Below, piece after piece: positions 1-64,000 of a stretch of 64,000 bases of DNA; the stretch's first letter is position 1; every line of letters starts with the position of its first letter. The stretch comes from a virus (lineage: Duplodnaviria; Caudoviricetes). A program made the translations under genes and the position numbers. The DNA lies in IMG/VR virus record IMGVR_UViG_3300028886_000057, positions 1-64,000 of that record; one strand, written 5' to 3'. The notes under the pieces are model-generated. The model worked only from the letters and a program-made list of their open reading frames with translations. It was not told the origin of the DNA and ran no database searches.

Positions 1-141
1 CGCGCGGTATATAGGGGGGGGTATATCGGCAAAAAATCCTAAATTTTTGCGCGCGAAGAAAGGGGAGTGGCCTAGGGATCATGCGTTTGCGATTTTTGAT
101 TTATATTTATATTTCGCTTCCTTTCCCGCATTTCTGTCGTT

Positions 142-171
142 TTGCACCAAATTTCCGTTCTCTGCCATACT
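142..171 (+). promoter_or_regulatory. sigmaA-like promoter, 18-bp spacer
   Basis: TTGCAC(142-147)-18 nt-CATACT(166-171) with TGn extension. Confidence 0.5.
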
Positions 172-243
172 ATATTATATAGTGAGGTAGATAAAAAGTA
201 TCGACTCTATGTCTTGGCAAGAACCAGTATTATAAACCAAATT

Positions 244-272
244 AAAACCTCCCCTTCGGGAGGTTTTCTTTT
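244..272. terminator. intrinsic terminator, probably bidirectional
   Basis: AAAACCTCCC-CTTC-GGGAGGTTTT then CTTTT, just past the stop of 282..1436(-). Confidence 0.8.
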
Positions 273-281
273 ACCTTAGTA

Positions 282-1436
282 CTACCCCAGTTTACTATTC
301 AGCCCAATCTCTTTAACCGCATAGTACCCGCCCCAGTATTTCTCTCGTTCCGAGAGAAATGCGCCTATGGCGCCGCTACCGCTAACTGTCGCAGGAACCG
401 CTTCAACAAGCTCCCAATGCCATTCCTCAATACCGCTTTCCATCATGGCTTGGTACAATTTAATCCTACCCGTATTATCAACGCCCCAGGCTCGTTTCGC
501 GTGCGTTTTCCACCGCTCACCTACGTCAACTGCCTGACCGATATAGCTAAGTTCTCGGTCGCCATCTTTTCGCCAAATTCGATAAATACCACTGATTCCG
601 CTAACGCCTTGTTCTCTAACTAACCGTTCCACCTCCGGCTTCACATACACATCATAGGTCGCTTTTAAAACAGCGTTCTCGCACCGCATGCCGCGGCACA
701 ACCTCCTCAACGTATCGGCGTCCTCTTTATCCACGCCACCGAACCTAATGCTTCCGCCTTCTCCTTCCACCAAGGCCGCCCGTCTTAGCGCCTCAGCGTG
801 ACTGGCGGCCAGTGCATCGCGTTCAACGGCGATCTCTTCCAACCGCTTTAGCGCGGCGGCTTGTGCGGACTGCATCTCATCCCGAGCTTGGCGGCCGACC
901 TCCAACTCCTCCTTGAGCGCCGCCACGGCCTTAACCAACTCCGTTTCGGCCTCCGCTCGCTTTTGCGCGGCTTCCGTTTCAACTAACTGCGCCGCCTCAA
1001 CTCGCTTCTTTTCTATTTCCGCTTTTACCGTTTCCTCCCCCACGGCTTTAAGTTCCGCCAACTTGTTCTCTTGCCGCTCCATATCCTCTTTAACTTTTCG
1101 GGCCGCCGCCGTCCAATCCATAAATTGGGTTTTAGACGAATTTATCTGCGCCTCGGCCGCGCCCAACTCAACTTTCGCCAGCTCCACTTGCCCATTCAAA
1201 TTATCTCGTAGCGCTCGCAAATCCGCAACCTGCGCCTCCAGCGCCTTGTACCCCAGATCTGATTCCAGCTTCGCTTTCAGCGCTGCTTGTTGCCGCCGCA
1301 CCTCATTAAGCTCCTCGCTCAACTTCACGACTGTCTTCGCGCGCCCTCTCCACTTTATCAACAAAAAAATTGTAGCTCCGACCGCGACCGCCAAGGCCAC
1401 TCCCATCACTACAATCACTCCTACCCAACTTTCCAT
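282..1436 (-). CDS. membrane-anchored coiled-coil protein with C-terminal GIY-YIG nuclease domain
   Basis: Hydrophobic N-terminal helix followed by KWRGR, long E/K/A heptad region, then GIYRI..SYIGQA..RWKTH..EREKYW..GLN. Confidence 0.8.
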   Translation of the reverse strand: MESWVGVIVVMGVALAVAVGATIFLLIKWRGRAKTVVKLSEELNEVRRQQAALKAKLESDLGYKALEAQVADLRALRDNLNGQVELAKVELGAAEAQINSSKTQFMDWTAAARKVKEDMERQENKLAELKAVGEETVKAEIEKKRVEAAQLVETEAAQKRAEAETELVKAVAALKEELEVGRQARDEMQSAQAAALKRLEEIAVERDALAASHAEALRRAALVEGEGGSIRFGGVDKEDADTLRRLCRGMRCENAVLKATYDVYVKPEVERLVREQGVSGISGIYRIWRKDGDRELSYIGQAVDVGERWKTHAKRAWGVDNTGRIKLYQAMMESGIEEWHWELVEAVPATVSGSGAIGAFLSEREKYWGGYYAVKEIGLNSKLG

Positions 1437-1450
1437 ACATTTATTCCTTT

Positions 1451-1567
1451 CTATCTATAATCATCAAAATAAACATCCGATTTAAATAACCAAATTATAA
1501 ACCAAACCGTCGCGGCAATACAAATACCTACGCCGCAACTAAGAAAAACAATAAATGGCCAAGTCAT
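1451..1567 (-). CDS. 38-aa single-TM peptide (MTWPFIVFLSCGVGICIAATVWFIIWLFKSDVYFDDYR)
   Basis: Translated by hand; AAGGGG RBS; fills the gap in the operon. Confidence 0.55.
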   Translation of the reverse strand: MTWPFIVFLSCGVGICIAATVWFIIWLFKSDVYFDDYR

Positions 1568-1573
1568 AACCCC

Positions 1574-1684
1574 TTACCACATCTTAAGCGCATCCGCTAA
1601 TACCAATGTTTCCAAATCCACCGGTACGTAACGCTCTTTACGCAGTTTCCTTCCTTCCGATTTTTCGTCTTTGCGTTTTTTCAT
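1574..1684 (-). CDS. 36-aa basic peptide (MKKRKDEKSEGRKLRKERYVPVDLETLVLADALKMW)
   Basis: Translated by hand; strong GGAGGTGA RBS; promoter directly upstream. Confidence 0.6.
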   Translation of the reverse strand: MKKRKDEKSEGRKLRKERYVPVDLETLVLADALKMW

Positions 1685-1711
1685 TCGATTCACCTCCATT
1701 TGCAAAGTAAT

Positions 1712-1740
1712 AATATATTACACTTTAGAACTGAAAGCAA
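1712..1740 (-). promoter_or_regulatory. sigmaA-like promoter, 17-bp spacer
   Basis: TTGCTT-17-TATATT. Confidence 0.55.
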
Positions 1741-1788
1741 AATCGAGTTTGGCAGACTACTTACAATCTACTTTATTATGCCGCGAAA

Positions 1789-1818
1789 TTGCCCCTCTAA
1801 CCATTTTCATTTTACACT
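1789..1818 (+). promoter_or_regulatory. promoter of packaging genes, 18-bp spacer
   Basis: TTGCCC-18-TACACT followed by AAAGGA RBS. Confidence 0.55.
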
Positions 1819-1836
1819 AAGCCGAAGAAAGGAAAA

Positions 1837-2835
1837 TTGCTTATGAATTTTCGTTTTGCCGCATGCCCACGCACTAAAACCCTATCTAAACTTATGTCGA
1901 ACCGCAACAACCCGCTCGCCGAGGAAGTGTCGTTCGATTATATAGCCACCATTATCAATGTACGCGATATACATAGCGCGGAGTTTTTCTGCCGCACTTA
2001 TAACATTGCCTTTATGCCGGATGTATGGATTAAAATGGCGGACGCCATTCCTTTGCCGGCCAAAATGATTGAAGAGTATGCCGCCGCCATGTTCGATGAG
2101 CATAACAACGCGCTCGATGGTCAGACTGGCGAATACGTCGATCGCGCGCAACTTACGTTTGAAACTGTCAACAACCTTTGGGCTAAGACGATGAAACAGC
2201 GTGATATTTTATTGCGCCTTAAACCGCTTCAAGACGACTTTGTCGCCCGCGAGCGCATCAATTGGGGCGAACAATATGACTTTAACGATCTCATCAAATT
2301 GTCCGACCTTTATATTCAGTCTCTCAAGGCCAACTCTATTACCAATCCGATTCAGAAGGAGTCTCTTCGTACACTTCTCAAAATTATGATTGATATTAAC
2401 CGAGCCATCGTCACCAAGGATACGGCCGAATTAAAGTCTCTCACCGCCGCGTTCTCCACCATGGCCAAAACGGCCCAACTCGATAACATGATTGAAACCA
2501 CGCATACTGACGAGCTTTCAACTCTGGCCGAAATCGCGCAAATCGTCGAAGACAGCGGCTTCGATATGCCGTACTATGATGGTGCCGACCGTGACGCTAT
2601 CGACATTGCAATCCACGACATCGAAGAGTCGAATGCCAGACTCGTTAAGACCGCTACGGGCCTTGGTCCGCAAATTGAGCAGATGATGGCCAAGCACCGC
2701 GAGGAACAGGAGAAGAACGCTACTGAAGCCGCCCAAAACGACCTCGACATTTCTTCGCTTCTTTCCGCTTATTCCGATGAGCAACAGGTGGAGGAAGAAG
2801 ACGACGCCCTTATTACTAATAAGGAGTTTGAGTAA
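1837..2835 (+). CDS. helical protein, candidate terminase small subunit
   Basis: TAATG-coupled to terL; helical with acidic C-terminus; function from position only. Confidence 0.45.
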   Translation: MLMNFRFAACPRTKTLSKLMSNRNNPLAEEVSFDYIATIINVRDIHSAEFFCRTYNIAFMPDVWIKMADAIPLPAKMIEEYAAAMFDEHNNALDGQTGEYVDRAQLTFETVNNLWAKTMKQRDILLRLKPLQDDFVARERINWGEQYDFNDLIKLSDLYIQSLKANSITNPIQKESLRTLLKIMIDINRAIVTKDTAELKSLTAAFSTMAKTAQLDNMIETTHTDELSTLAEIAQIVEDSGFDMPYYDGADRDAIDIAIHDIEESNARLVKTATGLGPQIEQMMAKHREEQEKNATEAAQNDLDISSLLSAYSDEQQVEEEDDALITNKEFE

Positions 2836-4685
2836 TGGCCGTTGCACTAAAAGAACTCAAGCATAAGGATGCCGTTAAAATCGCCTCGACCTATGAAGAC
2901 TTTGGTATTGACTCCGAAATAGGCGAACTCATCGACTTTCTCCATGAAGACGAGCAGGAAGCTAGCGGCTTTATTACCAAAAAGCGCATTCTCAAAAACC
3001 GCGATAAGTGGGGCATGGTAATTAACCAGTGGCTTTGTTACCCCGATCTTTTCGTCGATCTTATTACGCCGCCTCGTTCTGAGTTCACACTCTACCCCTT
3101 TCAACGCATCATCATGCGTTGCATGGCGCGCAAAGTGCAGACCTATTGCGTCTTCAGCCGTGGTACTTCTAAATCATTCTGTGGCTTCCTTGAGCGTTAT
3201 ATTCAAGCCACTTTGACGCCGCGCCACCGCGCCGGTATCATCGCCGGCACTCGCAAGCAAGCAACCTCCATTGCTAAAGAAAAAATTATCGACGACCTTT
3301 GGAATAAGTTCCCGTTCCTCGGCAACGAAATGCAGAAGCGTCATGTTGCTGGTAAATACTTAGATGCCTATACCGCCGGTGCGGACTACGCGCGTTTCGG
3401 CTTTAAGAACGGGTCCTGGTTGGACGTTGCTTCTGATCGTGGTCTTCGTCGTGAGTCTGTCCTGTTCGAGGAAATTATCGAACAAGACCCAACCTTCGTC
3501 AATGAAATCGCTATTCCTTGGACCAACAAGCCGCGCTCTACTTCATTGGGCCGCATCAATCCTAATGAACCGCAGGCCCAGAAAATCTTCGTAACCACTG
3601 CCGGTTATCAAGGAACCTACGCTTACGACAAACTTATTCAGACCCTCATCATGTCAGTTATTCAACCAGAGCGCTACGCAGTTCTTACCGGTGACTATAA
3701 AATCCCGCTCTACCACGGTCTTATCCAGCAATCCGAAATTACCGACAAACTTAACGACCCTACCTTCAACAAAGCCTCCTTTGACCGCGAGTATATGTCG
3801 ATTTGGTCTGACGCTCCAACCGGCGCCGCTTTCCGTAGTTCCACTATTACCGCCCTTCGCAAAATCAAGCGTATCGAGCTTGAAAACAAAATCAATAAAG
3901 ACGACCCCGAACAAGTTAACGACTTCTACGTTATCGCACTCGACGTTGCTAAAGACGGTGACGCGAAGACTGACGGCATGATTGCGCGCGTGCGTCCAAA
4001 GCAGTACGCCTTCACCTATAAAATCATCAACCTCTTCCAAATCGACACCACCGACTTCTCTAATGTCGCTAACGAACTCAAACGCCTTATTATTGCCTTC
4101 GAGCCGCAACTCGTTATTTGGGATGCTAACGGTGTCGGCGCCGGCATCCGTGACTGGATGAATAAGCCAACCCAATCTGCAGACGGTTTCTCCTTTCCCG
4201 GCTACGGCATTATCAACCCACCTGATAGCGCTAAACAAGACCTCATTCTTTATCCGCCCGATCGCACCATCTGCTACGAAATCAAGTCCGGCGGCCAAAA
4301 AGGTTCTGATATTCACAACTTCCTTTTCAGCCGTATTTCTAACGGCTCCATCGTATTTCCAATCTCTAAGGGCGATGCGGTTGACCGCTACCAAAAGAAT
4401 AAGTCCTTCATGGCCCTTTCGGAAAAGCGCAAGATTGAAATTCTACGCCCCTACCAGCTAATGGATCTCGCTGAAGTACAGTTCCGCAACCTCGACATTC
4501 TTGAAGACACCAGTGTTGGCAGCCGTATCATCAAGATTAGCCGCCGCAACCAGGCTATCCAAAAAGACTTCTTCTCCGCTCTCGAATATCTCGTCTACGG
4601 AGTCAACCAATACATTGAGCTGCCCTATTACAAGAAACGGCTCACAACTAAAAATTCATTATTAAACGCCATAATTGTAGACTAG
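2835..4685 (+). CDS. terL: terminase large subunit
   Basis: LYPFQ adenine motif, SRGTSKS Walker A, VLFEE Walker B, VTTAG motif III, FDREY, ALDVA and KDFFSA RNase H-like nuclease motifs. Confidence 0.9.
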   Translation: MAVALKELKHKDAVKIASTYEDFGIDSEIGELIDFLHEDEQEASGFITKKRILKNRDKWGMVINQWLCYPDLFVDLITPPRSEFTLYPFQRIIMRCMARKVQTYCVFSRGTSKSFCGFLERYIQATLTPRHRAGIIAGTRKQATSIAKEKIIDDLWNKFPFLGNEMQKRHVAGKYLDAYTAGADYARFGFKNGSWLDVASDRGLRRESVLFEEIIEQDPTFVNEIAIPWTNKPRSTSLGRINPNEPQAQKIFVTTAGYQGTYAYDKLIQTLIMSVIQPERYAVLTGDYKIPLYHGLIQQSEITDKLNDPTFNKASFDREYMSIWSDAPTGAAFRSSTITALRKIKRIELENKINKDDPEQVNDFYVIALDVAKDGDAKTDGMIARVRPKQYAFTYKIINLFQIDTTDFSNVANELKRLIIAFEPQLVIWDANGVGAGIRDWMNKPTQSADGFSFPGYGIINPPDSAKQDLILYPPDRTICYEIKSGGQKGSDIHNFLFSRISNGSIVFPISKGDAVDRYQKNKSFMALSEKRKIEILRPYQLMDLAEVQFRNLDILEDTSVGSRIIKISRRNQAIQKDFFSALEYLVYGVNQYIELPYYKKRLTTKNSLLNAIIVD

Positions 4686-4772
4686 GCCGGGAGGTCGTTC
4701 AGTAACGCTTCCAAATTGGGCCCCGGCATTATTTCCATTTTACAATATAGCGTACAAGGAAAGTTTAAAGAC

Positions 4773-6275
4773 ATGGCCAAGAATACAGTAACTCCCGCGA
4801 ACAGTTTCAAAGTCACGACCATTGTCGATGACTCTACCGAAGTATTCACTGATACCGTTGACGTTAAAAATAAAGTTGGAAGCGCCACCGGTTACGGTGC
4901 GAACACGGCCTCATTTGCTACACAGGCAGACGTGCTCGCCCAATTACAAAAAGGTGATTCCGCTAGTGGTCGTAAGCAAATTGTTAAAGCTTCTCGACTT
5001 CTCTATGCGACTAATCCAACTTACTTCAAAATTATCAACTATTACGCCACCGCCTTCTTGCCGCGCTACTACATCACCCCTCGATATATGCCGACGCGTA
5101 TGTCGAAGAAGTTGGAGGGCGACAAGTGGTTCGAAGTTTACAGTTCAATGATTGAATACGCCGACGGCCTCAACCTCGACGTTAAAATGATTGACTTGCT
5201 CCGCACCATCTTCATTGAGGGCGGCGTATACTTCACGACCTTCTTCTCCGAAGAAAGCCAGTGCGTTGATACCATTGTTCTTCCTAGTGAATATGCATCC
5301 CGAGTTGGCGAAACTGAACTCGGCACCGACGTCATTCAATTTGACTTCTCTTATTTCGATTCGCTAGGTTTGAACGCGGAAGAGGTGGATGATCTTCTTA
5401 AAGGTTTTCCATCAGAGTTCAGCGAACTCTATCGTGCGTATAAAGCCGATTCCACTAAGCGCTTGGGCATACTAAGCCCGGCGCACTCCTCCTGTGTTCT
5501 ACTCAATTCTAAGGCAATCCCAACGCTCTTCTACGCCGCAATCGGTGTTAAGAACTATGAGAGTTATACCCAGAACGAGTTGGATAAAAGTACCCAAGCT
5601 TTGCAAACGATTGTTGAGCACCACATTCCGACGTACCAAGACAAATTACTCTTGGAATCGCCTGAAATGAACTTGCTTCATAAGAAGCTCTCAACAATTA
5701 CACGCAGCGCCAAGAACACGCGTCTTGTAACAACTATCGGTGACGTTAAAGTCCACCAGTTGCTCGAAGACGCCGGCAACGTGGCCGATAACACGCTTGA
5801 AAATGCTTATAAATCAATATACGATGCAGCTGGCGTCAACAATGGCCTCTTCTATGGAGACAACCAATATTCCGTTGAGTCCAGTTTGTCGATCGATCGA
5901 GGATTGGTGTGGTCCCTTATCGAGAAGTTAGCGAACTTCTATAATGTGGCTCTCAATAGTCTCGGTATTGATTTTAAGGGGTATCAAGTTGAATTGACGA
6001 TGATACCTATATCCAGAGACAAAGCTTCAACCGACATTGAACGTTATCGTGAAAGTGCCAAGTTGGGCGTTGGCGTTCTCCCCTTTATGATTGCGTCTGG
6101 AATAAAGCAGAAGAACGTTGACTCTTACCTCGACATGGAAACGAACCTAGGTTTGGTGGAGCGTCTCGTACCTTTGCGCAGCTCCAACACTATGGGCTCT
6201 GAATTTGGTGCTGAAAGCTCCAATTCCGATACCACAGTGTCAGCTGATGAGGAAAAAGAAAATGGTAAAGATTAA
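4773..6275 (+). CDS. portal protein
   Basis: About 500 aa directly after terL; ATG 4773 chosen for AAGGAAAG RBS. Confidence 0.75.
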   Translation: MAKNTVTPANSFKVTTIVDDSTEVFTDTVDVKNKVGSATGYGANTASFATQADVLAQLQKGDSASGRKQIVKASRLLYATNPTYFKIINYYATAFLPRYYITPRYMPTRMSKKLEGDKWFEVYSSMIEYADGLNLDVKMIDLLRTIFIEGGVYFTTFFSEESQCVDTIVLPSEYASRVGETELGTDVIQFDFSYFDSLGLNAEEVDDLLKGFPSEFSELYRAYKADSTKRLGILSPAHSSCVLLNSKAIPTLFYAAIGVKNYESYTQNELDKSTQALQTIVEHHIPTYQDKLLLESPEMNLLHKKLSTITRSAKNTRLVTTIGDVKVHQLLEDAGNVADNTLENAYKSIYDAAGVNNGLFYGDNQYSVESSLSIDRGLVWSLIEKLANFYNVALNSLGIDFKGYQVELTMIPISRDKASTDIERYRESAKLGVGVLPFMIASGIKQKNVDSYLDMETNLGLVERLVPLRSSNTMGSEFGAESSNSDTTVSADEEKENGKD

Positions 6276-7746
6276 TAATGTTAATTTAATTCCAGCTTCT
6301 TTTGTAGAAATCGCTCCTCAAACTTCCGACAGCCTCTACACGCGCGGCATCCTTGACGTCTTTTACGTTGGGGAAACCGCGGATCACCGTGTTTTCACTA
6401 AAGAGTTTAGTGACAACCTTCTCAAGTCTATTGCCTATACTCCTGTTGTAAGTCATTACGACGCAGAAAAGGACGACTTCGAAGGTCACGCGGCTCAGCA
6501 GGAAATATACGGTCTTGTAGACCCTATGGTGCCGCCTACCTATGTTGAACATGATGGCGCCACTTGGGCACGTTGTGAGACTATTCTCTACACCGAGCGC
6601 CCTGATAAAGTTGGCGAAATCGCGTCCAAAATCATCGGTCACGCGCAATCCTTAGAGTTGCACCCCGACTCCTTGAAGTATCGAATTAATCGGGATGTGC
6701 ATGGCAACTTCAAGAATCTCGAATTCCTCGACGGCAAATTCGTCGGAGTGAGCGTTCTTGGCAAAGACCAAGAACCAGCCTTCACTGGCAGCCACTTCTT
6801 TGAAGCCTTGCCGGCAGAGGCATTTGCTAGAGGAAAGGAAATGACACTTACTATTCAAGAATTTGCTAAGCTTTCTTGGGGAGAAAAGGCCGATTACATT
6901 GCCAACGCGCTTTACGCGAAGTATGGCGATAACTTCTGGTGCATTCGAGACGTTTATGACAATGCTGTTGTCTACAGCGTTTATGACGAAGAGTCCAACT
7001 CTATCCGTCTCTACCGTTGCAAGTATAAACTTGACGGCGAAAAAGCGGAGCTCACTTCCGAACCGGAAGAGGTTCACCCTTCTTACGAAAAGCTTTCTGT
7101 TGAAGATCCAAGTACCTTGGCGTCCAAGAAAAGTCTCGAGGAGGACAACGAGGACATTCAACTTCAAATTGAAGCCGAAGAGAATGCTGAACCTGCGCCG
7201 GAACAGACACCTGAGCCCGATCCTAAATCAGAGCCGGAACCGGAGCCTACTTCTGACCCAGAACCGGACCCCGATCCTACGCCGACTGAAGAGCCGACCG
7301 TCGATCCTACACCGGACCCCGAGTCTAATTCGGATTCTTCTGAATCTAACTCTGAAACACCGGAAGAGCCTGGCCAAGCTACATTAGTTGCTGATCCGAA
7401 AGGTCTCGATAATGAAGAAGAAAAGCCGACAGCCACTTCCACACTTTCTGACTCTGAGCGAATCGAGTTGGAAGCGTATCGCAAAGCCAAGAAAATCGAG
7501 TTAATCAATTCTTATAGCGCCGATCTCTCTGCCGACGAGGTTAAAGAGCTTGTTGCTAAAGTTGATGAATATTCCTTCGAGGCACTCGAAGCCGAATTAA
7601 ACGCTCGCTTTGTGGCCAATGCTCGCAAGAAACGGGAAGAAGCCCCGGCAGCTCCTGCTGCAAGCTTCAAGTGGTATCCATCCACTCCAAAATCTGGTAC
7701 GAATAATGAGTTGGCCGCTTATATCGGCGACCTCCTTCATAAATAA
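6262..7746 (+). CDS. prohead protease/scaffold with Pro/Glu/Asp-rich linker
   Basis: Protease-like N-domain (FEGH, QSLEL, GVSVLG..EPAF), PEPDP-rich linker, helical C-terminus; lies between portal and capsid. Confidence 0.7.
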   Translation: MVKINNVNLIPASFVEIAPQTSDSLYTRGILDVFYVGETADHRVFTKEFSDNLLKSIAYTPVVSHYDAEKDDFEGHAAQQEIYGLVDPMVPPTYVEHDGATWARCETILYTERPDKVGEIASKIIGHAQSLELHPDSLKYRINRDVHGNFKNLEFLDGKFVGVSVLGKDQEPAFTGSHFFEALPAEAFARGKEMTLTIQEFAKLSWGEKADYIANALYAKYGDNFWCIRDVYDNAVVYSVYDEESNSIRLYRCKYKLDGEKAELTSEPEEVHPSYEKLSVEDPSTLASKKSLEEDNEDIQLQIEAEENAEPAPEQTPEPDPKSEPEPEPTSDPEPDPDPTPTEEPTVDPTPDPESNSDSSESNSETPEEPGQATLVADPKGLDNEEEKPTATSTLSDSERIELEAYRKAKKIELINSYSADLSADEVKELVAKVDEYSFEALEAELNARFVANARKKREEAPAAPAASFKWYPSTPKSGTNNELAAYIGDLLHK

Positions 7747-7760
7747 TTGAGGTATTATAA

Positions 7761-8303
7761 ATGTTTCACTTAAAGTTCGTTAAAACTTTTAAACAGGTTG
7801 AACCTCAGCTTCTCCGTGGCCTCACCGCCGGTCTTGTTATCTCTCAGCGTCCCGTCAAGTACACCGCTGCCACCGAACAAGCCGCTGAGTCCTATGGTGT
7901 TGCAACCGTTGCGTTCAACGATTACAAGTATATCGAAAATGGTATCATTTGCGGACTCGACTCTAAAGGCCAAATTGTGAACTATGCTGGTAGCGGCAAA
8001 ATGTTCATTCACTTTGATGAAGAACTCAATGCTGACTACGACGCAAAGAACATGTTTGCTGTCGAATGCAAGGGTGCAGAAACCTACATCCGTCTTGTCG
8101 AGCTTCAGGTTGGTGACGAGTTCGTTACCGACAATGTTAACGGCACTTTCGTAGACGGTACTGTCTATGGTGTCGCCAATGGTGTTATCAGCTCCAGCGT
8201 TACCACTGGTGCCAGTGCCAAATTCCTCTACGAAGAGGGTGGCGCCTTTGAGAACACTCTCCCTAACGGCGAAAAGGGTTATCACTTCGTCTATCTTGGT
8301 TAA
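7761..8303 (+). CDS. capsid decoration/cement protein
   Basis: 180 aa beta-rich protein just before the major capsid gene; strongly biased codons. Confidence 0.6.
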   Translation: MFHLKFVKTFKQVEPQLLRGLTAGLVISQRPVKYTAATEQAAESYGVATVAFNDYKYIENGIICGLDSKGQIVNYAGSGKMFIHFDEELNADYDAKNMFAVECKGAETYIRLVELQVGDEFVTDNVNGTFVDGTVYGVANGVISSSVTTGASAKFLYEEGGAFENTLPNGEKGYHFVYLG

Positions 8304-8318
8304 TTGAGGTAGCAACTA

Positions 8319-9332
8319 ATGGAAAAGAAATTACTTCTTAATGCCCTTCGTGGCAATGCAGTAGAGAACTTCTCCGCTGCCGATGTTAACACTGCCGCTC
8401 TTGCCGATCTTCTTAAGGATTTCGGTATTGAGGATCGTCCTACTGGCCGTCAGCTTGCTGCTCACAAAAACGAAATGTTTGCTATCATTATCGAAGCCCT
8501 CGATGAAATCCTTCCAAAGGATATGCAGAACATCGCTGGTCAGTGGGCTGAAGTTATCTCCTTTGATCGTGACGAGCAGGTCGTCTTCAAACTTGGTCAG
8601 GCCAAGTCCAAAAAGCGTGCCCGCCTTTCCATCAAACGTGGCGCCCGTTCCGGCATCTATCGTGCTGCTCAATGGGATTCCAGCTTAATGGAACTCGACA
8701 CTGAGACCTTCACTGTTGGTATGTATGTCACTCTTGAGGACATTATCCTTGGCCGTGTCAGCCTCGCTGAATACTATCAGAACATCCTCGCTGGTTTCGA
8801 GGAAATCATCTACGCCGAGTCTGTCAAAGCTCTCCGCTCTGCCAGCACTCTTGCTCCTGGCTCCCACATTCAGAACATCTCCGCGTCTCTCGACATCAAC
8901 GCCGCTCTTGACGAAGCTGTCCGTATTGCTCGCGCCTATGGTCCGAATGTTACCATCTTCGGCTTTGCTTCCGAACTTGCAAAAGTTCAGAACATCCAAG
9001 ACTGGAAGGTAGCTGATGACCGTGCCGATATTCGTGAAATCGGTCACGTCCGCGTTTACAAAGGCACCCCTGTTGTTGAACTTCCGAACGCCATCCTTGC
9101 CGACGGCGATCAGATCACCTGGGCGTTCAAAGAAGGCGATATCTTCGTTCTTCCTGCTGATGCTAAGCCGGTCAAAATCGCTTTCCGTGGCGAAGGCGTC
9201 CTTGTCGAAGATAAGGAACCCGCTGGCGGTATGCGTTGGGATTACTCCAAGATGATGGGCATTGGCTTGCTTCTTGCCGACAATGTCTGCATCGTCAAAG
9301 ATGCTGAAAATCCGACTAACGGTCAGTATTAA
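8319..9332 (+). CDS. major capsid protein
   Basis: 337 aa, head-module position, biased codons, YKGTPVVELPN motif typical of HK97-fold capsids. Confidence 0.8.
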   Translation: MEKKLLLNALRGNAVENFSAADVNTAALADLLKDFGIEDRPTGRQLAAHKNEMFAIIIEALDEILPKDMQNIAGQWAEVISFDRDEQVVFKLGQAKSKKRARLSIKRGARSGIYRAAQWDSSLMELDTETFTVGMYVTLEDIILGRVSLAEYYQNILAGFEEIIYAESVKALRSASTLAPGSHIQNISASLDINAALDEAVRIARAYGPNVTIFGFASELAKVQNIQDWKVADDRADIREIGHVRVYKGTPVVELPNAILADGDQITWAFKEGDIFVLPADAKPVKIAFRGEGVLVEDKEPAGGMRWDYSKMMGIGLLLADNVCIVKDAENPTNGQY

Positions 9333-9349
9333 TTTAGTGTAAATCGAGT

Positions 9350-9371
9350 GGTGGGGCCTTCGGGCCCCACC
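9350..9371 (+). other. GC-rich cUUCGg hairpin without U-tract
   Basis: GGTGGGGCC-TTCG-GGCCCCACC after the capsid gene. Confidence 0.7.
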
Positions 9372-9413
9372 CTAAAACTAGCTCCCGTGAGCTATAGAAA
9401 GGATTAAATATTA

Positions 9414-9899
9414 ATGGAAAATCAATACGTCGTTATTACTAAAACGTGTGTTGGAAGTCTAACTATTACTGTTACCAACCCCACCACCGGCGCTATTCAA
9501 CGTATTGTCTTGCGTGCCGATCAGCCGAAACGTATGATTCCGGTTGCCACCGCCGCTTTGATTTATACCGACACCTTTGGTGGCGCGTATCGTATGTATA
9601 AAGCAGGCTATTTCTCTTTCGACGATCCGCAGAAGGTATATGATTACGCTTTCTCTCAGGGTCTTATCCTTGGTGACCCAGAACTAATTAAACAAGATTC
9701 CAAGTCGACGCTTCTTGATGATATTAAGAGGGCTCTTATCGCCGGCAACCGTCTTGAAATTGATAAGTTCTGCACCAAAGAAAAAGGACTCGAAGACGTG
9801 GCGCGTGTTGCCCGTTCGATTGTTGGTGAACTTAAACAAAGCACCATCAAGTACGTCGAAGAAAAAGTCGGCGTTGGTCTCACCGTCGAAGGTGAGTAA
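9414..9899 (+). CDS. hypothetical head-module protein
   Basis: AAAGGA RBS; position. Confidence 0.6.
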   Translation: MENQYVVITKTCVGSLTITVTNPTTGAIQRIVLRADQPKRMIPVATAALIYTDTFGGAYRMYKAGYFSFDDPQKVYDYAFSQGLILGDPELIKQDSKSTLLDDIKRALIAGNRLEIDKFCTKEKGLEDVARVARSIVGELKQSTIKYVEEKVGVGLTVEGE

Positions 9900-9912
9900 T
9901 TGGAGCTAGAGT

Positions 9913-10383
9913 ATGAAGTATTGGGATGAGGTTTTATTTCCAGATGTGCTTCGTCTCATTCGAGGCGAACGGTATCTGGTCATGAGCGACCATCAGATTG
10001 CTGATGAATTAATAACGCTGGCTAAACAGGCAATTAATAATTTCCTCTTCCCAAACGTCTCTCTAGAGTACGCTTACGAGGAAGATGAAACAAACATGAT
10101 CTTCCCTCGTCGTTATTATTTCGTTGACGATCCTACTGATCGCGAATTTGCCGTAATCATTGCTTGGATGAACTATTTCTGGTGCAAACTTATTGTTTCT
10201 AACGCCGATAACTTCAACAATGTATACTTTGACTCTAATATCAAAGCATTCTCTCCCGGCAATATGTTACACAATTATCGAACGATGATGTATCATTATC
10301 GTGACGAAGCTCGTCGTCTAGAATCGCGCTATTATCGTTCAGATGCGGCTTCCGGTATCGGAGGCACCATTGATGACAACTGA
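9913..10383 (+). CDS. putative head-tail adaptor
   Basis: Helical 156 aa; position. Confidence 0.5.
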   Translation: MKYWDEVLFPDVLRLIRGERYLVMSDHQIADELITLAKQAINNFLFPNVSLEYAYEEDETNMIFPRRYYFVDDPTDREFAVIIAWMNYFWCKLIVSNADNFNNVYFDSNIKAFSPGNMLHNYRTMMYHYRDEARRLESRYYRSDAASGIGGTIDDN

Positions 10384-11191
10384 TAACATGTTTGATGGAT
10401 TCCGTTATCAACAGCGGATCGAGCGCAAGGCGACAAATCGTAATGCTGCTAAGTTTATCTTCCGTGGCAGCATGGCTACTCATATCTTTTATCAAGGAGA
10501 CGAGTTAGACGTCGGTTTTGTTTATGACAACCGCGAAGAGGAAGATAAAGCTTATGTATATGTATTAAAACCGACCGCTCTTGCTATTGGTCAAACCTTT
10601 TTATGGATCGACCATAACCAACAAGAACACTATTACATCATTTATGATGAAGAGAAGTCGGTAAAAAAAGTAGACTACAACAAATATCTCGTCTTTGAGT
10701 GCAATGTACTTCTCGATGATATTTGGGCATATTTGTCCGGCCCGCGGTCTACTTATGTTAATACTCAATTACGTCAATCTTTATATGAAGTTTCACTCGC
10801 CAAGCCTGTATTAATTACCGGCGCTGACGAACACCAAATCGCCGACATTCTTTTAATTGGTGATCGCAATTGGCGTATTATTGAGAAGGACAACTATTCT
10901 GCCCCTGGTTTAGTTTATTACTACCTTGAGCAATATGTGGCGCAAAAAGACACTGAAACTGCCGTTGACTCTTTCATTGACGACCCAATTCCTGAAGAAA
11001 ATCAGTGGCGCCCCGGAGAGCTTGTTACGCTCTCTACCGAAGATGGTTACTTCGAGTCCGATTACGAACTCAATCCGACCATCTCTATGACCTCAGTCAC
11101 TTTCACCGTTCCTTACGATGTGGCTGAAATTAACGTTGTTTATAAAACAGATGGCGAGATTCAAAGCAAGACTTATAAGGTGGTGATGTAG
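10343..11191 (+). CDS. putative head closure protein (start probably near 10373)
   Basis: Beta-rich; position in neck cluster. Confidence 0.5.
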   Translation: MRLPVSEAPLMTTDNMFDGFRYQQRIERKATNRNAAKFIFRGSMATHIFYQGDELDVGFVYDNREEEDKAYVYVLKPTALAIGQTFLWIDHNQQEHYYIIYDEEKSVKKVDYNKYLVFECNVLLDDIWAYLSGPRSTYVNTQLRQSLYEVSLAKPVLITGADEHQIADILLIGDRNWRIIEKDNYSAPGLVYYYLEQYVAQKDTETAVDSFIDDPIPEENQWRPGELVTLSTEDGYFESDYELNPTISMTSVTFTVPYDVAEINVVYKTDGEIQSKTYKVVM

Positions 11192-11192
11192 T

Positions 11193-11693
11193 ATGCATAA
11201 AGATATAACGCGAATTATGCGGTCTGTGACCGAGCTTCGCAATCTCTTGTTGCAGAACGAACAACTCCGTAAACTCCTTGTGTACGATACTTCAGACGCT
11301 CTTACACAAACCGAGGTGCCTACGATTGAAACGGCGAAGAATTACATTTCTTTGTATCCGGTTATCGAAGAAGGCATTATTACTACGGACCGAAATACCG
11401 CCATTGCTTTGGATCTAACTTCCGTGGATACTGACTTTGAAGAAGGCGACAGTGCAATACTTGCTACCATCGTCATTTCAGTACTTTGCACGGACAAAGT
11501 CCTTCTGTTAGATAATAATAAATTCCGACATTGGGAAGTTGCGCGTTTAATTATTAACGATGTTGATGAATTTAAGGGATCTGCTAGTGGCAAGTTTACT
11601 GTCACTGGTGGTGATCGCTTCATCAATAAACACTATTATGGTGTTGCCGTTAAAGTACTCGTTTCTGATGACGCAACGGAAACGGAGTTCTAA
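11193..11693 (+). CDS. putative tail completion/terminator protein
   Basis: Size and position before tail tube genes. Confidence 0.45.
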   Translation: MHKDITRIMRSVTELRNLLLQNEQLRKLLVYDTSDALTQTEVPTIETAKNYISLYPVIEEGIITTDRNTAIALDLTSVDTDFEEGDSAILATIVISVLCTDKVLLLDNNKFRHWEVARLIINDVDEFKGSASGKFTVTGGDRFINKHYYGVAVKVLVSDDATETEF

Positions 11694-12418
11694 TGGATTG
11701 GTCTAACACATTAAGTATTAGTCATCTCTTTTACACGCACGACATCGTAGTGCTTGGCCCGGCAGGTGAGCAAGTTGTTGTTCATATACCGAGTCTGCGC
11801 GAGCAATTAGATGAATCCTTCTATATTCGCTTTCTTCAACTTTTTGATGATGAAAGTATGACATTATGGACGAAACTATTGCCAGATCTTGATAAAGGGC
11901 AAATTTTACAAGCTCTTATGACTGATCCGCGATTAACCAATTTACAAGAATTTTCTGCTCTTTCTCGATTGCTTCACGAAAAGATGCCGACATTACTGCC
12001 GCATTTTGAAATTCGTGAACGTCGGTTATATAGTGGACAAACACTATTAACTGGTGATGCGATTGATGAAGTATTGTTTGTTCTTTCTACGGGAATGGGT
12101 AAAAAGGCCGAACGTCCACAACATTTTGGCCCTGATGAAGAAGAGGCACGTAAGTTCTATGAACGAGCCAAGGCCGCACAGGCTAAAGCTGCTAAATTAC
12201 GAGCTGAGCATTCATCTTCAGATCATGATGGCTTAATGGATATGTTCGTCATGATTAGTATCAATTTCCCATATACATTTGAACAGATGTATGACATGAC
12301 ATTAGCTCAACTACATTATTTGCAACGCATGTCGTCGCAGATTATGAGTTATGAGCATAATATGATGGCATATACTGCGGGCAATTTGAAGAAGGCCCCT
12401 AACTTCTTCTTAAAATAA
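11693..12418 (+). CDS. hypothetical, tail assembly chaperone-like
   Basis: C-terminal MYDMTLAQLHYL resembles chaperone motifs; TAATG coupling. Confidence 0.4.
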   Translation: MDWSNTLSISHLFYTHDIVVLGPAGEQVVVHIPSLREQLDESFYIRFLQLFDDESMTLWTKLLPDLDKGQILQALMTDPRLTNLQEFSALSRLLHEKMPTLLPHFEIRERRLYSGQTLLTGDAIDEVLFVLSTGMGKKAERPQHFGPDEEEARKFYERAKAAQAKAAKLRAEHSSSDHDGLMDMFVMISINFPYTFEQMYDMTLAQLHYLQRMSSQIMSYEHNMMAYTAGNLKKAPNFFLK

Positions 12419-12434
12419 AATAGAGGTAAATTAA

Positions 12435-13094
12435 ATGGCTCTTACAGATACCTATTTTGGTGCAAATAATGCATTTGGTATTGTTACCGTTATGGACGTC
12501 AAGGTTTATGAAGAGTTCGCTCCGGTTGAAGGCGGCGAAACTGCTAAAGCTTACCTTGCTCGTCTTGAAGGCGCGACTGCTGGTGGCACTGAGATTGCTA
12601 CTATCGACCATATGCAAGTTGCCACCCTTTCTACTGATGGTCCTTCCATCACGATTAATGGTGGTAAATTCAATAACCCCTTGATTAAGTACGGCAAAAC
12701 TGCTCGTTGCGAAATGACCGATGCTCTTGGTCAGGCCGACGCTCTTGTCGCTCTTGGCGGCGCCGAAATTGACAGCGATGGCAACATTTCTATCACCGAC
12801 AAATTTGGCGCTCCTGTTACCATGGTCGGCTCTTCCTTTGTCGTTGACCAGAAGACTGGTAAACATATTCCTGTTAAAGTTGTTCTTTACAAGTTCTTAC
12901 CAGATTCCACTCCATCCTTTGCCTTTGATTCTGGCAACGCTGCCACCTTTGACCTCAATGGTGACTTACTTGCTGTTGAAGGAATCACTCTTGGTAGTGG
13001 CAGTAGCAGCGGCACTGAACAATGGGCAGACTGCGTTGGCGCTACCGGCGTCTTCTTCTCCATTATTCCTGTTGACTGCGCTCTTGGCCAGTAA
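12435..13094 (+). CDS. major tail tube protein
   Basis: 219 aa G/T-rich, biased codons, own terminator, INGG..NPLIKY and FDLNGDLL strands. Confidence 0.7.
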   Translation: MALTDTYFGANNAFGIVTVMDVKVYEEFAPVEGGETAKAYLARLEGATAGGTEIATIDHMQVATLSTDGPSITINGGKFNNPLIKYGKTARCEMTDALGQADALVALGGAEIDSDGNISITDKFGAPVTMVGSSFVVDQKTGKHIPVKVVLYKFLPDSTPSFAFDSGNAATFDLNGDLLAVEGITLGSGSSSGTEQWADCVGATGVFFSIIPVDCALGQ

Positions 13095-13110
13095 GCGGAA
13101 CCGTCCTACG

Positions 13111-13137
13111 CCCCTTCTACGGAAGGGGTTTTCTTTT
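13111..13137 (+). terminator. intrinsic terminator
   Basis: CCCCTTC-TACG-GAAGGGG-TTTTCTTTT. Confidence 0.85.
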
Positions 13138-13165
13138 GCCTTGGAAAACAGGATTGCCGCATAAT
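13136..13165 (+). promoter_or_regulatory. promoter, 18-bp spacer
   Basis: TTGCCT-18-CATAAT before GAGGT RBS. Confidence 0.55.
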
Positions 13166-13181
13166 AAAGTGAGGTAAAATT

Positions 13182-13901
13182 ATGGCGAATTACTTGTCTA
13201 CTTTAGGTTCTGATATAAATGTTTTAATGCTTTGCGCGGTCGATATGGAAATCGACGGCAAATCATATGTAGCCGGCGAACCATTTACTTTTTTAAAAGG
13301 TATCACCGCTTCAATCGACTCGCAAACTATTACTGCACAAACCAGCGTTGCGACGCCGACCAATCGTGGTTTAAAAGTTTTGGACAGTATTCAATATTTA
13401 GACCAAATTGTTTTGAACAATGTGCCGTATACAAAGAAAGTGCAAAGTCTTTTCTTTAATAAACATGAAGCCGCGCAATACGAAAATTTTGAATGGTCAT
13501 CGCTAACTATGGCACAAACCAAATTACGTTCTATGCCAACCAAAATTTTCGTATACAAAAACGGTCAGTTACTTGATGCCAGTGAATATACTATTACTCA
13601 ACCGGCGGAATCGGTCTGGCTTACTGTAAATGAGTTTGATGAAACCGCTCAATATAATGTTGGTTATTCTTACGTAGACGACCGATTAGTTGCATTTCAA
13701 TCTAAAAATTATCCATATTTTAAATTAGTTTTGTATATTAAAGGCAATGTTGCGAACAAAACCTCAGATCAGGTTATTATATTGGAAAAAGTGTCTTTAA
13801 TTCCACAAACGGCGTTGAACTTTTTACCGAATGCGCAAAATTTTGTAACACTTAATTTTGGTATTATTGACGCTGAAAAAACAGTGAGGTTGAAAATTTA
13901 A
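13182..13901 (+). CDS. minor tail protein, possible tail tube paralog
   Basis: Similar size and strand pattern to the preceding gene; position. Confidence 0.45.
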   Translation: MANYLSTLGSDINVLMLCAVDMEIDGKSYVAGEPFTFLKGITASIDSQTITAQTSVATPTNRGLKVLDSIQYLDQIVLNNVPYTKKVQSLFFNKHEAAQYENFEWSSLTMAQTKLRSMPTKIFVYKNGQLLDASEYTITQPAESVWLTVNEFDETAQYNVGYSYVDDRLVAFQSKNYPYFKLVLYIKGNVANKTSDQVIILEKVSLIPQTALNFLPNAQNFVTLNFGIIDAEKTVRLKI

Positions 13902-15613
13902 TGAGTTACACAGACCGTCGCGCACGTTTGCGTGGTGGATTTAAACTTAACCAGACAATCATGCGATCACACATGCGCTTAAAAGCCGCATCTACACGAC
14001 AGTATGATTTAGGTCCACTACCATATACTTGGGAGGGTGATTACGGCCTTGCTGAAGCTACTACTGGACTTCATTATTTACACTCTAGTATTAAAGGTTT
14101 TATTGACGAGGCCGCTCAAATTGAACGAGATTATAAGCTTGATGCCTTCTTTACGGCTCGCGTCAATGACATATGTCTGCAAAACCAACAACGTATCCGA
14201 CAATTGCGCGAAGGGTGCGAAAACATAAAAGTCGAGATGTTTGGAGGAACACGTGATCAAGATGTAAACACTACGCCAGCAATTCAAGAATTTTATGGAA
14301 AAAATGCGGCATTTTTTAAAACATTAGAAGAATTACGCAGTTTTGCTACATATAGATTTCACGATGTGAACTGGAAAAAAGATGCTGCATTTTTAGACAC
14401 ACTACGTAGACGATTGAAACAAGATCCAAATAATCCAACATTAAAACAACAACATGATGATTTTGCTCGCCAATTTTATGATAGATATGCTAAAACTGTT
14501 TCTACGCAAATTCAGCAACTTTATGACTTTATAAATCAATATGGTAGTCCCGCATCTTTTACAAAACTGCTTGATGTATTGCAAGATATGGAAACAAGAT
14601 TAAGGCAACAAATAGATACTGGTGCAAAATCTATTAGTTTTAGTCGGAAACTTAATATTCCTTCACGTTTAGGTAAAGCATTTGAGCCTATTGTAACTTT
14701 TCTGTTAAATAATACTAAACAGGGCGCGGCACACTTTGTCGCTGATGAGACAATTGCTGATCAGAATTTTATAACAGACGCTATTATTAAAGGAAAAAAT
14801 ACTAAGACCGTCGTTATCCATGATTCTACTTCGCGTTTTCTTAATGGTTTGTCTATTAAATTTACTAATAACAATAGTTTTGATGCAAAGCCAACAATCC
14901 ATACTAATGAAACATTATCAGAGTTTACAGAAAATATGGCCGACCAACAAGTAGATGCTTTGGCATATTTGTATAATAATATTGTAGCTTTAAGTTTATA
15001 TAACTCCTCTGATCGTACCCGAGGGGCTGTCAGAGGTAATTTAATGTCTGGACACAACCGTGTTGGTAAAGTTTTTTCAAAAATGTTAAAATATTATAAT
15101 TTATATTTAATTAATACATTCTTATGGGGTAACGCTAAAGACGCCGGCTCAGTACAACCATTTAACAAGGACTATTTTAATAATATTGGGAAAACTCCCG
15201 CTCCAGTATTTTTTGTTAATCAGAATCAGTTTTTTGAATCTTGGCGAGTATTTCAAAATATACAAGATACAATTTTAGGCGGCACGCTATTATGGGATAA
15301 TAATTTAACAAATAGTTTATTCTCCGATAGTAGAACTGGACAAGCTGCGTTGCGCGAATTATATGCGACTAAGGCTGCATGGCTGACACAGAGTAGTGAT
15401 GCCATTTATACTGTATTACGTCACCGACCAAAGGTTAACCCTATGCCTGCTTATTTAAGCTTTAATGGTAAATCTGGCGTTACGGGCGGAGATTCTGCCG
15501 ACAATATTATGGAAACTTTTTTACAGCCAACTTGGAATCCATATCGTGATATTATACAACAGTCGCAATCTCGTACATTGCGAACTAAAATTGAATTACT
15601 TAAATATTATTAA
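13901..15613 (+). CDS. 570-aa hypothetical protein, possible PD-(D/E)xK-like domain
   Basis: AT-rich long ORF; GKAFE..ITDAII..GLSIK pattern. Confidence 0.4.
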   Translation: MSYTDRRARLRGGFKLNQTIMRSHMRLKAASTRQYDLGPLPYTWEGDYGLAEATTGLHYLHSSIKGFIDEAAQIERDYKLDAFFTARVNDICLQNQQRIRQLREGCENIKVEMFGGTRDQDVNTTPAIQEFYGKNAAFFKTLEELRSFATYRFHDVNWKKDAAFLDTLRRRLKQDPNNPTLKQQHDDFARQFYDRYAKTVSTQIQQLYDFINQYGSPASFTKLLDVLQDMETRLRQQIDTGAKSISFSRKLNIPSRLGKAFEPIVTFLLNNTKQGAAHFVADETIADQNFITDAIIKGKNTKTVVIHDSTSRFLNGLSIKFTNNNSFDAKPTIHTNETLSEFTENMADQQVDALAYLYNNIVALSLYNSSDRTRGAVRGNLMSGHNRVGKVFSKMLKYYNLYLINTFLWGNAKDAGSVQPFNKDYFNNIGKTPAPVFFVNQNQFFESWRVFQNIQDTILGGTLLWDNNLTNSLFSDSRTGQAALRELYATKAAWLTQSSDAIYTVLRHRPKVNPMPAYLSFNGKSGVTGGDSADNIMETFLQPTWNPYRDIIQQSQSRTLRTKIELLKYY

Positions 15614-15639
15614 TATACTAATTTAGTGAAAGGATATTT

Positions 15640-16002
15640 ATGAATAAACTTACTAATACTGATATTGTCAATAAACTTTTAGAAATTCGCCAGCTATCTA
15701 ATGTATGCGACCGTACTATGGCACTTAAACGTTTTGAGAAAGAATATAAGAAATCTTCTTTTTATCATTATACACATAAAAAATTAAGCCTTCTTTACTA
15801 TGAAGCTTCGCTTGAGCGGTTACTTACTCTTGATGGTTTGCTGGAAAATGTTCAGACTTTTATCAATAACCTTGACTTAGCGCATTTTCAAGAATTGATG
15901 GATCAAGTGAATGCCCAAACCGCCGCCACTATTACAGAAGGACTAACATCTTTATCTGATAGCGGCTTAGAGGATTTAATCAAAACTTTTAAAAAGGCAT
16001 AA
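15640..16002 (+). CDS. hypothetical helical protein before tape measure
   Basis: AAAGGA RBS; position; TTGAAT-17-TATACT upstream (15591-15619). Confidence 0.55.
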   Translation: MNKLTNTDIVNKLLEIRQLSNVCDRTMALKRFEKEYKKSSFYHYTHKKLSLLYYEASLERLLTLDGLLENVQTFINNLDLAHFQELMDQVNAQTAATITEGLTSLSDSGLEDLIKTFKKA

Positions 16003-16028
16003 GCCCTACAGCCCTATCTACTACGACT

Positions 16029-16083
16029 TTGACCTTGTAACGAATTCTATGCTACTCTGAAATATAGAGTAGCTTTTTCTTTT
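16029..16083 (+). promoter_or_regulatory. overlapping promoter (18-bp spacer) and terminator
   Basis: TTGACC-18-TACTCT; the -10 lies in stem GCTACTCT-gaaatat-AGAGTAGC followed by TTTTTCTTTT. Confidence 0.5.
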
Positions 16084-16095
16084 GTGAGGAAAAAT

Positions 16096-19000
16096 ATGGC
16101 AGATACAGTAAAAATTGCAGTTGAAGCTTCGCTTAAAAATGCGCAAGAAATTACTCGACAGATTAAAGAAGCTGTTGAAAAAAGCTTAGCAGATATAGAT
16201 TTAAAAACATTAGATAAGTTGGCTAATCGCATTTCGCAAGCATTCGAGCTATTAAATAATGGCTTGGTTAATGATGCTCGTAAAGCTGCACAGAGCCTTA
16301 ATGTTGATATGCTAAAAATGTATAACAACATTAACGTGGCTGCTGGAGATGCATCAAATGAAGTAAGCGAATTAGTACAGCAACTTAATGATGCACAAAA
16401 ACAATTAAGTAAATTTGAAAAAGAGTTCCATGATAAGGATCGTTTTCGTCGTCGTCCGAAGAGCGGCGAAGTTGTATATACAAAAGAAGGATTGTCCACC
16501 ACTCAACTAAAAGCTATTGGTCAACCGGGCCAAAACGGTTTAGCCCGTATTAATGGTCATGCTATTGATTTTGGTGCCAAATGGAGTGTTCCTAATGCCG
16601 CATATGCCATTGGCGATGAATTGCGTGTTGCCTTACAAAAGACTGGGGCAGAACGCGATGATAGTTATATTAAAGCGCTCACCGATGCTTTAACGGCGAT
16701 TGGATTTCAGTTAAAAAATGATAAAATTGTAATTGATCCCGCTGTTGCTGCCAAGTTGGCAGAGGCTGAAAAGGCTTATGAAGACGAAAGTCAACGACTA
16801 GCAAAAGTCGTTGAAGAATTACAGGCACGCGTGCATGAAGAGGCACAGAATAGTGGCGCGCCGGTTGTTTCTTCTGAAGAAGGCAGTTTTACTACTGCTC
16901 AGATGCAACAGACTACAATTTATAACCAAAAAAATATTAATGACGCTTTAGCAGAAGAAGCTCGGGCAACAAAAGAAGCTAATGAGGCCCGCAAACAACA
17001 TAACGATGCACAAGAAGAGGCTGCTGAACGTCAAGCTGAATTAGCCCATGAAACCGACAAGGGAACGGTAGCGCAACAAAAACAAACAAACGCTGTTAGC
17101 AAAGCTATTACCACCTTTTTTGGCTATCAAATGATTATTCGTCAACTTCGTCGTTTATGGCGCGAAGCTATTCATACTATTACTGAATTAGATAAACAGC
17201 TTACAACGCAGGCCATGGTTACGGGTATGACCCGAGAGCAAACATGGCAGTTAGCTGAATCATATCAGAAGATTGCACAGGCTACTGGTTTGGCTCAAAC
17301 TACTATTGCTGGTGTTACGACCGAATATTTACGTCAAGGTGAGTCGTTAGAAAATGCTTTGACACTTACTAAAGCTGCCGCTGCGGCTGCTACTGTTGCG
17401 GGTATTTCAGCATCTGATTCTGTTCAATACTTAACAACTGCTATTCATGGTTTTAAACTTGAAGCGGAAGACGCTCTTGCCGTTTCTGATAAGTTTGCTG
17501 CTTTAGCTGCCAGCGCCGCTACGAACTATGAAGACTTAGCCGTTGCTTTGTCTAAGGTTGCTTCTCAGGCCGCTCTTGCTGGTATGAGCATGGACTACAC
17601 TCTTGCATTGTTAACTACGGGTTTGGACGTTACTCAAGAAGCTCCGGAGTCAATCGGTACTGCATTAAAAACCGTTATTGCACGTATGCGTGAAATTTCG
17701 GACTACGGCAAAACTTTGGAAGACGATGTAGACATCAACCAAGTTGAGGCTGGTTTGCACGCCGTTGGCATTGAATTAAAAGATGGTGTTGGCGAATTAC
17801 GCTCTACTGAAGAAGTTTTAGATGAGTTAGGCAAAAAATGGAATACATTAACTGCTAACCAACAAGCTGCAGTTGCTAAAGCCTTAGCCGGTACTCGTCA
17901 GCAATCTCGTTTAGTTGCTATCATGGAAAACTATAACAAAGTTATAGAGTATCAAAATACTGCAATGACTTCCATTGGAGCAACAACCGCACAACAAGTT
18001 ACATATTTAGAAGGTATGGAAGCTGCGGTAAATAATTTGCAAAGTACATATCAATCTTTAATTAAATCATTAATAAGTTCACAAGAAGCAATTAATTTAG
18101 TTACAACCATTCGTAATGTTTTAAAATGGGTAGGCAACTTCTTGAAACAACCCGCTGGTCGTTGGGCATTGTTGGCAGGTGTTGTAAGTGTATTGACACG
18201 TTCTAAAGAATTAATGGATCGTATTAAAAATACCGTTGATCAATTAATACGTAGTCTTAGCAATTTACGTAAAGAGAATGAACAAATTTTACGCCAACAA
18301 GAAACGGCGTTGCAACAAGCTCAAAACGAATTGGCTATAAAACAAAAAGGTGCGACTATTTCTAGCGCAAGCCGCCCCAATGGCTGGTTAAGTAATGTGG
18401 CTGCACAATCTACGGCAACAGATGTTAGCGCCAGTTTGGTTTCTTCCGTATTAAAAACTTTAATAAAATTGCCTACTTTAATCACCGGCGCAGGGCGTCA
18501 ATCTGTAAAAAATGATTGGGGCAGCACTCATGACACAATTAAAAGTTGGTATCGCAATAACTCTTTTCTTGCTAAATGGCGTAGTCGCAAAGCTGATAAA
18601 GCGACCATTAATGCTGGAATAGCAAAACTACAAACACAGCAACAAACTCCTGAAACAGAAAAACAATTAAATGTTTTAGCTAATAAGCGTTTGGCTATTG
18701 AAGACAAAATCGCATATTTAGCCAAAGGAGAATTAATTAATAAAAATGAAGAAGCAATTCAAACTAAACAAAATACGATTGAAGCCAACAAACAAACAAT
18801 TGAAGCTAAATTGCAACAAATGAATGAAACCAGTAAGTCTGATGAAGAGAAAAAGCAGCTTGAAGCCGAAATTAAAGCTACCGAAGAGGTTAATAAACAA
18901 CTTGACACAGACGTCAAGGCCACTGAAGAAGCTAATAAACAATTAAAGTTAGAACGTCAACAAACTGAAGAGGACGCTAAACAGGGCGGCAATTCGAAAA

Positions 19001-21378
19001 AGCTCGGCACCAAAATGAGTGGTCTCATGCAAAAGGTAAGCGGAGCCGTCGCTGCTGTTAGTACTGCAATTGCTTGGGGCCAAGAAATCATGGATATTAT
19101 CCAAAATTATGGCAAGCAACTAGGGGCGGAGGCTTTGGAAAGTAGTAAGCGTGTTCAAGCAGAGATGTACCAAAATACACAATTAAAATCTACTATTGCC
19201 TCTAGCTCTGCCACTATTAAAAAACTGTCTTCGCAAGTAGTTAAAACTACTGAAGATATGCAGGCATTAGATGAGGCACAAACAGAATTTGCTGAAGCTT
19301 TGGGGTTGTCTAAAGAAGAAGTTGCAAGTATGAGCAGCCAGCAAATTGATGATTTGGCTCAAGCTAAACAACAGGCTTTAGATGAGAAAAACCAAAAGTT
19401 GGCCGAAGAATTAAATGATACATTAACCAAAGCAAGTTATAACCGTTCCGGATGGGAGATTGCTGGTAATATTATTGGTAAAACTGGTGCTGGCGCCGCT
19501 GCAGGCGGGATGGTCGGCAACTGGGTAGGTGCGCTTGTTGGTGGTGTTGCCGGTTTAATTACGGGCGTAGTTGAAGAAGGCATCCGTGCAGGCATTGCAA
19601 ATGATGCCAAGAATAAAATTAATGCTTTGTTAGAAACCGATGAAGGTGTTGAACAATTTAAATATGCTTTAAAACTCAACTATCGTACTATCACAGAAGC
19701 CACTAATAATGGTACCAAAGAAATGTCGCAGGCCCTCAGTACTATGTTCAGCAGTATTGTTGAACTATTTGATGCTGATGACTTGAAAAAGATTTTGGAA
19801 AAATACGATTATAATATGGCTGCATTTGCTCAACATTTTAATGAATTGTTGAGCGGTAACTCTGATGCAGTTAAGATCTTGTCATCAGAAGACGCCACTA
19901 TTAAACAACGTGTTGATGCAGCCGTTCTTATTGATCGTCTCACTCAAAGCGATGCTGAAATCAACGCTGCATTTAAAAAGATTAATTCACGATATTTAGA
20001 AATTAATCAGAGTTTTGAAGGCATTGCAGACGTTTTAGAATATATTTCAGACAAAACCGATTGGAGTATTTCACACTTATCTGAAGTTATTAATGCATTT
20101 GGTACCGACACCGAAGGATTCCAAACTACTATCGCTAATTTAACTGAATGGATAAAAGAAGGTGCGACTGATACCGCCTTATTGGCTGAGACCGTCAAAG
20201 ATTTAACCAAAGAAGAACTGCAAGCAATTAAAGATATGGTTACTGGTGGCCGCAGCTTACAAGATGTGGCCGACACCAATACTCGTAACCGTAGTCGTGT
20301 TGCAAGTTTCCGCGAAACACAGGCAAACTGGAGCAACATGACGGAAAGCGATCAACAACGATTTATTGATGAAAATATCGAGTTCTTCTCCAATCCGGAA
20401 GCGCGCCGCAAGTTCTTCAATGGAGAAGACATTACAAAAGAACTTCAAGAGTATCAGGCTAAAATTCAAGAAGAGAGTCGTAAGTTATATGAAGAACAGC
20501 GACAAGCGGCTTTACTAGAATTAGCTAAAGCTCGTGAGAGCGGCGATGCGGCCTGGCAAGCACAAGCCGAAGCGTATTTAGCTATGATTGAAGATCGCAT
20601 AGAATCTGTTGACCATATGTTCGATTTGTCTCTAAAAGATATTGTTGATAAACAACAAGAACAAATTTCTAAACTTAAAGAAATGTATCAAGCAGAAGAA
20701 GAAGCGCTAACTAAATCATTACAAAAACGTAAAGAAGCTTATCAAAAATATTTCGATGGCCTCGCCAAAGCCGAGTCTCTTGCCGAGTATAATCAAAATC
20801 GTGAAGATTTAGTTAATGCTATTGCCCGAGTTGGCGCCGGCACTGATGCAAATTCACGCCGCAAAGTGGCTGACTTACAACGACAGTTACGCGAGTTAGA
20901 CAAACAAGAAGCGCAACGTCAAAAAGAAGAAGCTCGTCAAGCAGTATTAGAAAATATTGATTCTGAAATTCAACGGATTCAAGACAAATTCGATGAATTG
21001 TTAAAGAGCGATCAAGCACTTCTTGATTCTATGGATCAAAATACGTATTTCCAGTATCTTGCTTATCTCGCTCAAAGTGGTCAAACTAAAGAAGCTCAAG
21101 ACTTAGCTATTCGAGAAATGGGCGACTTGCTTAAAGGTAAGTGGGGTACAAAAGGCAATCAATTGTTTAGCGCAGTAGCCGCTAATGTAGCTGCCGAGAC
21201 TACCACTCCTACAGTGTCTGAAACTCAAGTTGATACGTCATCTAATACATTTACCATTATGAATACTTCTGGCGAAGAACAACGTATTCAATTAACCGAA
21301 CAACAAATGCGTCAATTGGTATCACAATTACTTGACACCGTAAATCGCTGGACCGGTACCAGCTATAAAGCTAAATAA
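16096..21378 (+). CDS. tape measure protein (TP901-like core)
   Basis: About 1760 aa helical; ESIGTALKTVIARM and ALAGTRQQSRL core motifs; Gly-rich hydrophobic segments. Confidence 0.92.
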   Translation: MADTVKIAVEASLKNAQEITRQIKEAVEKSLADIDLKTLDKLANRISQAFELLNNGLVNDARKAAQSLNVDMLKMYNNINVAAGDASNEVSELVQQLNDAQKQLSKFEKEFHDKDRFRRRPKSGEVVYTKEGLSTTQLKAIGQPGQNGLARINGHAIDFGAKWSVPNAAYAIGDELRVALQKTGAERDDSYIKALTDALTAIGFQLKNDKIVIDPAVAAKLAEAEKAYEDESQRLAKVVEELQARVHEEAQNSGAPVVSSEEGSFTTAQMQQTTIYNQKNINDALAEEARATKEANEARKQHNDAQEEAAERQAELAHETDKGTVAQQKQTNAVSKAITTFFGYQMIIRQLRRLWREAIHTITELDKQLTTQAMVTGMTREQTWQLAESYQKIAQATGLAQTTIAGVTTEYLRQGESLENALTLTKAAAAAATVAGISASDSVQYLTTAIHGFKLEAEDALAVSDKFAALAASAATNYEDLAVALSKVASQAALAGMSMDYTLALLTTGLDVTQEAPESIGTALKTVIARMREISDYGKTLEDDVDINQVEAGLHAVGIELKDGVGELRSTEEVLDELGKKWNTLTANQQAAVAKALAGTRQQSRLVAIMENYNKVIEYQNTAMTSIGATTAQQVTYLEGMEAAVNNLQSTYQSLIKSLISSQEAINLVTTIRNVLKWVGNFLKQPAGRWALLAGVVSVLTRSKELMDRIKNTVDQLIRSLSNLRKENEQILRQQETALQQAQNELAIKQKGATISSASRPNGWLSNVAAQSTATDVSASLVSSVLKTLIKLPTLITGAGRQSVKNDWGSTHDTIKSWYRNNSFLAKWRSRKADKATINAGIAKLQTQQQTPETEKQLNVLANKRLAIEDKIAYLAKGELINKNEEAIQTKQNTIEANKQTIEAKLQQMNETSKSDEEKKQLEAEIKATEEVNKQLDTDVKATEEANKQLKLERQQTEEDAKQGGNSKKLGTKMSGLMQKVSGAVAAVSTAIAWGQEIMDIIQNYGKQLGAEALESSKRVQAEMYQNTQLKSTIASSSATIKKLSSQVVKTTEDMQALDEAQTEFAEALGLSKEEVASMSSQQIDDLAQAKQQALDEKNQKLAEELNDTLTKASYNRSGWEIAGNIIGKTGAGAAAGGMVGNWVGALVGGVAGLITGVVEEGIRAGIANDAKNKINALLETDEGVEQFKYALKLNYRTITEATNNGTKEMSQALSTMFSSIVELFDADDLKKILEKYDYNMAAFAQHFNELLSGNSDAVKILSSEDATIKQRVDAAVLIDRLTQSDAEINAAFKKINSRYLEINQSFEGIADVLEYISDKTDWSISHLSEVINAFGTDTEGFQTTIANLTEWIKEGATDTALLAETVKDLTKEELQAIKDMVTGGRSLQDVADTNTRNRSRVASFRETQANWSNMTESDQQRFIDENIEFFSNPEARRKFFNGEDITKELQEYQAKIQEESRKLYEEQRQAALLELAKARESGDAAWQAQAEAYLAMIEDRIESVDHMFDLSLKDIVDKQQEQISKLKEMYQAEEEALTKSLQKRKEAYQKYFDGLAKAESLAEYNQNREDLVNAIARVGAGTDANSRRKVADLQRQLRELDKQEAQRQKEEARQAVLENIDSEIQRIQDKFDELLKSDQALLDSMDQNTYFQYLAYLAQSGQTKEAQDLAIREMGDLLKGKWGTKGNQLFSAVAANVAAETTTPTVSETQVDTSSNTFTIMNTSGEEQRIQLTEQQMRQLVSQLLDTVNRWTGTSYKAK

Positions 21379-21389
21379 AGGAGGTAGAT

Positions 21390-22634
21390 ATGAACTATCA
21401 ACGACTTCAACTAACGGGACCTAATGGGCAGCCCGTCATTAAAGGGCCAACGCCTGTTAATGGCGCCAATCCATATGTCGATGATTATGTCGGCTTTACG
21501 TGGAACAATGTTCACTCTTCCTCGCATAACTGTTTTATCGAAAATACGGGGCACCTCGAATTTGTAGGTGCCCCAGACTTCAGTAACAATTTTGTTTCGC
21601 CGGCCTTTCAAACGCGCACCTATTATACTGGTATGCAAAATAGTTCAAAGAAGTTTTCTTTGAATTTGGTGTTTTATCAACTTACCCTACAAGAGTTGAA
21701 CGCCGCTTTCAAATGGTTGGATCGTACTATTATTAGCGATCTTTTCTTTGACTATGAACCTTATTGGAAATATAGTTGCAAGCTTTCTTCCATTGGCACA
21801 ATGGAAAAATATGTTAGTGGTCGTACTATGTATCGTGGTCGCCCTTGTGACTTATATTTATGCCGCGTTGCGGTACAGTTCGAAACGGTATATCACCCCG
21901 AAGCTATTTCAGCATATTGTGCCTATAAATATACAAATGACGCTTACGATAGTGCTGATGATTTCCACGAGTACTCTCGCACCACCGGCTCTAATTATAT
22001 GCCATTCCATGAATGGAAAGACGCAAAAATGACAATACCCGGTATTGTACCTATTGATGTTCAGCTTCCAAAAGCATGGCGTCCAATGATTATTCTGAAT
22101 CAAGACCCGACTCCTACTACTGATTCTCGGGGTTATTGGCGTTTTGCACTCAAAAATCCTTCTGCATATCCAACTTATTTTAAGCTTCATTTTTACAATG
22201 TCGCATCTAATGTTTCTGTGTATCAATATTGGAACAATGATTGGTTTAATAATGGTGATGGAGCGAGTTTGGGGCCCGTTGATACCGACGGCTGGGTGAA
22301 CAAGAATGAATTAGACATTGATGCTTATGAAAACTCCATGTGTATTTGCGCGGTCTCATTAAATTTAGACGATGATATTTGGCTTGATTTACACTATAAT
22401 AGTGAAGATGGTACAGTTTTATGCGCCAACCAGTTAGTTGAACAATTACGGACTGGTGATTCCAATATTCCTTGTACGCATAAAGACGCAGTAGCTAACG
22501 TTTATTTGCCAGGGGCTGCCGATTCAGATCATCCCAGCACTATAATGATTGAGGTGACTATTGATCGTCGTATGTTAACTGACGTCTTGCCACAAGTAGG
22601 TGTTGAATATGATACTTATGAATACATGATTTAA
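21390..22634 (+). CDS. distal tail protein (Dit), extended
   Basis: Follows tape measure; GFTWNNVHS, FKWL..LFFDYEPYWKY Dit-like motifs. Confidence 0.7.
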   Translation: MNYQRLQLTGPNGQPVIKGPTPVNGANPYVDDYVGFTWNNVHSSSHNCFIENTGHLEFVGAPDFSNNFVSPAFQTRTYYTGMQNSSKKFSLNLVFYQLTLQELNAAFKWLDRTIISDLFFDYEPYWKYSCKLSSIGTMEKYVSGRTMYRGRPCDLYLCRVAVQFETVYHPEAISAYCAYKYTNDAYDSADDFHEYSRTTGSNYMPFHEWKDAKMTIPGIVPIDVQLPKAWRPMIILNQDPTPTTDSRGYWRFALKNPSAYPTYFKLHFYNVASNVSVYQYWNNDWFNNGDGASLGPVDTDGWVNKNELDIDAYENSMCICAVSLNLDDDIWLDLHYNSEDGTVLCANQLVEQLRTGDSNIPCTHKDAVANVYLPGAADSDHPSTIMIEVTIDRRMLTDVLPQVGVEYDTYEYMI

Positions 22635-22643
22635 GGAGGAAAC

Positions 22644-23324
22644 ATGATTAGCAATGATCGTACAATACATGCCATCATGACCTATGATGACGACAGTAAA
22701 ATTATTGAGACTTTAAATCATAATTTTCAGGTATTAACTGAAAGAATTAAAGAGCTCAATATCTCTTTATCTTATTTAGATTTACTTAAAATTAGTACAA
22801 TTTTTACTGCTGACAGCTCTGCCGACCCCAATGTTAATTTACAACAATTTGTGTCTACTTGCTGGAATACTTTATCTAATTATGCCGGTGTTTATATTCA
22901 GACTAATGATAGTGCTGATACCACACTGTTTACTTGGATGAATCAGTATAGTGTAAAAAATGGAGACTTTATTGTAAAATTGCCTAATAATCAAAGTCTT
23001 TATTTACCTGGCGCTGAACCACATTATATGATTCCAACTGGATATGATACCAGTACCTATGCTATTACTTTTAAACCTTCCACTACGGCACCGACGCAAA
23101 AAGTAATTCCTTTATCCAATATTGACAATGTTCCGCACACAGCTTATGGTTATTATGGCACGAATTTAGTAGGAGGTTCTACGGTTATTCCTTCAACAGC
23201 TAAAGATTGCCGTTTTTATACAAGCGAAGGTGAAGAAATTGTTTTTACTAATTATAAAGCCGGTTCTTCATTTACGGTTCCTGCCGGCGTGCCGAGCGGA
23301 TCTAAGGCTTCATATATACAATAA
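22644..23324 (+). CDS. hypothetical tail tip protein
   Basis: AAGGAGG RBS; position. Confidence 0.55.
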   Translation: MISNDRTIHAIMTYDDDSKIIETLNHNFQVLTERIKELNISLSYLDLLKISTIFTADSSADPNVNLQQFVSTCWNTLSNYAGVYIQTNDSADTTLFTWMNQYSVKNGDFIVKLPNNQSLYLPGAEPHYMIPTGYDTSTYAITFKPSTTAPTQKVIPLSNIDNVPHTAYGYYGTNLVGGSTVIPSTAKDCRFYTSEGEEIVFTNYKAGSSFTVPAGVPSGSKASYIQ

Positions 23325-23329
23325 TAAAT

Positions 23330-24061
23330 ATGCTTCCACAACAATTAGTACAAAATAAGATTATTAGTCAACCCAATTCAAATGATTTTAAATTGAATTG
23401 GGCTGCCGCGGCGCCTATTTTAAACGCTAATTGTTTTTATATTGACCAATTAGTTAATGGCTCTGAAAAATATCATTTATTTTTAAGACCGTGGAAAGAG
23501 GTTAATCCTAATACTACACCACTACGCTTACATCAATATTATAGTGCGACCCAGAATGATTCAGACTACCATATTCATGTTGGAGACTGGGTTGGTCGTG
23601 TACGCAATGTTTCCGAAAATGTATTGGATGACTGTTTAGTATTAACTCGTTCGGCTTACTATTATATTTATAATGATAAAACGAAAAGTTTAGAATTAAA
23701 CAGCACTCCTGGCGTACCGTGTATTATACGTCATAGTGTTTGGGGGGTTAAAGACAAAAAAACTGTGGCGTTGTCTGATGAACATATGACACATGTAGAC
23801 AATCATTGGAGATATTCTTGTAGTGCTTCAGATATTATTTTTAGAGGCAACAATTCAGAGCCTATTCCTTTAGCCTATTCTTCTGACGTTGTACGTGGTC
23901 GTATATATTGGCGACCCGATACAATCTCTAGTGCAGAATTACTGGCTAACGTTCCCGTCACCATCACCCGTCAATGGAATAAATCAATAAGTAAATACGA
24001 ATTTGCTCTTGATTTTCCTGATTTCAATTTTCCAATAACAGCAATCGTGGAGTTTTGGTAA
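23330..24061 (+). CDS. hypothetical tail tip protein
   Basis: ORF in tail operon. Confidence 0.5.
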   Translation: MLPQQLVQNKIISQPNSNDFKLNWAAAAPILNANCFYIDQLVNGSEKYHLFLRPWKEVNPNTTPLRLHQYYSATQNDSDYHIHVGDWVGRVRNVSENVLDDCLVLTRSAYYYIYNDKTKSLELNSTPGVPCIIRHSVWGVKDKKTVALSDEHMTHVDNHWRYSCSASDIIFRGNNSEPIPLAYSSDVVRGRIYWRPDTISSAELLANVPVTITRQWNKSISKYEFALDFPDFNFPITAIVEFW

Positions 24062-27000
24062 TGGCACAGTTTAATTTAAGTTTAATTAATAAACATGGCA
24101 CCACTGTTTTAACCGACTATGATACAATGACTGGCAAAACGGCAGGTCTCACGTTCGATGAACATCTAAATCTCAATGTAGACGGTTCTACATTAGATTT
24201 TTCTATGCTTAAATATTTATATGAAGGCTCACAGAAAGCAGTGAACACGCCTGCCGTTGCCATTACATATGGATCAATTATTCGTTGTGTATATAATGGC
24301 CAAGTTTATGACTTTGCAGTTACTGATATTAATTATCAATTCTTAGCTGAAAATTTACAGTTGACTTTTTCAGCGCAGGACTATTTTCAATTTGAAACCA
24401 GCAAATTAGGTATTGACTATACTATTAGTGGCGATACCACAGATCCGTCGTATTTTGGTGCGCAACCAATTGATGCATGGGCTTATAAAATAATTAAAGA
24501 CAATAATTTACGTTGGGGATATGTCCCTATTAATCAAGCCAATCGTGAATGGATTAATGTCGCTCTTACCATTGCGCAAAAACAAGCTACTTTTACTACT
24601 GATAATACAGGGCAGTATTATTGGGAAAATGCATTAACCGAAGCCAACCAATCGGGCACTAAAGCAGAATATACTTTGAATCAATGGGTTTCCTTTGAGT
24701 GCTCAAATAGTACGGCTTATAACGCTTTAAAACAATTAGGTTCAGATAATGGTTTGATGATTGTTGTTGATTATACAAATCGTAGCTTCTGGTTTGTGCC
24801 TAAACAAAATATTATATTTAATGGTTATTACTTTAATCCTAACAATAATTTACAACAATTTTCTATTAAAGGGTCTGTCCAAAATTTAGTTACTGTCTTA
24901 AATATTACCGGGCCTAAAGATGTTAATAATCAAGAAATCACTTTAGTACCACAATTACCTACACAAATAGTGCAGTTGATTGAATCAAAAGGGTGGGACC
25001 ATAGTGTTTACTACCCTAGTTTGTATACATCATATGTTTCAGACATTACATTTTTAAGAGAAGCTACTTATGCACCATGGTTAGAAAATAAGTTAATTGA
25101 TATTTCCTTCTTTCAAGACAATCATTTATTATTAGATTCTGAAGTGCAACAAATTCAAGATACATTATACAATCAACTTCGACGTATTAATGGGCGATTG
25201 CTTGTTGAACAAAATAATTATTTAACTCAATTTGGTGAGGATTATCAAAAATTTACACAAAAAATTATTGACGCTGAAGGGTTAGAAGCAAATTTATATA
25301 GTGATGTGGCTACTATACAAGAGCTTCTTAATTCTAATAATGCGGCATGTTTTGCTACTGTAGATCCGACTGGCACTCCATGGGTATATTGGCCTTCAGG
25401 TTTTGCGCTATATGGCACTGTTAATAACGCATCCTATGAAATTACCGCTGATTCATTATTAAATGAATTTTATGGATATTTATCTAGCCCTGAAGTCGCT
25501 ACTGAATATACAGAAACAGTATATTTACAGCCATCTTTTAATTTTACAACCGAGGCTCAGCTCCCAGACCTTAGTATTCATATCAATACTGATTCAGGCA
25601 GTATCTATGGGAACTTTGGAGCACTGTCTGGAGACACAGTAGTTTATCAAGGCTCTGTATCTAAATATAATGGCTTAAGTGTTTGGCAAATAGTGACAAC
25701 CAAACAGGGCGCCGCCCTGCATCGACAAGGCACGTTAAGTTTAAACCATTGGGATGATGTTGTGTTAAGTTTTTCTGCTCAAGGACCATCTTCTCCAATA
25801 CGTGTTCGTAAAAATAATAATGTAATTACAGTTTCATGGACTGCAGGCGATGGTTGGAGTTCGCCTCAAACAGTCACTACACAAAAGCTCGATTTAGGAA
25901 CTTGGGGTTCGTGTTGGCTTGATAATGGACTCTTTGTTTATTCCCTAAAGTCGTGGATTAATGATTGTAATATTTATGTATGCACCTTCCCATTTGATAT
26001 AAAATGGAAATCTAATGCTAATCTTGTAAGCACTTCTAGATTAGATTTTAATCAAACATCGTCGCAATTAATATTAACTACCACTATTGAAGACAGTGAT
26101 TATCATGGACAATATTTACATATTGGTTCTACAACTACGTCCGCCACTTCACAGGCGGCTTTGCCAGTAGCATTAAATTCATCAATCAATATTGCGCTTT
26201 CTTATGAAAAATCGAGTACGTCTGCTACATCATATACACACCTATCTATAAAAAATGGACCAATTACTATTTATGGTCAATTAAACTTGGATAACAATGT
26301 TTTGTTACGGACTAATGACTTAGTGGTACGAAAAACAGATGGTCAATTAAATAGCTCACTTTTTTTACACAGTGTTTATAATGCAAGTCAATTTACCAGT
26401 AAAACTCCAATAAACGTTCCTACTATTGTAGTCGACCAATTAAATCAATTGTGTGGTGCGCGAGACAATTATGCACAAATATTAGCTCAACGGTCTTGGG
26501 AATTGTATAAACTATGGATCGATGATCAGTATTCGAATGAATTGTGTACAGGCGTTGCCGCATTACAACTAGAAGATGTTGGAATGTTACCAGGCACTGA
26601 TGATAGTGCTTTAATTATCACGGCAGACGAAAGTCCTCATAATAATTTGGATGACAGTCCCATATTCTCAACAATCGAAGTCAATTATTTACGAGCCGCC
26701 TTACATTTACGTGATGACGAATATTTATATCGCACCGCTGTTATTCAATACATCGCAAATATACATGCTTCTATTACTGAAAAATGGAATATTTGTTATA
26801 CAGCAGCAATGGGATTAGGGGTATATTGGCCACCCGAGTGGAACAATAGTGAACAATTAATACGCAATGCTCGATTAGCTTTTGAACAAGCAGATTTAAT
26901 AGAAGCTATCTCACCTCTTGTGCCTGACATATGGTCTGAAAATTTTACTGTGTCAGACTTAACATTAAATGTACGATTTATGCCTTATAATCAACAAAGA

Positions 27001-28158
27001 CAAACAGTAAGCTTAACTGATTGCTCTGAACAATGGACAACTGAAAAACTTATATACACTAATTTAGAACGAGCGGATTTACATATCATCTTTAACACTA
27101 CGATATCAGCGCCGTGGGTACATGGTCGACGACTCTACGGGACCAATATTTATACTTTTAACCTTACAGCGGCGGAGTCAAGGTATGATATTGAACAAAC
27201 ACTAACTCTTGGCATTTTTCAATATTGGGTTAAATTTACATTTCAATATCAGGATGGTCAATTGCGCTGGACGAGAATGGCCAATAATGAAAAAGTTTGG
27301 TCTACAAGTACGCTACAAATTATGGCCTTACCCACATCCTTAAAACCACAAAAACGAATATATGAAACTTATCAGTATCGTGACATCGCCGAAGTTACAT
27401 ATAATAATTTACAGTCTGTAACAGATAACACTCAATTGCGACCAGAATTAGTTAGTCAACAAACAACACAAGATCTTAATAATAGTTATTATTGGTGTTA
27501 TGCGCATGCTGTAGACCCACAACATTTGCAATTATATAAAACACAACATAATTACATGATTGAACAAACGTCTCCAGATATTACCAGCGCTCTCATTCCG
27601 GCACAAATTTTAGCTTTACCACTACTTCATACAAAGCAGTATAATGGAACATCTACTATAGCCAATCCATTGTTATATAATATTTATTCATTAGCTCAGA
27701 CCGCGTTGTACGATCGAGAGCGTTATTATACATATCTACAACAACACAATCAGTGTTGGCAGACCTTATATCAAACCTATCCAGGCATCTTTCGAGAATC
27801 CACCTATAACAATACAACCGCTACCAACTCACAAGACCTATACGTCGCCGCGAAAGCTCAATTAGACAATCTATCACGTCCGTCTTTTGAGTACACATTA
27901 ACTGGCATGGATATTTACATGCATGATAGTGACTACATTCCTACTCGCTTGAAATTAGGTGAACAGATTCGTATTGACTATCAAGATCCCGATCAATTAA
28001 CTGATACCCTCAATGCCGCATTACGTGAACCGCTTTATATTACTGGTATCAGTCACGCATTACGTAACGATGGCGATTATCAATTCACCGTTACCACTCG
28101 TACGGCTACCGACACGATGGTGCAACGATTTGCACAATTGTTAAGCTTTGGTAGATAA
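24055..28158 (+). CDS. baseplate hub/Tal-like tail tip protein with large central insertion
   Basis: Tal-like N-terminus (TLDFSM, TAYNALKQL, LVTVLNITG) and C-terminus (LSRPSFEYT, LKLGEQIRI, YITGISH). Confidence 0.7.
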   Translation: MVMAQFNLSLINKHGTTVLTDYDTMTGKTAGLTFDEHLNLNVDGSTLDFSMLKYLYEGSQKAVNTPAVAITYGSIIRCVYNGQVYDFAVTDINYQFLAENLQLTFSAQDYFQFETSKLGIDYTISGDTTDPSYFGAQPIDAWAYKIIKDNNLRWGYVPINQANREWINVALTIAQKQATFTTDNTGQYYWENALTEANQSGTKAEYTLNQWVSFECSNSTAYNALKQLGSDNGLMIVVDYTNRSFWFVPKQNIIFNGYYFNPNNNLQQFSIKGSVQNLVTVLNITGPKDVNNQEITLVPQLPTQIVQLIESKGWDHSVYYPSLYTSYVSDITFLREATYAPWLENKLIDISFFQDNHLLLDSEVQQIQDTLYNQLRRINGRLLVEQNNYLTQFGEDYQKFTQKIIDAEGLEANLYSDVATIQELLNSNNAACFATVDPTGTPWVYWPSGFALYGTVNNASYEITADSLLNEFYGYLSSPEVATEYTETVYLQPSFNFTTEAQLPDLSIHINTDSGSIYGNFGALSGDTVVYQGSVSKYNGLSVWQIVTTKQGAALHRQGTLSLNHWDDVVLSFSAQGPSSPIRVRKNNNVITVSWTAGDGWSSPQTVTTQKLDLGTWGSCWLDNGLFVYSLKSWINDCNIYVCTFPFDIKWKSNANLVSTSRLDFNQTSSQLILTTTIEDSDYHGQYLHIGSTTTSATSQAALPVALNSSINIALSYEKSSTSATSYTHLSIKNGPITIYGQLNLDNNVLLRTNDLVVRKTDGQLNSSLFLHSVYNASQFTSKTPINVPTIVVDQLNQLCGARDNYAQILAQRSWELYKLWIDDQYSNELCTGVAALQLEDVGMLPGTDDSALIITADESPHNNLDDSPIFSTIEVNYLRAALHLRDDEYLYRTAVIQYIANIHASITEKWNICYTAAMGLGVYWPPEWNNSEQLIRNARLAFEQADLIEAISPLVPDIWSENFTVSDLTLNVRFMPYNQQRQTVSLTDCSEQWTTEKLIYTNLERADLHIIFNTTISAPWVHGRRLYGTNIYTFNLTAAESRYDIEQTLTLGIFQYWVKFTFQYQDGQLRWTRMANNEKVWSTSTLQIMALPTSLKPQKRIYETYQYRDIAEVTYNNLQSVTDNTQLRPELVSQQTTQDLNNSYYWCYAHAVDPQHLQLYKTQHNYMIEQTSPDITSALIPAQILALPLLHTKQYNGTSTIANPLLYNIYSLAQTALYDRERYYTYLQQHNQCWQTLYQTYPGIFRESTYNNTTATNSQDLYVAAKAQLDNLSRPSFEYTLTGMDIYMHDSDYIPTRLKLGEQIRIDYQDPDQLTDTLNAALREPLYITGISHALRNDGDYQFTVTTRTATDTMVQRFAQLLSFGR

Positions 28159-28176
28159 TAAAAAGAGGATATAAAT

Positions 28177-29247
28177 ATGATTTTTTGGGATAATTTTAAA
28201 GTACAAAACACCAGTGCGACCATAACTGTTAGAGCAACCACTACAACGGTTGGTTCCGCTACAAAGTCTGCTTTAGATTTAGGTGACGCGGTATTAATGG
28301 CTGATAATTTAATTTTACCGCATGGTATGACTTTACCGAGCGGAACCACTTTTGGCGGTTCTGTAACTTTACCAGCAGGGTCTGCGTTCGCAGGTTCGGT
28401 AACTTTGCCGTCTGGTTCGGGAATTAGTGGCACTTTATCATCTAATCAGTTAACCGTATCTAATGCCGCTATAACAAGTAGACTTACTGCTAATGAAGCT
28501 GTCATATCAACAACTATCAGTGCCGCTTCAGCGACTGTTTCCAAATCGTTAGTAGTAACTGGAGCGGCATCATTACCAAGTAATACTATTATTGGTGGGT
28601 CTAAACTGCTTCCAGGTCCACGACAAGTTAATTTATTATATGTTGATGGTCATTTTGGCAAGAATCAAGATTGGGTGAGCGTAGAAAATTTATCTACTAG
28701 TCCAATTTATTTATTTGTTGAATTATATTTAGATGCGCAGTTTCAGAATCCATATAGAGTAAATGGTAACATCGTCACTGGACATATCACAACGCCATTA
28801 CAACCAGGTACTTCTCGAAGAATTTTGGAATTTACTGACGATAATTATGATTCTTTTGCTAAAGAAAATGGATATGTACGAATTAAATATAGTCTCAATA
28901 GTGAAATAACTGACGCGAGTGGCGGTAATGACATTAATGAAAAAGTCAGAGCGAACGATCTTACCGGAGCAAATGATAAATATGTAACTTATGGTTCTCC
29001 TACGGGACCTGCTGCATGGTTACGTACCGTTTTATACCAAAGCGATAAGGAACATTGGTATGTCGTCAATTGTTCGACCCCTGATTTATTTGCCAATATG
29101 TGTCAAACCATGCAATCTGAACCTTACTATTGTAATTATGCTATGATTCTTGGCGGTCAGGAGATTGGCCATGGCGGCTGGCAATCAATAAACTCTCTAA
29201 GTCATTTTTATGGCGGTGTTATTGGTTTTAAGTCAGTCGACGAGTAA
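28177..29247 (+). CDS. putative tail fibre/receptor-binding protein
   Basis: Last virion gene; S/T/G-rich N-half with 12-aa TLPxGxxFxGSV repeats; globular C-half. Confidence 0.55.
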   Translation: MIFWDNFKVQNTSATITVRATTTTVGSATKSALDLGDAVLMADNLILPHGMTLPSGTTFGGSVTLPAGSAFAGSVTLPSGSGISGTLSSNQLTVSNAAITSRLTANEAVISTTISAASATVSKSLVVTGAASLPSNTIIGGSKLLPGPRQVNLLYVDGHFGKNQDWVSVENLSTSPIYLFVELYLDAQFQNPYRVNGNIVTGHITTPLQPGTSRRILEFTDDNYDSFAKENGYVRIKYSLNSEITDASGGNDINEKVRANDLTGANDKYVTYGSPTGPAAWLRTVLYQSDKEHWYVVNCSTPDLFANMCQTMQSEPYYCNYAMILGGQEIGHGGWQSINSLSHFYGGVIGFKSVDE

Positions 29248-29250
29248 ATA

Positions 29251-29280
29251 AAAACCTCCCGTAAGGGAGGTTTTCTTTTA
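29251..29280. terminator. bidirectional terminator at convergence of the two arms
   Basis: AAAACCTCCC-GTAA-GGGAGGTTTT flanked by A and T tracts. Confidence 0.85.
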
Positions 29281-29997
29281 CCATAAACTTGGTCTTTGTA
29301 TTTTTCGGCACGCGCTATAGCCGATCAAAATGGCTTCGCTCGTGTCCTCATTAACCCATTGCCCAGTCAGTTCGTGTACCTTATTAACGGCCCACGCTTT
29401 TTCAGCACCGCGTCCGCCACTTACCGCACCGAACTCTTTACGCCAAACCACTGGCGCATATTCGACATGTTTGACGCCTAGCCGCTCCATCGTGGTCACG
29501 CAAACGCCCAGTAACATGGCTAAAATCTTAAAGGTTTTCATGCCCTTAACTCCGCCCTGTTCCTGTATATCTTCAAACACAACTACATCCGGTTTCCAAA
29601 TAGGCACGACTACTTCACTCAATAGCCGTTCGATTTTTGCTAGCCTGCTTTCCGTTAGCGCGTCATTAAACTGAAACAAATCATAGTACGCTAGTTGCCC
29701 ATTGTCCCAAACACTCATACCCATCTTATAGGTCGCTTGGTCAAAGGCAATTATTCTAAATGTGCCGGGCTGTTTCGTCGGCACCGCTTTTGGCTTTTCC
29801 ATCGCAAAATGCGCTTTAGCGCACTCTGGACACTGAAAGCTCGGATGCCGCACAGCGGCAATATTCGTAATAAACGTATGTCCTTTACTACATTTTACCG
29901 TAATATCGGACTGCATATTCTTATAAGCCGAAGCGTCCACTAAGGCAAAGCCCTTAGCCTCCACTTCTGCTAGAATCTGCTCTTTACTTAGCGCCAC
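29278..29997 (-). CDS. ruvC: RuvC-like Holliday junction resolvase with N-terminal Zn-ribbon
   Basis: IIAFDQAT, VVFEDI, EDTSEAILIG; N-terminal CSKGH..CPEC. Confidence 0.8.
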   Translation of the reverse strand: MALSKEQILAEVEAKGFALVDASAYKNMQSDITVKCSKGHTFITNIAAVRHPSFQCPECAKAHFAMEKPKAVPTKQPGTFRIIAFDQATYKMGMSVWDNGQLAYYDLFQFNDALTESRLAKIERLLSEVVVPIWKPDVVVFEDIQEQGGVKGMKTFKILAMLLGVCVTTMERLGVKHVEYAPVVWRKEFGAVSGGRGAEKAWAVNKVHELTGQWVNEDTSEAILIGYSACRKIQRPSLW

Positions 29998-30166
29998 CTG
30001 CGCGCTCCTTTAAGATTTCTTCGACAACCTCTTTCGACTCTAAAACTATATCAAGGTTTTCAACTAAAATCATTTGCGCGACGGCTTCGTTATATTCTGC
30101 CAAACGCTTCTCTAATTCCTCGGTGTTTAAACCGGCGAAACGTAAATATAAATCTTTTTTGTCCAT
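29984..30166 (-). CDS. hypothetical protein
   Basis: GAAGGAAG RBS; promoter TTGCCC-17-TACAAT at 30186-30214. Confidence 0.6.
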   Translation of the reverse strand: MDKKDLYLRFAGLNTEELEKRLAEYNEAVAQMILVENLDIVLESKEVVEEILKERAGGAK

Positions 30167-30216
30167 AATTTACTTCCTTCGTTTTATTGTAGCGGAGAAA
30201 GTGTCTTTGGGCAAAC

Positions 30217-30801
30217 TCACATTAAATTAAAGTCGATGTTACGCAGCCTTAAATATATGTCTTTTAGCGCGCGGCAGTCGTTAATTGCATCATGCGCCAC
30301 ATATTCAATGCCGAAGTATTCGCCGACGATTGTTTGCTTAACGCTTAACTTCATCAATCCTTTACTCAAGCAGAACTCCTTTAAATGTAGCTGCCCTTTC
30401 TTTTCCATAGCGCGCACAACTTTCATCAAGTCGAGCTGTGGCACATCATCAAACTGGAACTGATCGCGCAGCCTATAGCGATCAATTTGCGCATTAATAA
30501 ACGGCCAGTCAAACACATCACTATTGTAGCCGCACATCTTTTCAACACCCATTTCTTTGAGCCACATAAAAAATTGCGGCACAACTTCCCAGTATCGTGG
30601 TGAGTTGGCAACTGTCCTGTCGCTAATGCCGGTCAAGTCCGTAATCTGCGCTGGAATCGGTCCCATCGGCTTAATATAGGTGGAAAATGTACCCAACTCC
30701 GTCTCCGTGCCACTGTCCCACGCTACTGCCGCAATTTCAATAATATCATTATGTTCGCGGCTAAAGCCGGTGGTTTCTATATCATAAAATGCTAATACCA
30801 T
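30217..30801 (-). CDS. dnaQ: DEDDh 3'-5' exonuclease (DnaQ/epsilon-like)
   Basis: DIETTG, YNSDVFD, AHDAINDC. Confidence 0.92.
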   Translation of the reverse strand: MVLAFYDIETTGFSREHNDIIEIAAVAWDSGTETELGTFSTYIKPMGPIPAQITDLTGISDRTVANSPRYWEVVPQFFMWLKEMGVEKMCGYNSDVFDWPFINAQIDRYRLRDQFQFDDVPQLDLMKVVRAMEKKGQLHLKEFCLSKGLMKLSVKQTIVGEYFGIEYVAHDAINDCRALKDIYLRLRNIDFNLM

Positions 30802-31916
30802 AATTCGCTCCTTAATAATGCTTGCCAGTTTACATTACTGACATCCCAATATTTATCTCCATATCGCCATCGTGCCAAAGTCTGCGGCTCTTCAAAACCC
30901 CACTCTTCCAAATGATGATATAGCTCAATTCCTGCTCTGAACATTTCATCGCCCCACAATTCTGGATGACAATAGAACTCTTCTACTGTCATACCAAGCC
31001 GCTTCGCGGGCGTCTGCGCGATAAACTCGAAGAATGATACATGTGGCTGCATACTCCAGTTATGCAACAACTCATAATAATGTACATAAACCGAATCGAG
31101 CCGTGAATCTAGTTTACTAATCGTTACTTTCCAGCAACGCTCTTTCATGCCGAGAATCGTTTTAACACAAAGTTTCAAGTTTTCCACATCCGGCCTACTT
31201 ACGGTCTGCGGATAAAATTCTACCGCGCCGACTGCCGTCTTGCTATGCCGCGCCTTAAACTCATCAAAGAACGCAAACACTTGATCTACCTTCTCCTCTA
31301 CAAACGGTAGTGCATTCGTCCACTGTAACATCTTCCCATTTGCAAAATTTAAGTCCATAAATGCTTCTCTGAGCGTTTGATCAGAGATAAGCCTAGCAAG
31401 CGAAATCGGCCTTAAAAAATATATATTTTTGCGTTTCTTTAGGCTCTGAAACGCATTTACGAGTTGGGCAGACGGAATTAACCAGAGCTGCTCATCCGTG
31501 ACCACAGTATCCTTGTTCGTTTCGATGTTGGTATCGTCCTGCCGCCACTTCAGCAAGCCGCCGCGTTCGTTGCCGAGTTGCACGGCATCAGAGCGTTCGA
31601 ACTTATTGCGGCCACGTGGATAGAGTAGATAATCGGGGCGACAAGCGAGTTGGGCATCCGACGGGGTCCAGTTGGTAAAGTAGCGGACGCCGTATACCGA
31701 GGCCGCCTTATTCATTAATAACGATGTGGGCGGCTTCGGCAGTGTCGCGTCGCTTTGGAATACGTACACTTTATCGAATTTCTTCGGCAACTTGTCCTTC
31801 GGCCGCAACAGCGTAACCGAGTCGCCTAGCTGCTTGTGATACGAACTAATGCGCATCGCCAAAAAGTTTGGGCTGCCGTCGTTGAGGAAGTCGACGTCAT
31901 AAATATATACTTGCAT
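30792..31916 (-). CDS. radical-SAM-family-like protein lacking CxxxCxxC
   Basis: DVD..PNFLAMRISSYHKQLGDSV and RPDYLLYP resemble the N-terminus of a phage/bacterial radical SAM family, recalled from memory. Confidence 0.5.
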   Translation of the reverse strand: MQVYIYDVDFLNDGSPNFLAMRISSYHKQLGDSVTLLRPKDKLPKKFDKVYVFQSDATLPKPPTSLLMNKAASVYGVRYFTNWTPSDAQLACRPDYLLYPRGRNKFERSDAVQLGNERGGLLKWRQDDTNIETNKDTVVTDEQLWLIPSAQLVNAFQSLKKRKNIYFLRPISLARLISDQTLREAFMDLNFANGKMLQWTNALPFVEEKVDQVFAFFDEFKARHSKTAVGAVEFYPQTVSRPDVENLKLCVKTILGMKERCWKVTISKLDSRLDSVYVHYYELLHNWSMQPHVSFFEFIAQTPAKRLGMTVEEFYCHPELWGDEMFRAGIELYHHLEEWGFEEPQTLARWRYGDKYWDVSNVNWQALLRSELWY

Positions 31917-34900
31917 CAGGCTTCCTCCTCGACCTTGTTCTCAAATGAAATTGTGCCGTTTTTCGCAATATTAATCTTTACCAGACTCTTGCGGTTCATA
32001 TTCTTGTACACTTTCGGAATGAATACTGAGCCGCGGCTAATGCCGGTGATCAACAGGTGAGTTCCTTTTTCAAAGAAGCTCGGACCATTCGTTTCATTCG
32101 CGTAGAACGCGAACAAGTCTTTATATAACTTTAACACAATTATGCCGTCTGGCGCCTGTACCGTAACTAATCCTTTTGTTGTGTTCTTATTTAACACCGT
32201 GCCAACCAACGTGTACAAATGCATCTTCGGCACGCGTTTACCTTTAATATTGAAGAAGCCATCAATCGCCCCTTCTTGAATGTCGCCGACCAAATCGGTC
32301 TCGACCGGGATCTGCGGCAAGATGTCCCACAATGGACTCTTCGACTTATAATAGTTGAGCGCGTCCAACTCCCAACTCTTCTCATCACCCGCGCCGTATT
32401 TATTCCAATCATCCATAAAGAGATGATTATTTAACTTCTTCAGTAACTCGGCTTCATGCGCCTTAATATACGCCGTGGTCCGTACTTTACATCCATTATA
32501 AACGTAAGCATCCCATCTTGCGCTGTCAATCGCTTCAACCACTCGACCGTTCGGCAATTGGATTGCTTCAATTTCAGCCTTACTCAATACGTAATCACGA
32601 TCGACTGTATCGCCCATCATATAATATGATTCACTATCATCTCTATACTTGCGCAACTCTTTCGTCACCTTGAAGCACTTCTGCTCCTCTGCCAATTCCG
32701 GCGGCAACAAACCAAAGTCAATTAACATATTCGCATTCTGCATAGTTAATCGGCCCTTTTGGTCCGCGGTCGACAAAATATATGCTTGTAAGATTTCTCT
32801 TACGCTCTTGCCTTCAATTGCGTTAAAACAGCCCGCCTTAATCAAGTTAACGACTTTCGCACGGTTTACAATTCGCTTGTTCACCTTTTGCACGAAGTCT
32901 GCCAAACTCGCATATGGACGATGTTCCATAATCTCTTGAATAACCGGTGACGTAATCATTGTGATGCCCTTCAAGCCGTACATAATTTCGTTACGTTCAA
33001 CGTTCGGCATAAAGCCCAACTTCGACTTATTAATATCCGGTGAGGTAATCGTACAAATATCTTTGAAACGGTTAACCGCCAAAATAATCTTGCTGACGTC
33101 CGTCTTACTCTGGTCGCGCTTATCGGCTTCATCCGTTTCTGCCAAGTCGATGATGCCTTCGTCCAACAAGTTGTCGAAGTCACTTTCATCAATAGCGGAA
33201 CTATCGACCGACAAACAGGCGCAGTTCCAATAAATAATCGGCCATCTATATGCCAAGTTCATTTCCTGAACCGCCAAGATCGAGTAACCTGTCGTGTGAA
33301 CGATTGAAAAAGAGTAGCCCAAGCTCTTTTTAACCTGGACGTCCCAAACGTAGTTTAAGATCTGGTCACTATTACCCAACGCACGACCCTTTTCCAAGAA
33401 CAACTGATGAACCTTTTCGATCTGGTCAAATTGCTTCTTAGCAATAGTCTTACGGAGTTTATTCGCCTCTACCATTGTGAAGCCCGCAATTTTCGGGTCC
33501 ATCGACAACTCCATAACGATTTCTTGGGTCGCTGCGACGCCATAGTACTGCAACAAGTACTTCTCCAACGTCTTGACTTCATCTTCGTTCAACCCATACA
33601 TCGCCATTTCTGAATACCACTGGCTAATATCGCGCTTAAATCTAACATATGTATCAAGAGGCAATTCACCCTCACACATAAGTCTCATAACCGCGTTTCC
33701 TACCGCTAACTCCATTAAGTTGCGCGGCTGAATGGCCTTAACGGCTTGACTACCTACTGCGGTATCGAACTGGAACAATGCCGTAATCTCACCATTATCG
33801 ACCATATCCCACATCTTCTCGCTGGTATAATCCAAAACTTTCGGGTTCAAATATTTATCATAAGTCGACTTCAAGTCACCTTGCCAGTCGATCTCATGGT
33901 TTTCTAACAAATAGTTGAAGCACTGACGAATACGATCCAACGCCGAAACCGTTAACATATCATACTTAATTAAGCCGCACGCTTCAGAGTCGTGGAGTTC
34001 GAGTGCCGTTACTAACGTACCGCTTCTCGTCTGCATGATACTGTTGTAGTCATTAATATCGCCATTAACGCAAACAATACCAGACGCGTGCTGACCCAAG
34101 CTAACCACCAAACCTTCAATTTTATGAGCAACCGCCCAAAGATCAGGATACTGGTCTATCTCTTCTTTAAAAGCGGTAATGGCATTGTGTTCCTCATCGC
34201 CATAATAACACTGGTCCAGAGTCCAGTCGAAACCACGCTCATTCGGGACCATTGAGCCCAAATATGAGACGATTTCTTCATCAATGCCGAGACCACGAGC
34301 AGCCGTCTTCAATGCATTTTTCGTACCGCACGTACCAAATGTGCAAACCGCGTAGACGTCGCCGCCGATACTTCTAAAGTAATCACGAATCTTATTAAAA
34401 ACCTTGACACGCTTAAAAGACTCCGTGTCGAAGTCAATATCAGGATAGTCGGGACGCTCCGGGTCCAAGAAACGCCAAGCCGCCATGTGCGCCGGCTGCT
34501 CCAACGGGTTCATTTGCGTAATGCCCAACAAATAGTTGATAAGGAACGCACCTGCCGAACCACGACTCGGACCGACTAACGAGTCAGCCTCATGCCAAAT
34601 AATATCCATTAACTTCGCCATTGTGGTGAAGTAGTCAGCCATATGAACGCCCTTATTTTCAGAGATAAGGTGAATGGTGCGAAGCTCGGTTTCCAACTCC
34701 TCGATGTACTCCGGCAAACGTGCTTCGGGAATCTGCTCTTTAATCCAGCCCCTCGTCACCAACTTCATAAAATATGAGTCGATTTCGTCGGTGGTGGTTG
34801 CAAAGTATCTCAAATGTTCATGGTCTGCAAGGTAAGGTTCAAAAACTTTGCAGTTCTCAAATATTTCATTTCTTACAATATACGGAATCTGTTGCGGCTT

Positions 34901-35770
34901 ACGAAGATCGAACGGCTTAATCATATCATAGATACGCAACGTATTCTGCGCCATTTCTTCCATCTGCTCAGCAGTTACATAGTCTTTGAAGTAGTCCCAG
35001 ACTTCTTCATAACTCATCATATACGCCGATGCATAAAACGAGTCGACCTCACGATCACCATTCTTCGAGTTCAAAAACGCGCGATGAATCGGACGATCTT
35101 CCTTCTTCAAATAGTGCGAGTCGGTGGTGAAGATAAATGGCATCTTACCCCAAAACGTCTTAATCAAATATTTATTATATGCAATTTGGTCCTCTTGGAA
35201 CGACGGCTGCAATTCAATATACCAATTGCCTTTACCAAACAACTCTTGCATAGCTCCGGCGAAACGTTCGATCGACGCGAAGTCGCCATCTTTAAACTTA
35301 CGGCCCAAATAACCACCGATACAAGCCGAGCTTGCCACCAAGTGACCGCCCTTTACCAATTCATATAAATCGTTCGGAGTCGTCCAAACACGTGTCATAA
35401 ACGTGCCGAAACCACGTTCCCAGGCACGGCTGCTTAATTGCCGCATCTGGTGATAGCCTTCCATATCTTTTGCTAATAAGATAAAGTGAAAAAATGGCTC
35501 GCCCTTTTGATAGTTTTCGGCCGTCAAATCATTTCTAGCTATATAAATCTCGTTGCCGAGAATAAGTTTAAAATCAGTATCTTTATATTTATCAGCCCAA
35601 TACGCCATCGCCTTAACGTGACCAGACAAACTTTCATGGTCGGTAATGGCTACGCCTTTAAGCCCAATTTCATAGGCATAATCAATTAAATCATTTGGTT
35701 TATTAATACTGTCGATCAATCGCAGGTTGCTGTACATCGTGTGGTTATGTAATGAAACGTAAGTAGACAT
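31916..35770 (-). CDS. dnaE: DNA polymerase III alpha subunit (family C)
   Basis: PHP motifs HNHT, ITDH, TDSHY; SRGSAG; PDIDFD; GQHASG; KYDML; GYSFS..H; start 35770 has AAAGGAG RBS. Confidence 0.97.
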   Translation of the reverse strand: MSTYVSLHNHTMYSNLRLIDSINKPNDLIDYAYEIGLKGVAITDHESLSGHVKAMAYWADKYKDTDFKLILGNEIYIARNDLTAENYQKGEPFFHFILLAKDMEGYHQMRQLSSRAWERGFGTFMTRVWTTPNDLYELVKGGHLVASSACIGGYLGRKFKDGDFASIERFAGAMQELFGKGNWYIELQPSFQEDQIAYNKYLIKTFWGKMPFIFTTDSHYLKKEDRPIHRAFLNSKNGDREVDSFYASAYMMSYEEVWDYFKDYVTAEQMEEMAQNTLRIYDMIKPFDLRKPQQIPYIVRNEIFENCKVFEPYLADHEHLRYFATTTDEIDSYFMKLVTRGWIKEQIPEARLPEYIEELETELRTIHLISENKGVHMADYFTTMAKLMDIIWHEADSLVGPSRGSAGAFLINYLLGITQMNPLEQPAHMAAWRFLDPERPDYPDIDFDTESFKRVKVFNKIRDYFRSIGGDVYAVCTFGTCGTKNALKTAARGLGIDEEIVSYLGSMVPNERGFDWTLDQCYYGDEEHNAITAFKEEIDQYPDLWAVAHKIEGLVVSLGQHASGIVCVNGDINDYNSIMQTRSGTLVTALELHDSEACGLIKYDMLTVSALDRIRQCFNYLLENHEIDWQGDLKSTYDKYLNPKVLDYTSEKMWDMVDNGEITALFQFDTAVGSQAVKAIQPRNLMELAVGNAVMRLMCEGELPLDTYVRFKRDISQWYSEMAMYGLNEDEVKTLEKYLLQYYGVAATQEIVMELSMDPKIAGFTMVEANKLRKTIAKKQFDQIEKVHQLFLEKGRALGNSDQILNYVWDVQVKKSLGYSFSIVHTTGYSILAVQEMNLAYRWPIIYWNCACLSVDSSAIDESDFDNLLDEGIIDLAETDEADKRDQSKTDVSKIILAVNRFKDICTITSPDINKSKLGFMPNVERNEIMYGLKGITMITSPVIQEIMEHRPYASLADFVQKVNKRIVNRAKVVNLIKAGCFNAIEGKSVREILQAYILSTADQKGRLTMQNANMLIDFGLLPPELAEEQKCFKVTKELRKYRDDSESYYMMGDTVDRDYVLSKAEIEAIQLPNGRVVEAIDSARWDAYVYNGCKVRTTAYIKAHEAELLKKLNNHLFMDDWNKYGAGDEKSWELDALNYYKSKSPLWDILPQIPVETDLVGDIQEGAIDGFFNIKGKRVPKMHLYTLVGTVLNKNTTKGLVTVQAPDGIIVLKLYKDLFAFYANETNGPSFFEKGTHLLITGISRGSVFIPKVYKNMNRKSLVKINIAKNGTISFENKVEEEA

Positions 35771-35836
35771 ATAACTCCTTTCTGATGGCCTTTCTCGCAT
35801 AGCGAAGGTTTATACCATAGAATTTATCTTTACTAT

Positions 35837-35865
35837 ATTTTAAGCTAAAAAGTCGTTCTTAGCAA
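35837..35865 (-). promoter_or_regulatory. dnaE promoter, 17-bp spacer
   Basis: TTGCTA-17-TAAAAT. Confidence 0.6.
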
Positions 35866-35882
35866 ATAAAAAAGATGGAAGT

Positions 35883-36383
35883 TTACACTTCCATCTGTTC
35901 AATAGCATCGGTACAAATCGCTGCCACATCAATATTTAAAAGCTCAAATATTTTAAGCATGATGCCCATTAACACCGCATAATCAAGACGCTGATGTTCG
36001 CTATCGGCGTTGGTGGCTACTAATCGAACCAACTCTTGCGCGCTATTCCACACATTGTCGTCACTTTGTAAACCTTGTGCTACTTCAAATGTGCGATTCA
36101 AAGCATTGATGCGTGGCGTTTCGACGTTATCGTCCGTATATTTGATTTCCGCGGGGAATGTAGAAAGCACAGAAGCATAATCGTACAATATGTCGATCGC
36201 TAGAGTACGATCGTAATTCAACGTCTCTGGACATTCACTGGGGTAACTTAAATGAAGTTCACGGAACATGCAGAAAATGTCGGTACGTAATGAGGTGACG
36301 CACCATAAAACATCAGGAGTTTCCTTTTGATGGTCGACCACCGTTTTAACAAGATTAGTAAGAAGTTCTTTAGTAAGATGCAT
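35883..36383 (-). CDS. hypothetical protein
   Basis: ORF in replication operon. Confidence 0.65.
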   Translation of the reverse strand: MHLTKELLTNLVKTVVDHQKETPDVLWCVTSLRTDIFCMFRELHLSYPSECPETLNYDRTLAIDILYDYASVLSTFPAEIKYTDDNVETPRINALNRTFEVAQGLQSDDNVWNSAQELVRLVATNADSEHQRLDYAVLMGIMLKIFELLNIDVAAICTDAIEQMEV

Positions 36384-36556
36384 TAGAAAAGCCTTTCTAT
36401 TTTCGGATTAAATACATCCTCGATGGCAATATCATTAAACAGTTTAATAATATCAGAAGTTGGTAGCCGTGCGATCGCTAATAACAAATCCATCTCAGTT
36501 TGCACAATCTCTATATTATATTTTGCCGCGATTTCGCGCATAGTTTCAAAATTCAT
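36383..36556 (-). CDS. 57-aa hypothetical protein (MNFETMREIAAKY...)
   Basis: Translated by hand; TAATG-coupled at both ends. Confidence 0.6.
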   Translation of the reverse strand: MNFETMREIAAKYNIEIVQTEMDLLLAIARLPTSDIIKLFNDIAIEDVFNPKIERLF

Positions 36557-38367
36557 TATATCAAATCCAATGCGCTAATTTCCTCGATTGGAGCGGCAAT
36601 ATCGAGGCTATCTACAACAATTTGCACAGAGTTGCTATAACTATTAACTTGCGCTTTACCTACGCACGTGATGCGAGTTTTGACCGAGTTCTTGAGTTGC
36701 CGCGCCAAGCCGGGTTGCTTAAACATAACGAACTCGACGCCACCACGAGAGAACTTAATTGTATCATGTTCTTTACCGATGAAACTAAATTCACTTGCGT
36801 TCATACTGAATGAGAACGCAAAGCGCGGCTGCGGGATACCGTTACCATATACATACATACCTCTTGCAAAATCTGATAAGAGGTTGCCGGCGACCGCGTC
36901 TTTAAACCAATAGTCAACTTCAATATATTCGGTAGTAAAGTCAACATTTTTCATGGCATTGTCGGCATATTCAACGAAGGCTTTGAGCCCCTCTGTAGTA
37001 AAACCGCAACCTGCGGCGAATGGGTGACCCTCGGCCCAGCCGTCGCCCGATGTGTTAATCATTTCCATCAAAGATGGAACGGGGCGAATCTGTCCATCGA
37101 CCGTTTCATAATATTGATCGGCGCGAAGTGAGCCGCTATAAGTAACCTTGCCTTCATCGCTGCACGACTCACGCAAAACCATAACCGGTTTATGATACTC
37201 TTTGCTCAACTCCATGGCAGTCAAGCCGGTGAGAGTCGGCAATACTAAGTTTTGCTCGTCCGCGGTGACAGGAATTGCAATAACTTGGTGTTCATCTAAG
37301 TGATGCTTAACTATTTTTTGTTTAAGTAAGGCACTGCCACGTTTTTTGGCGCTGTCTTGGCGACCTTTAGCGTTAGCCGCCAAACGAACTGCATACTCAT
37401 AAATGGTTTCGGTGCGTGGCGTGCCGCGGTTATCTGACGTAAATAGCTCCGTGCAGTTATCTTCAACCATGGCACGGAAGAAGAGTTCTTTTTCCTCTTG
37501 CGAGCCACTGCGAATCAAACCGTTAATAAGCGGCGCTACGTAAAACGCCACGTCAGTTTTCGTTGGGTGCGCGATATTCGCAATAGAATAAGCGCGGCTT
37601 TTGAGAATCTCTTGCAAAATTTTGTTGCGGATGCGGCCCAAACCGCGTCGAATAATATAGTTGTTGCCCAGAGTACGCGTATCCATAACGTCAGCAATAA
37701 TACCGACAGCAGCCAGGTCCAAATATTTTTCCCACATATGTGGAACATAAGAGTCTAACACACTGATGATGCCATATTTCTCTTCATATGCCTTAACAAA
37801 CATTAATACAATACCGGCACCAGACATGGCTTTATTGTTGAAATCCGGACTAGCTTGGTTGTTAACTACAATTACATCCGGATGATTAAACTCGCCGCTA
37901 ACTTCGTGGTGGTCTAAAATGACAACCCACTTGCCTTGTTTGGCTAACTCTTCCTGTTCGGTTAGCTGCATAGAACCGGCGTCGGGAATAATGACAATGC
38001 CCGCATCGCCAACTTTATCCATTTCGATACCATGCTCTTTTCCAGCATGTACGCCCCAGACTAACTCAATATCAGGGGCGGTTTCGCGCAAAAAGTGGCA
38101 AAAGATAGAGGCAGAGGTGAAACCGTCGGTGTCGCAGTCCACTTGCACATAGAACTTCTTTTTCGCCGCAATGGCATCATGCACTTTGTCTACCGCAGCT
38201 TCCATATTACGGAGCTGCCATGGATTGTCCAAGTCTTTAATTGGCGGCTCTTCAGTCAGGAAGCTGGCAACGTGATCTTCTGTGATACCTAATGTCATTA
38301 AATAATCACGTAAGTAATTCGTGCTGCCAATTTTAATACTGTTGTCTTTTACTTTGATCTCTTTCAT
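36556..38367 (-). CDS. recJ: RecJ-like ssDNA exonuclease (DHH family)
   Basis: DCDTDG, IPDAG, LDHH, IIADVM, SGSLR, GHPFAAG. Confidence 0.93.
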   Translation of the reverse strand: MKEIKVKDNSIKIGSTNYLRDYLMTLGITEDHVASFLTEEPPIKDLDNPWQLRNMEAAVDKVHDAIAAKKKFYVQVDCDTDGFTSASIFCHFLRETAPDIELVWGVHAGKEHGIEMDKVGDAGIVIIPDAGSMQLTEQEELAKQGKWVVILDHHEVSGEFNHPDVIVVNNQASPDFNNKAMSGAGIVLMFVKAYEEKYGIISVLDSYVPHMWEKYLDLAAVGIIADVMDTRTLGNNYIIRRGLGRIRNKILQEILKSRAYSIANIAHPTKTDVAFYVAPLINGLIRSGSQEEKELFFRAMVEDNCTELFTSDNRGTPRTETIYEYAVRLAANAKGRQDSAKKRGSALLKQKIVKHHLDEHQVIAIPVTADEQNLVLPTLTGLTAMELSKEYHKPVMVLRESCSDEGKVTYSGSLRADQYYETVDGQIRPVPSLMEMINTSGDGWAEGHPFAAGCGFTTEGLKAFVEYADNAMKNVDFTTEYIEVDYWFKDAVAGNLLSDFARGMYVYGNGIPQPRFAFSFSMNASEFSFIGKEHDTIKFSRGGVEFVMFKQPGLARQLKNSVKTRITCVGKAQVNSYSNSVQIVVDSLDIAAPIEEISALDLI

Positions 38368-39431
38368 AGCACTAACCTTTCTGATAATAGCTTCTCAAAA
38401 TACTCTTTGCCGCCCTCTAATGGACTACTCTTATACTCTAGTTTAAGGTCCCAATCAAGTAAAACGCTAACTTGAAAGTACTTCGTAAGTATGTTTGCTA
38501 ATTTGACATACTCCTCACGCTTCTGCCGCAACTCATCTTCAGTTTCGTAGTCGGCGTCATAGGCCAGCACAACTCGACGAACGCCGCATTGCTGGAGCAG
38601 TAAGATCTGCGATGGCGTGATATTTTTACCTAGCGTAGCCACACAGATATTGTCTTTATAATAATCGTTATAGTGAAGGACACTCTTTTCGCCTTCAACG
38701 ATAATCGCCATATGCTTTTTCATAATCGACTGGCGATTCTGATACAAGCCGTACAACGCTCGGCCGCTCGGGTGCCGCAAACAGGTATCACCATCATAAA
38801 GCGGTCGATACTTGCCGTACTTATTCGCCACTTCTTCGTCGAGGAAGCGACCGCGCACGCCAATTAGGTTACCATCCACGTCATAGTTGGGAATAACTAT
38901 TGCGTTATCTGTAGGTGAGTACAAAATACCAAACTTACGCATGGCCTCATAACTAATGCCCTCATTATACCATGGACTTAACCCTGCGCGGTTGAAGGTG
39001 TACTTCTCCAACACCGACTTATCATACGTCGGCACTGGCGGCAACTGGTCCGCGGAGACCGCGCGTTCCAGTCGTAACATATACCGATAGTCTTCCAACT
39101 CACTTTGGTTATAATCAATTTCGTTCTCTGTATCGAGATCACAAAGAACGACCGCGTCATGCAAGGTAATGTCCTTGCCACGCAATTTCATCATCTTCAA
39201 CAATAAGTGGAAGATGTCGAAGGTTTCGGAACATTCGGTGTAACAGTGGAAGAGATGGGTGTTCTTGTAATAGTAAAGTTTCGGACTACCGCCCTCTAAG
39301 TTGTGGCAGCAGGTTGGGAAGATAATAAAGGCTTCAGTCTCGTCGAACGGTACGACGTTAAACTGTTCGAGAATACCTTTAACTGTTTCTTCGCTCATGT
39401 CTTCACGAAGATCGCGTAGCGTTCTACTCAT
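38364..39431 (-). CDS. DnaG-like primase
   Basis: Zn finger CH..CYTEC; IVIP..GVRGR; TOPRIM VEGEKS and AYDAD. Confidence 0.88.
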   Translation of the reverse strand: MSRTLRDLREDMSEETVKGILEQFNVVPFDETEAFIIFPTCCHNLEGGSPKLYYYKNTHLFHCYTECSETFDIFHLLLKMMKLRGKDITLHDAVVLCDLDTENEIDYNQSELEDYRYMLRLERAVSADQLPPVPTYDKSVLEKYTFNRAGLSPWYNEGISYEAMRKFGILYSPTDNAIVIPNYDVDGNLIGVRGRFLDEEVANKYGKYRPLYDGDTCLRHPSGRALYGLYQNRQSIMKKHMAIIVEGEKSVLHYNDYYKDNICVATLGKNITPSQILLLQQCGVRRVVLAYDADYETEDELRQKREEYVKLANILTKYFQVSVLLDWDLKLEYKSSPLEGGKEYFEKLLSERLVL

Positions 39432-41013
39432 TGACTTCCACCTCCTTTACTAATGTTTCATAATCGGGATAAATCTTTTCGTATTCAACTTTCGCCGCCC
39501 TTGGCAATGGCTTGTCATCTATATATAAGTATGGTTTATAGTTTGTGTCGGTTACAAATAAGTCGGTCGTTCGGCAAGTGCCGTGATCGAAGTAACGGAA
39601 CAACTTTACTGCCGTAACACTGCCGTTACGGTTCTTATAAATATCGACTACCTGGTTCGGCGTTTTTGGATACACATTTTGCGCTAAGATTTCGCTAATC
39701 GCTTCCATCTCCTCGCTGCCGGGCAACAGTCTCGTAATAACACAACCATAGTCGACTTTATTTGCTACAGCCTTCGATCCTTCGATACAAGTTTCATCAC
39801 GATATGCTTTTTCTGTTGCTGATCGGTTGACCTGCGTTGCACTAATAATAAATACATTATAAGTGGTGCAAACCTCTTTCAACTTCGTAGCCAACAATCT
39901 CAAGATAACATCTTCACGAACGCCGGCCTTATTCGCTTCGCTCAATACACCACTGCTACTATTGATATAGTCATAACCGATATATTGAATACCGTCGCGC
40001 AAAATGTGCCGCGCTAATACAACGCCAGTTGCCTCGATAGTTGGGTCTGGCACAATTTCGACGCCCAAGTTCTTACCATAACGCCGCATAATCTTTAAGC
40101 CCAGTTCAACATCCGCCTGTTCTTCAGGAGATAATGGGTCAACGTTAATAAACTTTTCAGCGTTAATACCGGTGATATGCGCTAAGATTAACGGATATAA
40201 TTCATTTAATTGTTGCTCCTGCCCAAAGTACATTGTCTTGACATACCCTTCGCGGCTTACAATCTTATGATTTACAATATACGGCATTGATAACGTACAC
40301 AAAGTATCAATAATTTGTCGAGTTTTACCGACACCAGTGCTTGCGCTAAATAAGAATAACTTACCCAATGGCGCGCCTTTCGTAATGGTATTAAGATATT
40401 CACCATCCATTGGCAAACCAATAGTAGATGCATTTACTCGGTTACTCCACCACTCATCTACTCCGGCGTCAACCGTTTGATAGCTACTTGCGCGCTTACC
40501 GACGTTCTTATCTTCGATGCCGACCAACTTTTCACGGATACGATTAATAATCTCGTCGCCGCTAATCTGGTCTAACTTTTCATCTTCTTCGTCGCGATTT
40601 AACAAGTCCTTTGAAACGTCGTAAAAATCGGCAATATCAATACCTGCTCGAACCAATTCACGAAGAATACTAAATTTCTTTAACCTAGTGTAATAATACT
40701 TAAACTGATTACTGTCGCCATTTTCAGTCAAGTTGTATGTAGTCTGTAACCACTCATATCCTTTATTCTGCAAGTAGTAATCATAAACTTGCGGCTGCGT
40801 TTTAATATATAAGTCAATATCTTGTGGAGTTAAATGTTCGGCGCCATTTTTCTCCATATTATAAATCGACGTGAAAGTGATACGCTGCAACGGAGAAGTG
40901 AAGTCATCCGGCAACAACGTATAATCTTCCTCTAACATCTGCGGTTTACGCATCAAAGTCGATAAAACGTATAATGCAGAAGAGGTGTCTGACAACTCTT
41001 TATTTATGTCCAT
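39424..41013 (-). CDS. DnaB-like replicative helicase
   Basis: ASTGVGKT Walker A, YDYI Walker B, ATQVNR, KNRNG. Confidence 0.9.
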   Translation of the reverse strand: MDINKELSDTSSALYVLSTLMRKPQMLEEDYTLLPDDFTSPLQRITFTSIYNMEKNGAEHLTPQDIDLYIKTQPQVYDYYLQNKGYEWLQTTYNLTENGDSNQFKYYYTRLKKFSILRELVRAGIDIADFYDVSKDLLNRDEEDEKLDQISGDEIINRIREKLVGIEDKNVGKRASSYQTVDAGVDEWWSNRVNASTIGLPMDGEYLNTITKGAPLGKLFLFSASTGVGKTRQIIDTLCTLSMPYIVNHKIVSREGYVKTMYFGQEQQLNELYPLILAHITGINAEKFINVDPLSPEEQADVELGLKIMRRYGKNLGVEIVPDPTIEATGVVLARHILRDGIQYIGYDYINSSSGVLSEANKAGVREDVILRLLATKLKEVCTTYNVFIISATQVNRSATEKAYRDETCIEGSKAVANKVDYGCVITRLLPGSEEMEAISEILAQNVYPKTPNQVVDIYKNRNGSVTAVKLFRYFDHGTCRTTDLFVTDTNYKPYLYIDDKPLPRAAKVEYEKIYPDYETLVKEVEVNE

Positions 41014-41443
41014 TGTCGCCCTCACCTCCTTCATCTATATCGTCGAATTTAAGCGGCTCCAATCTATAAGGCTTTTTACGGCCTTTCAAAATCTGGCGTA
41101 CATTAAAAACGACCGTGTCGCCTTTGGTCTCGAACTTTTTCGCATCTTGACGCCGCTCTTCTTGCCTGCGTTCTAACTCCGCCCAATACCGAGCCGACTC
41201 CTTGCGATACTTGCCTACAAACCAAATACCGTACAGGTCGTTATAATTACCCTTTTTAATCTCGATATAATAATATATACCGCGGCCAATCTCTTTATAG
41301 GAGAAGCCTTCGTTTAACACATATTTAGCAATCTGACGATCCACCATGGTTGGGAATGGATCGTCAGAGTTTATTTTGAGTTCATCGCGTATAAATGCTT
41401 TAAGTTCTGGTAATCCGTAATTATCTTCTTTTATCGTTGACAT
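41000..41443 (-). CDS. hypothetical replication protein (loader-like position)
   Basis: Overlaps helicase start. Confidence 0.55.
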   Translation of the reverse strand: MSTIKEDNYGLPELKAFIRDELKINSDDPFPTMVDRQIAKYVLNEGFSYKEIGRGIYYYIEIKKGNYNDLYGIWFVGKYRKESARYWAELERRQEERRQDAKKFETKGDTVVFNVRQILKGRKKPYRLEPLKFDDIDEGGEGDNGHK

Positions 41444-42216
41444 GCTTCTTCAATGCCGAGTAAGAACTGTTCAATACGATAAAGTTCTACGAACTTATCT
41501 AGTGTGATGGCGCTGATCTTGGTGCTGACCTGCGACTGTACATACTTAACAATCTGGTCACTATATTCACTGGCATACTGCTGAATCAGTCCAGTAACTG
41601 CCGCCATGTGAGCGTCAAAACGGCTCATCTCTTCCGCCGGCACCGATTTAATGGCATTGCACTTTTTCGTTAATGCATCCCAATCAATGACAATCGGCTC
41701 AGCTTCCGGCTCCTTTTCGCCCGCATAAATATACAAGCCAAGACCATGCATAGCCGCCGCCTTTACGAAAGCACGCTGTTGCGCCCTATTAATATCAACT
41801 GAAGTTACAGCGTCTGCGCGAATCGACTGATTCTTCATATTCATAATCGGAAGAGTAACAATCTCTTCATGACCATTCAAAATCAAACCGACTTTAACAT
41901 AACAAGTCTTACCATCGGTGAAGTAGTTAACTTCTTCATCATGTTCGCTCGTGACAGTACGCTCCATACCCTCCATCGTTGTTTTAACGGTTTCAGTTAA
42001 ATGTACAGTATGTGTATAAATCTTCTGTTGCGCATCGGGGAAGCGCTGCTTTAAAATCGTCCAGGCCCATGCCCAGTTCAAATAAGTAAGACCCATCTTA
42101 TCATCGGTCTTACCTTTCAAATCAATTTTATTAAGTTCGTCGAACATTTGACCTAATACCTCTAATGTCGGTCCTGGGCGTTCGATATTTATAGTTTGAT
42201 GTGATTCATTATTCAT
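41431..42216 (-). CDS. Sak3-like (DUF1071) single-strand annealing protein
   Basis: LTYLNWAWAW and INRAQQRAFVKAAAMHGLGLYIYAGE. Confidence 0.88.
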   Translation of the reverse strand: MNNESHQTINIERPGPTLEVLGQMFDELNKIDLKGKTDDKMGLTYLNWAWAWTILKQRFPDAQQKIYTHTVHLTETVKTTMEGMERTVTSEHDEEVNYFTDGKTCYVKVGLILNGHEEIVTLPIMNMKNQSIRADAVTSVDINRAQQRAFVKAAAMHGLGLYIYAGEKEPEAEPIVIDWDALTKKCNAIKSVPAEEMSRFDAHMAAVTGLIQQYASEYSDQIVKYVQSQVSTKISAITLDKFVELYRIEQFLLGIEEACQR

Positions 42217-42243
42217 AAATGTTTCCTTTCGATTGCTTAGTTT

Positions 42244-42307
42244 ATTATACGAAATATAACGCCTTTAATCAAATAAAAAATACCTGTCATATTTCTTGAC
42301 AGGTATT
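42244..42307 (-). promoter_or_regulatory. terminator followed by 17-bp promoter
   Basis: TACCTGTCA-7-TGACAGGTA plus T tract (42275-42307), then TTGATT-17-TATAAT (42272-42244). Confidence 0.7.
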
Positions 42308-42321
42308 GTTGGGTTTACCGA

Positions 42322-43206
42322 TTAAAGCAAACTAGCAGCTTTGCTGGTGAGAGGAGCTTCGTTGTCGGCAACGGCACCAGAAGACTTGGCAGAGCTGATA
42401 AGCTCGGCATCTTCAGCGCTACGCGCCTCTTTGAAAGCCTGCATATCCGGCATGGTATATGCATTTGGATCGCCAGCAGGAAGCGGCTGAGTGGCATGCT
42501 TAATATAGTAGTAACGATAGGTGTTGACAACCGTTTTCTTCAACGGAGTGCCAAACAAATCATCGCTCGAATCGGCAACGATTTCACGCTGTTCGGTGAT
42601 GTAACGAATATCACCATCAACACTTACAGTAACGCCCGGCACATAGGCTTTCGCCAAGGCACGCTGATGTTCAACTGCGTCGAGAGGGAGGTTGAGATAG
42701 AACATTTGAGCGGAGTCACCACGATAATTGGATTGCCCGAGAATAATCTCAAATAAGTAGGTTTCACCGCTCTTGTTCTTTTTCTCTTCCAAGCCACGAG
42801 CGACATAGCCGTTCAAACGGAAGGTCGCGGCATCTTGCTCACCAGGTTTCGCTTCGTTAACAAAGCGGCCACGGATACGCTGAGTGCGGACGACTTCGCC
42901 CTTCTGACCAACATAGCGGTGCTCTTCGAGAGCCGCGCCGGTGAAGGTGAAGCGCTGACCGACCTGTGAAGGGAGTTTGGAATAAGCTTCGAAAAGCTTG
43001 GACTGCTCGCCCTTCTGGGTTACTTCGCTAGAGAAAAGAGAGATGGGGATGATGTTTTCAGCGCCGTCGAGGATGCATTTGACAAGAACTTCGCCGCTGA
43101 CATACTGTTTGCCGATAGACTGACCTTTTTTGAAGATACCAGTTTTAACTTTGCTGGCATCGACAAGAGTACCAGTAATGTTGATTTCGTTAATAATATT
43201 TTCCAT
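42322..43206 (-). CDS. single-stranded DNA-binding protein (tandem OB folds)
   Basis: INEINITGTL, FRLNGYV, VSVDGDI strands; biased codons; next to Sak3. Confidence 0.65.
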   Translation of the reverse strand: MENIINEINITGTLVDASKVKTGIFKKGQSIGKQYVSGEVLVKCILDGAENIIPISLFSSEVTQKGEQSKLFEAYSKLPSQVGQRFTFTGAALEEHRYVGQKGEVVRTQRIRGRFVNEAKPGEQDAATFRLNGYVARGLEEKKNKSGETYLFEIILGQSNYRGDSAQMFYLNLPLDAVEHQRALAKAYVPGVTVSVDGDIRYITEQREIVADSSDDLFGTPLKKTVVNTYRYYYIKHATQPLPAGDPNAYTMPDMQAFKEARSAEDAELISSAKSSGAVADNEAPLTSKAASLL

Positions 43207-43276
43207 GTTTCTTCCTTTAAAATGTTTTTTCTAGCCGTTTAGCGGGGAGCCGAAGCTCCCCATTAAATTGCTTGAA

Positions 43277-43558
43277 TTAGTCGATCTTAACAGCGCGGCC
43301 CGCGTCGGTAAGCATATAGGTAACATACGGCTTATCAGCGGTTTCACCTTTCTTGTTGGTGAACGGACGGACCTGGGAACCCTTCTCGACGTAGCCACGA
43401 CGAACAAGAGAGTTCATAACGGGGTGGATGCCACGGACATCGGCGGCTTCGCCAAGGTCAGCACCGACCCATTCCTGGTCGTTCTCCTGAAGGAAAGCAA
43501 GAGCTTTCTTCGCGTTATCGGTAAGAGGGGTATCCATGATGGATTTCTTTTCTGCCAT
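43277..43558 (-). CDS. small winged-helix DNA-binding protein
   Basis: MNSLVRRGYVEK..YMLTDAG; own promoter TTGAAA-17-TAAATT (43693-43665) and downstream hairpin. Confidence 0.75.
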   Translation of the reverse strand: MAEKKSIMDTPLTDNAKKALAFLQENDQEWVGADLGEAADVRGIHPVMNSLVRRGYVEKGSQVRPFTNKKGETADKPYVTYMLTDAGRAVKID

Positions 43559-43720
43559 GTTAAAATTTCTCCTTTATTGACAAAATGTTATTTATAAACA
43601 TCAGAAATCTTCGAGTTCCGAAATCGGCTAGATTATTTCTTTCCTTTTTCATTTCTGATAGTTTAATTTATCTGAATGGTTGAGTTTTTTCAAAATAGTT
43701 TAGCTATTTTTTAATTTTGA

Positions 43721-45895
43721 TTAGATGATTTTTTCGATAGCCTTGGCGGTCAATGCGGCGCCTCCAGCGGTTTTTGATTTCATACTAACCTTTTTAGCGA
43801 GGTCGATGGAGGCAATCTTGCCTTTAGAAAGGTAATATACCGTATCACGCCCAGTCACATTGAGCATGAACTTGTTACCTTCATTAATCGTTTGGCCTTT
43901 TGAGGTGCGGCTTCCAACCGTAAAGTCGCCCGTAGCCACTAATTTGCCTTTGCCGTCTTTATCGACGAATAAGATTGAGTCGTTCGCGCTCGCCACGACG
44001 GCTGCAACAATTCCGTCAAGCGCCGTAGCCAAGCCTTGCGTCATTTTCGACGCCGTGTTAAGCTCGTCAACCGCCAGCTTCAGCAACTTACCACTCTTGC
44101 CGAGCAATAGTACAAAGTCGGAGCTATCCGCAGTATCGGCCATGAGCAGCTCATCACCCTCACGAACCTTTAAAAGCTTACCTGCGCGATCAAAGTTCAC
44201 ATCCGCAGCCGCCGTTTTTTTCACGTAACCATCTTTGGTAACGGTGATAAGGAACTCACGGTCATTGCGGCCTACGCCAATCTTGGCTTCGGTACCGAGT
44301 GAGCCATCGGCGGCATAAGTAAACAGCTTTTTAGCACTGTTGCTTAATACGCATTGAAGCGCACCGCTGGTAGGCGGCAAAATGTCGCTCAAACGATCGG
44401 AATAGACAAAGAACTCGCGAATCGGCGCGGCGTGTTCGTCCTCAACCGCTTCGCTGCGGATCTCGGTACGACGTTTATCGCCGCAAAGCTTCGCCATTTC
44501 GGCCAACTGTGCCTTAATGATGCTGTTGCGACGCTCCTGATTTGCGATAATATCATTTTGGTTAACGATTTCGTTCTCCAAGTCTTTCTGTTGCGTTTCG
44601 AGGTCGGCAATATCGAGTCGGCTGAGGCGGCTTAACTTCATATCGAGTACTGCATCAGCTTGTTCTTCATTCAACTCAAATTCTTTCATCAACCCAGCTT
44701 TGGCGGCAGCGCGATTGTCCGCGCCACGAATCAAAGCGATTACTCGGTCGATGTTCGACATGCACTTCTGCAAGCCGATAACGATGGTCAACTTGTGTTT
44801 GACTTTTTCGAGATCGGTGCGCGCTACGCGAATGAGACAATTGTTGCGGTGTCTCAAATATTCTCTAATCATTTCGATTAGACCGAGCTGCCGCGGCTCG
44901 CCTTGAACCAACACAGTGTTGTTAATTTTAACTGTCTGCTCCAATTTCGTTTTGGAGTAGAGCAAGGCAAGTGCAATATCCGGGTTAACACCCTTATTCA
45001 AAACGACATGGAACTCGACATGCTTGTCGTCCGTATTATCTTGATAGTCATAGAAGAGGTCGCAGTTTTCCTCATTGACCAATTTCTTTAGCGGCACAAT
45101 AACACCGCTTTCTATTTCGACTTGATATGGCAAGTCAGTGAAAACAATCTCGTCACGCCCGTTCGTTTTGCCGAGACGGTAGTGCGCGCGGCAAGTGACT
45201 GAACCACGACCGCTTGTATAAATGCCGCCGAGCTTTTCGCCATCTACGATAAGCGCTCCCTCCGGAAAGTCCGGGCCGGGAATATATTTCATCAACTCGG
45301 CAACAGTAATTTCTGGGTTGTCAATACAAGCCGTAATACCAGCTACCACTTCATTAATATTGTGCGGCACTAAGCTCGCGCTTAAACCAACCGCGATACC
45401 CAACGAGCCATTGCAGAGCGTATTCGGAAAGATAGACGGCAACAAAACTGGTTCTTCTGTGGTGTCATCATAGTTCGGACGGAAATCAACGGGGCGCTTT
45501 TCCAAGTCGCGCAACATAAGTTCGCCCACTTTTGATAGGCGGCACTCGGTGTAACGCGAAGCAGCGGGTCCGTCGCCCAAAATGTTACCTACGTTACCTT
45601 GAACATAAACAAGTGGATAACGCATTTTCCACGGCTGGCCCAAGTGAATAAGCGCATCATAAACAGATGCATCGCCGTGCGGATGGTAGCTAGCAATAAC
45701 AGAACCGGTTACTTTGGCGCACTTAACTGTGGGCTTATTTGGCAACATTTTACCTTCATACATAGCCCACAAAATGCGGCGGGTAACGGGCTTCAAATTA
45801 TCCTCGACGTCACTGATGGCGCGGCTCTTAATGACCGCACCAGCATAAGTAAGGAAGTTTTCTTCTGCGTTTTTAATAAAATCTGATTTACCCAT
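43721..45895 (-). CDS. gyrA: type IIA topoisomerase subunit A (GyrA/ParC)
   Basis: DNLKPVTRRIL, YHPHGD, AASRYTE, GIAVG, PGPDFP; C-terminal domain shortened. Confidence 0.95.
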   Translation of the reverse strand: MGKSDFIKNAEENFLTYAGAVIKSRAISDVEDNLKPVTRRILWAMYEGKMLPNKPTVKCAKVTGSVIASYHPHGDASVYDALIHLGQPWKMRYPLVYVQGNVGNILGDGPAASRYTECRLSKVGELMLRDLEKRPVDFRPNYDDTTEEPVLLPSIFPNTLCNGSLGIAVGLSASLVPHNINEVVAGITACIDNPEITVAELMKYIPGPDFPEGALIVDGEKLGGIYTSGRGSVTCRAHYRLGKTNGRDEIVFTDLPYQVEIESGVIVPLKKLVNEENCDLFYDYQDNTDDKHVEFHVVLNKGVNPDIALALLYSKTKLEQTVKINNTVLVQGEPRQLGLIEMIREYLRHRNNCLIRVARTDLEKVKHKLTIVIGLQKCMSNIDRVIALIRGADNRAAAKAGLMKEFELNEEQADAVLDMKLSRLSRLDIADLETQQKDLENEIVNQNDIIANQERRNSIIKAQLAEMAKLCGDKRRTEIRSEAVEDEHAAPIREFFVYSDRLSDILPPTSGALQCVLSNSAKKLFTYAADGSLGTEAKIGVGRNDREFLITVTKDGYVKKTAAADVNFDRAGKLLKVREGDELLMADTADSSDFVLLLGKSGKLLKLAVDELNTASKMTQGLATALDGIVAAVVASANDSILFVDKDGKGKLVATGDFTVGSRTSKGQTINEGNKFMLNVTGRDTVYYLSKGKIASIDLAKKVSMKSKTAGGAALTAKAIEKII

Positions 45896-46193
45896 TAATT
45901 TGCTCCATGAATGTTTTAAACCATTGTTTATGTTGTGCTACTAGTTCCTCGAAATTAGAACCAGTGAAATCTACAATACCTAATACTTGTCGGTTTGTCT
46001 CCCAAGTATCATCACCAGGCTCTTCTGGCGCCCAATCACTATATTCTTCGATAACTTGATTGTCTTTAATATAAAGGTCGCATTGGTTAAGAGTTCCCCA
46101 ACTACCAAAATACTTATCGTCACAATCATGTACTATATGTAGTTGATTGTTTTGATCGTGATATGCTACGTACATTACCAAGTTATCCTCCAT
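45888..46193 (-). CDS. hypothetical protein
   Basis: Between gyrB and gyrA, overlapping neighbours. Confidence 0.6.
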   Translation of the reverse strand: MEDNLVMYVAYHDQNNQLHIVHDCDDKYFGSWGTLNQCDLYIKDNQVIEEYSDWAPEEPGDDTWETNRQVLGIVDFTGSNFEELVAQHKQWFKTFMEQING

Positions 46194-46456
46194 TTATAGT
46201 GTCTACACCACTGACACGGCGAGTCGCCGACCATTGGATTACCAAATGCATCTCTTGGTCCATCTCGATTGGGACAGGTTAAGCACGGATCATTTGTGGT
46301 CGCGCCATTAATATTAATAATATAAATATTAATGTCGTTTTTTATATTATCGAACTGATCCAGGAAATCCAAAGTTGGAATCGCATCTTCATTGATATAC
46401 TGACGCCAATCAATATTATAACTATTCTTCACTGTCATCTTCATACGAATCTCCAA
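46175..46456 (-). CDS. hypothetical protein with CxxC..CxxC
   Basis: CLTC and CQWC. Confidence 0.55.
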   Translation of the reverse strand: MEIRMKMTVKNSYNIDWRQYINEDAIPTLDFLDQFDNIKNDINIYIININGATTNDPCLTCPNRDGPRDAFGNPMVGDSPCQWCRHYKWRITW

Positions 46457-47048
46457 TCTCGCCCTTAATCTTGTGGCTTAAAATGAAGGAACGGCGTTTC
46501 TCGGCACTCTTGCCCATTAACGTATCGAACGCCAATAAGTCGGCTTCAATATCGTCAGGTTTAAGTTGAATGAGGTGACGACGTTCAGGATCGAGACAGG
46601 TGTCATATAACTCCTGCGGCGCCATTTCGCCCAAACCTTTGAAGTGAGTGCGCTCGCCAACCTTGTTACGAGCATCTTTTTCAGAGTAGTAGTAGTTCGT
46701 GCCGCGTTGGTTGGTAATACGGTAAAGAGGCGGCACAACCCTATACACTTTGCCGGCTTCAATTAGCTTCGGCAAGTGGCGAAGGAATAGCGCCTCAATA
46801 AGCAGCTGAATGTGGCCGCCATCGGGGTCAGCATCACTGAAAATAATGATCTTGTCGTAACGCAAGTTATTGATATTAAAGTTATCACCAACGCCGCAGC
46901 CAAGTGCGGTCAAGATATTCTTAACCTCTTGACTTTCAAGGGCGTCTGCGAGGTCGCGGCTCCAAGTGTTCAAAATCTTACCACGCAAGCCAAGAACCGC
47001 CTGATTCTGCTTGTTGCGCATAATACGCGCGTTGCCACTAGCTGAGTC
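46422..47048 (-). CDS. gyrB: topoisomerase subunit B, exon 2 (TOPRIM)
   Basis: Frame extends upstream of ATG 47021 to DSASGNARI; LRGKILN, DADPDG, FKGLGEM. Confidence 0.93.
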   Translation of the reverse strand, partial: DSASGNARIMRNKQNQAVLGLRGKILNTWSRDLADALESQEVKNILTALGCGVGDNFNINNLRYDKIIIFSDADPDGGHIQLLIEALFLRHLPKLIEAGKVYRVVPPLYRITNQRGTNYYYSEKDARNKVGERTHFKGLGEMAPQELYDTCLDPERRHLIQLKPDDIEADLLAFDTLMGKSAEKRRSFILSHKIKGEIGDSYEDDSEE

Positions 47049-48067
47049 CGAGCGCTAGCTACTCGCTGACTATTTCTTCATCTATATTATAGATGCCTAA
47101 CATTTCGAATTACGTACCAATAGTAATTCTACTCCCCAACAACGGGGATAGTCGATACAGGTATGTTATGCAATTCAGATAAATACTGCTGATGTAATGC
47201 TTCTATCTTGGCTTTATTTTTCGCCCTGCAACGATAGCCAGCATTACCATATAATGGATCCACAATGGACTGGCATACTTCTTGAAAAGTTTGCCAATCC
47301 ACTACTTGTTTAAATAATGGATACACCTTATTGTATTTAATTGGACCATAATATTTAAATATAATTACTAATTGATTTTTATCATTATCAGTTAATTGAT
47401 TACGACGTTTGGTGGCATATACTGAATGATCTGGTTTTGGATATTTGCCTACGTATTCTGGACAAACATCAAACCAACAATCATGCAGCCATACTTTACT
47501 AAATCCATTTCGCACTCCGCCAGGCATTTTGGCTTCATAATCTTTATATACATCTGATAAACGCTCTCCATTCATGCGGCGTCGACGAATTTCTCGAACG
47601 TCATCTTCAGTAATCAAGGCACGTGGATTATTCTCCCCTTTGACGCTAGGTAAGTTGCTAACATCATCACCGCCTAGAGTAGCATTATATCCATCATAAT
47701 AAGAATTATATATTTGAATATAATGTTGCTCTAATTGTTTCGCCTCTTCTCTAGTTTCGCATTGATCAATTATATCAACGGTGAAATTCTCCCATCCATA
47801 TTTTTGAATACTTAAATCAATAGGAGATTGAGGTGCGTCGTGTCCAGCACGATGTTGTTGCATACGTCGTTGGATGTTAACTGTAATACCAATATATGGT
47901 TTATTGGTAATTAAATTTGTAATTTTATAGATATATTGCATAACTTCCCACGAGACTCCTTATTACTATATTAGTATAGTAATAAGTTACCCTCGTTAGC
48001 AAATCCGGTTGCAGAATCCGAACTTACCCCAGTGGTTACTGGATAGAAAGGTAAGGGCAACTCATTC
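47049..48067 (-). mobile_element. group I intron (1019 nt) carrying a homing endonuclease
   Basis: Exon 1 ends GAGGGU, pairing with GCCCUU (P1, U-G wobble); UGAGUU pairs exon 2 GACUCA (P10); R=CCUGUAUCGACUA, S=GAAGAAAUAGUC (P7); terminal G; removal restores ITEG|DSASG. Confidence 0.92.
47129..47941 (-). CDS. intron-encoded GIY-YIG homing endonuclease
   Basis: YIYKITN..YIGIT..RMQQH..LEQHYI..GYNATLGG; GENNPRALITEDDVREIR DNA-binding module. Confidence 0.92.
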   Translation of the reverse strand: MQYIYKITNLITNKPYIGITVNIQRRMQQHRAGHDAPQSPIDLSIQKYGWENFTVDIIDQCETREEAKQLEQHYIQIYNSYYDGYNATLGGDDVSNLPSVKGENNPRALITEDDVREIRRRRMNGERLSDVYKDYEAKMPGGVRNGFSKVWLHDCWFDVCPEYVGKYPKPDHSVYATKRRNQLTDNDKNQLVIIFKYYGPIKYNKVYPLFKQVVDWQTFQEVCQSIVDPLYGNAGYRCRAKNKAKIEALHQQYLSELHNIPVSTIPVVGE

Positions 48068-49345
48068 ACCCTCTGTAATAAACAGTTCGCCGTGGCGGTC
48101 GGGGCAGTCACTCAACTTCTCTGGCATGTCGCGCAAAGTATTAAGGTTTTTACCGCCACTGACAACCTTTGCGGCTGCCGCTTTAGCACGTTTCGCAGCA
48201 TCTTCGGCCTTCTGTTCGACCTGGACTTTCTTAATAATTTCGTCTGCTTGTGTCTTGGTAAGAACTAACTTACCTATTGCCTGGGAACAGGCGGTGCGTG
48301 CTTCAGGACTGGTCAGCTTGAGCTTCGTTTGCTCTGCAAACTGCGGCCGCTGAACCATTTTTACACTTAGAATACAGAGGAGGCCGCGTCGGATAATCGA
48401 ACCATCAAAATTTTCACCTTCTTTGATAAATTCGAGCTCTTTGGCCTTCTTATTAATAAGCGAAGTAAAGCCGCTACGGAAACCCGTAACGTGAGTGCCT
48501 TCATCTGGGTTGTAGCCACCATTCGTGAAGGCGTAGAAGTGCTCGCCCGGCTTATCAATATATTGGAACGCATACTCGATGATGAACTCATCTGGCGTTC
48601 CTTTTGCTATTTCAACTTTGTTATAAATAGGTTTGGTTATAACCTTTTCGCCCTCGGCCTTTAGCGACAACATGTCTTTAATGCCGTTAGTGTAGTAGAA
48701 GTTGGCAATCTCTTTTGCTTCATGTCCTTTTTCTTCAACCAGTAGACGGAAGCGGATACCATTATTAAGTAGAGCGTGATACTGGAGTTTTTCTTTAATC
48801 AAATCAATATCCCACTTAATACCTTTAAACATAGTATCGTCAGGAATAAAAGATACTGTCGTACCGGTGTGTTTATGAGGCCCGTCTTTAATAATCGGCA
48901 ACCCCTCACCATTTTTAAATACGACTTCACACTCACCATCTTCACGAACTGAAATAACATGCATCCAGCTAGATAATGCATTGGTGACCGTGCCGCCTAC
49001 ACCATTTAACCCTAATGCGGATTTATAAGCTGTGTCGCCCTCAAATTTGCCACCAGCGTGCAGTCCTTGATAAACGGACAAGATGGCATATTGCCCATCT
49101 TTATTTTTACGGAATGGAACACCACGACCATGATCACGCACAATTGCCATATTACTTTCTGGTACAATAGTAACTTCTATACAGTCTCCATATCCGGCGG
49201 AGGCTTCATCCATTGCGTTACACACAATTTCCTCAAGCAAATGATGTAGCCCATTTACATCACAAGCCCCTATATACATCCCGGTGCTTCCCCGGATGCC
49301 TTCTCGCCAACTTAGTTGACGAATTGAATTTTCATCATATGCCAT
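48068..49345 (-). CDS. gyrB: topoisomerase subunit B, exon 1 (GHKL ATPase)
   Basis: GMYIG, EIVCNAMDE, DHGRGVP, LHAGGKF, GLNGVG, ELFITEG. Confidence 0.95.
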
Positions 49346-50126
49346 TAATGTTCTCCTTTATTCGTTGCTGATAATATTCTATTTGTTCTTCATTATAATC
49401 TTTTGGGAAAATCCAAGTTTTTTTACGTTTTAGATAAATTGGCAAATGTCGCCAGTTTTGACCGGAGATAATTGCGACAATTGTGCGTTGATGAATGTGT
49501 GCATATTTTTTAAATAAATATTCTCGATTGTAATGAACATAGTCTAATCTAATCTGAAAAACTTCTTCAGATTTTAATTCAGCTGAAGTATTATTTTCAC
49601 CCCATTGATTAGAAGTGCGACGATTATTATTTAACTGTTTATAATAATAATTATTATTTTCTTGAGTAAAAACTTCGGGCATGACCCAGCTCCATAAATT
49701 GCCCTTAAAAACTTCTCGGAAACTTTGTTCGTTGCCGTGTCCATATTTTTCAAAAACCTCTTTAAAGGATTTATAGTCGTGATTAGCGTAAATAGTTCGT
49801 AATTGTTTGATCTCGTCAACAGTATAAATGACATTGCTGCTAAGTCGACTGCCACGACCACCAATAGTACAATTATAACCATTATTATAAGTATCTAATG
49901 CGCTTATCCAATAACCTTCACGTTCATCTAACTGATCAACTGAACACTCTTCTATAATTTCCCAATGAAAATGTTCGGTTCCATATTTTTTAATAGCTAA
50001 ATCAATAGCAATATTGTCTTTACAACTAAAATGTTGTTTAATGCGTTTGATAATATTAACAGACTGCCCTACATACTGTAGTCCATTAATATCATTAGTG
50101 ATTACATAAATGCCAATCATATACAC
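49335..50126 (-). CDS. free-standing GIY-YIG homing endonuclease
   Basis: GIYVITN..YVGQS..RIKQH..EREGYW..GYNCTIGG; AT-rich; overlaps gyrB start. Confidence 0.9.
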   Translation of the reverse strand: MYMIGIYVITNDINGLQYVGQSVNIIKRIKQHFSCKDNIAIDLAIKKYGTEHFHWEIIEECSVDQLDEREGYWISALDTYNNGYNCTIGGRGSRLSSNVIYTVDEIKQLRTIYANHDYKSFKEVFEKYGHGNEQSFREVFKGNLWSWVMPEVFTQENNNYYYKQLNNNRRTSNQWGENNTSAELKSEEVFQIRLDYVHYNREYLFKKYAHIHQRTIVAIISGQNWRHLPIYLKRKKTWIFPKDYNEEQIEYYQQRIKENINGI

Positions 50127-50172
50127 TCTCCATGTATATTAATGTACATGACATGTGTATATTAAGGCAAAT

Positions 50173-50277
50173 TTACTTGTCATTTTTTGCTCCTATAACT
50201 TTTACTAAAAACACGCCTAATATTGCCCAATTGAGGACTGCGGCGCATTCTGCTAATGTTGCCCATAAACCAATCAT
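50173..50277 (-). CDS. 34-aa hydrophobic peptide (MIGLWATLAECAAVLNWAILGVFLVKVIGAKNDK)
   Basis: Translated by hand; AAAGGAG RBS. Confidence 0.5.
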   Translation of the reverse strand: MIGLWATLAECAAVLNWAILGVFLVKVIGAKNDK

Positions 50278-50298
50278 AAAGTACTCCTTTCTTCTATA

Positions 50299-50529
50299 TT
50301 ATGATTTAATTGTATATCCATGAGCTTGTGCCCATTGTACACACTCTTCTTCTGTGTCGGCTGCACAGATAACCCGTCTCTTGTCGCAAACCCAAATATC
50401 GCTAAGATAACCATGCGCTACGATCGCAAAATATGGATAAATATGCGCAATATTGTTGCCGGCATCTGTTACTATATAACCATTTTCATAATGACACCCG
50501 GTCGATGGGAATATAGTCTTTTTTAACAT
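50299..50529 (-). CDS. hypothetical protein
   Basis: AAGGAGG RBS; promoter TTGACT-17-TATACT at 50551-50579. Confidence 0.65.
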   Translation of the reverse strand: MLKKTIFPSTGCHYENGYIVTDAGNNIAHIYPYFAIVAHGYLSDIWVCDKRRVICAADTEEECVQWAQAHGYTIKS

Positions 50530-50624
50530 TATTATCCTCCTTATATTATAAGTATAAAAAAGACTTTCGTTGAAGTCAAGATATTTCTATCACAACTTCT
50601 TCAAAAGTCTGAAAAATAATAGTT

Positions 50625-50885
50625 TTAATGGCGCTTTTTGCGACCTTTTTGCACAATTGCGGTAATTAATAATACAACGCCGCTAATAATCATACAGAGT
50701 AGAACGATGCCAAGTCCGATCGCCGGACAAATCCAAAACGGGAACGTAGCCCAGAACCAGCCAATGTCAATAGTACCAACACCCTGCAAAATACAAAGAA
50801 TGATGCCGACGATAACGCCGACGCCGCTTAACGAGCTAGTGGGACCTGCGGCAACAGCGATTGCTACTGAACTATCTGACCGCAT
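50625..50885 (-). CDS. small two-TM membrane protein
   Basis: Two hydrophobic helices, IDIGWFWATFPFWI, basic tail. Confidence 0.7.
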   Translation of the reverse strand: MRSDSSVAIAVAAGPTSSLSGVGVIVGIILCILQGVGTIDIGWFWATFPFWICPAIGLGIVLLCMIISGVVLLITAIVQKGRKKRH

Positions 50886-51228
50886 TGGCCACCTTCTTTA
50901 CGGCGTCACCTGTCTTTTTTAATTTTTTCATTTCGTCCTGAGCAATTTGTTTGACATTGGCGAAAAATTCACGCTGCGCAGCGCGGTCGGTGCAAGGGAT
51001 TGTGCAGAAACGAGCCCAGAGCAATTTATAGTCGGCACGAACGCCGCGAGCCTGCATAGAAATGCAGAAGTCGTCAAATGAAGAATATTTGTTAAGGACG
51101 CCAGTTTTAGCGATAGCCATACGGGTCGCCTTGGGAAAGACGTCATGGTCAAGATGACGTTTTGGGCCGTGATTTTTGCGACCATTTGCGCCTTTAGAAA
51201 CTTTAGAAACGGGTTTACCTTTTGCCAT
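50872..51228 (-). CDS. basic hypothetical protein
   Basis: K/R-rich; coupled to neighbours. Confidence 0.65.
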   Translation of the reverse strand: MAKGKPVSKVSKGANGRKNHGPKRHLDHDVFPKATRMAIAKTGVLNKYSSFDDFCISMQARGVRADYKLLWARFCTIPCTDRAAQREFFANVKQIAQDEMKKLKKTGDAVKKVANAVR

Positions 51229-52415
51229 TATTTTTGTTCTCCTTTTTGTGTGGTAACAGGTGCGGGACCTTCGTGGATTACAAAGTCCCGTAAAATATTT
51301 TCAATCATATTATCAGGGGCGCCGAAGGCTTTACTGCATAGCTTGTAGTCTTCACCCGTGCGATGCGCGCCTAATAAGTGGTAAGCAACTGATAGGATTA
51401 CATACGGCATATAAGTCCAGCTAAACTCACGTTCGCACCAGAGACTCATTTTTACGCCGACACGCAAACCGGTCATGACCTGCTCAATTGCGCTTTGGCA
51501 ATCGCCGGAATAAATAAGGTCCCAAGCAAGTCCGAGATAGCCGTCGCGAGCGTTGGGAAGCGTGGCGATAGCCATGCGGTGGTATTCTTGCGCCTTGTCG
51601 AACTGACCAAGAGCACGATAGGCGTCGCCAGTATAGAGCAAGACGTCAGGCATACTGGCCTGATCCTTGTATTTGCGTGACCAAATGGCTGGAATAGCCT
51701 CATTGAGCGAGAAATCAACAACTTCTTGATACTTACCTTCCCAGAACTTCTGTGATAAGATATAAGTATAACTGAATACTTCATTTGGGAATTCGCGCAT
51801 ACGAAGTTTTAGAAGCTCGCCGTAATCAGCTTGGCGGCTTTTTTCAGGATCAGGGAAATGCTCCAGGAATGGCACAATATCATTAATATAAAGGCCACGG
51901 TGAATTTCAGCTAAATCATCATCAATTGTACCGATAGAAATACACTCATGAACCGGATACTTCCAGAAGTGCTTATGGTCGTTAGCGTGACATTTATCGT
52001 AAGTAAAAATCTTCGCCGGCATACCATTCTCGGTATGAGTCCAAGCGTATTGATACATGACACGGCTCTCGCCATTCCAACGGCTGCGAAGCACGTCTGC
52101 CCAACCAGCGACAAGCAACTCGTCGAAGTCAGTGCATAAGCATAGATCGGCGTCGTCAGGAATCAAAAGCATTGATTCGTTACGAGCGACATCAAAGCGC
52201 CAAGGAGTGATGACCTTTTGCTTAATAATACACTTTTGATAACCGGCCTGAGCATTAATTTTTTCAGCAATTGCCTGTAAATAGGCGTAGAACTTTGGTT
52301 GACTGCCAGTATCAAGAACGGTAATGTAGTCTGCCGGAGCTACATTTTGAAACCATTGGTCAACATATTTATTTTCATCTTTACAGATGGCATATACACA
52401 AATTTTTGTTGGCAT
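51228..52415 (-). CDS. GT2 glycosyltransferase with C-terminal TPR repeats
   Basis: VYAICKDE, LDTGS, WRFDVARN, DFDE, VHE; TPR-like helices; promoter TTGATT-17-TAGAAT at 52440-52468. Confidence 0.88.
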   Translation of the reverse strand: MPTKICVYAICKDENKYVDQWFQNVAPADYITVLDTGSQPKFYAYLQAIAEKINAQAGYQKCIIKQKVITPWRFDVARNESMLLIPDDADLCLCTDFDELLVAGWADVLRSRWNGESRVMYQYAWTHTENGMPAKIFTYDKCHANDHKHFWKYPVHECISIGTIDDDLAEIHRGLYINDIVPFLEHFPDPEKSRQADYGELLKLRMREFPNEVFSYTYILSQKFWEGKYQEVVDFSLNEAIPAIWSRKYKDQASMPDVLLYTGDAYRALGQFDKAQEYHRMAIATLPNARDGYLGLAWDLIYSGDCQSAIEQVMTGLRVGVKMSLWCEREFSWTYMPYVILSVAYHLLGAHRTGEDYKLCSKAFGAPDNMIENILRDFVIHEGPAPVTTQKGEQK

Positions 52416-52470
52416 ATCTTCCCTTTCATTAGTTATTTTATTCTATTCGATTAAATCGCTGAAATCAAAA

Positions 52471-52494
52471 TAAAAAGCGCTCAAGTGAGCGCTT
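52471..52494 (-). terminator. intrinsic terminator
   Basis: AGCGCTCA/TGAGCGCT stem plus T tract. Confidence 0.8.
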
Positions 52495-52506
52495 AGTAGA
52501 TTTGGC

Positions 52507-53835
52507 TTACTCGGCCTTCTTTGGTCGCAAGATTATATTAAGCAAGATACCAATAATCATTGCAAGCGCAATGCCGGTAAACTGGAAGTCCTTAATCTGA
52601 ATGAAGAGACCGCCAACGCCAGCGGTAAGCGTGACCGCGGCGATAATTACATTGCGGCTTTCAGTGAGATCGACTTTTTGCAAGTTGCGGAGACCGGAAA
52701 TTGCGATGAAGCCGTACAAGATAAGCGCGGCGCCACCGAAGACGCAATAGGGAATGGATTGAACCCAAGTCATAACCGGGGCCATCCAGCCAAGGGCGAT
52801 CGCCAAGATCGCGGCGCCCAAGACGGGCCAGATACTGGCGACTTTAGAAACGCCAATGACGGCTACATTTTCACCATAAGTGGTGTTGCCCATGCCGCCG
52901 ATAAGCCCACCGACCGCGGTAGCAACGCCGTCACCTAGTGCAGTGCGGCTTAAGCCAGGATCCTCAAGCAAATTCTTTTCAACAACAGTAGAAAGGTTAA
53001 GATGGTCGCCGATGTGTTCGCAGAACGCGACTAGCGCGACTGGTACGGCGACCAAAATGATACTAGGCAATTGCGCGACATTAAAGCCGTTAGCCTCAAC
53101 GCCATCAAAGGCGAGTTGTAAACTGAATTTCGGCAACCATTCCATGTGAGTAAATGGCGTGAAGTCAACTAACTGCATAGTTGGATCGTTGACTGCGTGA
53201 CCAATGCCGGTAACGGCGAGCGCAAGTAGATAGCCGCCAATAATGCCGACCAAGAACGGTAGTGTGCTCAACTTACCTTTTGCATAGTGGGAGATAAGCG
53301 CGATACCAAGCATGGTAGTGAGCGCGACTCCAATGGCCCAACCATTCCAATCGACGCCGTTGTTGAACATGGACCAGTTGGTGGCGAAGGCGGCCAAGTT
53401 AAGACCGATAATGGCAATGACCGGACCGACCACGACGGGCGGCAACAGTTTCATTAACCATTTTGTGCCTACAAAGTGAGTTACTACTGCGAGAATTGCG
53501 TAGACAAGCCCAACAGTGCCGAGACCGATGATAACGGCGATAAAGTTACCGTGAACCATGCCACCCATTGCCAAACAGGTTGACATGACGGGGATGAGTG
53601 CGGCGCTGGAGCCAAGAAATACTGGACTCTTGAATTGCGTTATAAGTAAATAGATAATAGTGCCGATACCCGCGGACATAAGCGCAGCCGGAACCATATT
53701 ATAGCCATAACCGCTATATACGATAATTGCGATAAGGGCATTAGCGACAAACATGGCGAGACAGTGCTGAACGGAGTAGAGGATAGTATTTCCGATGCCA
53801 AGCTTGTCGGAGATGTTGTAGCGTAAACTAGACAT
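52507..53835 (-). CDS. uraA: NCS2 nucleobase permease (UraA/PyrP-like)
   Basis: QH..AMF, PVFLGSS, PPVVVGPVI, EHIGD, GDG, NTTYGENVAV. Confidence 0.93.
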   Translation of the reverse strand: MSSLRYNISDKLGIGNTILYSVQHCLAMFVANALIAIIVYSGYGYNMVPAALMSAGIGTIIYLLITQFKSPVFLGSSAALIPVMSTCLAMGGMVHGNFIAVIIGLGTVGLVYAILAVVTHFVGTKWLMKLLPPVVVGPVIAIIGLNLAAFATNWSMFNNGVDWNGWAIGVALTTMLGIALISHYAKGKLSTLPFLVGIIGGYLLALAVTGIGHAVNDPTMQLVDFTPFTHMEWLPKFSLQLAFDGVEANGFNVAQLPSIILVAVPVALVAFCEHIGDHLNLSTVVEKNLLEDPGLSRTALGDGVATAVGGLIGGMGNTTYGENVAVIGVSKVASIWPVLGAAILAIALGWMAPVMTWVQSIPYCVFGGAALILYGFIAISGLRNLQKVDLTESRNVIIAAVTLTAGVGGLFIQIKDFQFTGIALAMIIGILLNIILRPKKAE

Positions 53836-54337
53836 TTAAACTCCTTATGTATTCGATGGCGTCGTCAATATTACTAAAGAGTGCGCCATACTTTTTAATT
53901 AACCCGGTTACATAGAGGTTTTGATAACTATACTGTTGTTCGCCCAATTCGGCGGCGCCAGCATTATCTTTCTCTTGACTATGAGTTAAATAGCATTGAC
54001 GATTGTCGGTGCAAATGCCCACGATATGCTGACCAGAGTTGAGGAACTCACAGCGAGCAGCCATATAGCCAATCTCGGCGCAGCTGCCGCTGGGCAGAAT
54101 ATCGCCATCAATGCAAACGATTAACACATCTGTTTTGTCGAGTCGAGCATTATCCCCTTCAACTATTGCTCGTGAGCCGGCGCACTTTTTCTTTCCTTCG
54201 GCGCCATTAATTTCGGTATTCTCAATGGGCGAGTACAAGTTTATATGCGGAAAGGCGGCTCGTATTTTGGCCGCCCATTCCGTATTTCGTAGCACATCGC
54301 CATAGTAGAATATAGATCCTGCTAGGTATGCGTTCAT
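53828..54337 (-). CDS. nucleoside 2-deoxyribosyltransferase / nucleotide N-glycosidase family protein
   Basis: YLAGSIF, YSP, D..RLDKTD, SGSCAEIGY, NLYVTG. Confidence 0.85.
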   Translation of the reverse strand: MNAYLAGSIFYYGDVLRNTEWAAKIRAAFPHINLYSPIENTEINGAEGKKKCAGSRAIVEGDNARLDKTDVLIVCIDGDILPSGSCAEIGYMAARCEFLNSGQHIVGICTDNRQCYLTHSQEKDNAGAAELGEQQYSYQNLYVTGLIKKYGALFSNIDDAIEYIRSLNV

Positions 54338-54347
54338 TTAAACTCCT

Positions 54348-55346
54348 TTATGCAAGTGTAATTACGATTTGGGTAATGCGCACCTGATTAGATGAAGCGG
54401 TAAATGACACCGTGTCAGCATTACCAGTCCACGTTCCAGTCTTTCCGTCACTCTCAAAGGTATAGCCATCTGGCGCCCCAGACCCGAAGCAGCCAGGGCC
54501 TTGTTTTGTTGTACCATTAGCAGTACATGTAAACACAATTGAAGTCATGATAGGACCGCTGATTGTTAATGTCGCATTTTTATATACACGCAATTCAGTA
54601 ACTGTGTTAGTGCCATAATCACTAGTATTGTCAATAGATATTCCCTGTTTAGTTACTATTGGATTGGCCTTAAGTTCTTGTTGATTAAAAGTTACGGTTT
54701 TACTGACTGGAGCGGCGGATTCTGAAACGCTTGAAGTGGTTGACTCTGCAGCGCTCGAAGTGGTCGATTCTTCAGAAGAGCTTGCTGGTGCATGTGAGGA
54801 CTGGCTTAAAAATTTTATACAATTGTCTGCAAAGATGCCCTCTTGTGCGGCACAATCTCTAGTCGTCCAAACCTCATAATCTATATTTAATGAAGGTACG
54901 CTATATTCTCCACCTATATTAGAAACCGCATAGTTTTTAATAATATCAGAATCTCCACCGCGATAAATCAAAGCACGACTTGAGTCACCAATGGGAGATA
55001 ATTGATATGGGTGGAAAGCGGTCCAAAACGTAGGACTTGAAGAAAAAGACAAATCAGCGGAAGAGTTATGAAGATACAGTCCATCAGACATTATATAAAA
55101 TTTTGTATAATCATTGTCCACCCACTTCATGATTAATTCTTGTGTGGTTTGACTTTTGATAAAACCTTTTTTCTTAGCGTTGAATGCATACCTGTCTTTT
55201 AACACTAAACTGTGTTCAAAAGTGTCTTTTACAGGCACATTTGCCTGAGCAACAACGCGATGCATTGGTCGTGAACCAAAGACAATGCCGGTTACTGCCA
55301 GCGCCACAACAGCGCAAGTAGCCATAATTTTAGTTCTTAGCATCAT
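54348..55346 (-). CDS. secreted/surface protein with Ser/Thr linker
   Basis: Signal-peptide-like N-terminus; two beta-rich domains joined by SSSEESTTSSAAESTTSS. Confidence 0.7.
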   Translation of the reverse strand: MMLRTKIMATCAVVALAVTGIVFGSRPMHRVVAQANVPVKDTFEHSLVLKDRYAFNAKKKGFIKSQTTQELIMKWVDNDYTKFYIMSDGLYLHNSSADLSFSSSPTFWTAFHPYQLSPIGDSSRALIYRGGDSDIIKNYAVSNIGGEYSVPSLNIDYEVWTTRDCAAQEGIFADNCIKFLSQSSHAPASSSEESTTSSAAESTTSSVSESAAPVSKTVTFNQQELKANPIVTKQGISIDNTSDYGTNTVTELRVYKNATLTISGPIMTSIVFTCTANGTTKQGPGCFGSGAPDGYTFESDGKTGTWTGNADTVSFTASSNQVRITQIVITLA

Positions 55347-55500
55347 TTATTAAATCCTCTTTTTCAGTCTTTCTGATTTTACACCGCAAACCCGAAGACT
55401 CTAATATAGCCGCGGCCTCTTCAGCATCTTCGCGCGAATTATACTCGCCTAAAAGCTGCAATGAGCAACTACACTCTTCAACTACTTGATACTTCTCCAT
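55330..55500 (-). CDS. 56-aa hypothetical protein
   Basis: Translated by hand; AAGGAG RBS. Confidence 0.5.
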   Translation of the reverse strand: MEKYQVVEECSCSLQLLGEYNSREDAEEAAAILESSGLRCKIRKTEKEDLINDAKN

Positions 55501-55501
55501 C

Positions 55502-55729
55502 TCACTCCTTGAACAACTGTTTCAAAGCAGGGGTGGGTTCGGCTGATGCCGCGGCGAGCAACTGTTCATAGGCATCTGCATCGCATTCAATTACCTCTTG
55601 CAACGCCTCAATTCGTAAGGCATGCAATAATGCGGCGGCCTCGTCTGGCATTAACCATAGATAATCGCCAACATTGGTTTCTACGATGTTGTTCAACTGC
55701 GTCATCAGTTTTTCTCTATATTTATTCAT
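55502..55729 (-). CDS. hypothetical protein
   Basis: Coupled to ligase stop. Confidence 0.6.
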   Translation of the reverse strand: MNKYREKLMTQLNNIVETNVGDYLWLMPDEAAALLHALRIEALQEVIECDADAYEQLLAAASAEPTPALKQLFKE

Positions 55730-56898
55730 TATTTTTCCTCCGGATAACGGAAGCGAACAAATACAGGATGACGAATTGCGCCCTTGTCATTTGTGCTCAT
55801 TCCGCGTACAACCGCATAAAGTGCCTTGCTTTGAATCAAGTTGTATGCTTCTTTTGTGGACAGCCAAGCTTTGTCGTCATCGGTTAAACCGCTCGCAACA
55901 TCCACTTCTATACCATTATACAACACACGGACTGCACTTTTCCAACCGTAGAAATAGGGTTTGGTAACGGCTTTAACTTTGACAGTATAGCCGAGGTCCT
56001 TACCGTAACTTTCATTGAAGGTTTTTTCAAATTCAAGCGCTTCGGCAGCGCCATTAAAATTATGCATGGTTGGGTAGTCACCATCGTCGGGATACGCCAA
56101 CCAATATTTCCAGGTATCAATTTCCGTACCATCGTAAGCGACAGTCGGCTCAAGCGCGGCAATGACCAGAAGTTCCATTTCCGGCAACTTCTGTTTCAAT
56201 TTCAAGGTTTTCCATGCGGTACGGGTGCCGGGCCAGTAATGGTTATCTTTTTTCTGAATAACCAAACCTTCACCACCGGCCGCGATAATACGATCGGCTT
56301 CTTCGGCAAAGTCGTATCCATCTGCATACACTGTGGTGCAGCAGAAATGGTCGGCTCCATAATAATTATCAGCAAACTTATCGTTTAGTAACGCTTCCAG
56401 CTCCATAATGCGGACGAGATACGGCGTTTCGGTAAAGTCCTCACCATTCCACATCAACAAATCGAAGCCCCAGAACTTAACCTTGGTGGTTTTCTGGCGC
56501 TCTACTGCCTTCTCCGGTAAGCAGCGCAAAATAGTGCCGATGGTGTTAGCATTAACACCTTCGCCATCTACACAGATTTCAGCCAAGATGACCGTATTAT
56601 CTGGCCACTTATCCATAACTTCGATGGCGGTCGGCAGCTTCGCGGTATAGTCGCCGTAAACACCGGTAATTTTGCTGATCGAGCGGCTGCGGATTAGGTT
56701 GTTACCCTTGGAATAGTGAATGAACATACCCCAGTCGCCATCATGCTTAACGGAGGCAATGTATTCATTACCTTTATTATCAATAATATCTTGACGCTTT
56801 TGTTGAAGTGTTACGGTTTTCGGTTCAGGATTATCATAATACTTCATTGGCTCCATTAGAGCGAAATCATTAATTGTACGCATGGCCCCAAACTCCAT
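55729..56898 (-). CDS. ATP-dependent DNA ligase
   Basis: KHDG, FDLL, EGLVIQK, WKTLKLK, VASGL, IRHPVFVRFR. Confidence 0.9.
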   Translation of the reverse strand: MEFGAMRTINDFALMEPMKYYDNPEPKTVTLQQKRQDIIDNKGNEYIASVKHDGDWGMFIHYSKGNNLIRSRSISKITGVYGDYTAKLPTAIEVMDKWPDNTVILAEICVDGEGVNANTIGTILRCLPEKAVERQKTTKVKFWGFDLLMWNGEDFTETPYLVRIMELEALLNDKFADNYYGADHFCCTTVYADGYDFAEEADRIIAAGGEGLVIQKKDNHYWPGTRTAWKTLKLKQKLPEMELLVIAALEPTVAYDGTEIDTWKYWLAYPDDGDYPTMHNFNGAAEALEFEKTFNESYGKDLGYTVKVKAVTKPYFYGWKSAVRVLYNGIEVDVASGLTDDDKAWLSTKEAYNLIQSKALYAVVRGMSTNDKGAIRHPVFVRFRYPEEK

Positions 56899-57115
56899 AT
56901 TTTACGGCAGCATAGTGTCCAATACTGCCGTTAATTTGTGTCTCATCGCCGGCTACGTCGCCGCATGGTAACCAAGTAACATCCAGCAACTGCAGCCGCT
57001 GTCCATCTATAGTTCCCATTAATACTTGTTTATCACCAACTTTAGCATGTTGAAATTGTTTAAGCCACTCGTTGAGTTCATCTACTGTTTTAAAAATTTT
57101 GTATTGAATATACAT
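56870..57115 (-). CDS. hypothetical protein
   Basis: GAGGAGG RBS. Confidence 0.6.
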   Translation of the reverse strand: MYIQYKIFKTVDELNEWLKQFQHAKVGDKQVLMGTIDGQRLQLLDVTWLPCGDVAGDETQINGSIGHYAAVKYGVWGHAYN

Positions 57116-57117
57116 GG

Positions 57118-57621
57118 CTATTCCTCCTCGTGTGCCTCGTGCGCCTTTAAATCGGCAACCGTTAACGTCTGTTTACGATCAACCTTTTGAATGATGCACC
57201 GATTCCACATGACGTCAACGATATATGAATTGCCAAACTCAACTTCGATAGATAAAGTGCCCCAACGCACGCTATCCAGTTTTTTACAGCCATTAATAAA
57301 CCATTCGGCAATTTCTTGCACATCCTCGTCGCACTCGCCAAAGTCGCGCAAGTCGCCTTCAATGGAAATAAGCGAACCTTCACCGAGGATGGTCCAACAA
57401 TCATCTTCATCCGCCTTCTCGACAGTGTCCTGTAAATGCCAAACGATAGTGCCTTCCGACCCGGTTGGAATTCTAACAGGGCTTTGGACATGACGATAGT
57501 ATCGCTCGGTATGATTCATCATATCATTCCACGTTTTCGGCACACCAAATGCTTTTTCGACCTCTTCTTGCGTTACGGGGTGGGTCTGAACAACCCCAAT
57601 TACATGTGTCCACTGACTCAT
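57118..57621 (-). CDS. hypothetical phage protein
   Basis: MSQWTHV..PTGSEG..IEGDLRD; AAGGAGG RBS. Confidence 0.7.
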   Translation of the reverse strand: MSQWTHVIGVVQTHPVTQEEVEKAFGVPKTWNDMMNHTERYYRHVQSPVRIPTGSEGTIVWHLQDTVEKADEDDCWTILGEGSLISIEGDLRDFGECDEDVQEIAEWFINGCKKLDSVRWGTLSIEVEFGNSYIVDVMWNRCIIQKVDRKQTLTVADLKAHEAHEEE

Positions 57622-57624
57622 CGT

Positions 57625-57792
57625 TTAATCCTCCTTGATTAACAACCCTAGTTCTATTGCCTTATTTATGTCTAATGTAAAGTATGTACCACCGAACTGA
57701 ACTACGTAATTTATAGTTAACTTATTACCATTCGCCACGATACGTGTAGCCATAGTGCCATGATATGTAGTACCGCGCTCCTCTTCATCCAT
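57625..57792 (-). CDS. 55-aa hypothetical protein
   Basis: Translated by hand; AAAGGA RBS; promoter TTGACT-17-TATAAT at 57822-57850. Confidence 0.55.
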   Translation of the reverse strand: MDEEERGTTYHGTMATRIVANGNKLTINYVVQFGGTYFTLDINKAIELGLLIKED

Positions 57793-57897
57793 AAGGTTTT
57801 TCCTTTCTTATCTTTAATATTATTATACGTGTGAATAGCGTTAAAGTCAATAAAAAATGGGCCGACAGTTACAAGGAACTGTTGCAGCCCACGCAAT

Positions 57898-58326
57898 TTA
57901 CTTGCCTGTCGAGCCGAAGCCACCAACCCTTTCTCCAAAGGCGGCGTCATCACTCGTAATTAGATACGGCACAAATATACCTTGGCAGAAGCGGTCGCCA
58001 GCCTTAATAACCAGCGGCTCTTCTGAGCGGTTTTCGAGAAAAATGGCAATCTCGAAGCCGCAATAGTCAGCGTCAATTATGCCGACCGTATTAACAATGG
58101 CCATGCCGCGCTTAATTGCCATAGAAGAGCGCGGATACGCCTGCAATACCCAACGCATTGTATCGGCGTTGTCGAGTGCCACGGTCACATTGGTCGGTAT
58201 TTTTATTTTGCCATGCGGCTCAATCGTATAGTCGGCGGGTGAGAAGAAGTCATAGCCGGCACTATTCGCAGTGGCGCGCATCGGCAATTGGGTTTCTTCT
58301 TCGGGTCTAACTAATTCAAAATGCAT
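57898..58326 (-). CDS. dut: trimeric dUTPase
   Basis: SAGYD, PRSS, GIIDADY, GDRFCQ, RVGGFGSTG. Confidence 0.96.
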   Translation of the reverse strand: MHFELVRPEEETQLPMRATANSAGYDFFSPADYTIEPHGKIKIPTNVTVALDNADTMRWVLQAYPRSSMAIKRGMAIVNTVGIIDADYCGFEIAIFLENRSEEPLVIKAGDRFCQGIFVPYLITSDDAAFGERVGGFGSTGK

Positions 58327-58529
58327 TATTTTTCTCCTTTCGGTTGTTCATGCAATATAACTTCGATGTCATAGCCGCGCGGCTGAATAAACCAAACAAA
58401 ATATTCTCCATATTTGTTGGCGGCCTTGACGCGGTTCATAGTGCCATGAAAATGATCGACTTGAACCATAATACGGTCCGGCAATAAATGCAACAAGTAT
58501 TTAAGTCGCACAGAGCCGCCCATTAACAT
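58326..58529 (-). CDS. hypothetical protein
   Basis: Coupled to dut; start uncertain. Confidence 0.5.
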   Translation of the reverse strand: MLMGGSVRLKYLLHLLPDRIMVQVDHFHGTMNRVKAANKYGEYFVWFIQPRGYDIEVILHEQPKGEK

Positions 58530-58545
58530 TTTCGCCTCGCGGCGC

Positions 58546-58728
58546 TTACTTAACCACTTCATATAAACCGCACTCACATTCTCCCGGCTCTTGCCGTGCC
58601 ACCCGCTCACGGAATTGGCGGCACATGCACTTTGTGTCCGGGCATCTTTCTAATTTGCAGGGGCAATAGCCGTCGTTTTTGCGCACGGCTTCCGCGGCCC
58701 CGTTCTTGTCGATTCGTAAGATTTTCAT
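58546..58728 (-). CDS. ferredoxin:thioredoxin reductase catalytic-subunit-like protein (60 aa)
   Basis: GYCPC..CMC..CECGLY; AAAGGAG RBS. Confidence 0.8.
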   Translation of the reverse strand: MKILRIDKNGAAEAVRKNDGYCPCKLERCPDTKCMCRQFRERVARQEPGECECGLYEVVK

Positions 58729-58729
58729 G

Positions 58730-59278
58730 CTAGCTCCTTTTTGCGTCGGCCGCTCCAAGCCCTTGTAACCACTCAGTTCGATCGGCTTTAATTTGCTCTT
58801 CCTGTTGTGGCTTCCACTCATTCTCCTTCGTCCAAAACATCGAAGTAATGTTGGTAAAGAGGGTCGGTGAGTCGTGGCGGAAGAGGGCTTGGTTGGTAGT
58901 GCGGCAGTTTAGCGGACCGCGACTTTCGTCCCAGTGGCCGACTTTATAGTAGTTGAGGTGTAACTGGAGGTCCATATCCCACGCGTCCATGCCGCTATAG
59001 AACGCGGCTTTGCGACCAAGCCAACGAATCCAGTCGGCGAGCCGCGAAACTTCCCAGTGGTCATTATCACCACCCATTAACAAAATGCAAGTGGCGTAGG
59101 GGTAGAGTTTAATAGCCTTCGCTAATTTCTCAAAGGTTAGTTCATATTTGCCGCGCTCCCAAAGCCACGGACTTGAGCAGCCGTGGCAATGGCAGGGGCA
59201 ATCACAGATATAGAAGGTTAAACAAATTTCACCGGGGATGGAGCGTAAATCAACTTCGTAATCGGTGAAAGTTAACAT
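58730..59278 (-). CDS. nrdG: anaerobic RNR activase
   Basis: CPCHCHGC, LMGGD, YYKVG, TTNQ. Confidence 0.92.
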   Translation of the reverse strand: MLTFTDYEVDLRSIPGEICLTFYICDCPCHCHGCSSPWLWERGKYELTFEKLAKAIKLYPYATCILLMGGDNDHWEVSRLADWIRWLGRKAAFYSGMDAWDMDLQLHLNYYKVGHWDESRGPLNCRTTNQALFRHDSPTLFTNITSMFWTKENEWKPQQEEQIKADRTEWLQGLGAADAKRS

Positions 59279-61140
59279 TAGTCAAGCTCCGATCCGTCGT
59301 GGAGACCCGGCTTGGTATAGGCACGTCGTGCGGCCTCATCTTGGCGTGCGGCGCTAAAGTTGGACACTCTTTTTAGGTAACCTATGATTCTCGTGCAATA
59401 GTCGAGATTTTTGCTATGGCAGCGCGGGCACTCATCAAGAGTGTGTTTGCTAATATAGCCGCAATCGTTGCAGATGGTATTGCGGACGTTGTAGGTGAAG
59501 TAGTTACAACCAGCTTCTACTGCGACATCCATGAGTTTGCGGTAAGTCGCGGCGTCCAAGTGCTCTTCAAGGTTGTTGTGGAGGGCAACGCCGCCGCTGC
59601 ATTGATCCGCGAAACCGGTGCCTTGATAGTAGAAGCGGAGGACCGGGTCAATATTATCTTCGACAACGTAGAAGTAGGAATTGTAGCAGTTGCGGCTGCT
59701 CGGCACGGAGTAGCCATCACGCTTATCCCAGTTGTAGAACTTGACGGCGAGATTCTCGGCTGGGACGAACTCGGTATTGAACTTTGTATGCTCGGTTTTA
59801 TGTTCTTCGTTGAGTCGGCCAATTGTGCCAAGTACGTCGGCAGCGAGTTGACGATATTCGGCGCTGAACGGGCTAACTTTAATGCCAAGGAACTCGGCGG
59901 CTTCGACAAAGCCATTAATACCAACAGTAAGGTACTGCTTGTCGAGTTCGATGAAGCCGGCTTTGAAGATGGTCAACATACCATTGTTATAATCGTCCCA
60001 AAGTTTGTTATTGAACGCGGTTAGATATTTATGAATACGAGTAGTGGTCGCGGCAATGTATTCGGAGAACGGGCCTTTGCGACCTTCGCGGTCCCAGTCC
60101 TGAACGAGGCGGTTCAAGTTCATGGTTATAACGGCCTTTGAACCTGTTTCTACACCACCGGCGCCAAGCGTGTAGGAGAACGGTTCCCGTTCTACTGCAT
60201 TGCGAAGGCGGCAGCAAGAGCTGAGGGCGTCGACAGAATCACTTTGATACATGAAGAAGGAAGCGCCTTCTGACCACATTTCGGAGAAGAAGCTGGCCAT
60301 TTCCTCATCTTTGTAGTGGCCGTTCTCAACAAGGATGTTTGCGGTTTCAACAGGGAAGGTAAGAATGGTGCGAAGACGCTCATTATTAAACCACTTCATA
60401 AAGAGCTTCTGCAGCACTTTGGTAGATTCCCAGCACGGTTCGTCGCCATCGGGGAAGAAGAAGCCGTTAAAAATGGATTCAAAGTAGTAGCGATCGAAGT
60501 AGGCAATGTTCCAGAAAATGGACTGGTTGCCACGAGCGGCGGCGGGCTGATTAATGCTATAAATAATTTGGCCGAAATGCTTTTCGATCTTGTCGCGCAA
60601 CGTCATGCCGCGACTCGGTTCGATAACGTCATCAAGGTGGAGGTAATAGTCCTGACCGTAATCAATGCGCATAAAGTGATCGAAATAGGTAAGGAACTCT
60701 GGTGTCGCCACTGCACCAGCAAATTGTGCGGCAACGATGAAGAGGAGGTTGATGAAGCCGCCGCAGAACTCTTCTATATGTTTGGGTGCAGTGCTGCCGC
60801 CGCCAACCTTTGTAAGCCCATCCAATAGGAAGGGATACATAGTCATAGCGACGCAATACGGGAAGCCACCCGCACCAGTGGTTTCGTCATGTCGGTAGAT
60901 AATGTGGTGGCTCAAGTCTTCCTCATACTGAGCCGCCAATTCAGCGCCAAAATACTTGGTTAAATAGTTCTTCATAACGGCGCGCTGAAGCAGAATATGG
61001 TCGGCCTTATTAAGTTCGACGGCGAGGGTTGCGATATTCTTTTCCGTTACGTTCGCATTGGGGTCTACTTCAGAGCCGGTAGCAGCATTGCGAGCGCCAC
61101 GATACTCTTCCATAAACCGAAGTTTTTCGTCTATTGTCAT
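59278..61140 (-). CDS. nrdD: class III ribonucleotide reductase, no ATP cone
   Basis: PYC, SSCCRL, PAEN, CNDC..CPRC, TRIIGYL. Confidence 0.96.
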   Translation of the reverse strand: MTIDEKLRFMEEYRGARNAATGSEVDPNANVTEKNIATLAVELNKADHILLQRAVMKNYLTKYFGAELAAQYEEDLSHHIIYRHDETTGAGGFPYCVAMTMYPFLLDGLTKVGGGSTAPKHIEEFCGGFINLLFIVAAQFAGAVATPEFLTYFDHFMRIDYGQDYYLHLDDVIEPSRGMTLRDKIEKHFGQIIYSINQPAAARGNQSIFWNIAYFDRYYFESIFNGFFFPDGDEPCWESTKVLQKLFMKWFNNERLRTILTFPVETANILVENGHYKDEEMASFFSEMWSEGASFFMYQSDSVDALSSCCRLRNAVEREPFSYTLGAGGVETGSKAVITMNLNRLVQDWDREGRKGPFSEYIAATTTRIHKYLTAFNNKLWDDYNNGMLTIFKAGFIELDKQYLTVGINGFVEAAEFLGIKVSPFSAEYRQLAADVLGTIGRLNEEHKTEHTKFNTEFVPAENLAVKFYNWDKRDGYSVPSSRNCYNSYFYVVEDNIDPVLRFYYQGTGFADQCSGGVALHNNLEEHLDAATYRKLMDVAVEAGCNYFTYNVRNTICNDCGYISKHTLDECPRCHSKNLDYCTRIIGYLKRVSNFSAARQDEAARRAYTKPGLHDGSELD

Positions 61141-61151
61141 AAAACTCCTAA

Positions 61152-61210
61152 TAAAAAAACTAACACTATCGTGCTAGTTTTATTATAGACAAATGTTTTG
61201 AAATAAGCAA
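61152..61210 (-). promoter_or_regulatory. nrdD promoter (17-bp) abutting a terminator-like hairpin
   Basis: TTGCTT-17-TATAAT then AAAACTAGCAC-GATA-GTGTTAGTTTT plus T tract. Confidence 0.6.
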
Positions 61211-61226
61211 GTTAATTTTGCGTTTG

Positions 61227-61442
61227 TTAGTTTTTGCGGGCTGCGAAAAATGCCTTGGCTTGACCGAGATTCATAAGCGTGCCGTCCTCAAATTCAATCC
61301 AGGGTACGGCTTTAAAGCCTTTAGAGCGCATGAGGTCGGTATCAGTGTTTTCGGTCCAGGTATAGCCGTTCTGTTTCAAGAGAATGGTCATAGCAGTACA
61401 AGCGGGGCAGTGCGTGGTGTAAAGGGTTACATGTTTTTCCAT
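61227..61442 (-). CDS. glutaredoxin/NrdH-like redoxin
   Basis: LYTTHCPAC, AVP cis-Pro. Confidence 0.85.
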   Translation of the reverse strand: MEKHVTLYTTHCPACTAMTILLKQNGYTWTENTDTDLMRSKGFKAVPWIEFEDGTLMNLGQAKAFFAARKN

Positions 61443-62110
61443 TATTCTTTATTCCTTTCTTCATAAGCGAGCAAGCTTTCATAAACCGCTTCTGGGTAAT
61501 GCGCCCCGACACAATGCGGCCAATGATAGTTTTTAGTAGATACGCCTTTGCCAATATGTAAGATTTCAGCAACATGGCGATAGATAAATAGTACGGGCGG
61601 CACATGAGTTACAATATCGTTCTTGTTGCGAATAATGCGGAAATGTTTCCAGCGTTCACGCAACTCTTTCTTGAGATGCCAGCCGAAGAAAATGCGCGGG
61701 GCTTCAAAACCAAAACCGGCTAAGCCATATTCACGCAGATCGGGGCGATAATACCAAACACATTCGTGGCAGAAAGTAGCAAGCGCACCACCATGGGAGT
61801 AGCCGACAACCACGATTTGTTTCCAACGGTATCCATTATCGTCGGTTTCTAAGATTTTGGCGATAATGAGATCTTCGACTTCTTTCCAAGCGGCTAGAAA
61901 GCCACGATGAACTCGATATGGCACAGCCATATCTTTGTACGGACGGGCTGGGAATAAGAAGTTGCGAATCCAATCGGTAGTAGAGGAACTACCTTGGAAA
62001 TAGATGTAGAGGAGGTCACCACTTTCTACAAATGCGTAATTTACGTCATGGCCGACTGTTTGATATTGTACATCATATGCACACCGATGAAAGAGGGTGC
62101 TTAATTTCAT
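61442..62110 (-). CDS. class 3 lipase (alpha/beta hydrolase)
   Basis: FQGS, VHRGF, GYSHGG, FEAPR, DIVTHVPP, C-terminal H; promoter TTGACA-18-CACAAT at 62162-62191. Confidence 0.9.
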   Translation of the reverse strand: MKLSTLFHRCAYDVQYQTVGHDVNYAFVESGDLLYIYFQGSSSTTDWIRNFLFPARPYKDMAVPYRVHRGFLAAWKEVEDLIIAKILETDDNGYRWKQIVVVGYSHGGALATFCHECVWYYRPDLREYGLAGFGFEAPRIFFGWHLKKELRERWKHFRIIRNKNDIVTHVPPVLFIYRHVAEILHIGKGVSTKNYHWPHCVGAHYPEAVYESLLAYEERNKE

Positions 62111-62198
62111 AAACTTCACCTTAATTTTAAAGTTAAATGTAAAATTCAATTGACCTATTTAATTGTGGCGGAAATACAATGGGAATGTCAAATATATA

Positions 62199-63785
62199 TT
62201 AAGCAGTATGATAATGTTCGCCATCTATAATTGTTTGATCGGTGTACACGGATTGATCTGAAGAGTCTTGTAACATAACGCCATTAACTTTTACAAATGA
62301 ACGCTGCCCAACATTTTGTGACTCTAAAGTTAAACCATATTTTTTTAAAGTAAATGGTGTGCTACTAAGAGCGCTGGTTTGTGTATTCCAAGTATCTCCT
62401 GTATTAAAGGCAATAGCATAACGTATATCGTTAATATACAAAACACGAGTATTCGATAACCCCGCGCGAACAGCATTTTGAACGTCGGGTAAATGACTAC
62501 AAAAACTTAGAATATTTTCTGTGCTATTGTAGGCATACGCCATTAACAATTCAGAATTGCCTCCGACAATATATTCTTTAGTGATATAAGTAGAGCCAAG
62601 AGAGGTTGTTTCCGTAGGATTTGATGAAGAGGTTGTGTCCCACACCAATTTGCCTTCACTGGAATAGTTATGTAAGTACATCGGGCAGAGGTTTTTATAT
62701 TGTACGTATGGGGCGCGATCTGAAGCATGGACATAGATTTGGGTGTCATCAGCTAAAACGGAAGTGTAATTACTTGATAAAACTTCATATTCCAATGCTG
62801 GGGTCGTCCAATATGGGGATAAAATAGAAAAACCCTCGGTTGTTGGAAGCGCTGAACATTTTGCGCTGCCGAAGGTCGGACCTTCAGAAAAACCCTCAAC
62901 GGAATAGTGATCTTGATCTAATTTTAGCCCATTAGCAACGCCAGTACCAGAGAAAATTGCTTGCGCATAAGTTGAAATAAGGTGGTTAGATATATGATAA
63001 TTATGATTAATTGTGTATAATTGAGACACGTTTTTATCCTTTAAACCATGTCCGCCAACTAATAATAATTTATTAGGCGCTAGAGATTCATGTGGACAAA
63101 TAGCGATCCAGTGACTGCCATATACGGTTGAGTTTACTGCATAATCGGTAGTTGTCCATTCTTGTTTAATTTGTAGATTTGCCCAATCTATACTATATTG
63201 CGCCGTGCCCCTGGCATCCACATATTGATGTCGCGTAAAGCTCCAAAAAGCGGTGATATTAGACATCCCAGGACCCGTCACTACTGCATAAATACAGAGA
63301 GGCATCCAATAGTGAGATAATAGATGGGCCGGAGGTTGTAAGCGAGCCAGGTGGTTATCCATTGGTATAATATATTTTTGAGAATTACTGTCTAATGTAT
63401 ATGGAAATTGGTACCATTCATCTTTCAAACCTATCGCTACATCATCATATTGTGGCGAATCTGTGGTAATCATATTGCCGGCCACAACTGTACATTGATA
63501 TGGGGCCGGTACATTTGATTGTAACACTAAACGAGAACCGGAATAAGTAATATTAGCATAATAACTATCCTCAGTGTTGGTTATGTTAACTGACTTCCCC
63601 TTGTGTAAAGAAGTTGTGATTGCAAGCCTATAATTAGTAAAAGTAACATCTAATTGAAGTGGGTCTAATTGAATGGAACTTGGTAACTCCCATGCACCGT
63701 CTTCGGTATATATGTGTGTGGCCTGTAAACGTTTGACCGTTAGTGCGCTACCATATGAAAAACCTGTCGAAAAAATAATAGCCAT
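62199..63785 (-). CDS. 528-aa beta-rich protein, possibly virion/adhesin
   Basis: S/T/Y/N-rich like the tail tip genes; promoter TTGCTG-18-TATATT. Confidence 0.5.
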   Translation of the reverse strand: MAIIFSTGFSYGSALTVKRLQATHIYTEDGAWELPSSIQLDPLQLDVTFTNYRLAITTSLHKGKSVNITNTEDSYYANITYSGSRLVLQSNVPAPYQCTVVAGNMITTDSPQYDDVAIGLKDEWYQFPYTLDSNSQKYIIPMDNHLARLQPPAHLLSHYWMPLCIYAVVTGPGMSNITAFWSFTRHQYVDARGTAQYSIDWANLQIKQEWTTTDYAVNSTVYGSHWIAICPHESLAPNKLLLVGGHGLKDKNVSQLYTINHNYHISNHLISTYAQAIFSGTGVANGLKLDQDHYSVEGFSEGPTFGSAKCSALPTTEGFSILSPYWTTPALEYEVLSSNYTSVLADDTQIYVHASDRAPYVQYKNLCPMYLHNYSSEGKLVWDTTSSSNPTETTSLGSTYITKEYIVGGNSELLMAYAYNSTENILSFCSHLPDVQNAVRAGLSNTRVLYINDIRYAIAFNTGDTWNTQTSALSSTPFTLKKYGLTLESQNVGQRSFVKVNGVMLQDSSDQSVYTDQTIIDGEHYHTA

Positions 63786-63821
63786 ATTAATTCCTCATTA
63801 TCATTTTAATATAACATAAAT

Positions 63822-63848
63822 AAAAAAGCGTCAGCAAACTGACGCTTT
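63822..63848 (-). terminator. intrinsic terminator containing the -35 of the next promoter
   Basis: AAAGCGTCAG-TTTG-CTGACGCTTT plus T tract. Confidence 0.8.
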
Positions 63849-63863
63849 GTAGACTGATTTACA

Positions 63864-64000
63864 TTAATATCCCATTGAGTTCCAACTTGAGCCCCAGGCA
63901 ACATTACTGCACGGTCGACACTGGAAGCTATACGACCAGGTAGTAGGAGCCTGCAATGAGTGGCTGCCAAGAGTAATTGACGCACCTGCCGCCAACTCAG
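63864..64000 (-). CDS. 3' end of a gene continuing beyond the window
   Basis: Open frame ..SFQCRPCSNVAWGSSWNSMGY* ending before a terminator. Confidence 0.5.
   Translation of the reverse strand, partial: ELAAGASITLGSHSLQAPTTWSYSFQCRPCSNVAWGSSWNSMGY

Follow-up and report, generated by a model that had tools for sequence, protein, structure and literature searches.

Two promoter families of different spacer length in a rumen siphophage, and a phage sigma factor as a candidate reader of one of them

Candidate promoter sites in the window

The analyzed stretch of DNA (the window, 64 kb) is the first part of the complete 130,088-bp genome of a rumen siphophage. Candidate promoters with a TTG -35 element lie on both strands. 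The plus-strand sites belong to the packaging and structural blocks; the phage terminase resembles SPbeta YonF and its counterpart in Geobacillus virus E3. Sites are given as -35 hexamer, spacer length in nucleotides and -10 hexamer.

142..171, plus: TTGCAC-18-CATACT with a TGn extended -10, from the pattern scan
244-267: bidirectional terminator about 70 nt downstream of the 142 site (fold z -3.2)
1749..1779, plus: TTGGCA-19-TATTAT, a further long-spacer candidate ahead of the packaging genes (PWM S 13.3, P 0.015)
1789..1818, plus: TTGCCC-18-TACACT, 24 nt before the first packaging gene (1843)
4716..4746, plus: candidate portal promoter, (CAAA)TTGGGC-19-TACAAT, spacing conserved in relatives
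12386..12416, plus: TTGAAG-19-TAAAAT before the tail-tube gene (pattern match)
13136..13165, plus: TTGCCT-18-CATAAT before a 239-aa tail gene, directly 3' of a terminator (13110-13129)
15591..15619, plus: TTGAAT-17-TATACT, sole 17-nt site in the late block
16029..16058, plus: TTGACC-18-TACTCT, -10 within a terminator stem (16051-16073)

1494..1523, minus: TTGTAT-18-TATAAT upstream of a 384-aa TM/coiled-coil/GIY-YIG gene
1712..1740, minus: TTGCTT-17-TATATT for a micro-protein/GIY-YIG operon, divergent from the packaging promoters
30186..30214, minus: TTGCCC-17-TACAAT (PWM P 0.02)
35837..35865, minus: TTGCTA-17-TAAAAT before the DNA polymerase gene, preceded by a terminator (PWM P 0.01)
42244..42272, minus: TTGATT-17-TATAAT before the operon of a Sak-type annealing protein (PWM P 0.02)
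43665..43693, minus: TTGAAA-17-TAAATT (pattern match)
47973..48002, minus: TTGCTA-18-TATACT AATATAG in a putative gyrB intron, before its GIY-YIG gene (PWM P 0.01)
50141..50170, minus: TTGCCT-18-TACATT before a free-standing GIY-YIG gene (PWM P 0.37, weak alone)
50551..50579, minus: TTGACT-17-TATACT (PWM P 0.015)
52440..52468, minus: TTGATT-17-TAGAAT, 3' of a terminator (PWM P 0.08)
57822..57850, minus: TTGACT-17-TATAAT, 3' of a terminator (pattern match)
61182..61210, minus: TTGCTT-17-TATAAT before nrdD (PWM P 0.005)
62162..62191, minus: TTGACA-18-CACAAT before a class-3 lipase gene, weak (PWM P 0.59)
63808..63837, minus: TTGCTG-18-TATATT before a 528-aa gene (PWM P 0.31)

The initial annotation had assigned 17-nt spacers to replication, metabolism and accessory genes and 18-nt spacers to genes plausibly expressed late. 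Its nine TTGnnn-17-TAnnnT sites (1740 to 57850, and 61210) all matched exactly on the minus strand, and the 17-nt exception within the tail module (15591) and the 19-nt spacers at 4716 and 12386 were likewise as described. For the 18-nt set, the spacer lengths were correct, but the -10 hexamers at 142, 13136 and 62191 are of the form CAnnnT, not TAnnnT. The 12386 site was graded as weak because it overlaps both a hairpin and the last part of the preceding gene, and the 63837 site because its -35 element lies in a terminator loop. The 16029 site, which had been proposed as the promoter of the tape measure gene, is probably not a promoter, given the position of its -10 element. Each of the four GIY-YIG/homing genes within the first 75 kb has an 18-nt site (1523, 48002, 50170 and 74348); the label 'late' for the minus-strand genes with 18-nt sites, i.e., homing endonucleases, lipase and the 528-aa gene, is an assumption.

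Spacer length, sequence character and conservation

The pattern TTGNNN-N(8..30)-NANANT was counted in the intergenic DNA of the full genome at all spacer lengths from 8 to 30 nt, split by block. In the late plus-strand (structural) blocks, the 18-nt spacer occurred nine times and the 17-nt spacer once, with a mean of 1.05 for the other spacers (Poisson P 1.6e-6). The replication minus-strand block contained 11 sites with 17 nt and nine with 18 nt over a mean of 1.7 for the other spacers, and the spacer-scan control gave P 7.6e-5 for its 18-nt excess. In the early minus-strand arm, which carries small genes and tRNAs, 28 sites had 17 nt, eight had 16 nt and four had 18 nt. Spacer use was compared between late and early blocks (Fisher 1.4e-5) and between late and replication blocks (0.024; 0.09 without overlapping or weak late sites). 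Genome module and spacer class are associated, early with 16-17 nt and structural with 18/19 nt, and the earlier claim that spacer class tracks gene module was thus upheld in an unbiased count. In the window alone, and with the exact pattern of the initial annotation, the contrast was 1:4 versus 8:5 (P 0.29), so that the full genome was required to see the bias.

When sites were scored against the generic sigma70 consensus (9 or more matches of 12), the 18-nt excess in the late block shrank to 4 versus about 1.5. Under a PWM derived from the early promoters, the 48002 site was the only 18-nt site of the initial annotation to reach P<0.05 as the best match of its region (P 0.01). The sites at 1789, 16029, 50170, 62191 and 63837 fell short, the 142 site lay outside the scan, and the 13136 site, with a score of 10.9 at 18 nt, was beaten by a spurious 15-nt match. 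Rumen RNA contigs cover only capsid genes of relatives and yield no transcription starts.

The phage carries at least two promoter families. The early family consists of TTG(A/T)CA, a 16- or 17-nt spacer and (C)G TATAAT, and its members are near-identical across about 45 nt, a stretch that takes in the transcribed leader. The long-spacer family consists of TTG(C)nn, 18 nt (19 nt in the portal promoter), T(g)C, (T/C/G)ATACT and AAAnTA(G). Its sites precede the blocks for packaging, portal, tail and tail fibres, as well as homing endonuclease genes and clustered large genes of unknown function. Its logo (class B) has a variable -12 position, C at -8, T at -15 in 7/8 sites, C at -13 in 5/8, TGn in 4/8 and AAA after the -10 element, while TTG, A-11 and T-7 are retained. 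Beyond ATACTA, TTTTGC and the GTGAGGT ribosome site, no further shared motif was found in the late upstream regions. The 17-nt family fits the sigmaA type in its TTGACA-like -35, its spacing of 17 +/- 1 nt, its TATAAT-like -10 and its intergenic position facing a gene. For the long-spacer family, 18 nt is the edge of the sigmaA range, 19 nt occurs at 4716 and 1749, and most sites match at most 9 of 12 consensus bases.

The two classes are not separated by one base of spacer alone, as had been proposed, because the -10 type also differs. TTG..TATAAT pairs were found at six sites with 16 nt and 23 with 17 nt versus one with 18 nt, whereas TTG..NATACT pairs were found at 10 sites with 18 nt versus five with 17 nt (Fisher 4e-5). 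The notion of similar hexamers holds for the shared TTG, but the 18-nt sites prefer TTGC and (T/C/G)ATACT. When the uniform early family was left out, the sequence difference between the 17-nt and 18-nt sets was no longer significant; much of the contrast between -10 type and spacer stems from this highly uniform family.

The 19-nt spacing of the portal promoter and CAAATTGG are common to the relatives L009, L010, L011 and L012/13, with a spacer identity of only 3-9 of 19 bases. Similarly, the P88183 ortholog in L054/L055 retains TTGC, 18 nt and TATACT GAAATAG at a spacer identity of 7/18. Length kept during turnover of the spacer sequence points to selection on spacing in these two cases. At 13136, length is retained in L014, and all three substitutions lie in the spacer. 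L009 retains TTGCC./18/TACACT at 1789 as well as the 17-nt site at 1712..1740 and the 19-nt site at 1749..1779, and it lacks the segment with the 1494..1523 site; L010 has TTGATT-18-TATACT at the place of 1789. Across lineages, the packaging promoter has 18 nt in G000, L009, L010 and L017 and 17 nt in L018-20, G004 and G005. Relatives with a different sigma factor (G003, G004) or without one (G005) have 17 nt before late genes, and late promoters of relatives are likewise off-consensus, but at 17 nt. Other phages with the same sigma type (CAVPW, see below) have many TTGACn-18-TGaTATAAT promoters adjoining the sigma gene in early-looking regions; 18 nt is therefore readable there, presumably by host sigmaA. 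Together with the 17-nt late promoters of distant relatives, this means that an 18-nt spacer does not mark late promoters in general.

The phage sigma factor and possible readers of the two families

The initial annotation had named a phage sigma factor, an activator or the phage topoisomerase as possible switches. Outside the window, the genome encodes a sigma factor (84692-85684, minus strand) with Pfam regions 2 (3.6e-16), 3 (4e-14) and 4 (3.1e-15), and GyrA-like and GyrB-like topoisomerase proteins are present as well. Neither a MerR-family gene nor a dyad or operator shared by class B spacers was found in the genome. The sigma factor matches PDB SigA chains with values up to 3.6e-52 and is closest to SigA/RpoD, yet RpoD_Cterm scored 208 bits, below the cut-off of 354, and all other equivalog models for RpoD, RpoS and SigB were also below their cut-offs. 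In alignment with bacterial RpoD, it begins at region 1.2 and lacks region 1.1 and the N-terminal extension; Pfam r1_1 and r1_2 gave no match. It retains TRERIRQ in the -35 recognition helix and, in region 3.0, the H..E that contacts the extended -10.

In region 2.3/2.4, the phage clade has FSTCAVPWI in place of the FSTYATWWI of bacterial RpoD, whose Y-A-T-W-W residues hold the -12/-11 edge of the transcription bubble. Y430 and W433 of the -10 upstream edge (numbered as in E. coli) are thus absent from the phage sigma. The motif FSTCAVPWI is present in 17/20 aligned phage-clade sequences, the Cys being replaced by F or A in the other three; V432 and P433 occur in 20/20 and C430 in 17/20, at identities from about 98% down to about 50%. 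The phage sigma is derived from Bacillota RpoD (SigA). Its own candidate promoter, P85742, is of the 17-nt TATAAT type of the early family.

We tentatively favour the reading that this SigA-like sigma reads the long-spacer class, which would fire late, and regard it as a serious candidate that falls short of being probable. Host sigmaA would read the 16/17-nt consensus family, i.e., the small-gene/tRNA arm and the sigma gene itself; the phage sigma would accumulate and take core RNA polymerase, and its holoenzyme would then read the TTG(C)nn-18/19-(T/C/G)ATACT family. Both the pairing of sigma factors with families and the late firing of the second family are inferred. The reading is favoured because of the module bias of spacers, the pairing of -10 type with spacer, the class logos, the conserved CAVPW substitutions, the promoter type of the sigma gene, the long spacing kept at the portal promoter and P88183, and the 17-nt spacers in relatives with a different or no sigma. 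Against it count the location of half of the 18-nt sites in the replication arm, the variety among class B sites, which is large for a sigma regulon, the loss of a significant sequence difference between the 17-nt and 18-nt sets once the early family is left out, and the 18-nt promoters in early-looking regions of other phages with the CAVPW sigma type. An improbable extension is that spacer length acts as a ruler between host sigmaA and the CAVPW sigma (18-19 nt, relaxed -12) with tiers of 16, 17 and 18/19 nt. If so, three temporal tiers would be encoded with almost identical hexamers.

It is also possible, albeit doubtful, that host sigmaA reads both families and that the long-spacer promoters are deliberately weak and become active late via copy number, supercoiling or an unrecognised activator. 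The preserved TTG, A-11 and T-7, the TGn at half of the class B sites, the off-consensus 17-nt late promoters of relatives, and the many 18-nt promoters with consensus hexamers that related contigs with a sigma gene have in their early regions agree with this. The GyrA/GyrB-like enzyme could raise negative supercoiling and thereby favour long spacers, but this activity is only putative; in the short GyrA of the phage, a single C-terminal blade was detected. Moreover, a conserved sigma with altered -10 edge residues would be left without target promoters, and an activator of the MerR type or a shared spacer dyad is missing from the genome.

Ancestry without a role in timing is unlikely. The early promoters would then descend from a single cassette by duplication, with the spacer fixed at 17 nt (16 nt for those at the right end), the 18-nt promoters of homing genes would have come in with the endonuclease cassettes, and the 18/19 nt of the late block would be a lineage-specific coincidence. 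The near-identity of early promoters, the 18-nt sites of all four homing genes, the 18 versus 17 nt of packaging promoters between lineages and the sequence contrast that fades without the early block are in accord with ancestry. Nine late 18-nt sites versus about one elsewhere, unlike in sequence, are hard to explain in this way, as is the length retained despite spacer turnover. That chance or picking bias produced the pattern, and that the 18-nt sites are not promoters, is very improbable: most of these sites are individually non-significant with the early-trained PWM, two (16029 and 63837) overlap terminators, and the window-only test gave no significant contrast, but the spacer-scan control showed the excess in both the late and the replication blocks, and sites are conserved in relatives. 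In summary, the observation of the initial annotation is confirmed, and its interpretation is partly supported.

Comparison with known systems

In the sigma cascade of Bacillus phage SPO1 (gp28, gp33/34), an early phage sigma redirects the host core polymerase to later classes. As in SPO1, early genes lie behind strong host sigmaA consensus promoters and a sigma is phage-encoded, its role here being proposed. However, the SPO1 sigmas are very diverged and their hexamers quite different, whereas the sigma described here is RpoD-derived (regions 1.2 to 4) and its candidate targets are still sigmaA-like, differing by one or two nucleotides of spacer, -12, -8 and the fourth base of the -35. Two closely related sigmas of E. 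coli, sigmaS and sigma70, share a consensus, and their promoters are told apart by minor features, namely a C at -13, a -10 of the TATACT type followed by A/T-rich DNA, and the degree to which off-optimal spacers are tolerated. The C at -13, TATACT and the AAA after the -10 in class B resemble this, as a lead only; sigmaS is a cellular stress sigma, and its -13C preference is tied to a Lys in region 3.0 that replaces Glu, the residue of the phage sigma at this position.

MerR-type promoters have 19-20-bp spacers, within which a bound dimer untwists the DNA. The phage likewise has over-long spacers, which would need help, but it has no MerR gene or class B spacer dyad. Late transcription of the SPbeta YonO type differs as well, since the DxDGD motif of such single-subunit RNA polymerases is absent from every frame of the phage genome. 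T4 late promoters consist of a bare TATAAATA that is read by gp55, without a -35 element, whereas the 18-nt sites have a TTG -35. Intron homing endonuclease genes of T4 (e.g., I-TevI) have their own middle/late promoters, and, similarly, the 48002 site lies directly before the GIY-YIG gene of the putative gyrB intron, and other homing genes have their own 18-nt sites. In matched E. coli promoters, highly negative supercoiling is favourable to 18-19-nt spacers, whereas relaxed DNA suits short ones (PMC9303308). The phage differs in that its groups vary also in base content, but it has GyrA/GyrB-like genes and, by module, groups of 16, 17 and 18/19 nt.

Genome layout and individual promoter candidates

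The window belongs to a single virus record of 130,088 bp (G000), which CheckV rated as complete. Near-identical DNA is present in bovine gut metagenomes, and a megablast search against phage GenBank records gave no match. The genome is laid out as follows (G000 coordinates):

1843-29247, plus strand, structural block
29278-74311, minus strand, replication and nucleotide arm
74448-83930, plus strand, second block with a weak tail-fibre match
84-130 kb, minus strand, small-gene arm rich in small genes, also carrying 33 tRNAs and a tmRNA

The large terminase of the structural block is about 33% identical to the terminases of Geobacillus virus E3 and SPbeta-like phages, and the tape measure protein contains PF10145. 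The replication arm encodes a DnaE-type polymerase, RecJ-like, primase/Toprim, DnaB-like and Sak proteins, as well as GyrA-like, GyrB (with an intron), NrdD, lipase and PhoH proteins. The 33 tRNA genes and the tmRNA (minus strand, 92000-122000) are interspersed among 17-nt early promoters. G000 uses the standard genetic code. Five relatives with the same genome plan (G001-G005, the records behind L017, L020, L021, L023 and L024) seem to use alternative codes: treating TGA as a sense codon lifts coding density in G001-G004 from 0.64-0.77 to 0.86-0.90, and treating TAG so lifts it in G005 from 0.71 to 0.88. In-frame TGA codons, two to five per terminase gene, were found in L010, L012, L016-18, L020 and L023.

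Promoter candidates are named by the start of their -35 element. The initial annotation had assigned 17-nt spacers to replication, metabolism and accessory genes and 18- or 19-nt spacers to genes plausibly expressed late. When the sequence was checked, a TTG-initial -35 element at the assigned spacing was found at every one of its coordinates. At 142, 13136 and 62191 the spacing held, but the -10 element is CAnnnT and not TAnnnT. All nine 17-nt sites, including 1740, lie on the minus strand. The -10 element of 16029 falls within a terminator stem (16051-16073), and the -35 element of 63837 in a terminator loop.

Downstream of the site at 142, only about 95 nt precede a strong bidirectional terminator (244-267). 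The region 142-280 contains no convincing ORF and has no Rfam match (a scan of the entire window gave nothing at gathering scores), and it folds with -27.3 kcal/mol (z -3.2); its transcript may be a small RNA. Each of the four GIY-YIG/homing-endonuclease genes in the first 75 kb has an 18-nt-spacer site of its own:

1494-1523 (window), 18-nt site of a homing gene
47973-48002 (window), 18-nt site of a homing gene
50141-50170 (window), 18-nt site of a homing gene
74319-74348 (G000), 18-nt site of a homing gene

For the gene of 112 aa at 73973-74311, the PHROG matches are to homing endonucleases. A segment of about 115 nt (window 1451-1567), which carries an ORF for a 38-aa membrane peptide and the 1523 promoter, is absent from the 85-88% identical relative L009. 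The ORF of 68-78 aa at 57717-57923 is probably not a gene, because of its overlap with both the 57850 promoter and a terminator hairpin. For the 1150-aa and 677-aa genes downstream of long-spacer sites, no Pfam or PHROG family was found; the former also had no IMG/VR relatives and no useful Atlas hit.

Spacer lengths, -10 elements and their conservation

To quantify spacer usage, intergenic matches to TTGNNN-N(x)-NANANT were tallied for x = 8-30, so that the spacer served as its own control. Counts were made per module, in gene direction, for the full genome.

Matches at each spacer length, by module
Late plus-strand blocks (1848 intergenic nt): 16 nt, 1; 17 nt, 1; 18 nt, 9; 19 nt, 1; other spacers, mean 1.05
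Replication arm: 16 nt, 1; 17 nt, 11; 18 nt, 9; 19 nt, 1; other spacers, mean 1.7
Small-gene arm: 16 nt, 8; 17 nt, 28; 18 nt, 4; 19 nt, 10; other spacers, roughly 6

The unbiased scan that the initial annotation had proposed thus did not refute its finding, as the late blocks showed an 18-nt peak (Poisson P 1.6e-6). Late and early spacer counts differed (Fisher 1.4e-5), as did late and replication counts (Fisher 0.024, or 0.09 without overlapping or weak late hits). With the exact pattern of the annotation in the window alone, the ratios were 1:4 versus 8:5 (P 0.29), numbers that are too small. A plain sigma70 consensus score gave a weak late 18-nt excess (4 versus about 1.5), because the long-spacer sites are poor sigmaA matches, and with a matrix trained on early promoters most 18-nt sites were individually not significant.

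The annotation had further described the two classes as separated by one base of spacer. The contrast in spacer length was borne out, but the separation is not limited to one base, as the -10 types differ too (Fisher 4e-5 for the association with spacer length). TTG..TATAAT sites have spacers of 16 nt (6 sites), 17 nt (23) and 18 nt (1); TTG..NATACT sites were found 10 times at 18 nt, 5 times at 17 nt and about 0.6 times per other spacer. The early family reads TTG(A/T)CA, 16/17 nt, (g/t)CG TATAAT, with the conserved leader AAtaaTatAAaG. The core of the long-spacer family is TTGCat, 18 nt, T(g)C, (T/C/G)ATACT, AAAnTA(G), with T at -15 in 7/8, TGn in 4/8 and C at -13 in 5/8 sites. The only distinct promoter family of G000 departs from the host type at a few positions and by one or two bases of spacer. 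Base contrasts at -8, -14 and the fourth -35 base were significant only when the uniform early family was included. When only the replication-arm 17-nt sites were used for comparison, no contrast reached significance, the best being C at -12 (0/12 versus 6/18, P 0.057); the 17- and 18-nt sets were thus no longer sharply different in sequence once the early block was removed.

Six perfect TTGACA-16-(gCG)TATAAT promoters are clustered before small genes at the right end (123.9-127.7 kb), and 16-, 17- and 18/19-nt groups therefore occupy different places in the genome. This cluster may be an immediate-early group with a third spacer length. A shared-motif search of late upstream regions yielded nothing beyond ATACTA, TTTTGC and the ribosome site GTGAGGT. 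Of 15 late upstream regions, 4-5 have this unusual site, GTGAGGT(A) (0.06-0.2 expected); ribosome sites of early genes are of the AAGGA(A/G)A type. Its positions are:

178-190 (window), GTGAGGT(A) site
13170-13178 (window), GTGAGGT(A) site
16083-16089 (window), GTGAGGT(A) site
81055-81063 (G000), GTGAGGT(A) site

L009 and L014, whose DNA is about 85-91% identical to G000, keep 1749 (19 nt), 1789 (18 nt), 4716 (19 nt) and 13136 (18 nt). Substitutions in these relatives are confined to the spacer at 13136, and to the spacer and the sixth -35 base at 1789. In L010 (terminase 70% identical) and L011-L013 (57%), the portal promoter retains CAAATTGG and its 19-nt spacing, while only 3-9 of the 19 spacer bases are shared. 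TTGnnn-18-TATACT precedes the packaging genes of L010 and L017, and the L054/L055 ortholog of promoter P88183 is TTGCGC-18-TATACT GAAATAG, with a spacer identity of just 7/18. In more distant relatives that share this genome plan, late genes are preceded by 17-nt sites: nine were counted in G003, mostly TTGnTn..TATACT; G004 has six at 17 and five at 18 nt, and G005 a single consensus TTGACT-17-TATAAT. An apparent excess of NATACT at 20 nt in G005 was traced back to faulty gene calls. Selection thus acts on the long spacing within the lineage of G000, but the family as a whole follows no such rule.

A phage-encoded sigma factor

The initial annotation had recognised no sigma factor, which is correct for the window; however, the genome encodes one outside it:

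84692-85684, minus strand, sigma factor of 330 aa with Pfam regions 2, 3 and 4

The protein is closest to SigA/RpoD but under every curated cut-off. It starts at region 1.2, retains TRERIRQ (region 4.2) and H..E (region 3.0), and carries FKFSTCAVPWINQQIYR at the position of YKFSTYATWWIRQAITR in RpoD. In E. coli numbering the changes are Y430C, T432V, W433P, R436N and T440Y, at residues that keep the -12/-11 edge of the open complex in place and have been genetically tied to -12. Orthologs of about 98% to about 50% identity have V432 and P433 in 20/20 aligned proteins and Cys430 in 17/20, whereas bacterial RpoD keeps YATWW. The nearest cellular relatives (about 42% identity) are RpoD proteins of Erysipelotrichaceae, Catenibacterium and other Bacilli, which gives a hint of the host lineage, pointing to Erysipelotrichales.

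Orthologs of the sigma are encoded on contigs of 126.6 kb (P0009, 73% identical), 55.8 kb (P0004, 81%), 46.6 kb (P0002, 88%) and 33 kb (P0016, 67%), and a JGI scan revealed at least 15 further contigs with FSTCAVPW sigmas (36-41% identity); an IMG/VR search for relatives found none. The clade with CAVPW in region 2.3/2.4 is thus common, with at least 20 different proteins, plus 15 or more additional metagenome contigs. The sigmas of G003 (YATFW) and G004 (FAVYW) belong to a different branch, and none was found in G005.

P85742, the promoter of the sigma gene, belongs to the class with a 17-nt spacer and TATAAT. L054/L055 lack about 1.2 kb upstream of the gene (L054 2940-3055 versus G000 85726-86937), namely the genes at 85726-86936; the TATAAT box and leader are kept there and the -35 element is degenerate.

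A putative sigma switch and known systems

In the best-supported mechanism, which we hold tentatively on the basis of sequence comparisons, host sigmaA would read the 16/17-nt consensus promoters, including that of the sigma gene, and the phage sigma would then read the candidate long-spacer family. The latter would drive genes for packaging, portal, tail and fibre proteins, together with the homing endonucleases and a cluster of unknown genes at 61-74 kb. This reading is favoured by the module bias of the spacers, by the conservation of spacing while spacer sequence diverges, by the variable -12 position of the long-spacer family, which fits the rewritten -12/-11 edge of the sigma, and by the conserved phage sigma being otherwise without target promoters. 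Against it stands the heterogeneity of the long-spacer family. Furthermore, contigs with CAVPW sigmas have many TTGACn-18-TGaTATAAT sites next to the sigma gene (25 at 18 nt versus 62 at 17 nt), so that 18-nt promoters with good hexamers are readable in early-looking regions there.

It is possible, if somewhat doubtful, that the long-spacer sites are instead weak sigmaA promoters whose output rises through copy number, through negative supercoiling due to the phage GyrA/GyrB-like enzyme, or through another factor; high negative supercoiling favours long spacers (PMC9303308). That the spacer pattern reflects ancestry and has no role in timing is unlikely, and chance, given the 18-nt peak, is highly improbable. 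MerR-type activation was rejected, as neither a MerR gene nor a spacer dyad was found. A YonO-like phage RNA polymerase was suspected because the terminase resembles SPbeta YonF, and was discarded as no reading frame contains a DxDGD motif. Contigs from six rumen metatranscriptome runs covered only 4.7-13 kb of positions 1-20000, at 90-96% identity, and therefore come from relatives; one starts at 4767 and another stops at 12982, ends that are not usable as start-site evidence.

A large lineage of uncultured rumen phages thus has a sigma derived from RpoD in which the -12/-11 junction residues are rewritten in a conserved way. If the phage sigma reads the long-spacer family, this would be a clean natural system for how region 2.3/2.4 sets -10 register and spacer preference, and would show how little promoter change suffices for a holoenzyme switch; if the link is false, the finding reduces to ordinary strong early and weak late sigmaA promoters. 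Temporal programmes run by phage sigmas are classic, and the switch would be an as yet unproven variation on this sigma-cascade theme, working like the cascade of SPO1. To our knowledge, however, promoters in the known phage cases bear no likeness to those of the host. The promoter logic of G000 is closer to that of the sigmaS/sigma70 pair, in which small features and spacer tolerance separate two similar sigmas.
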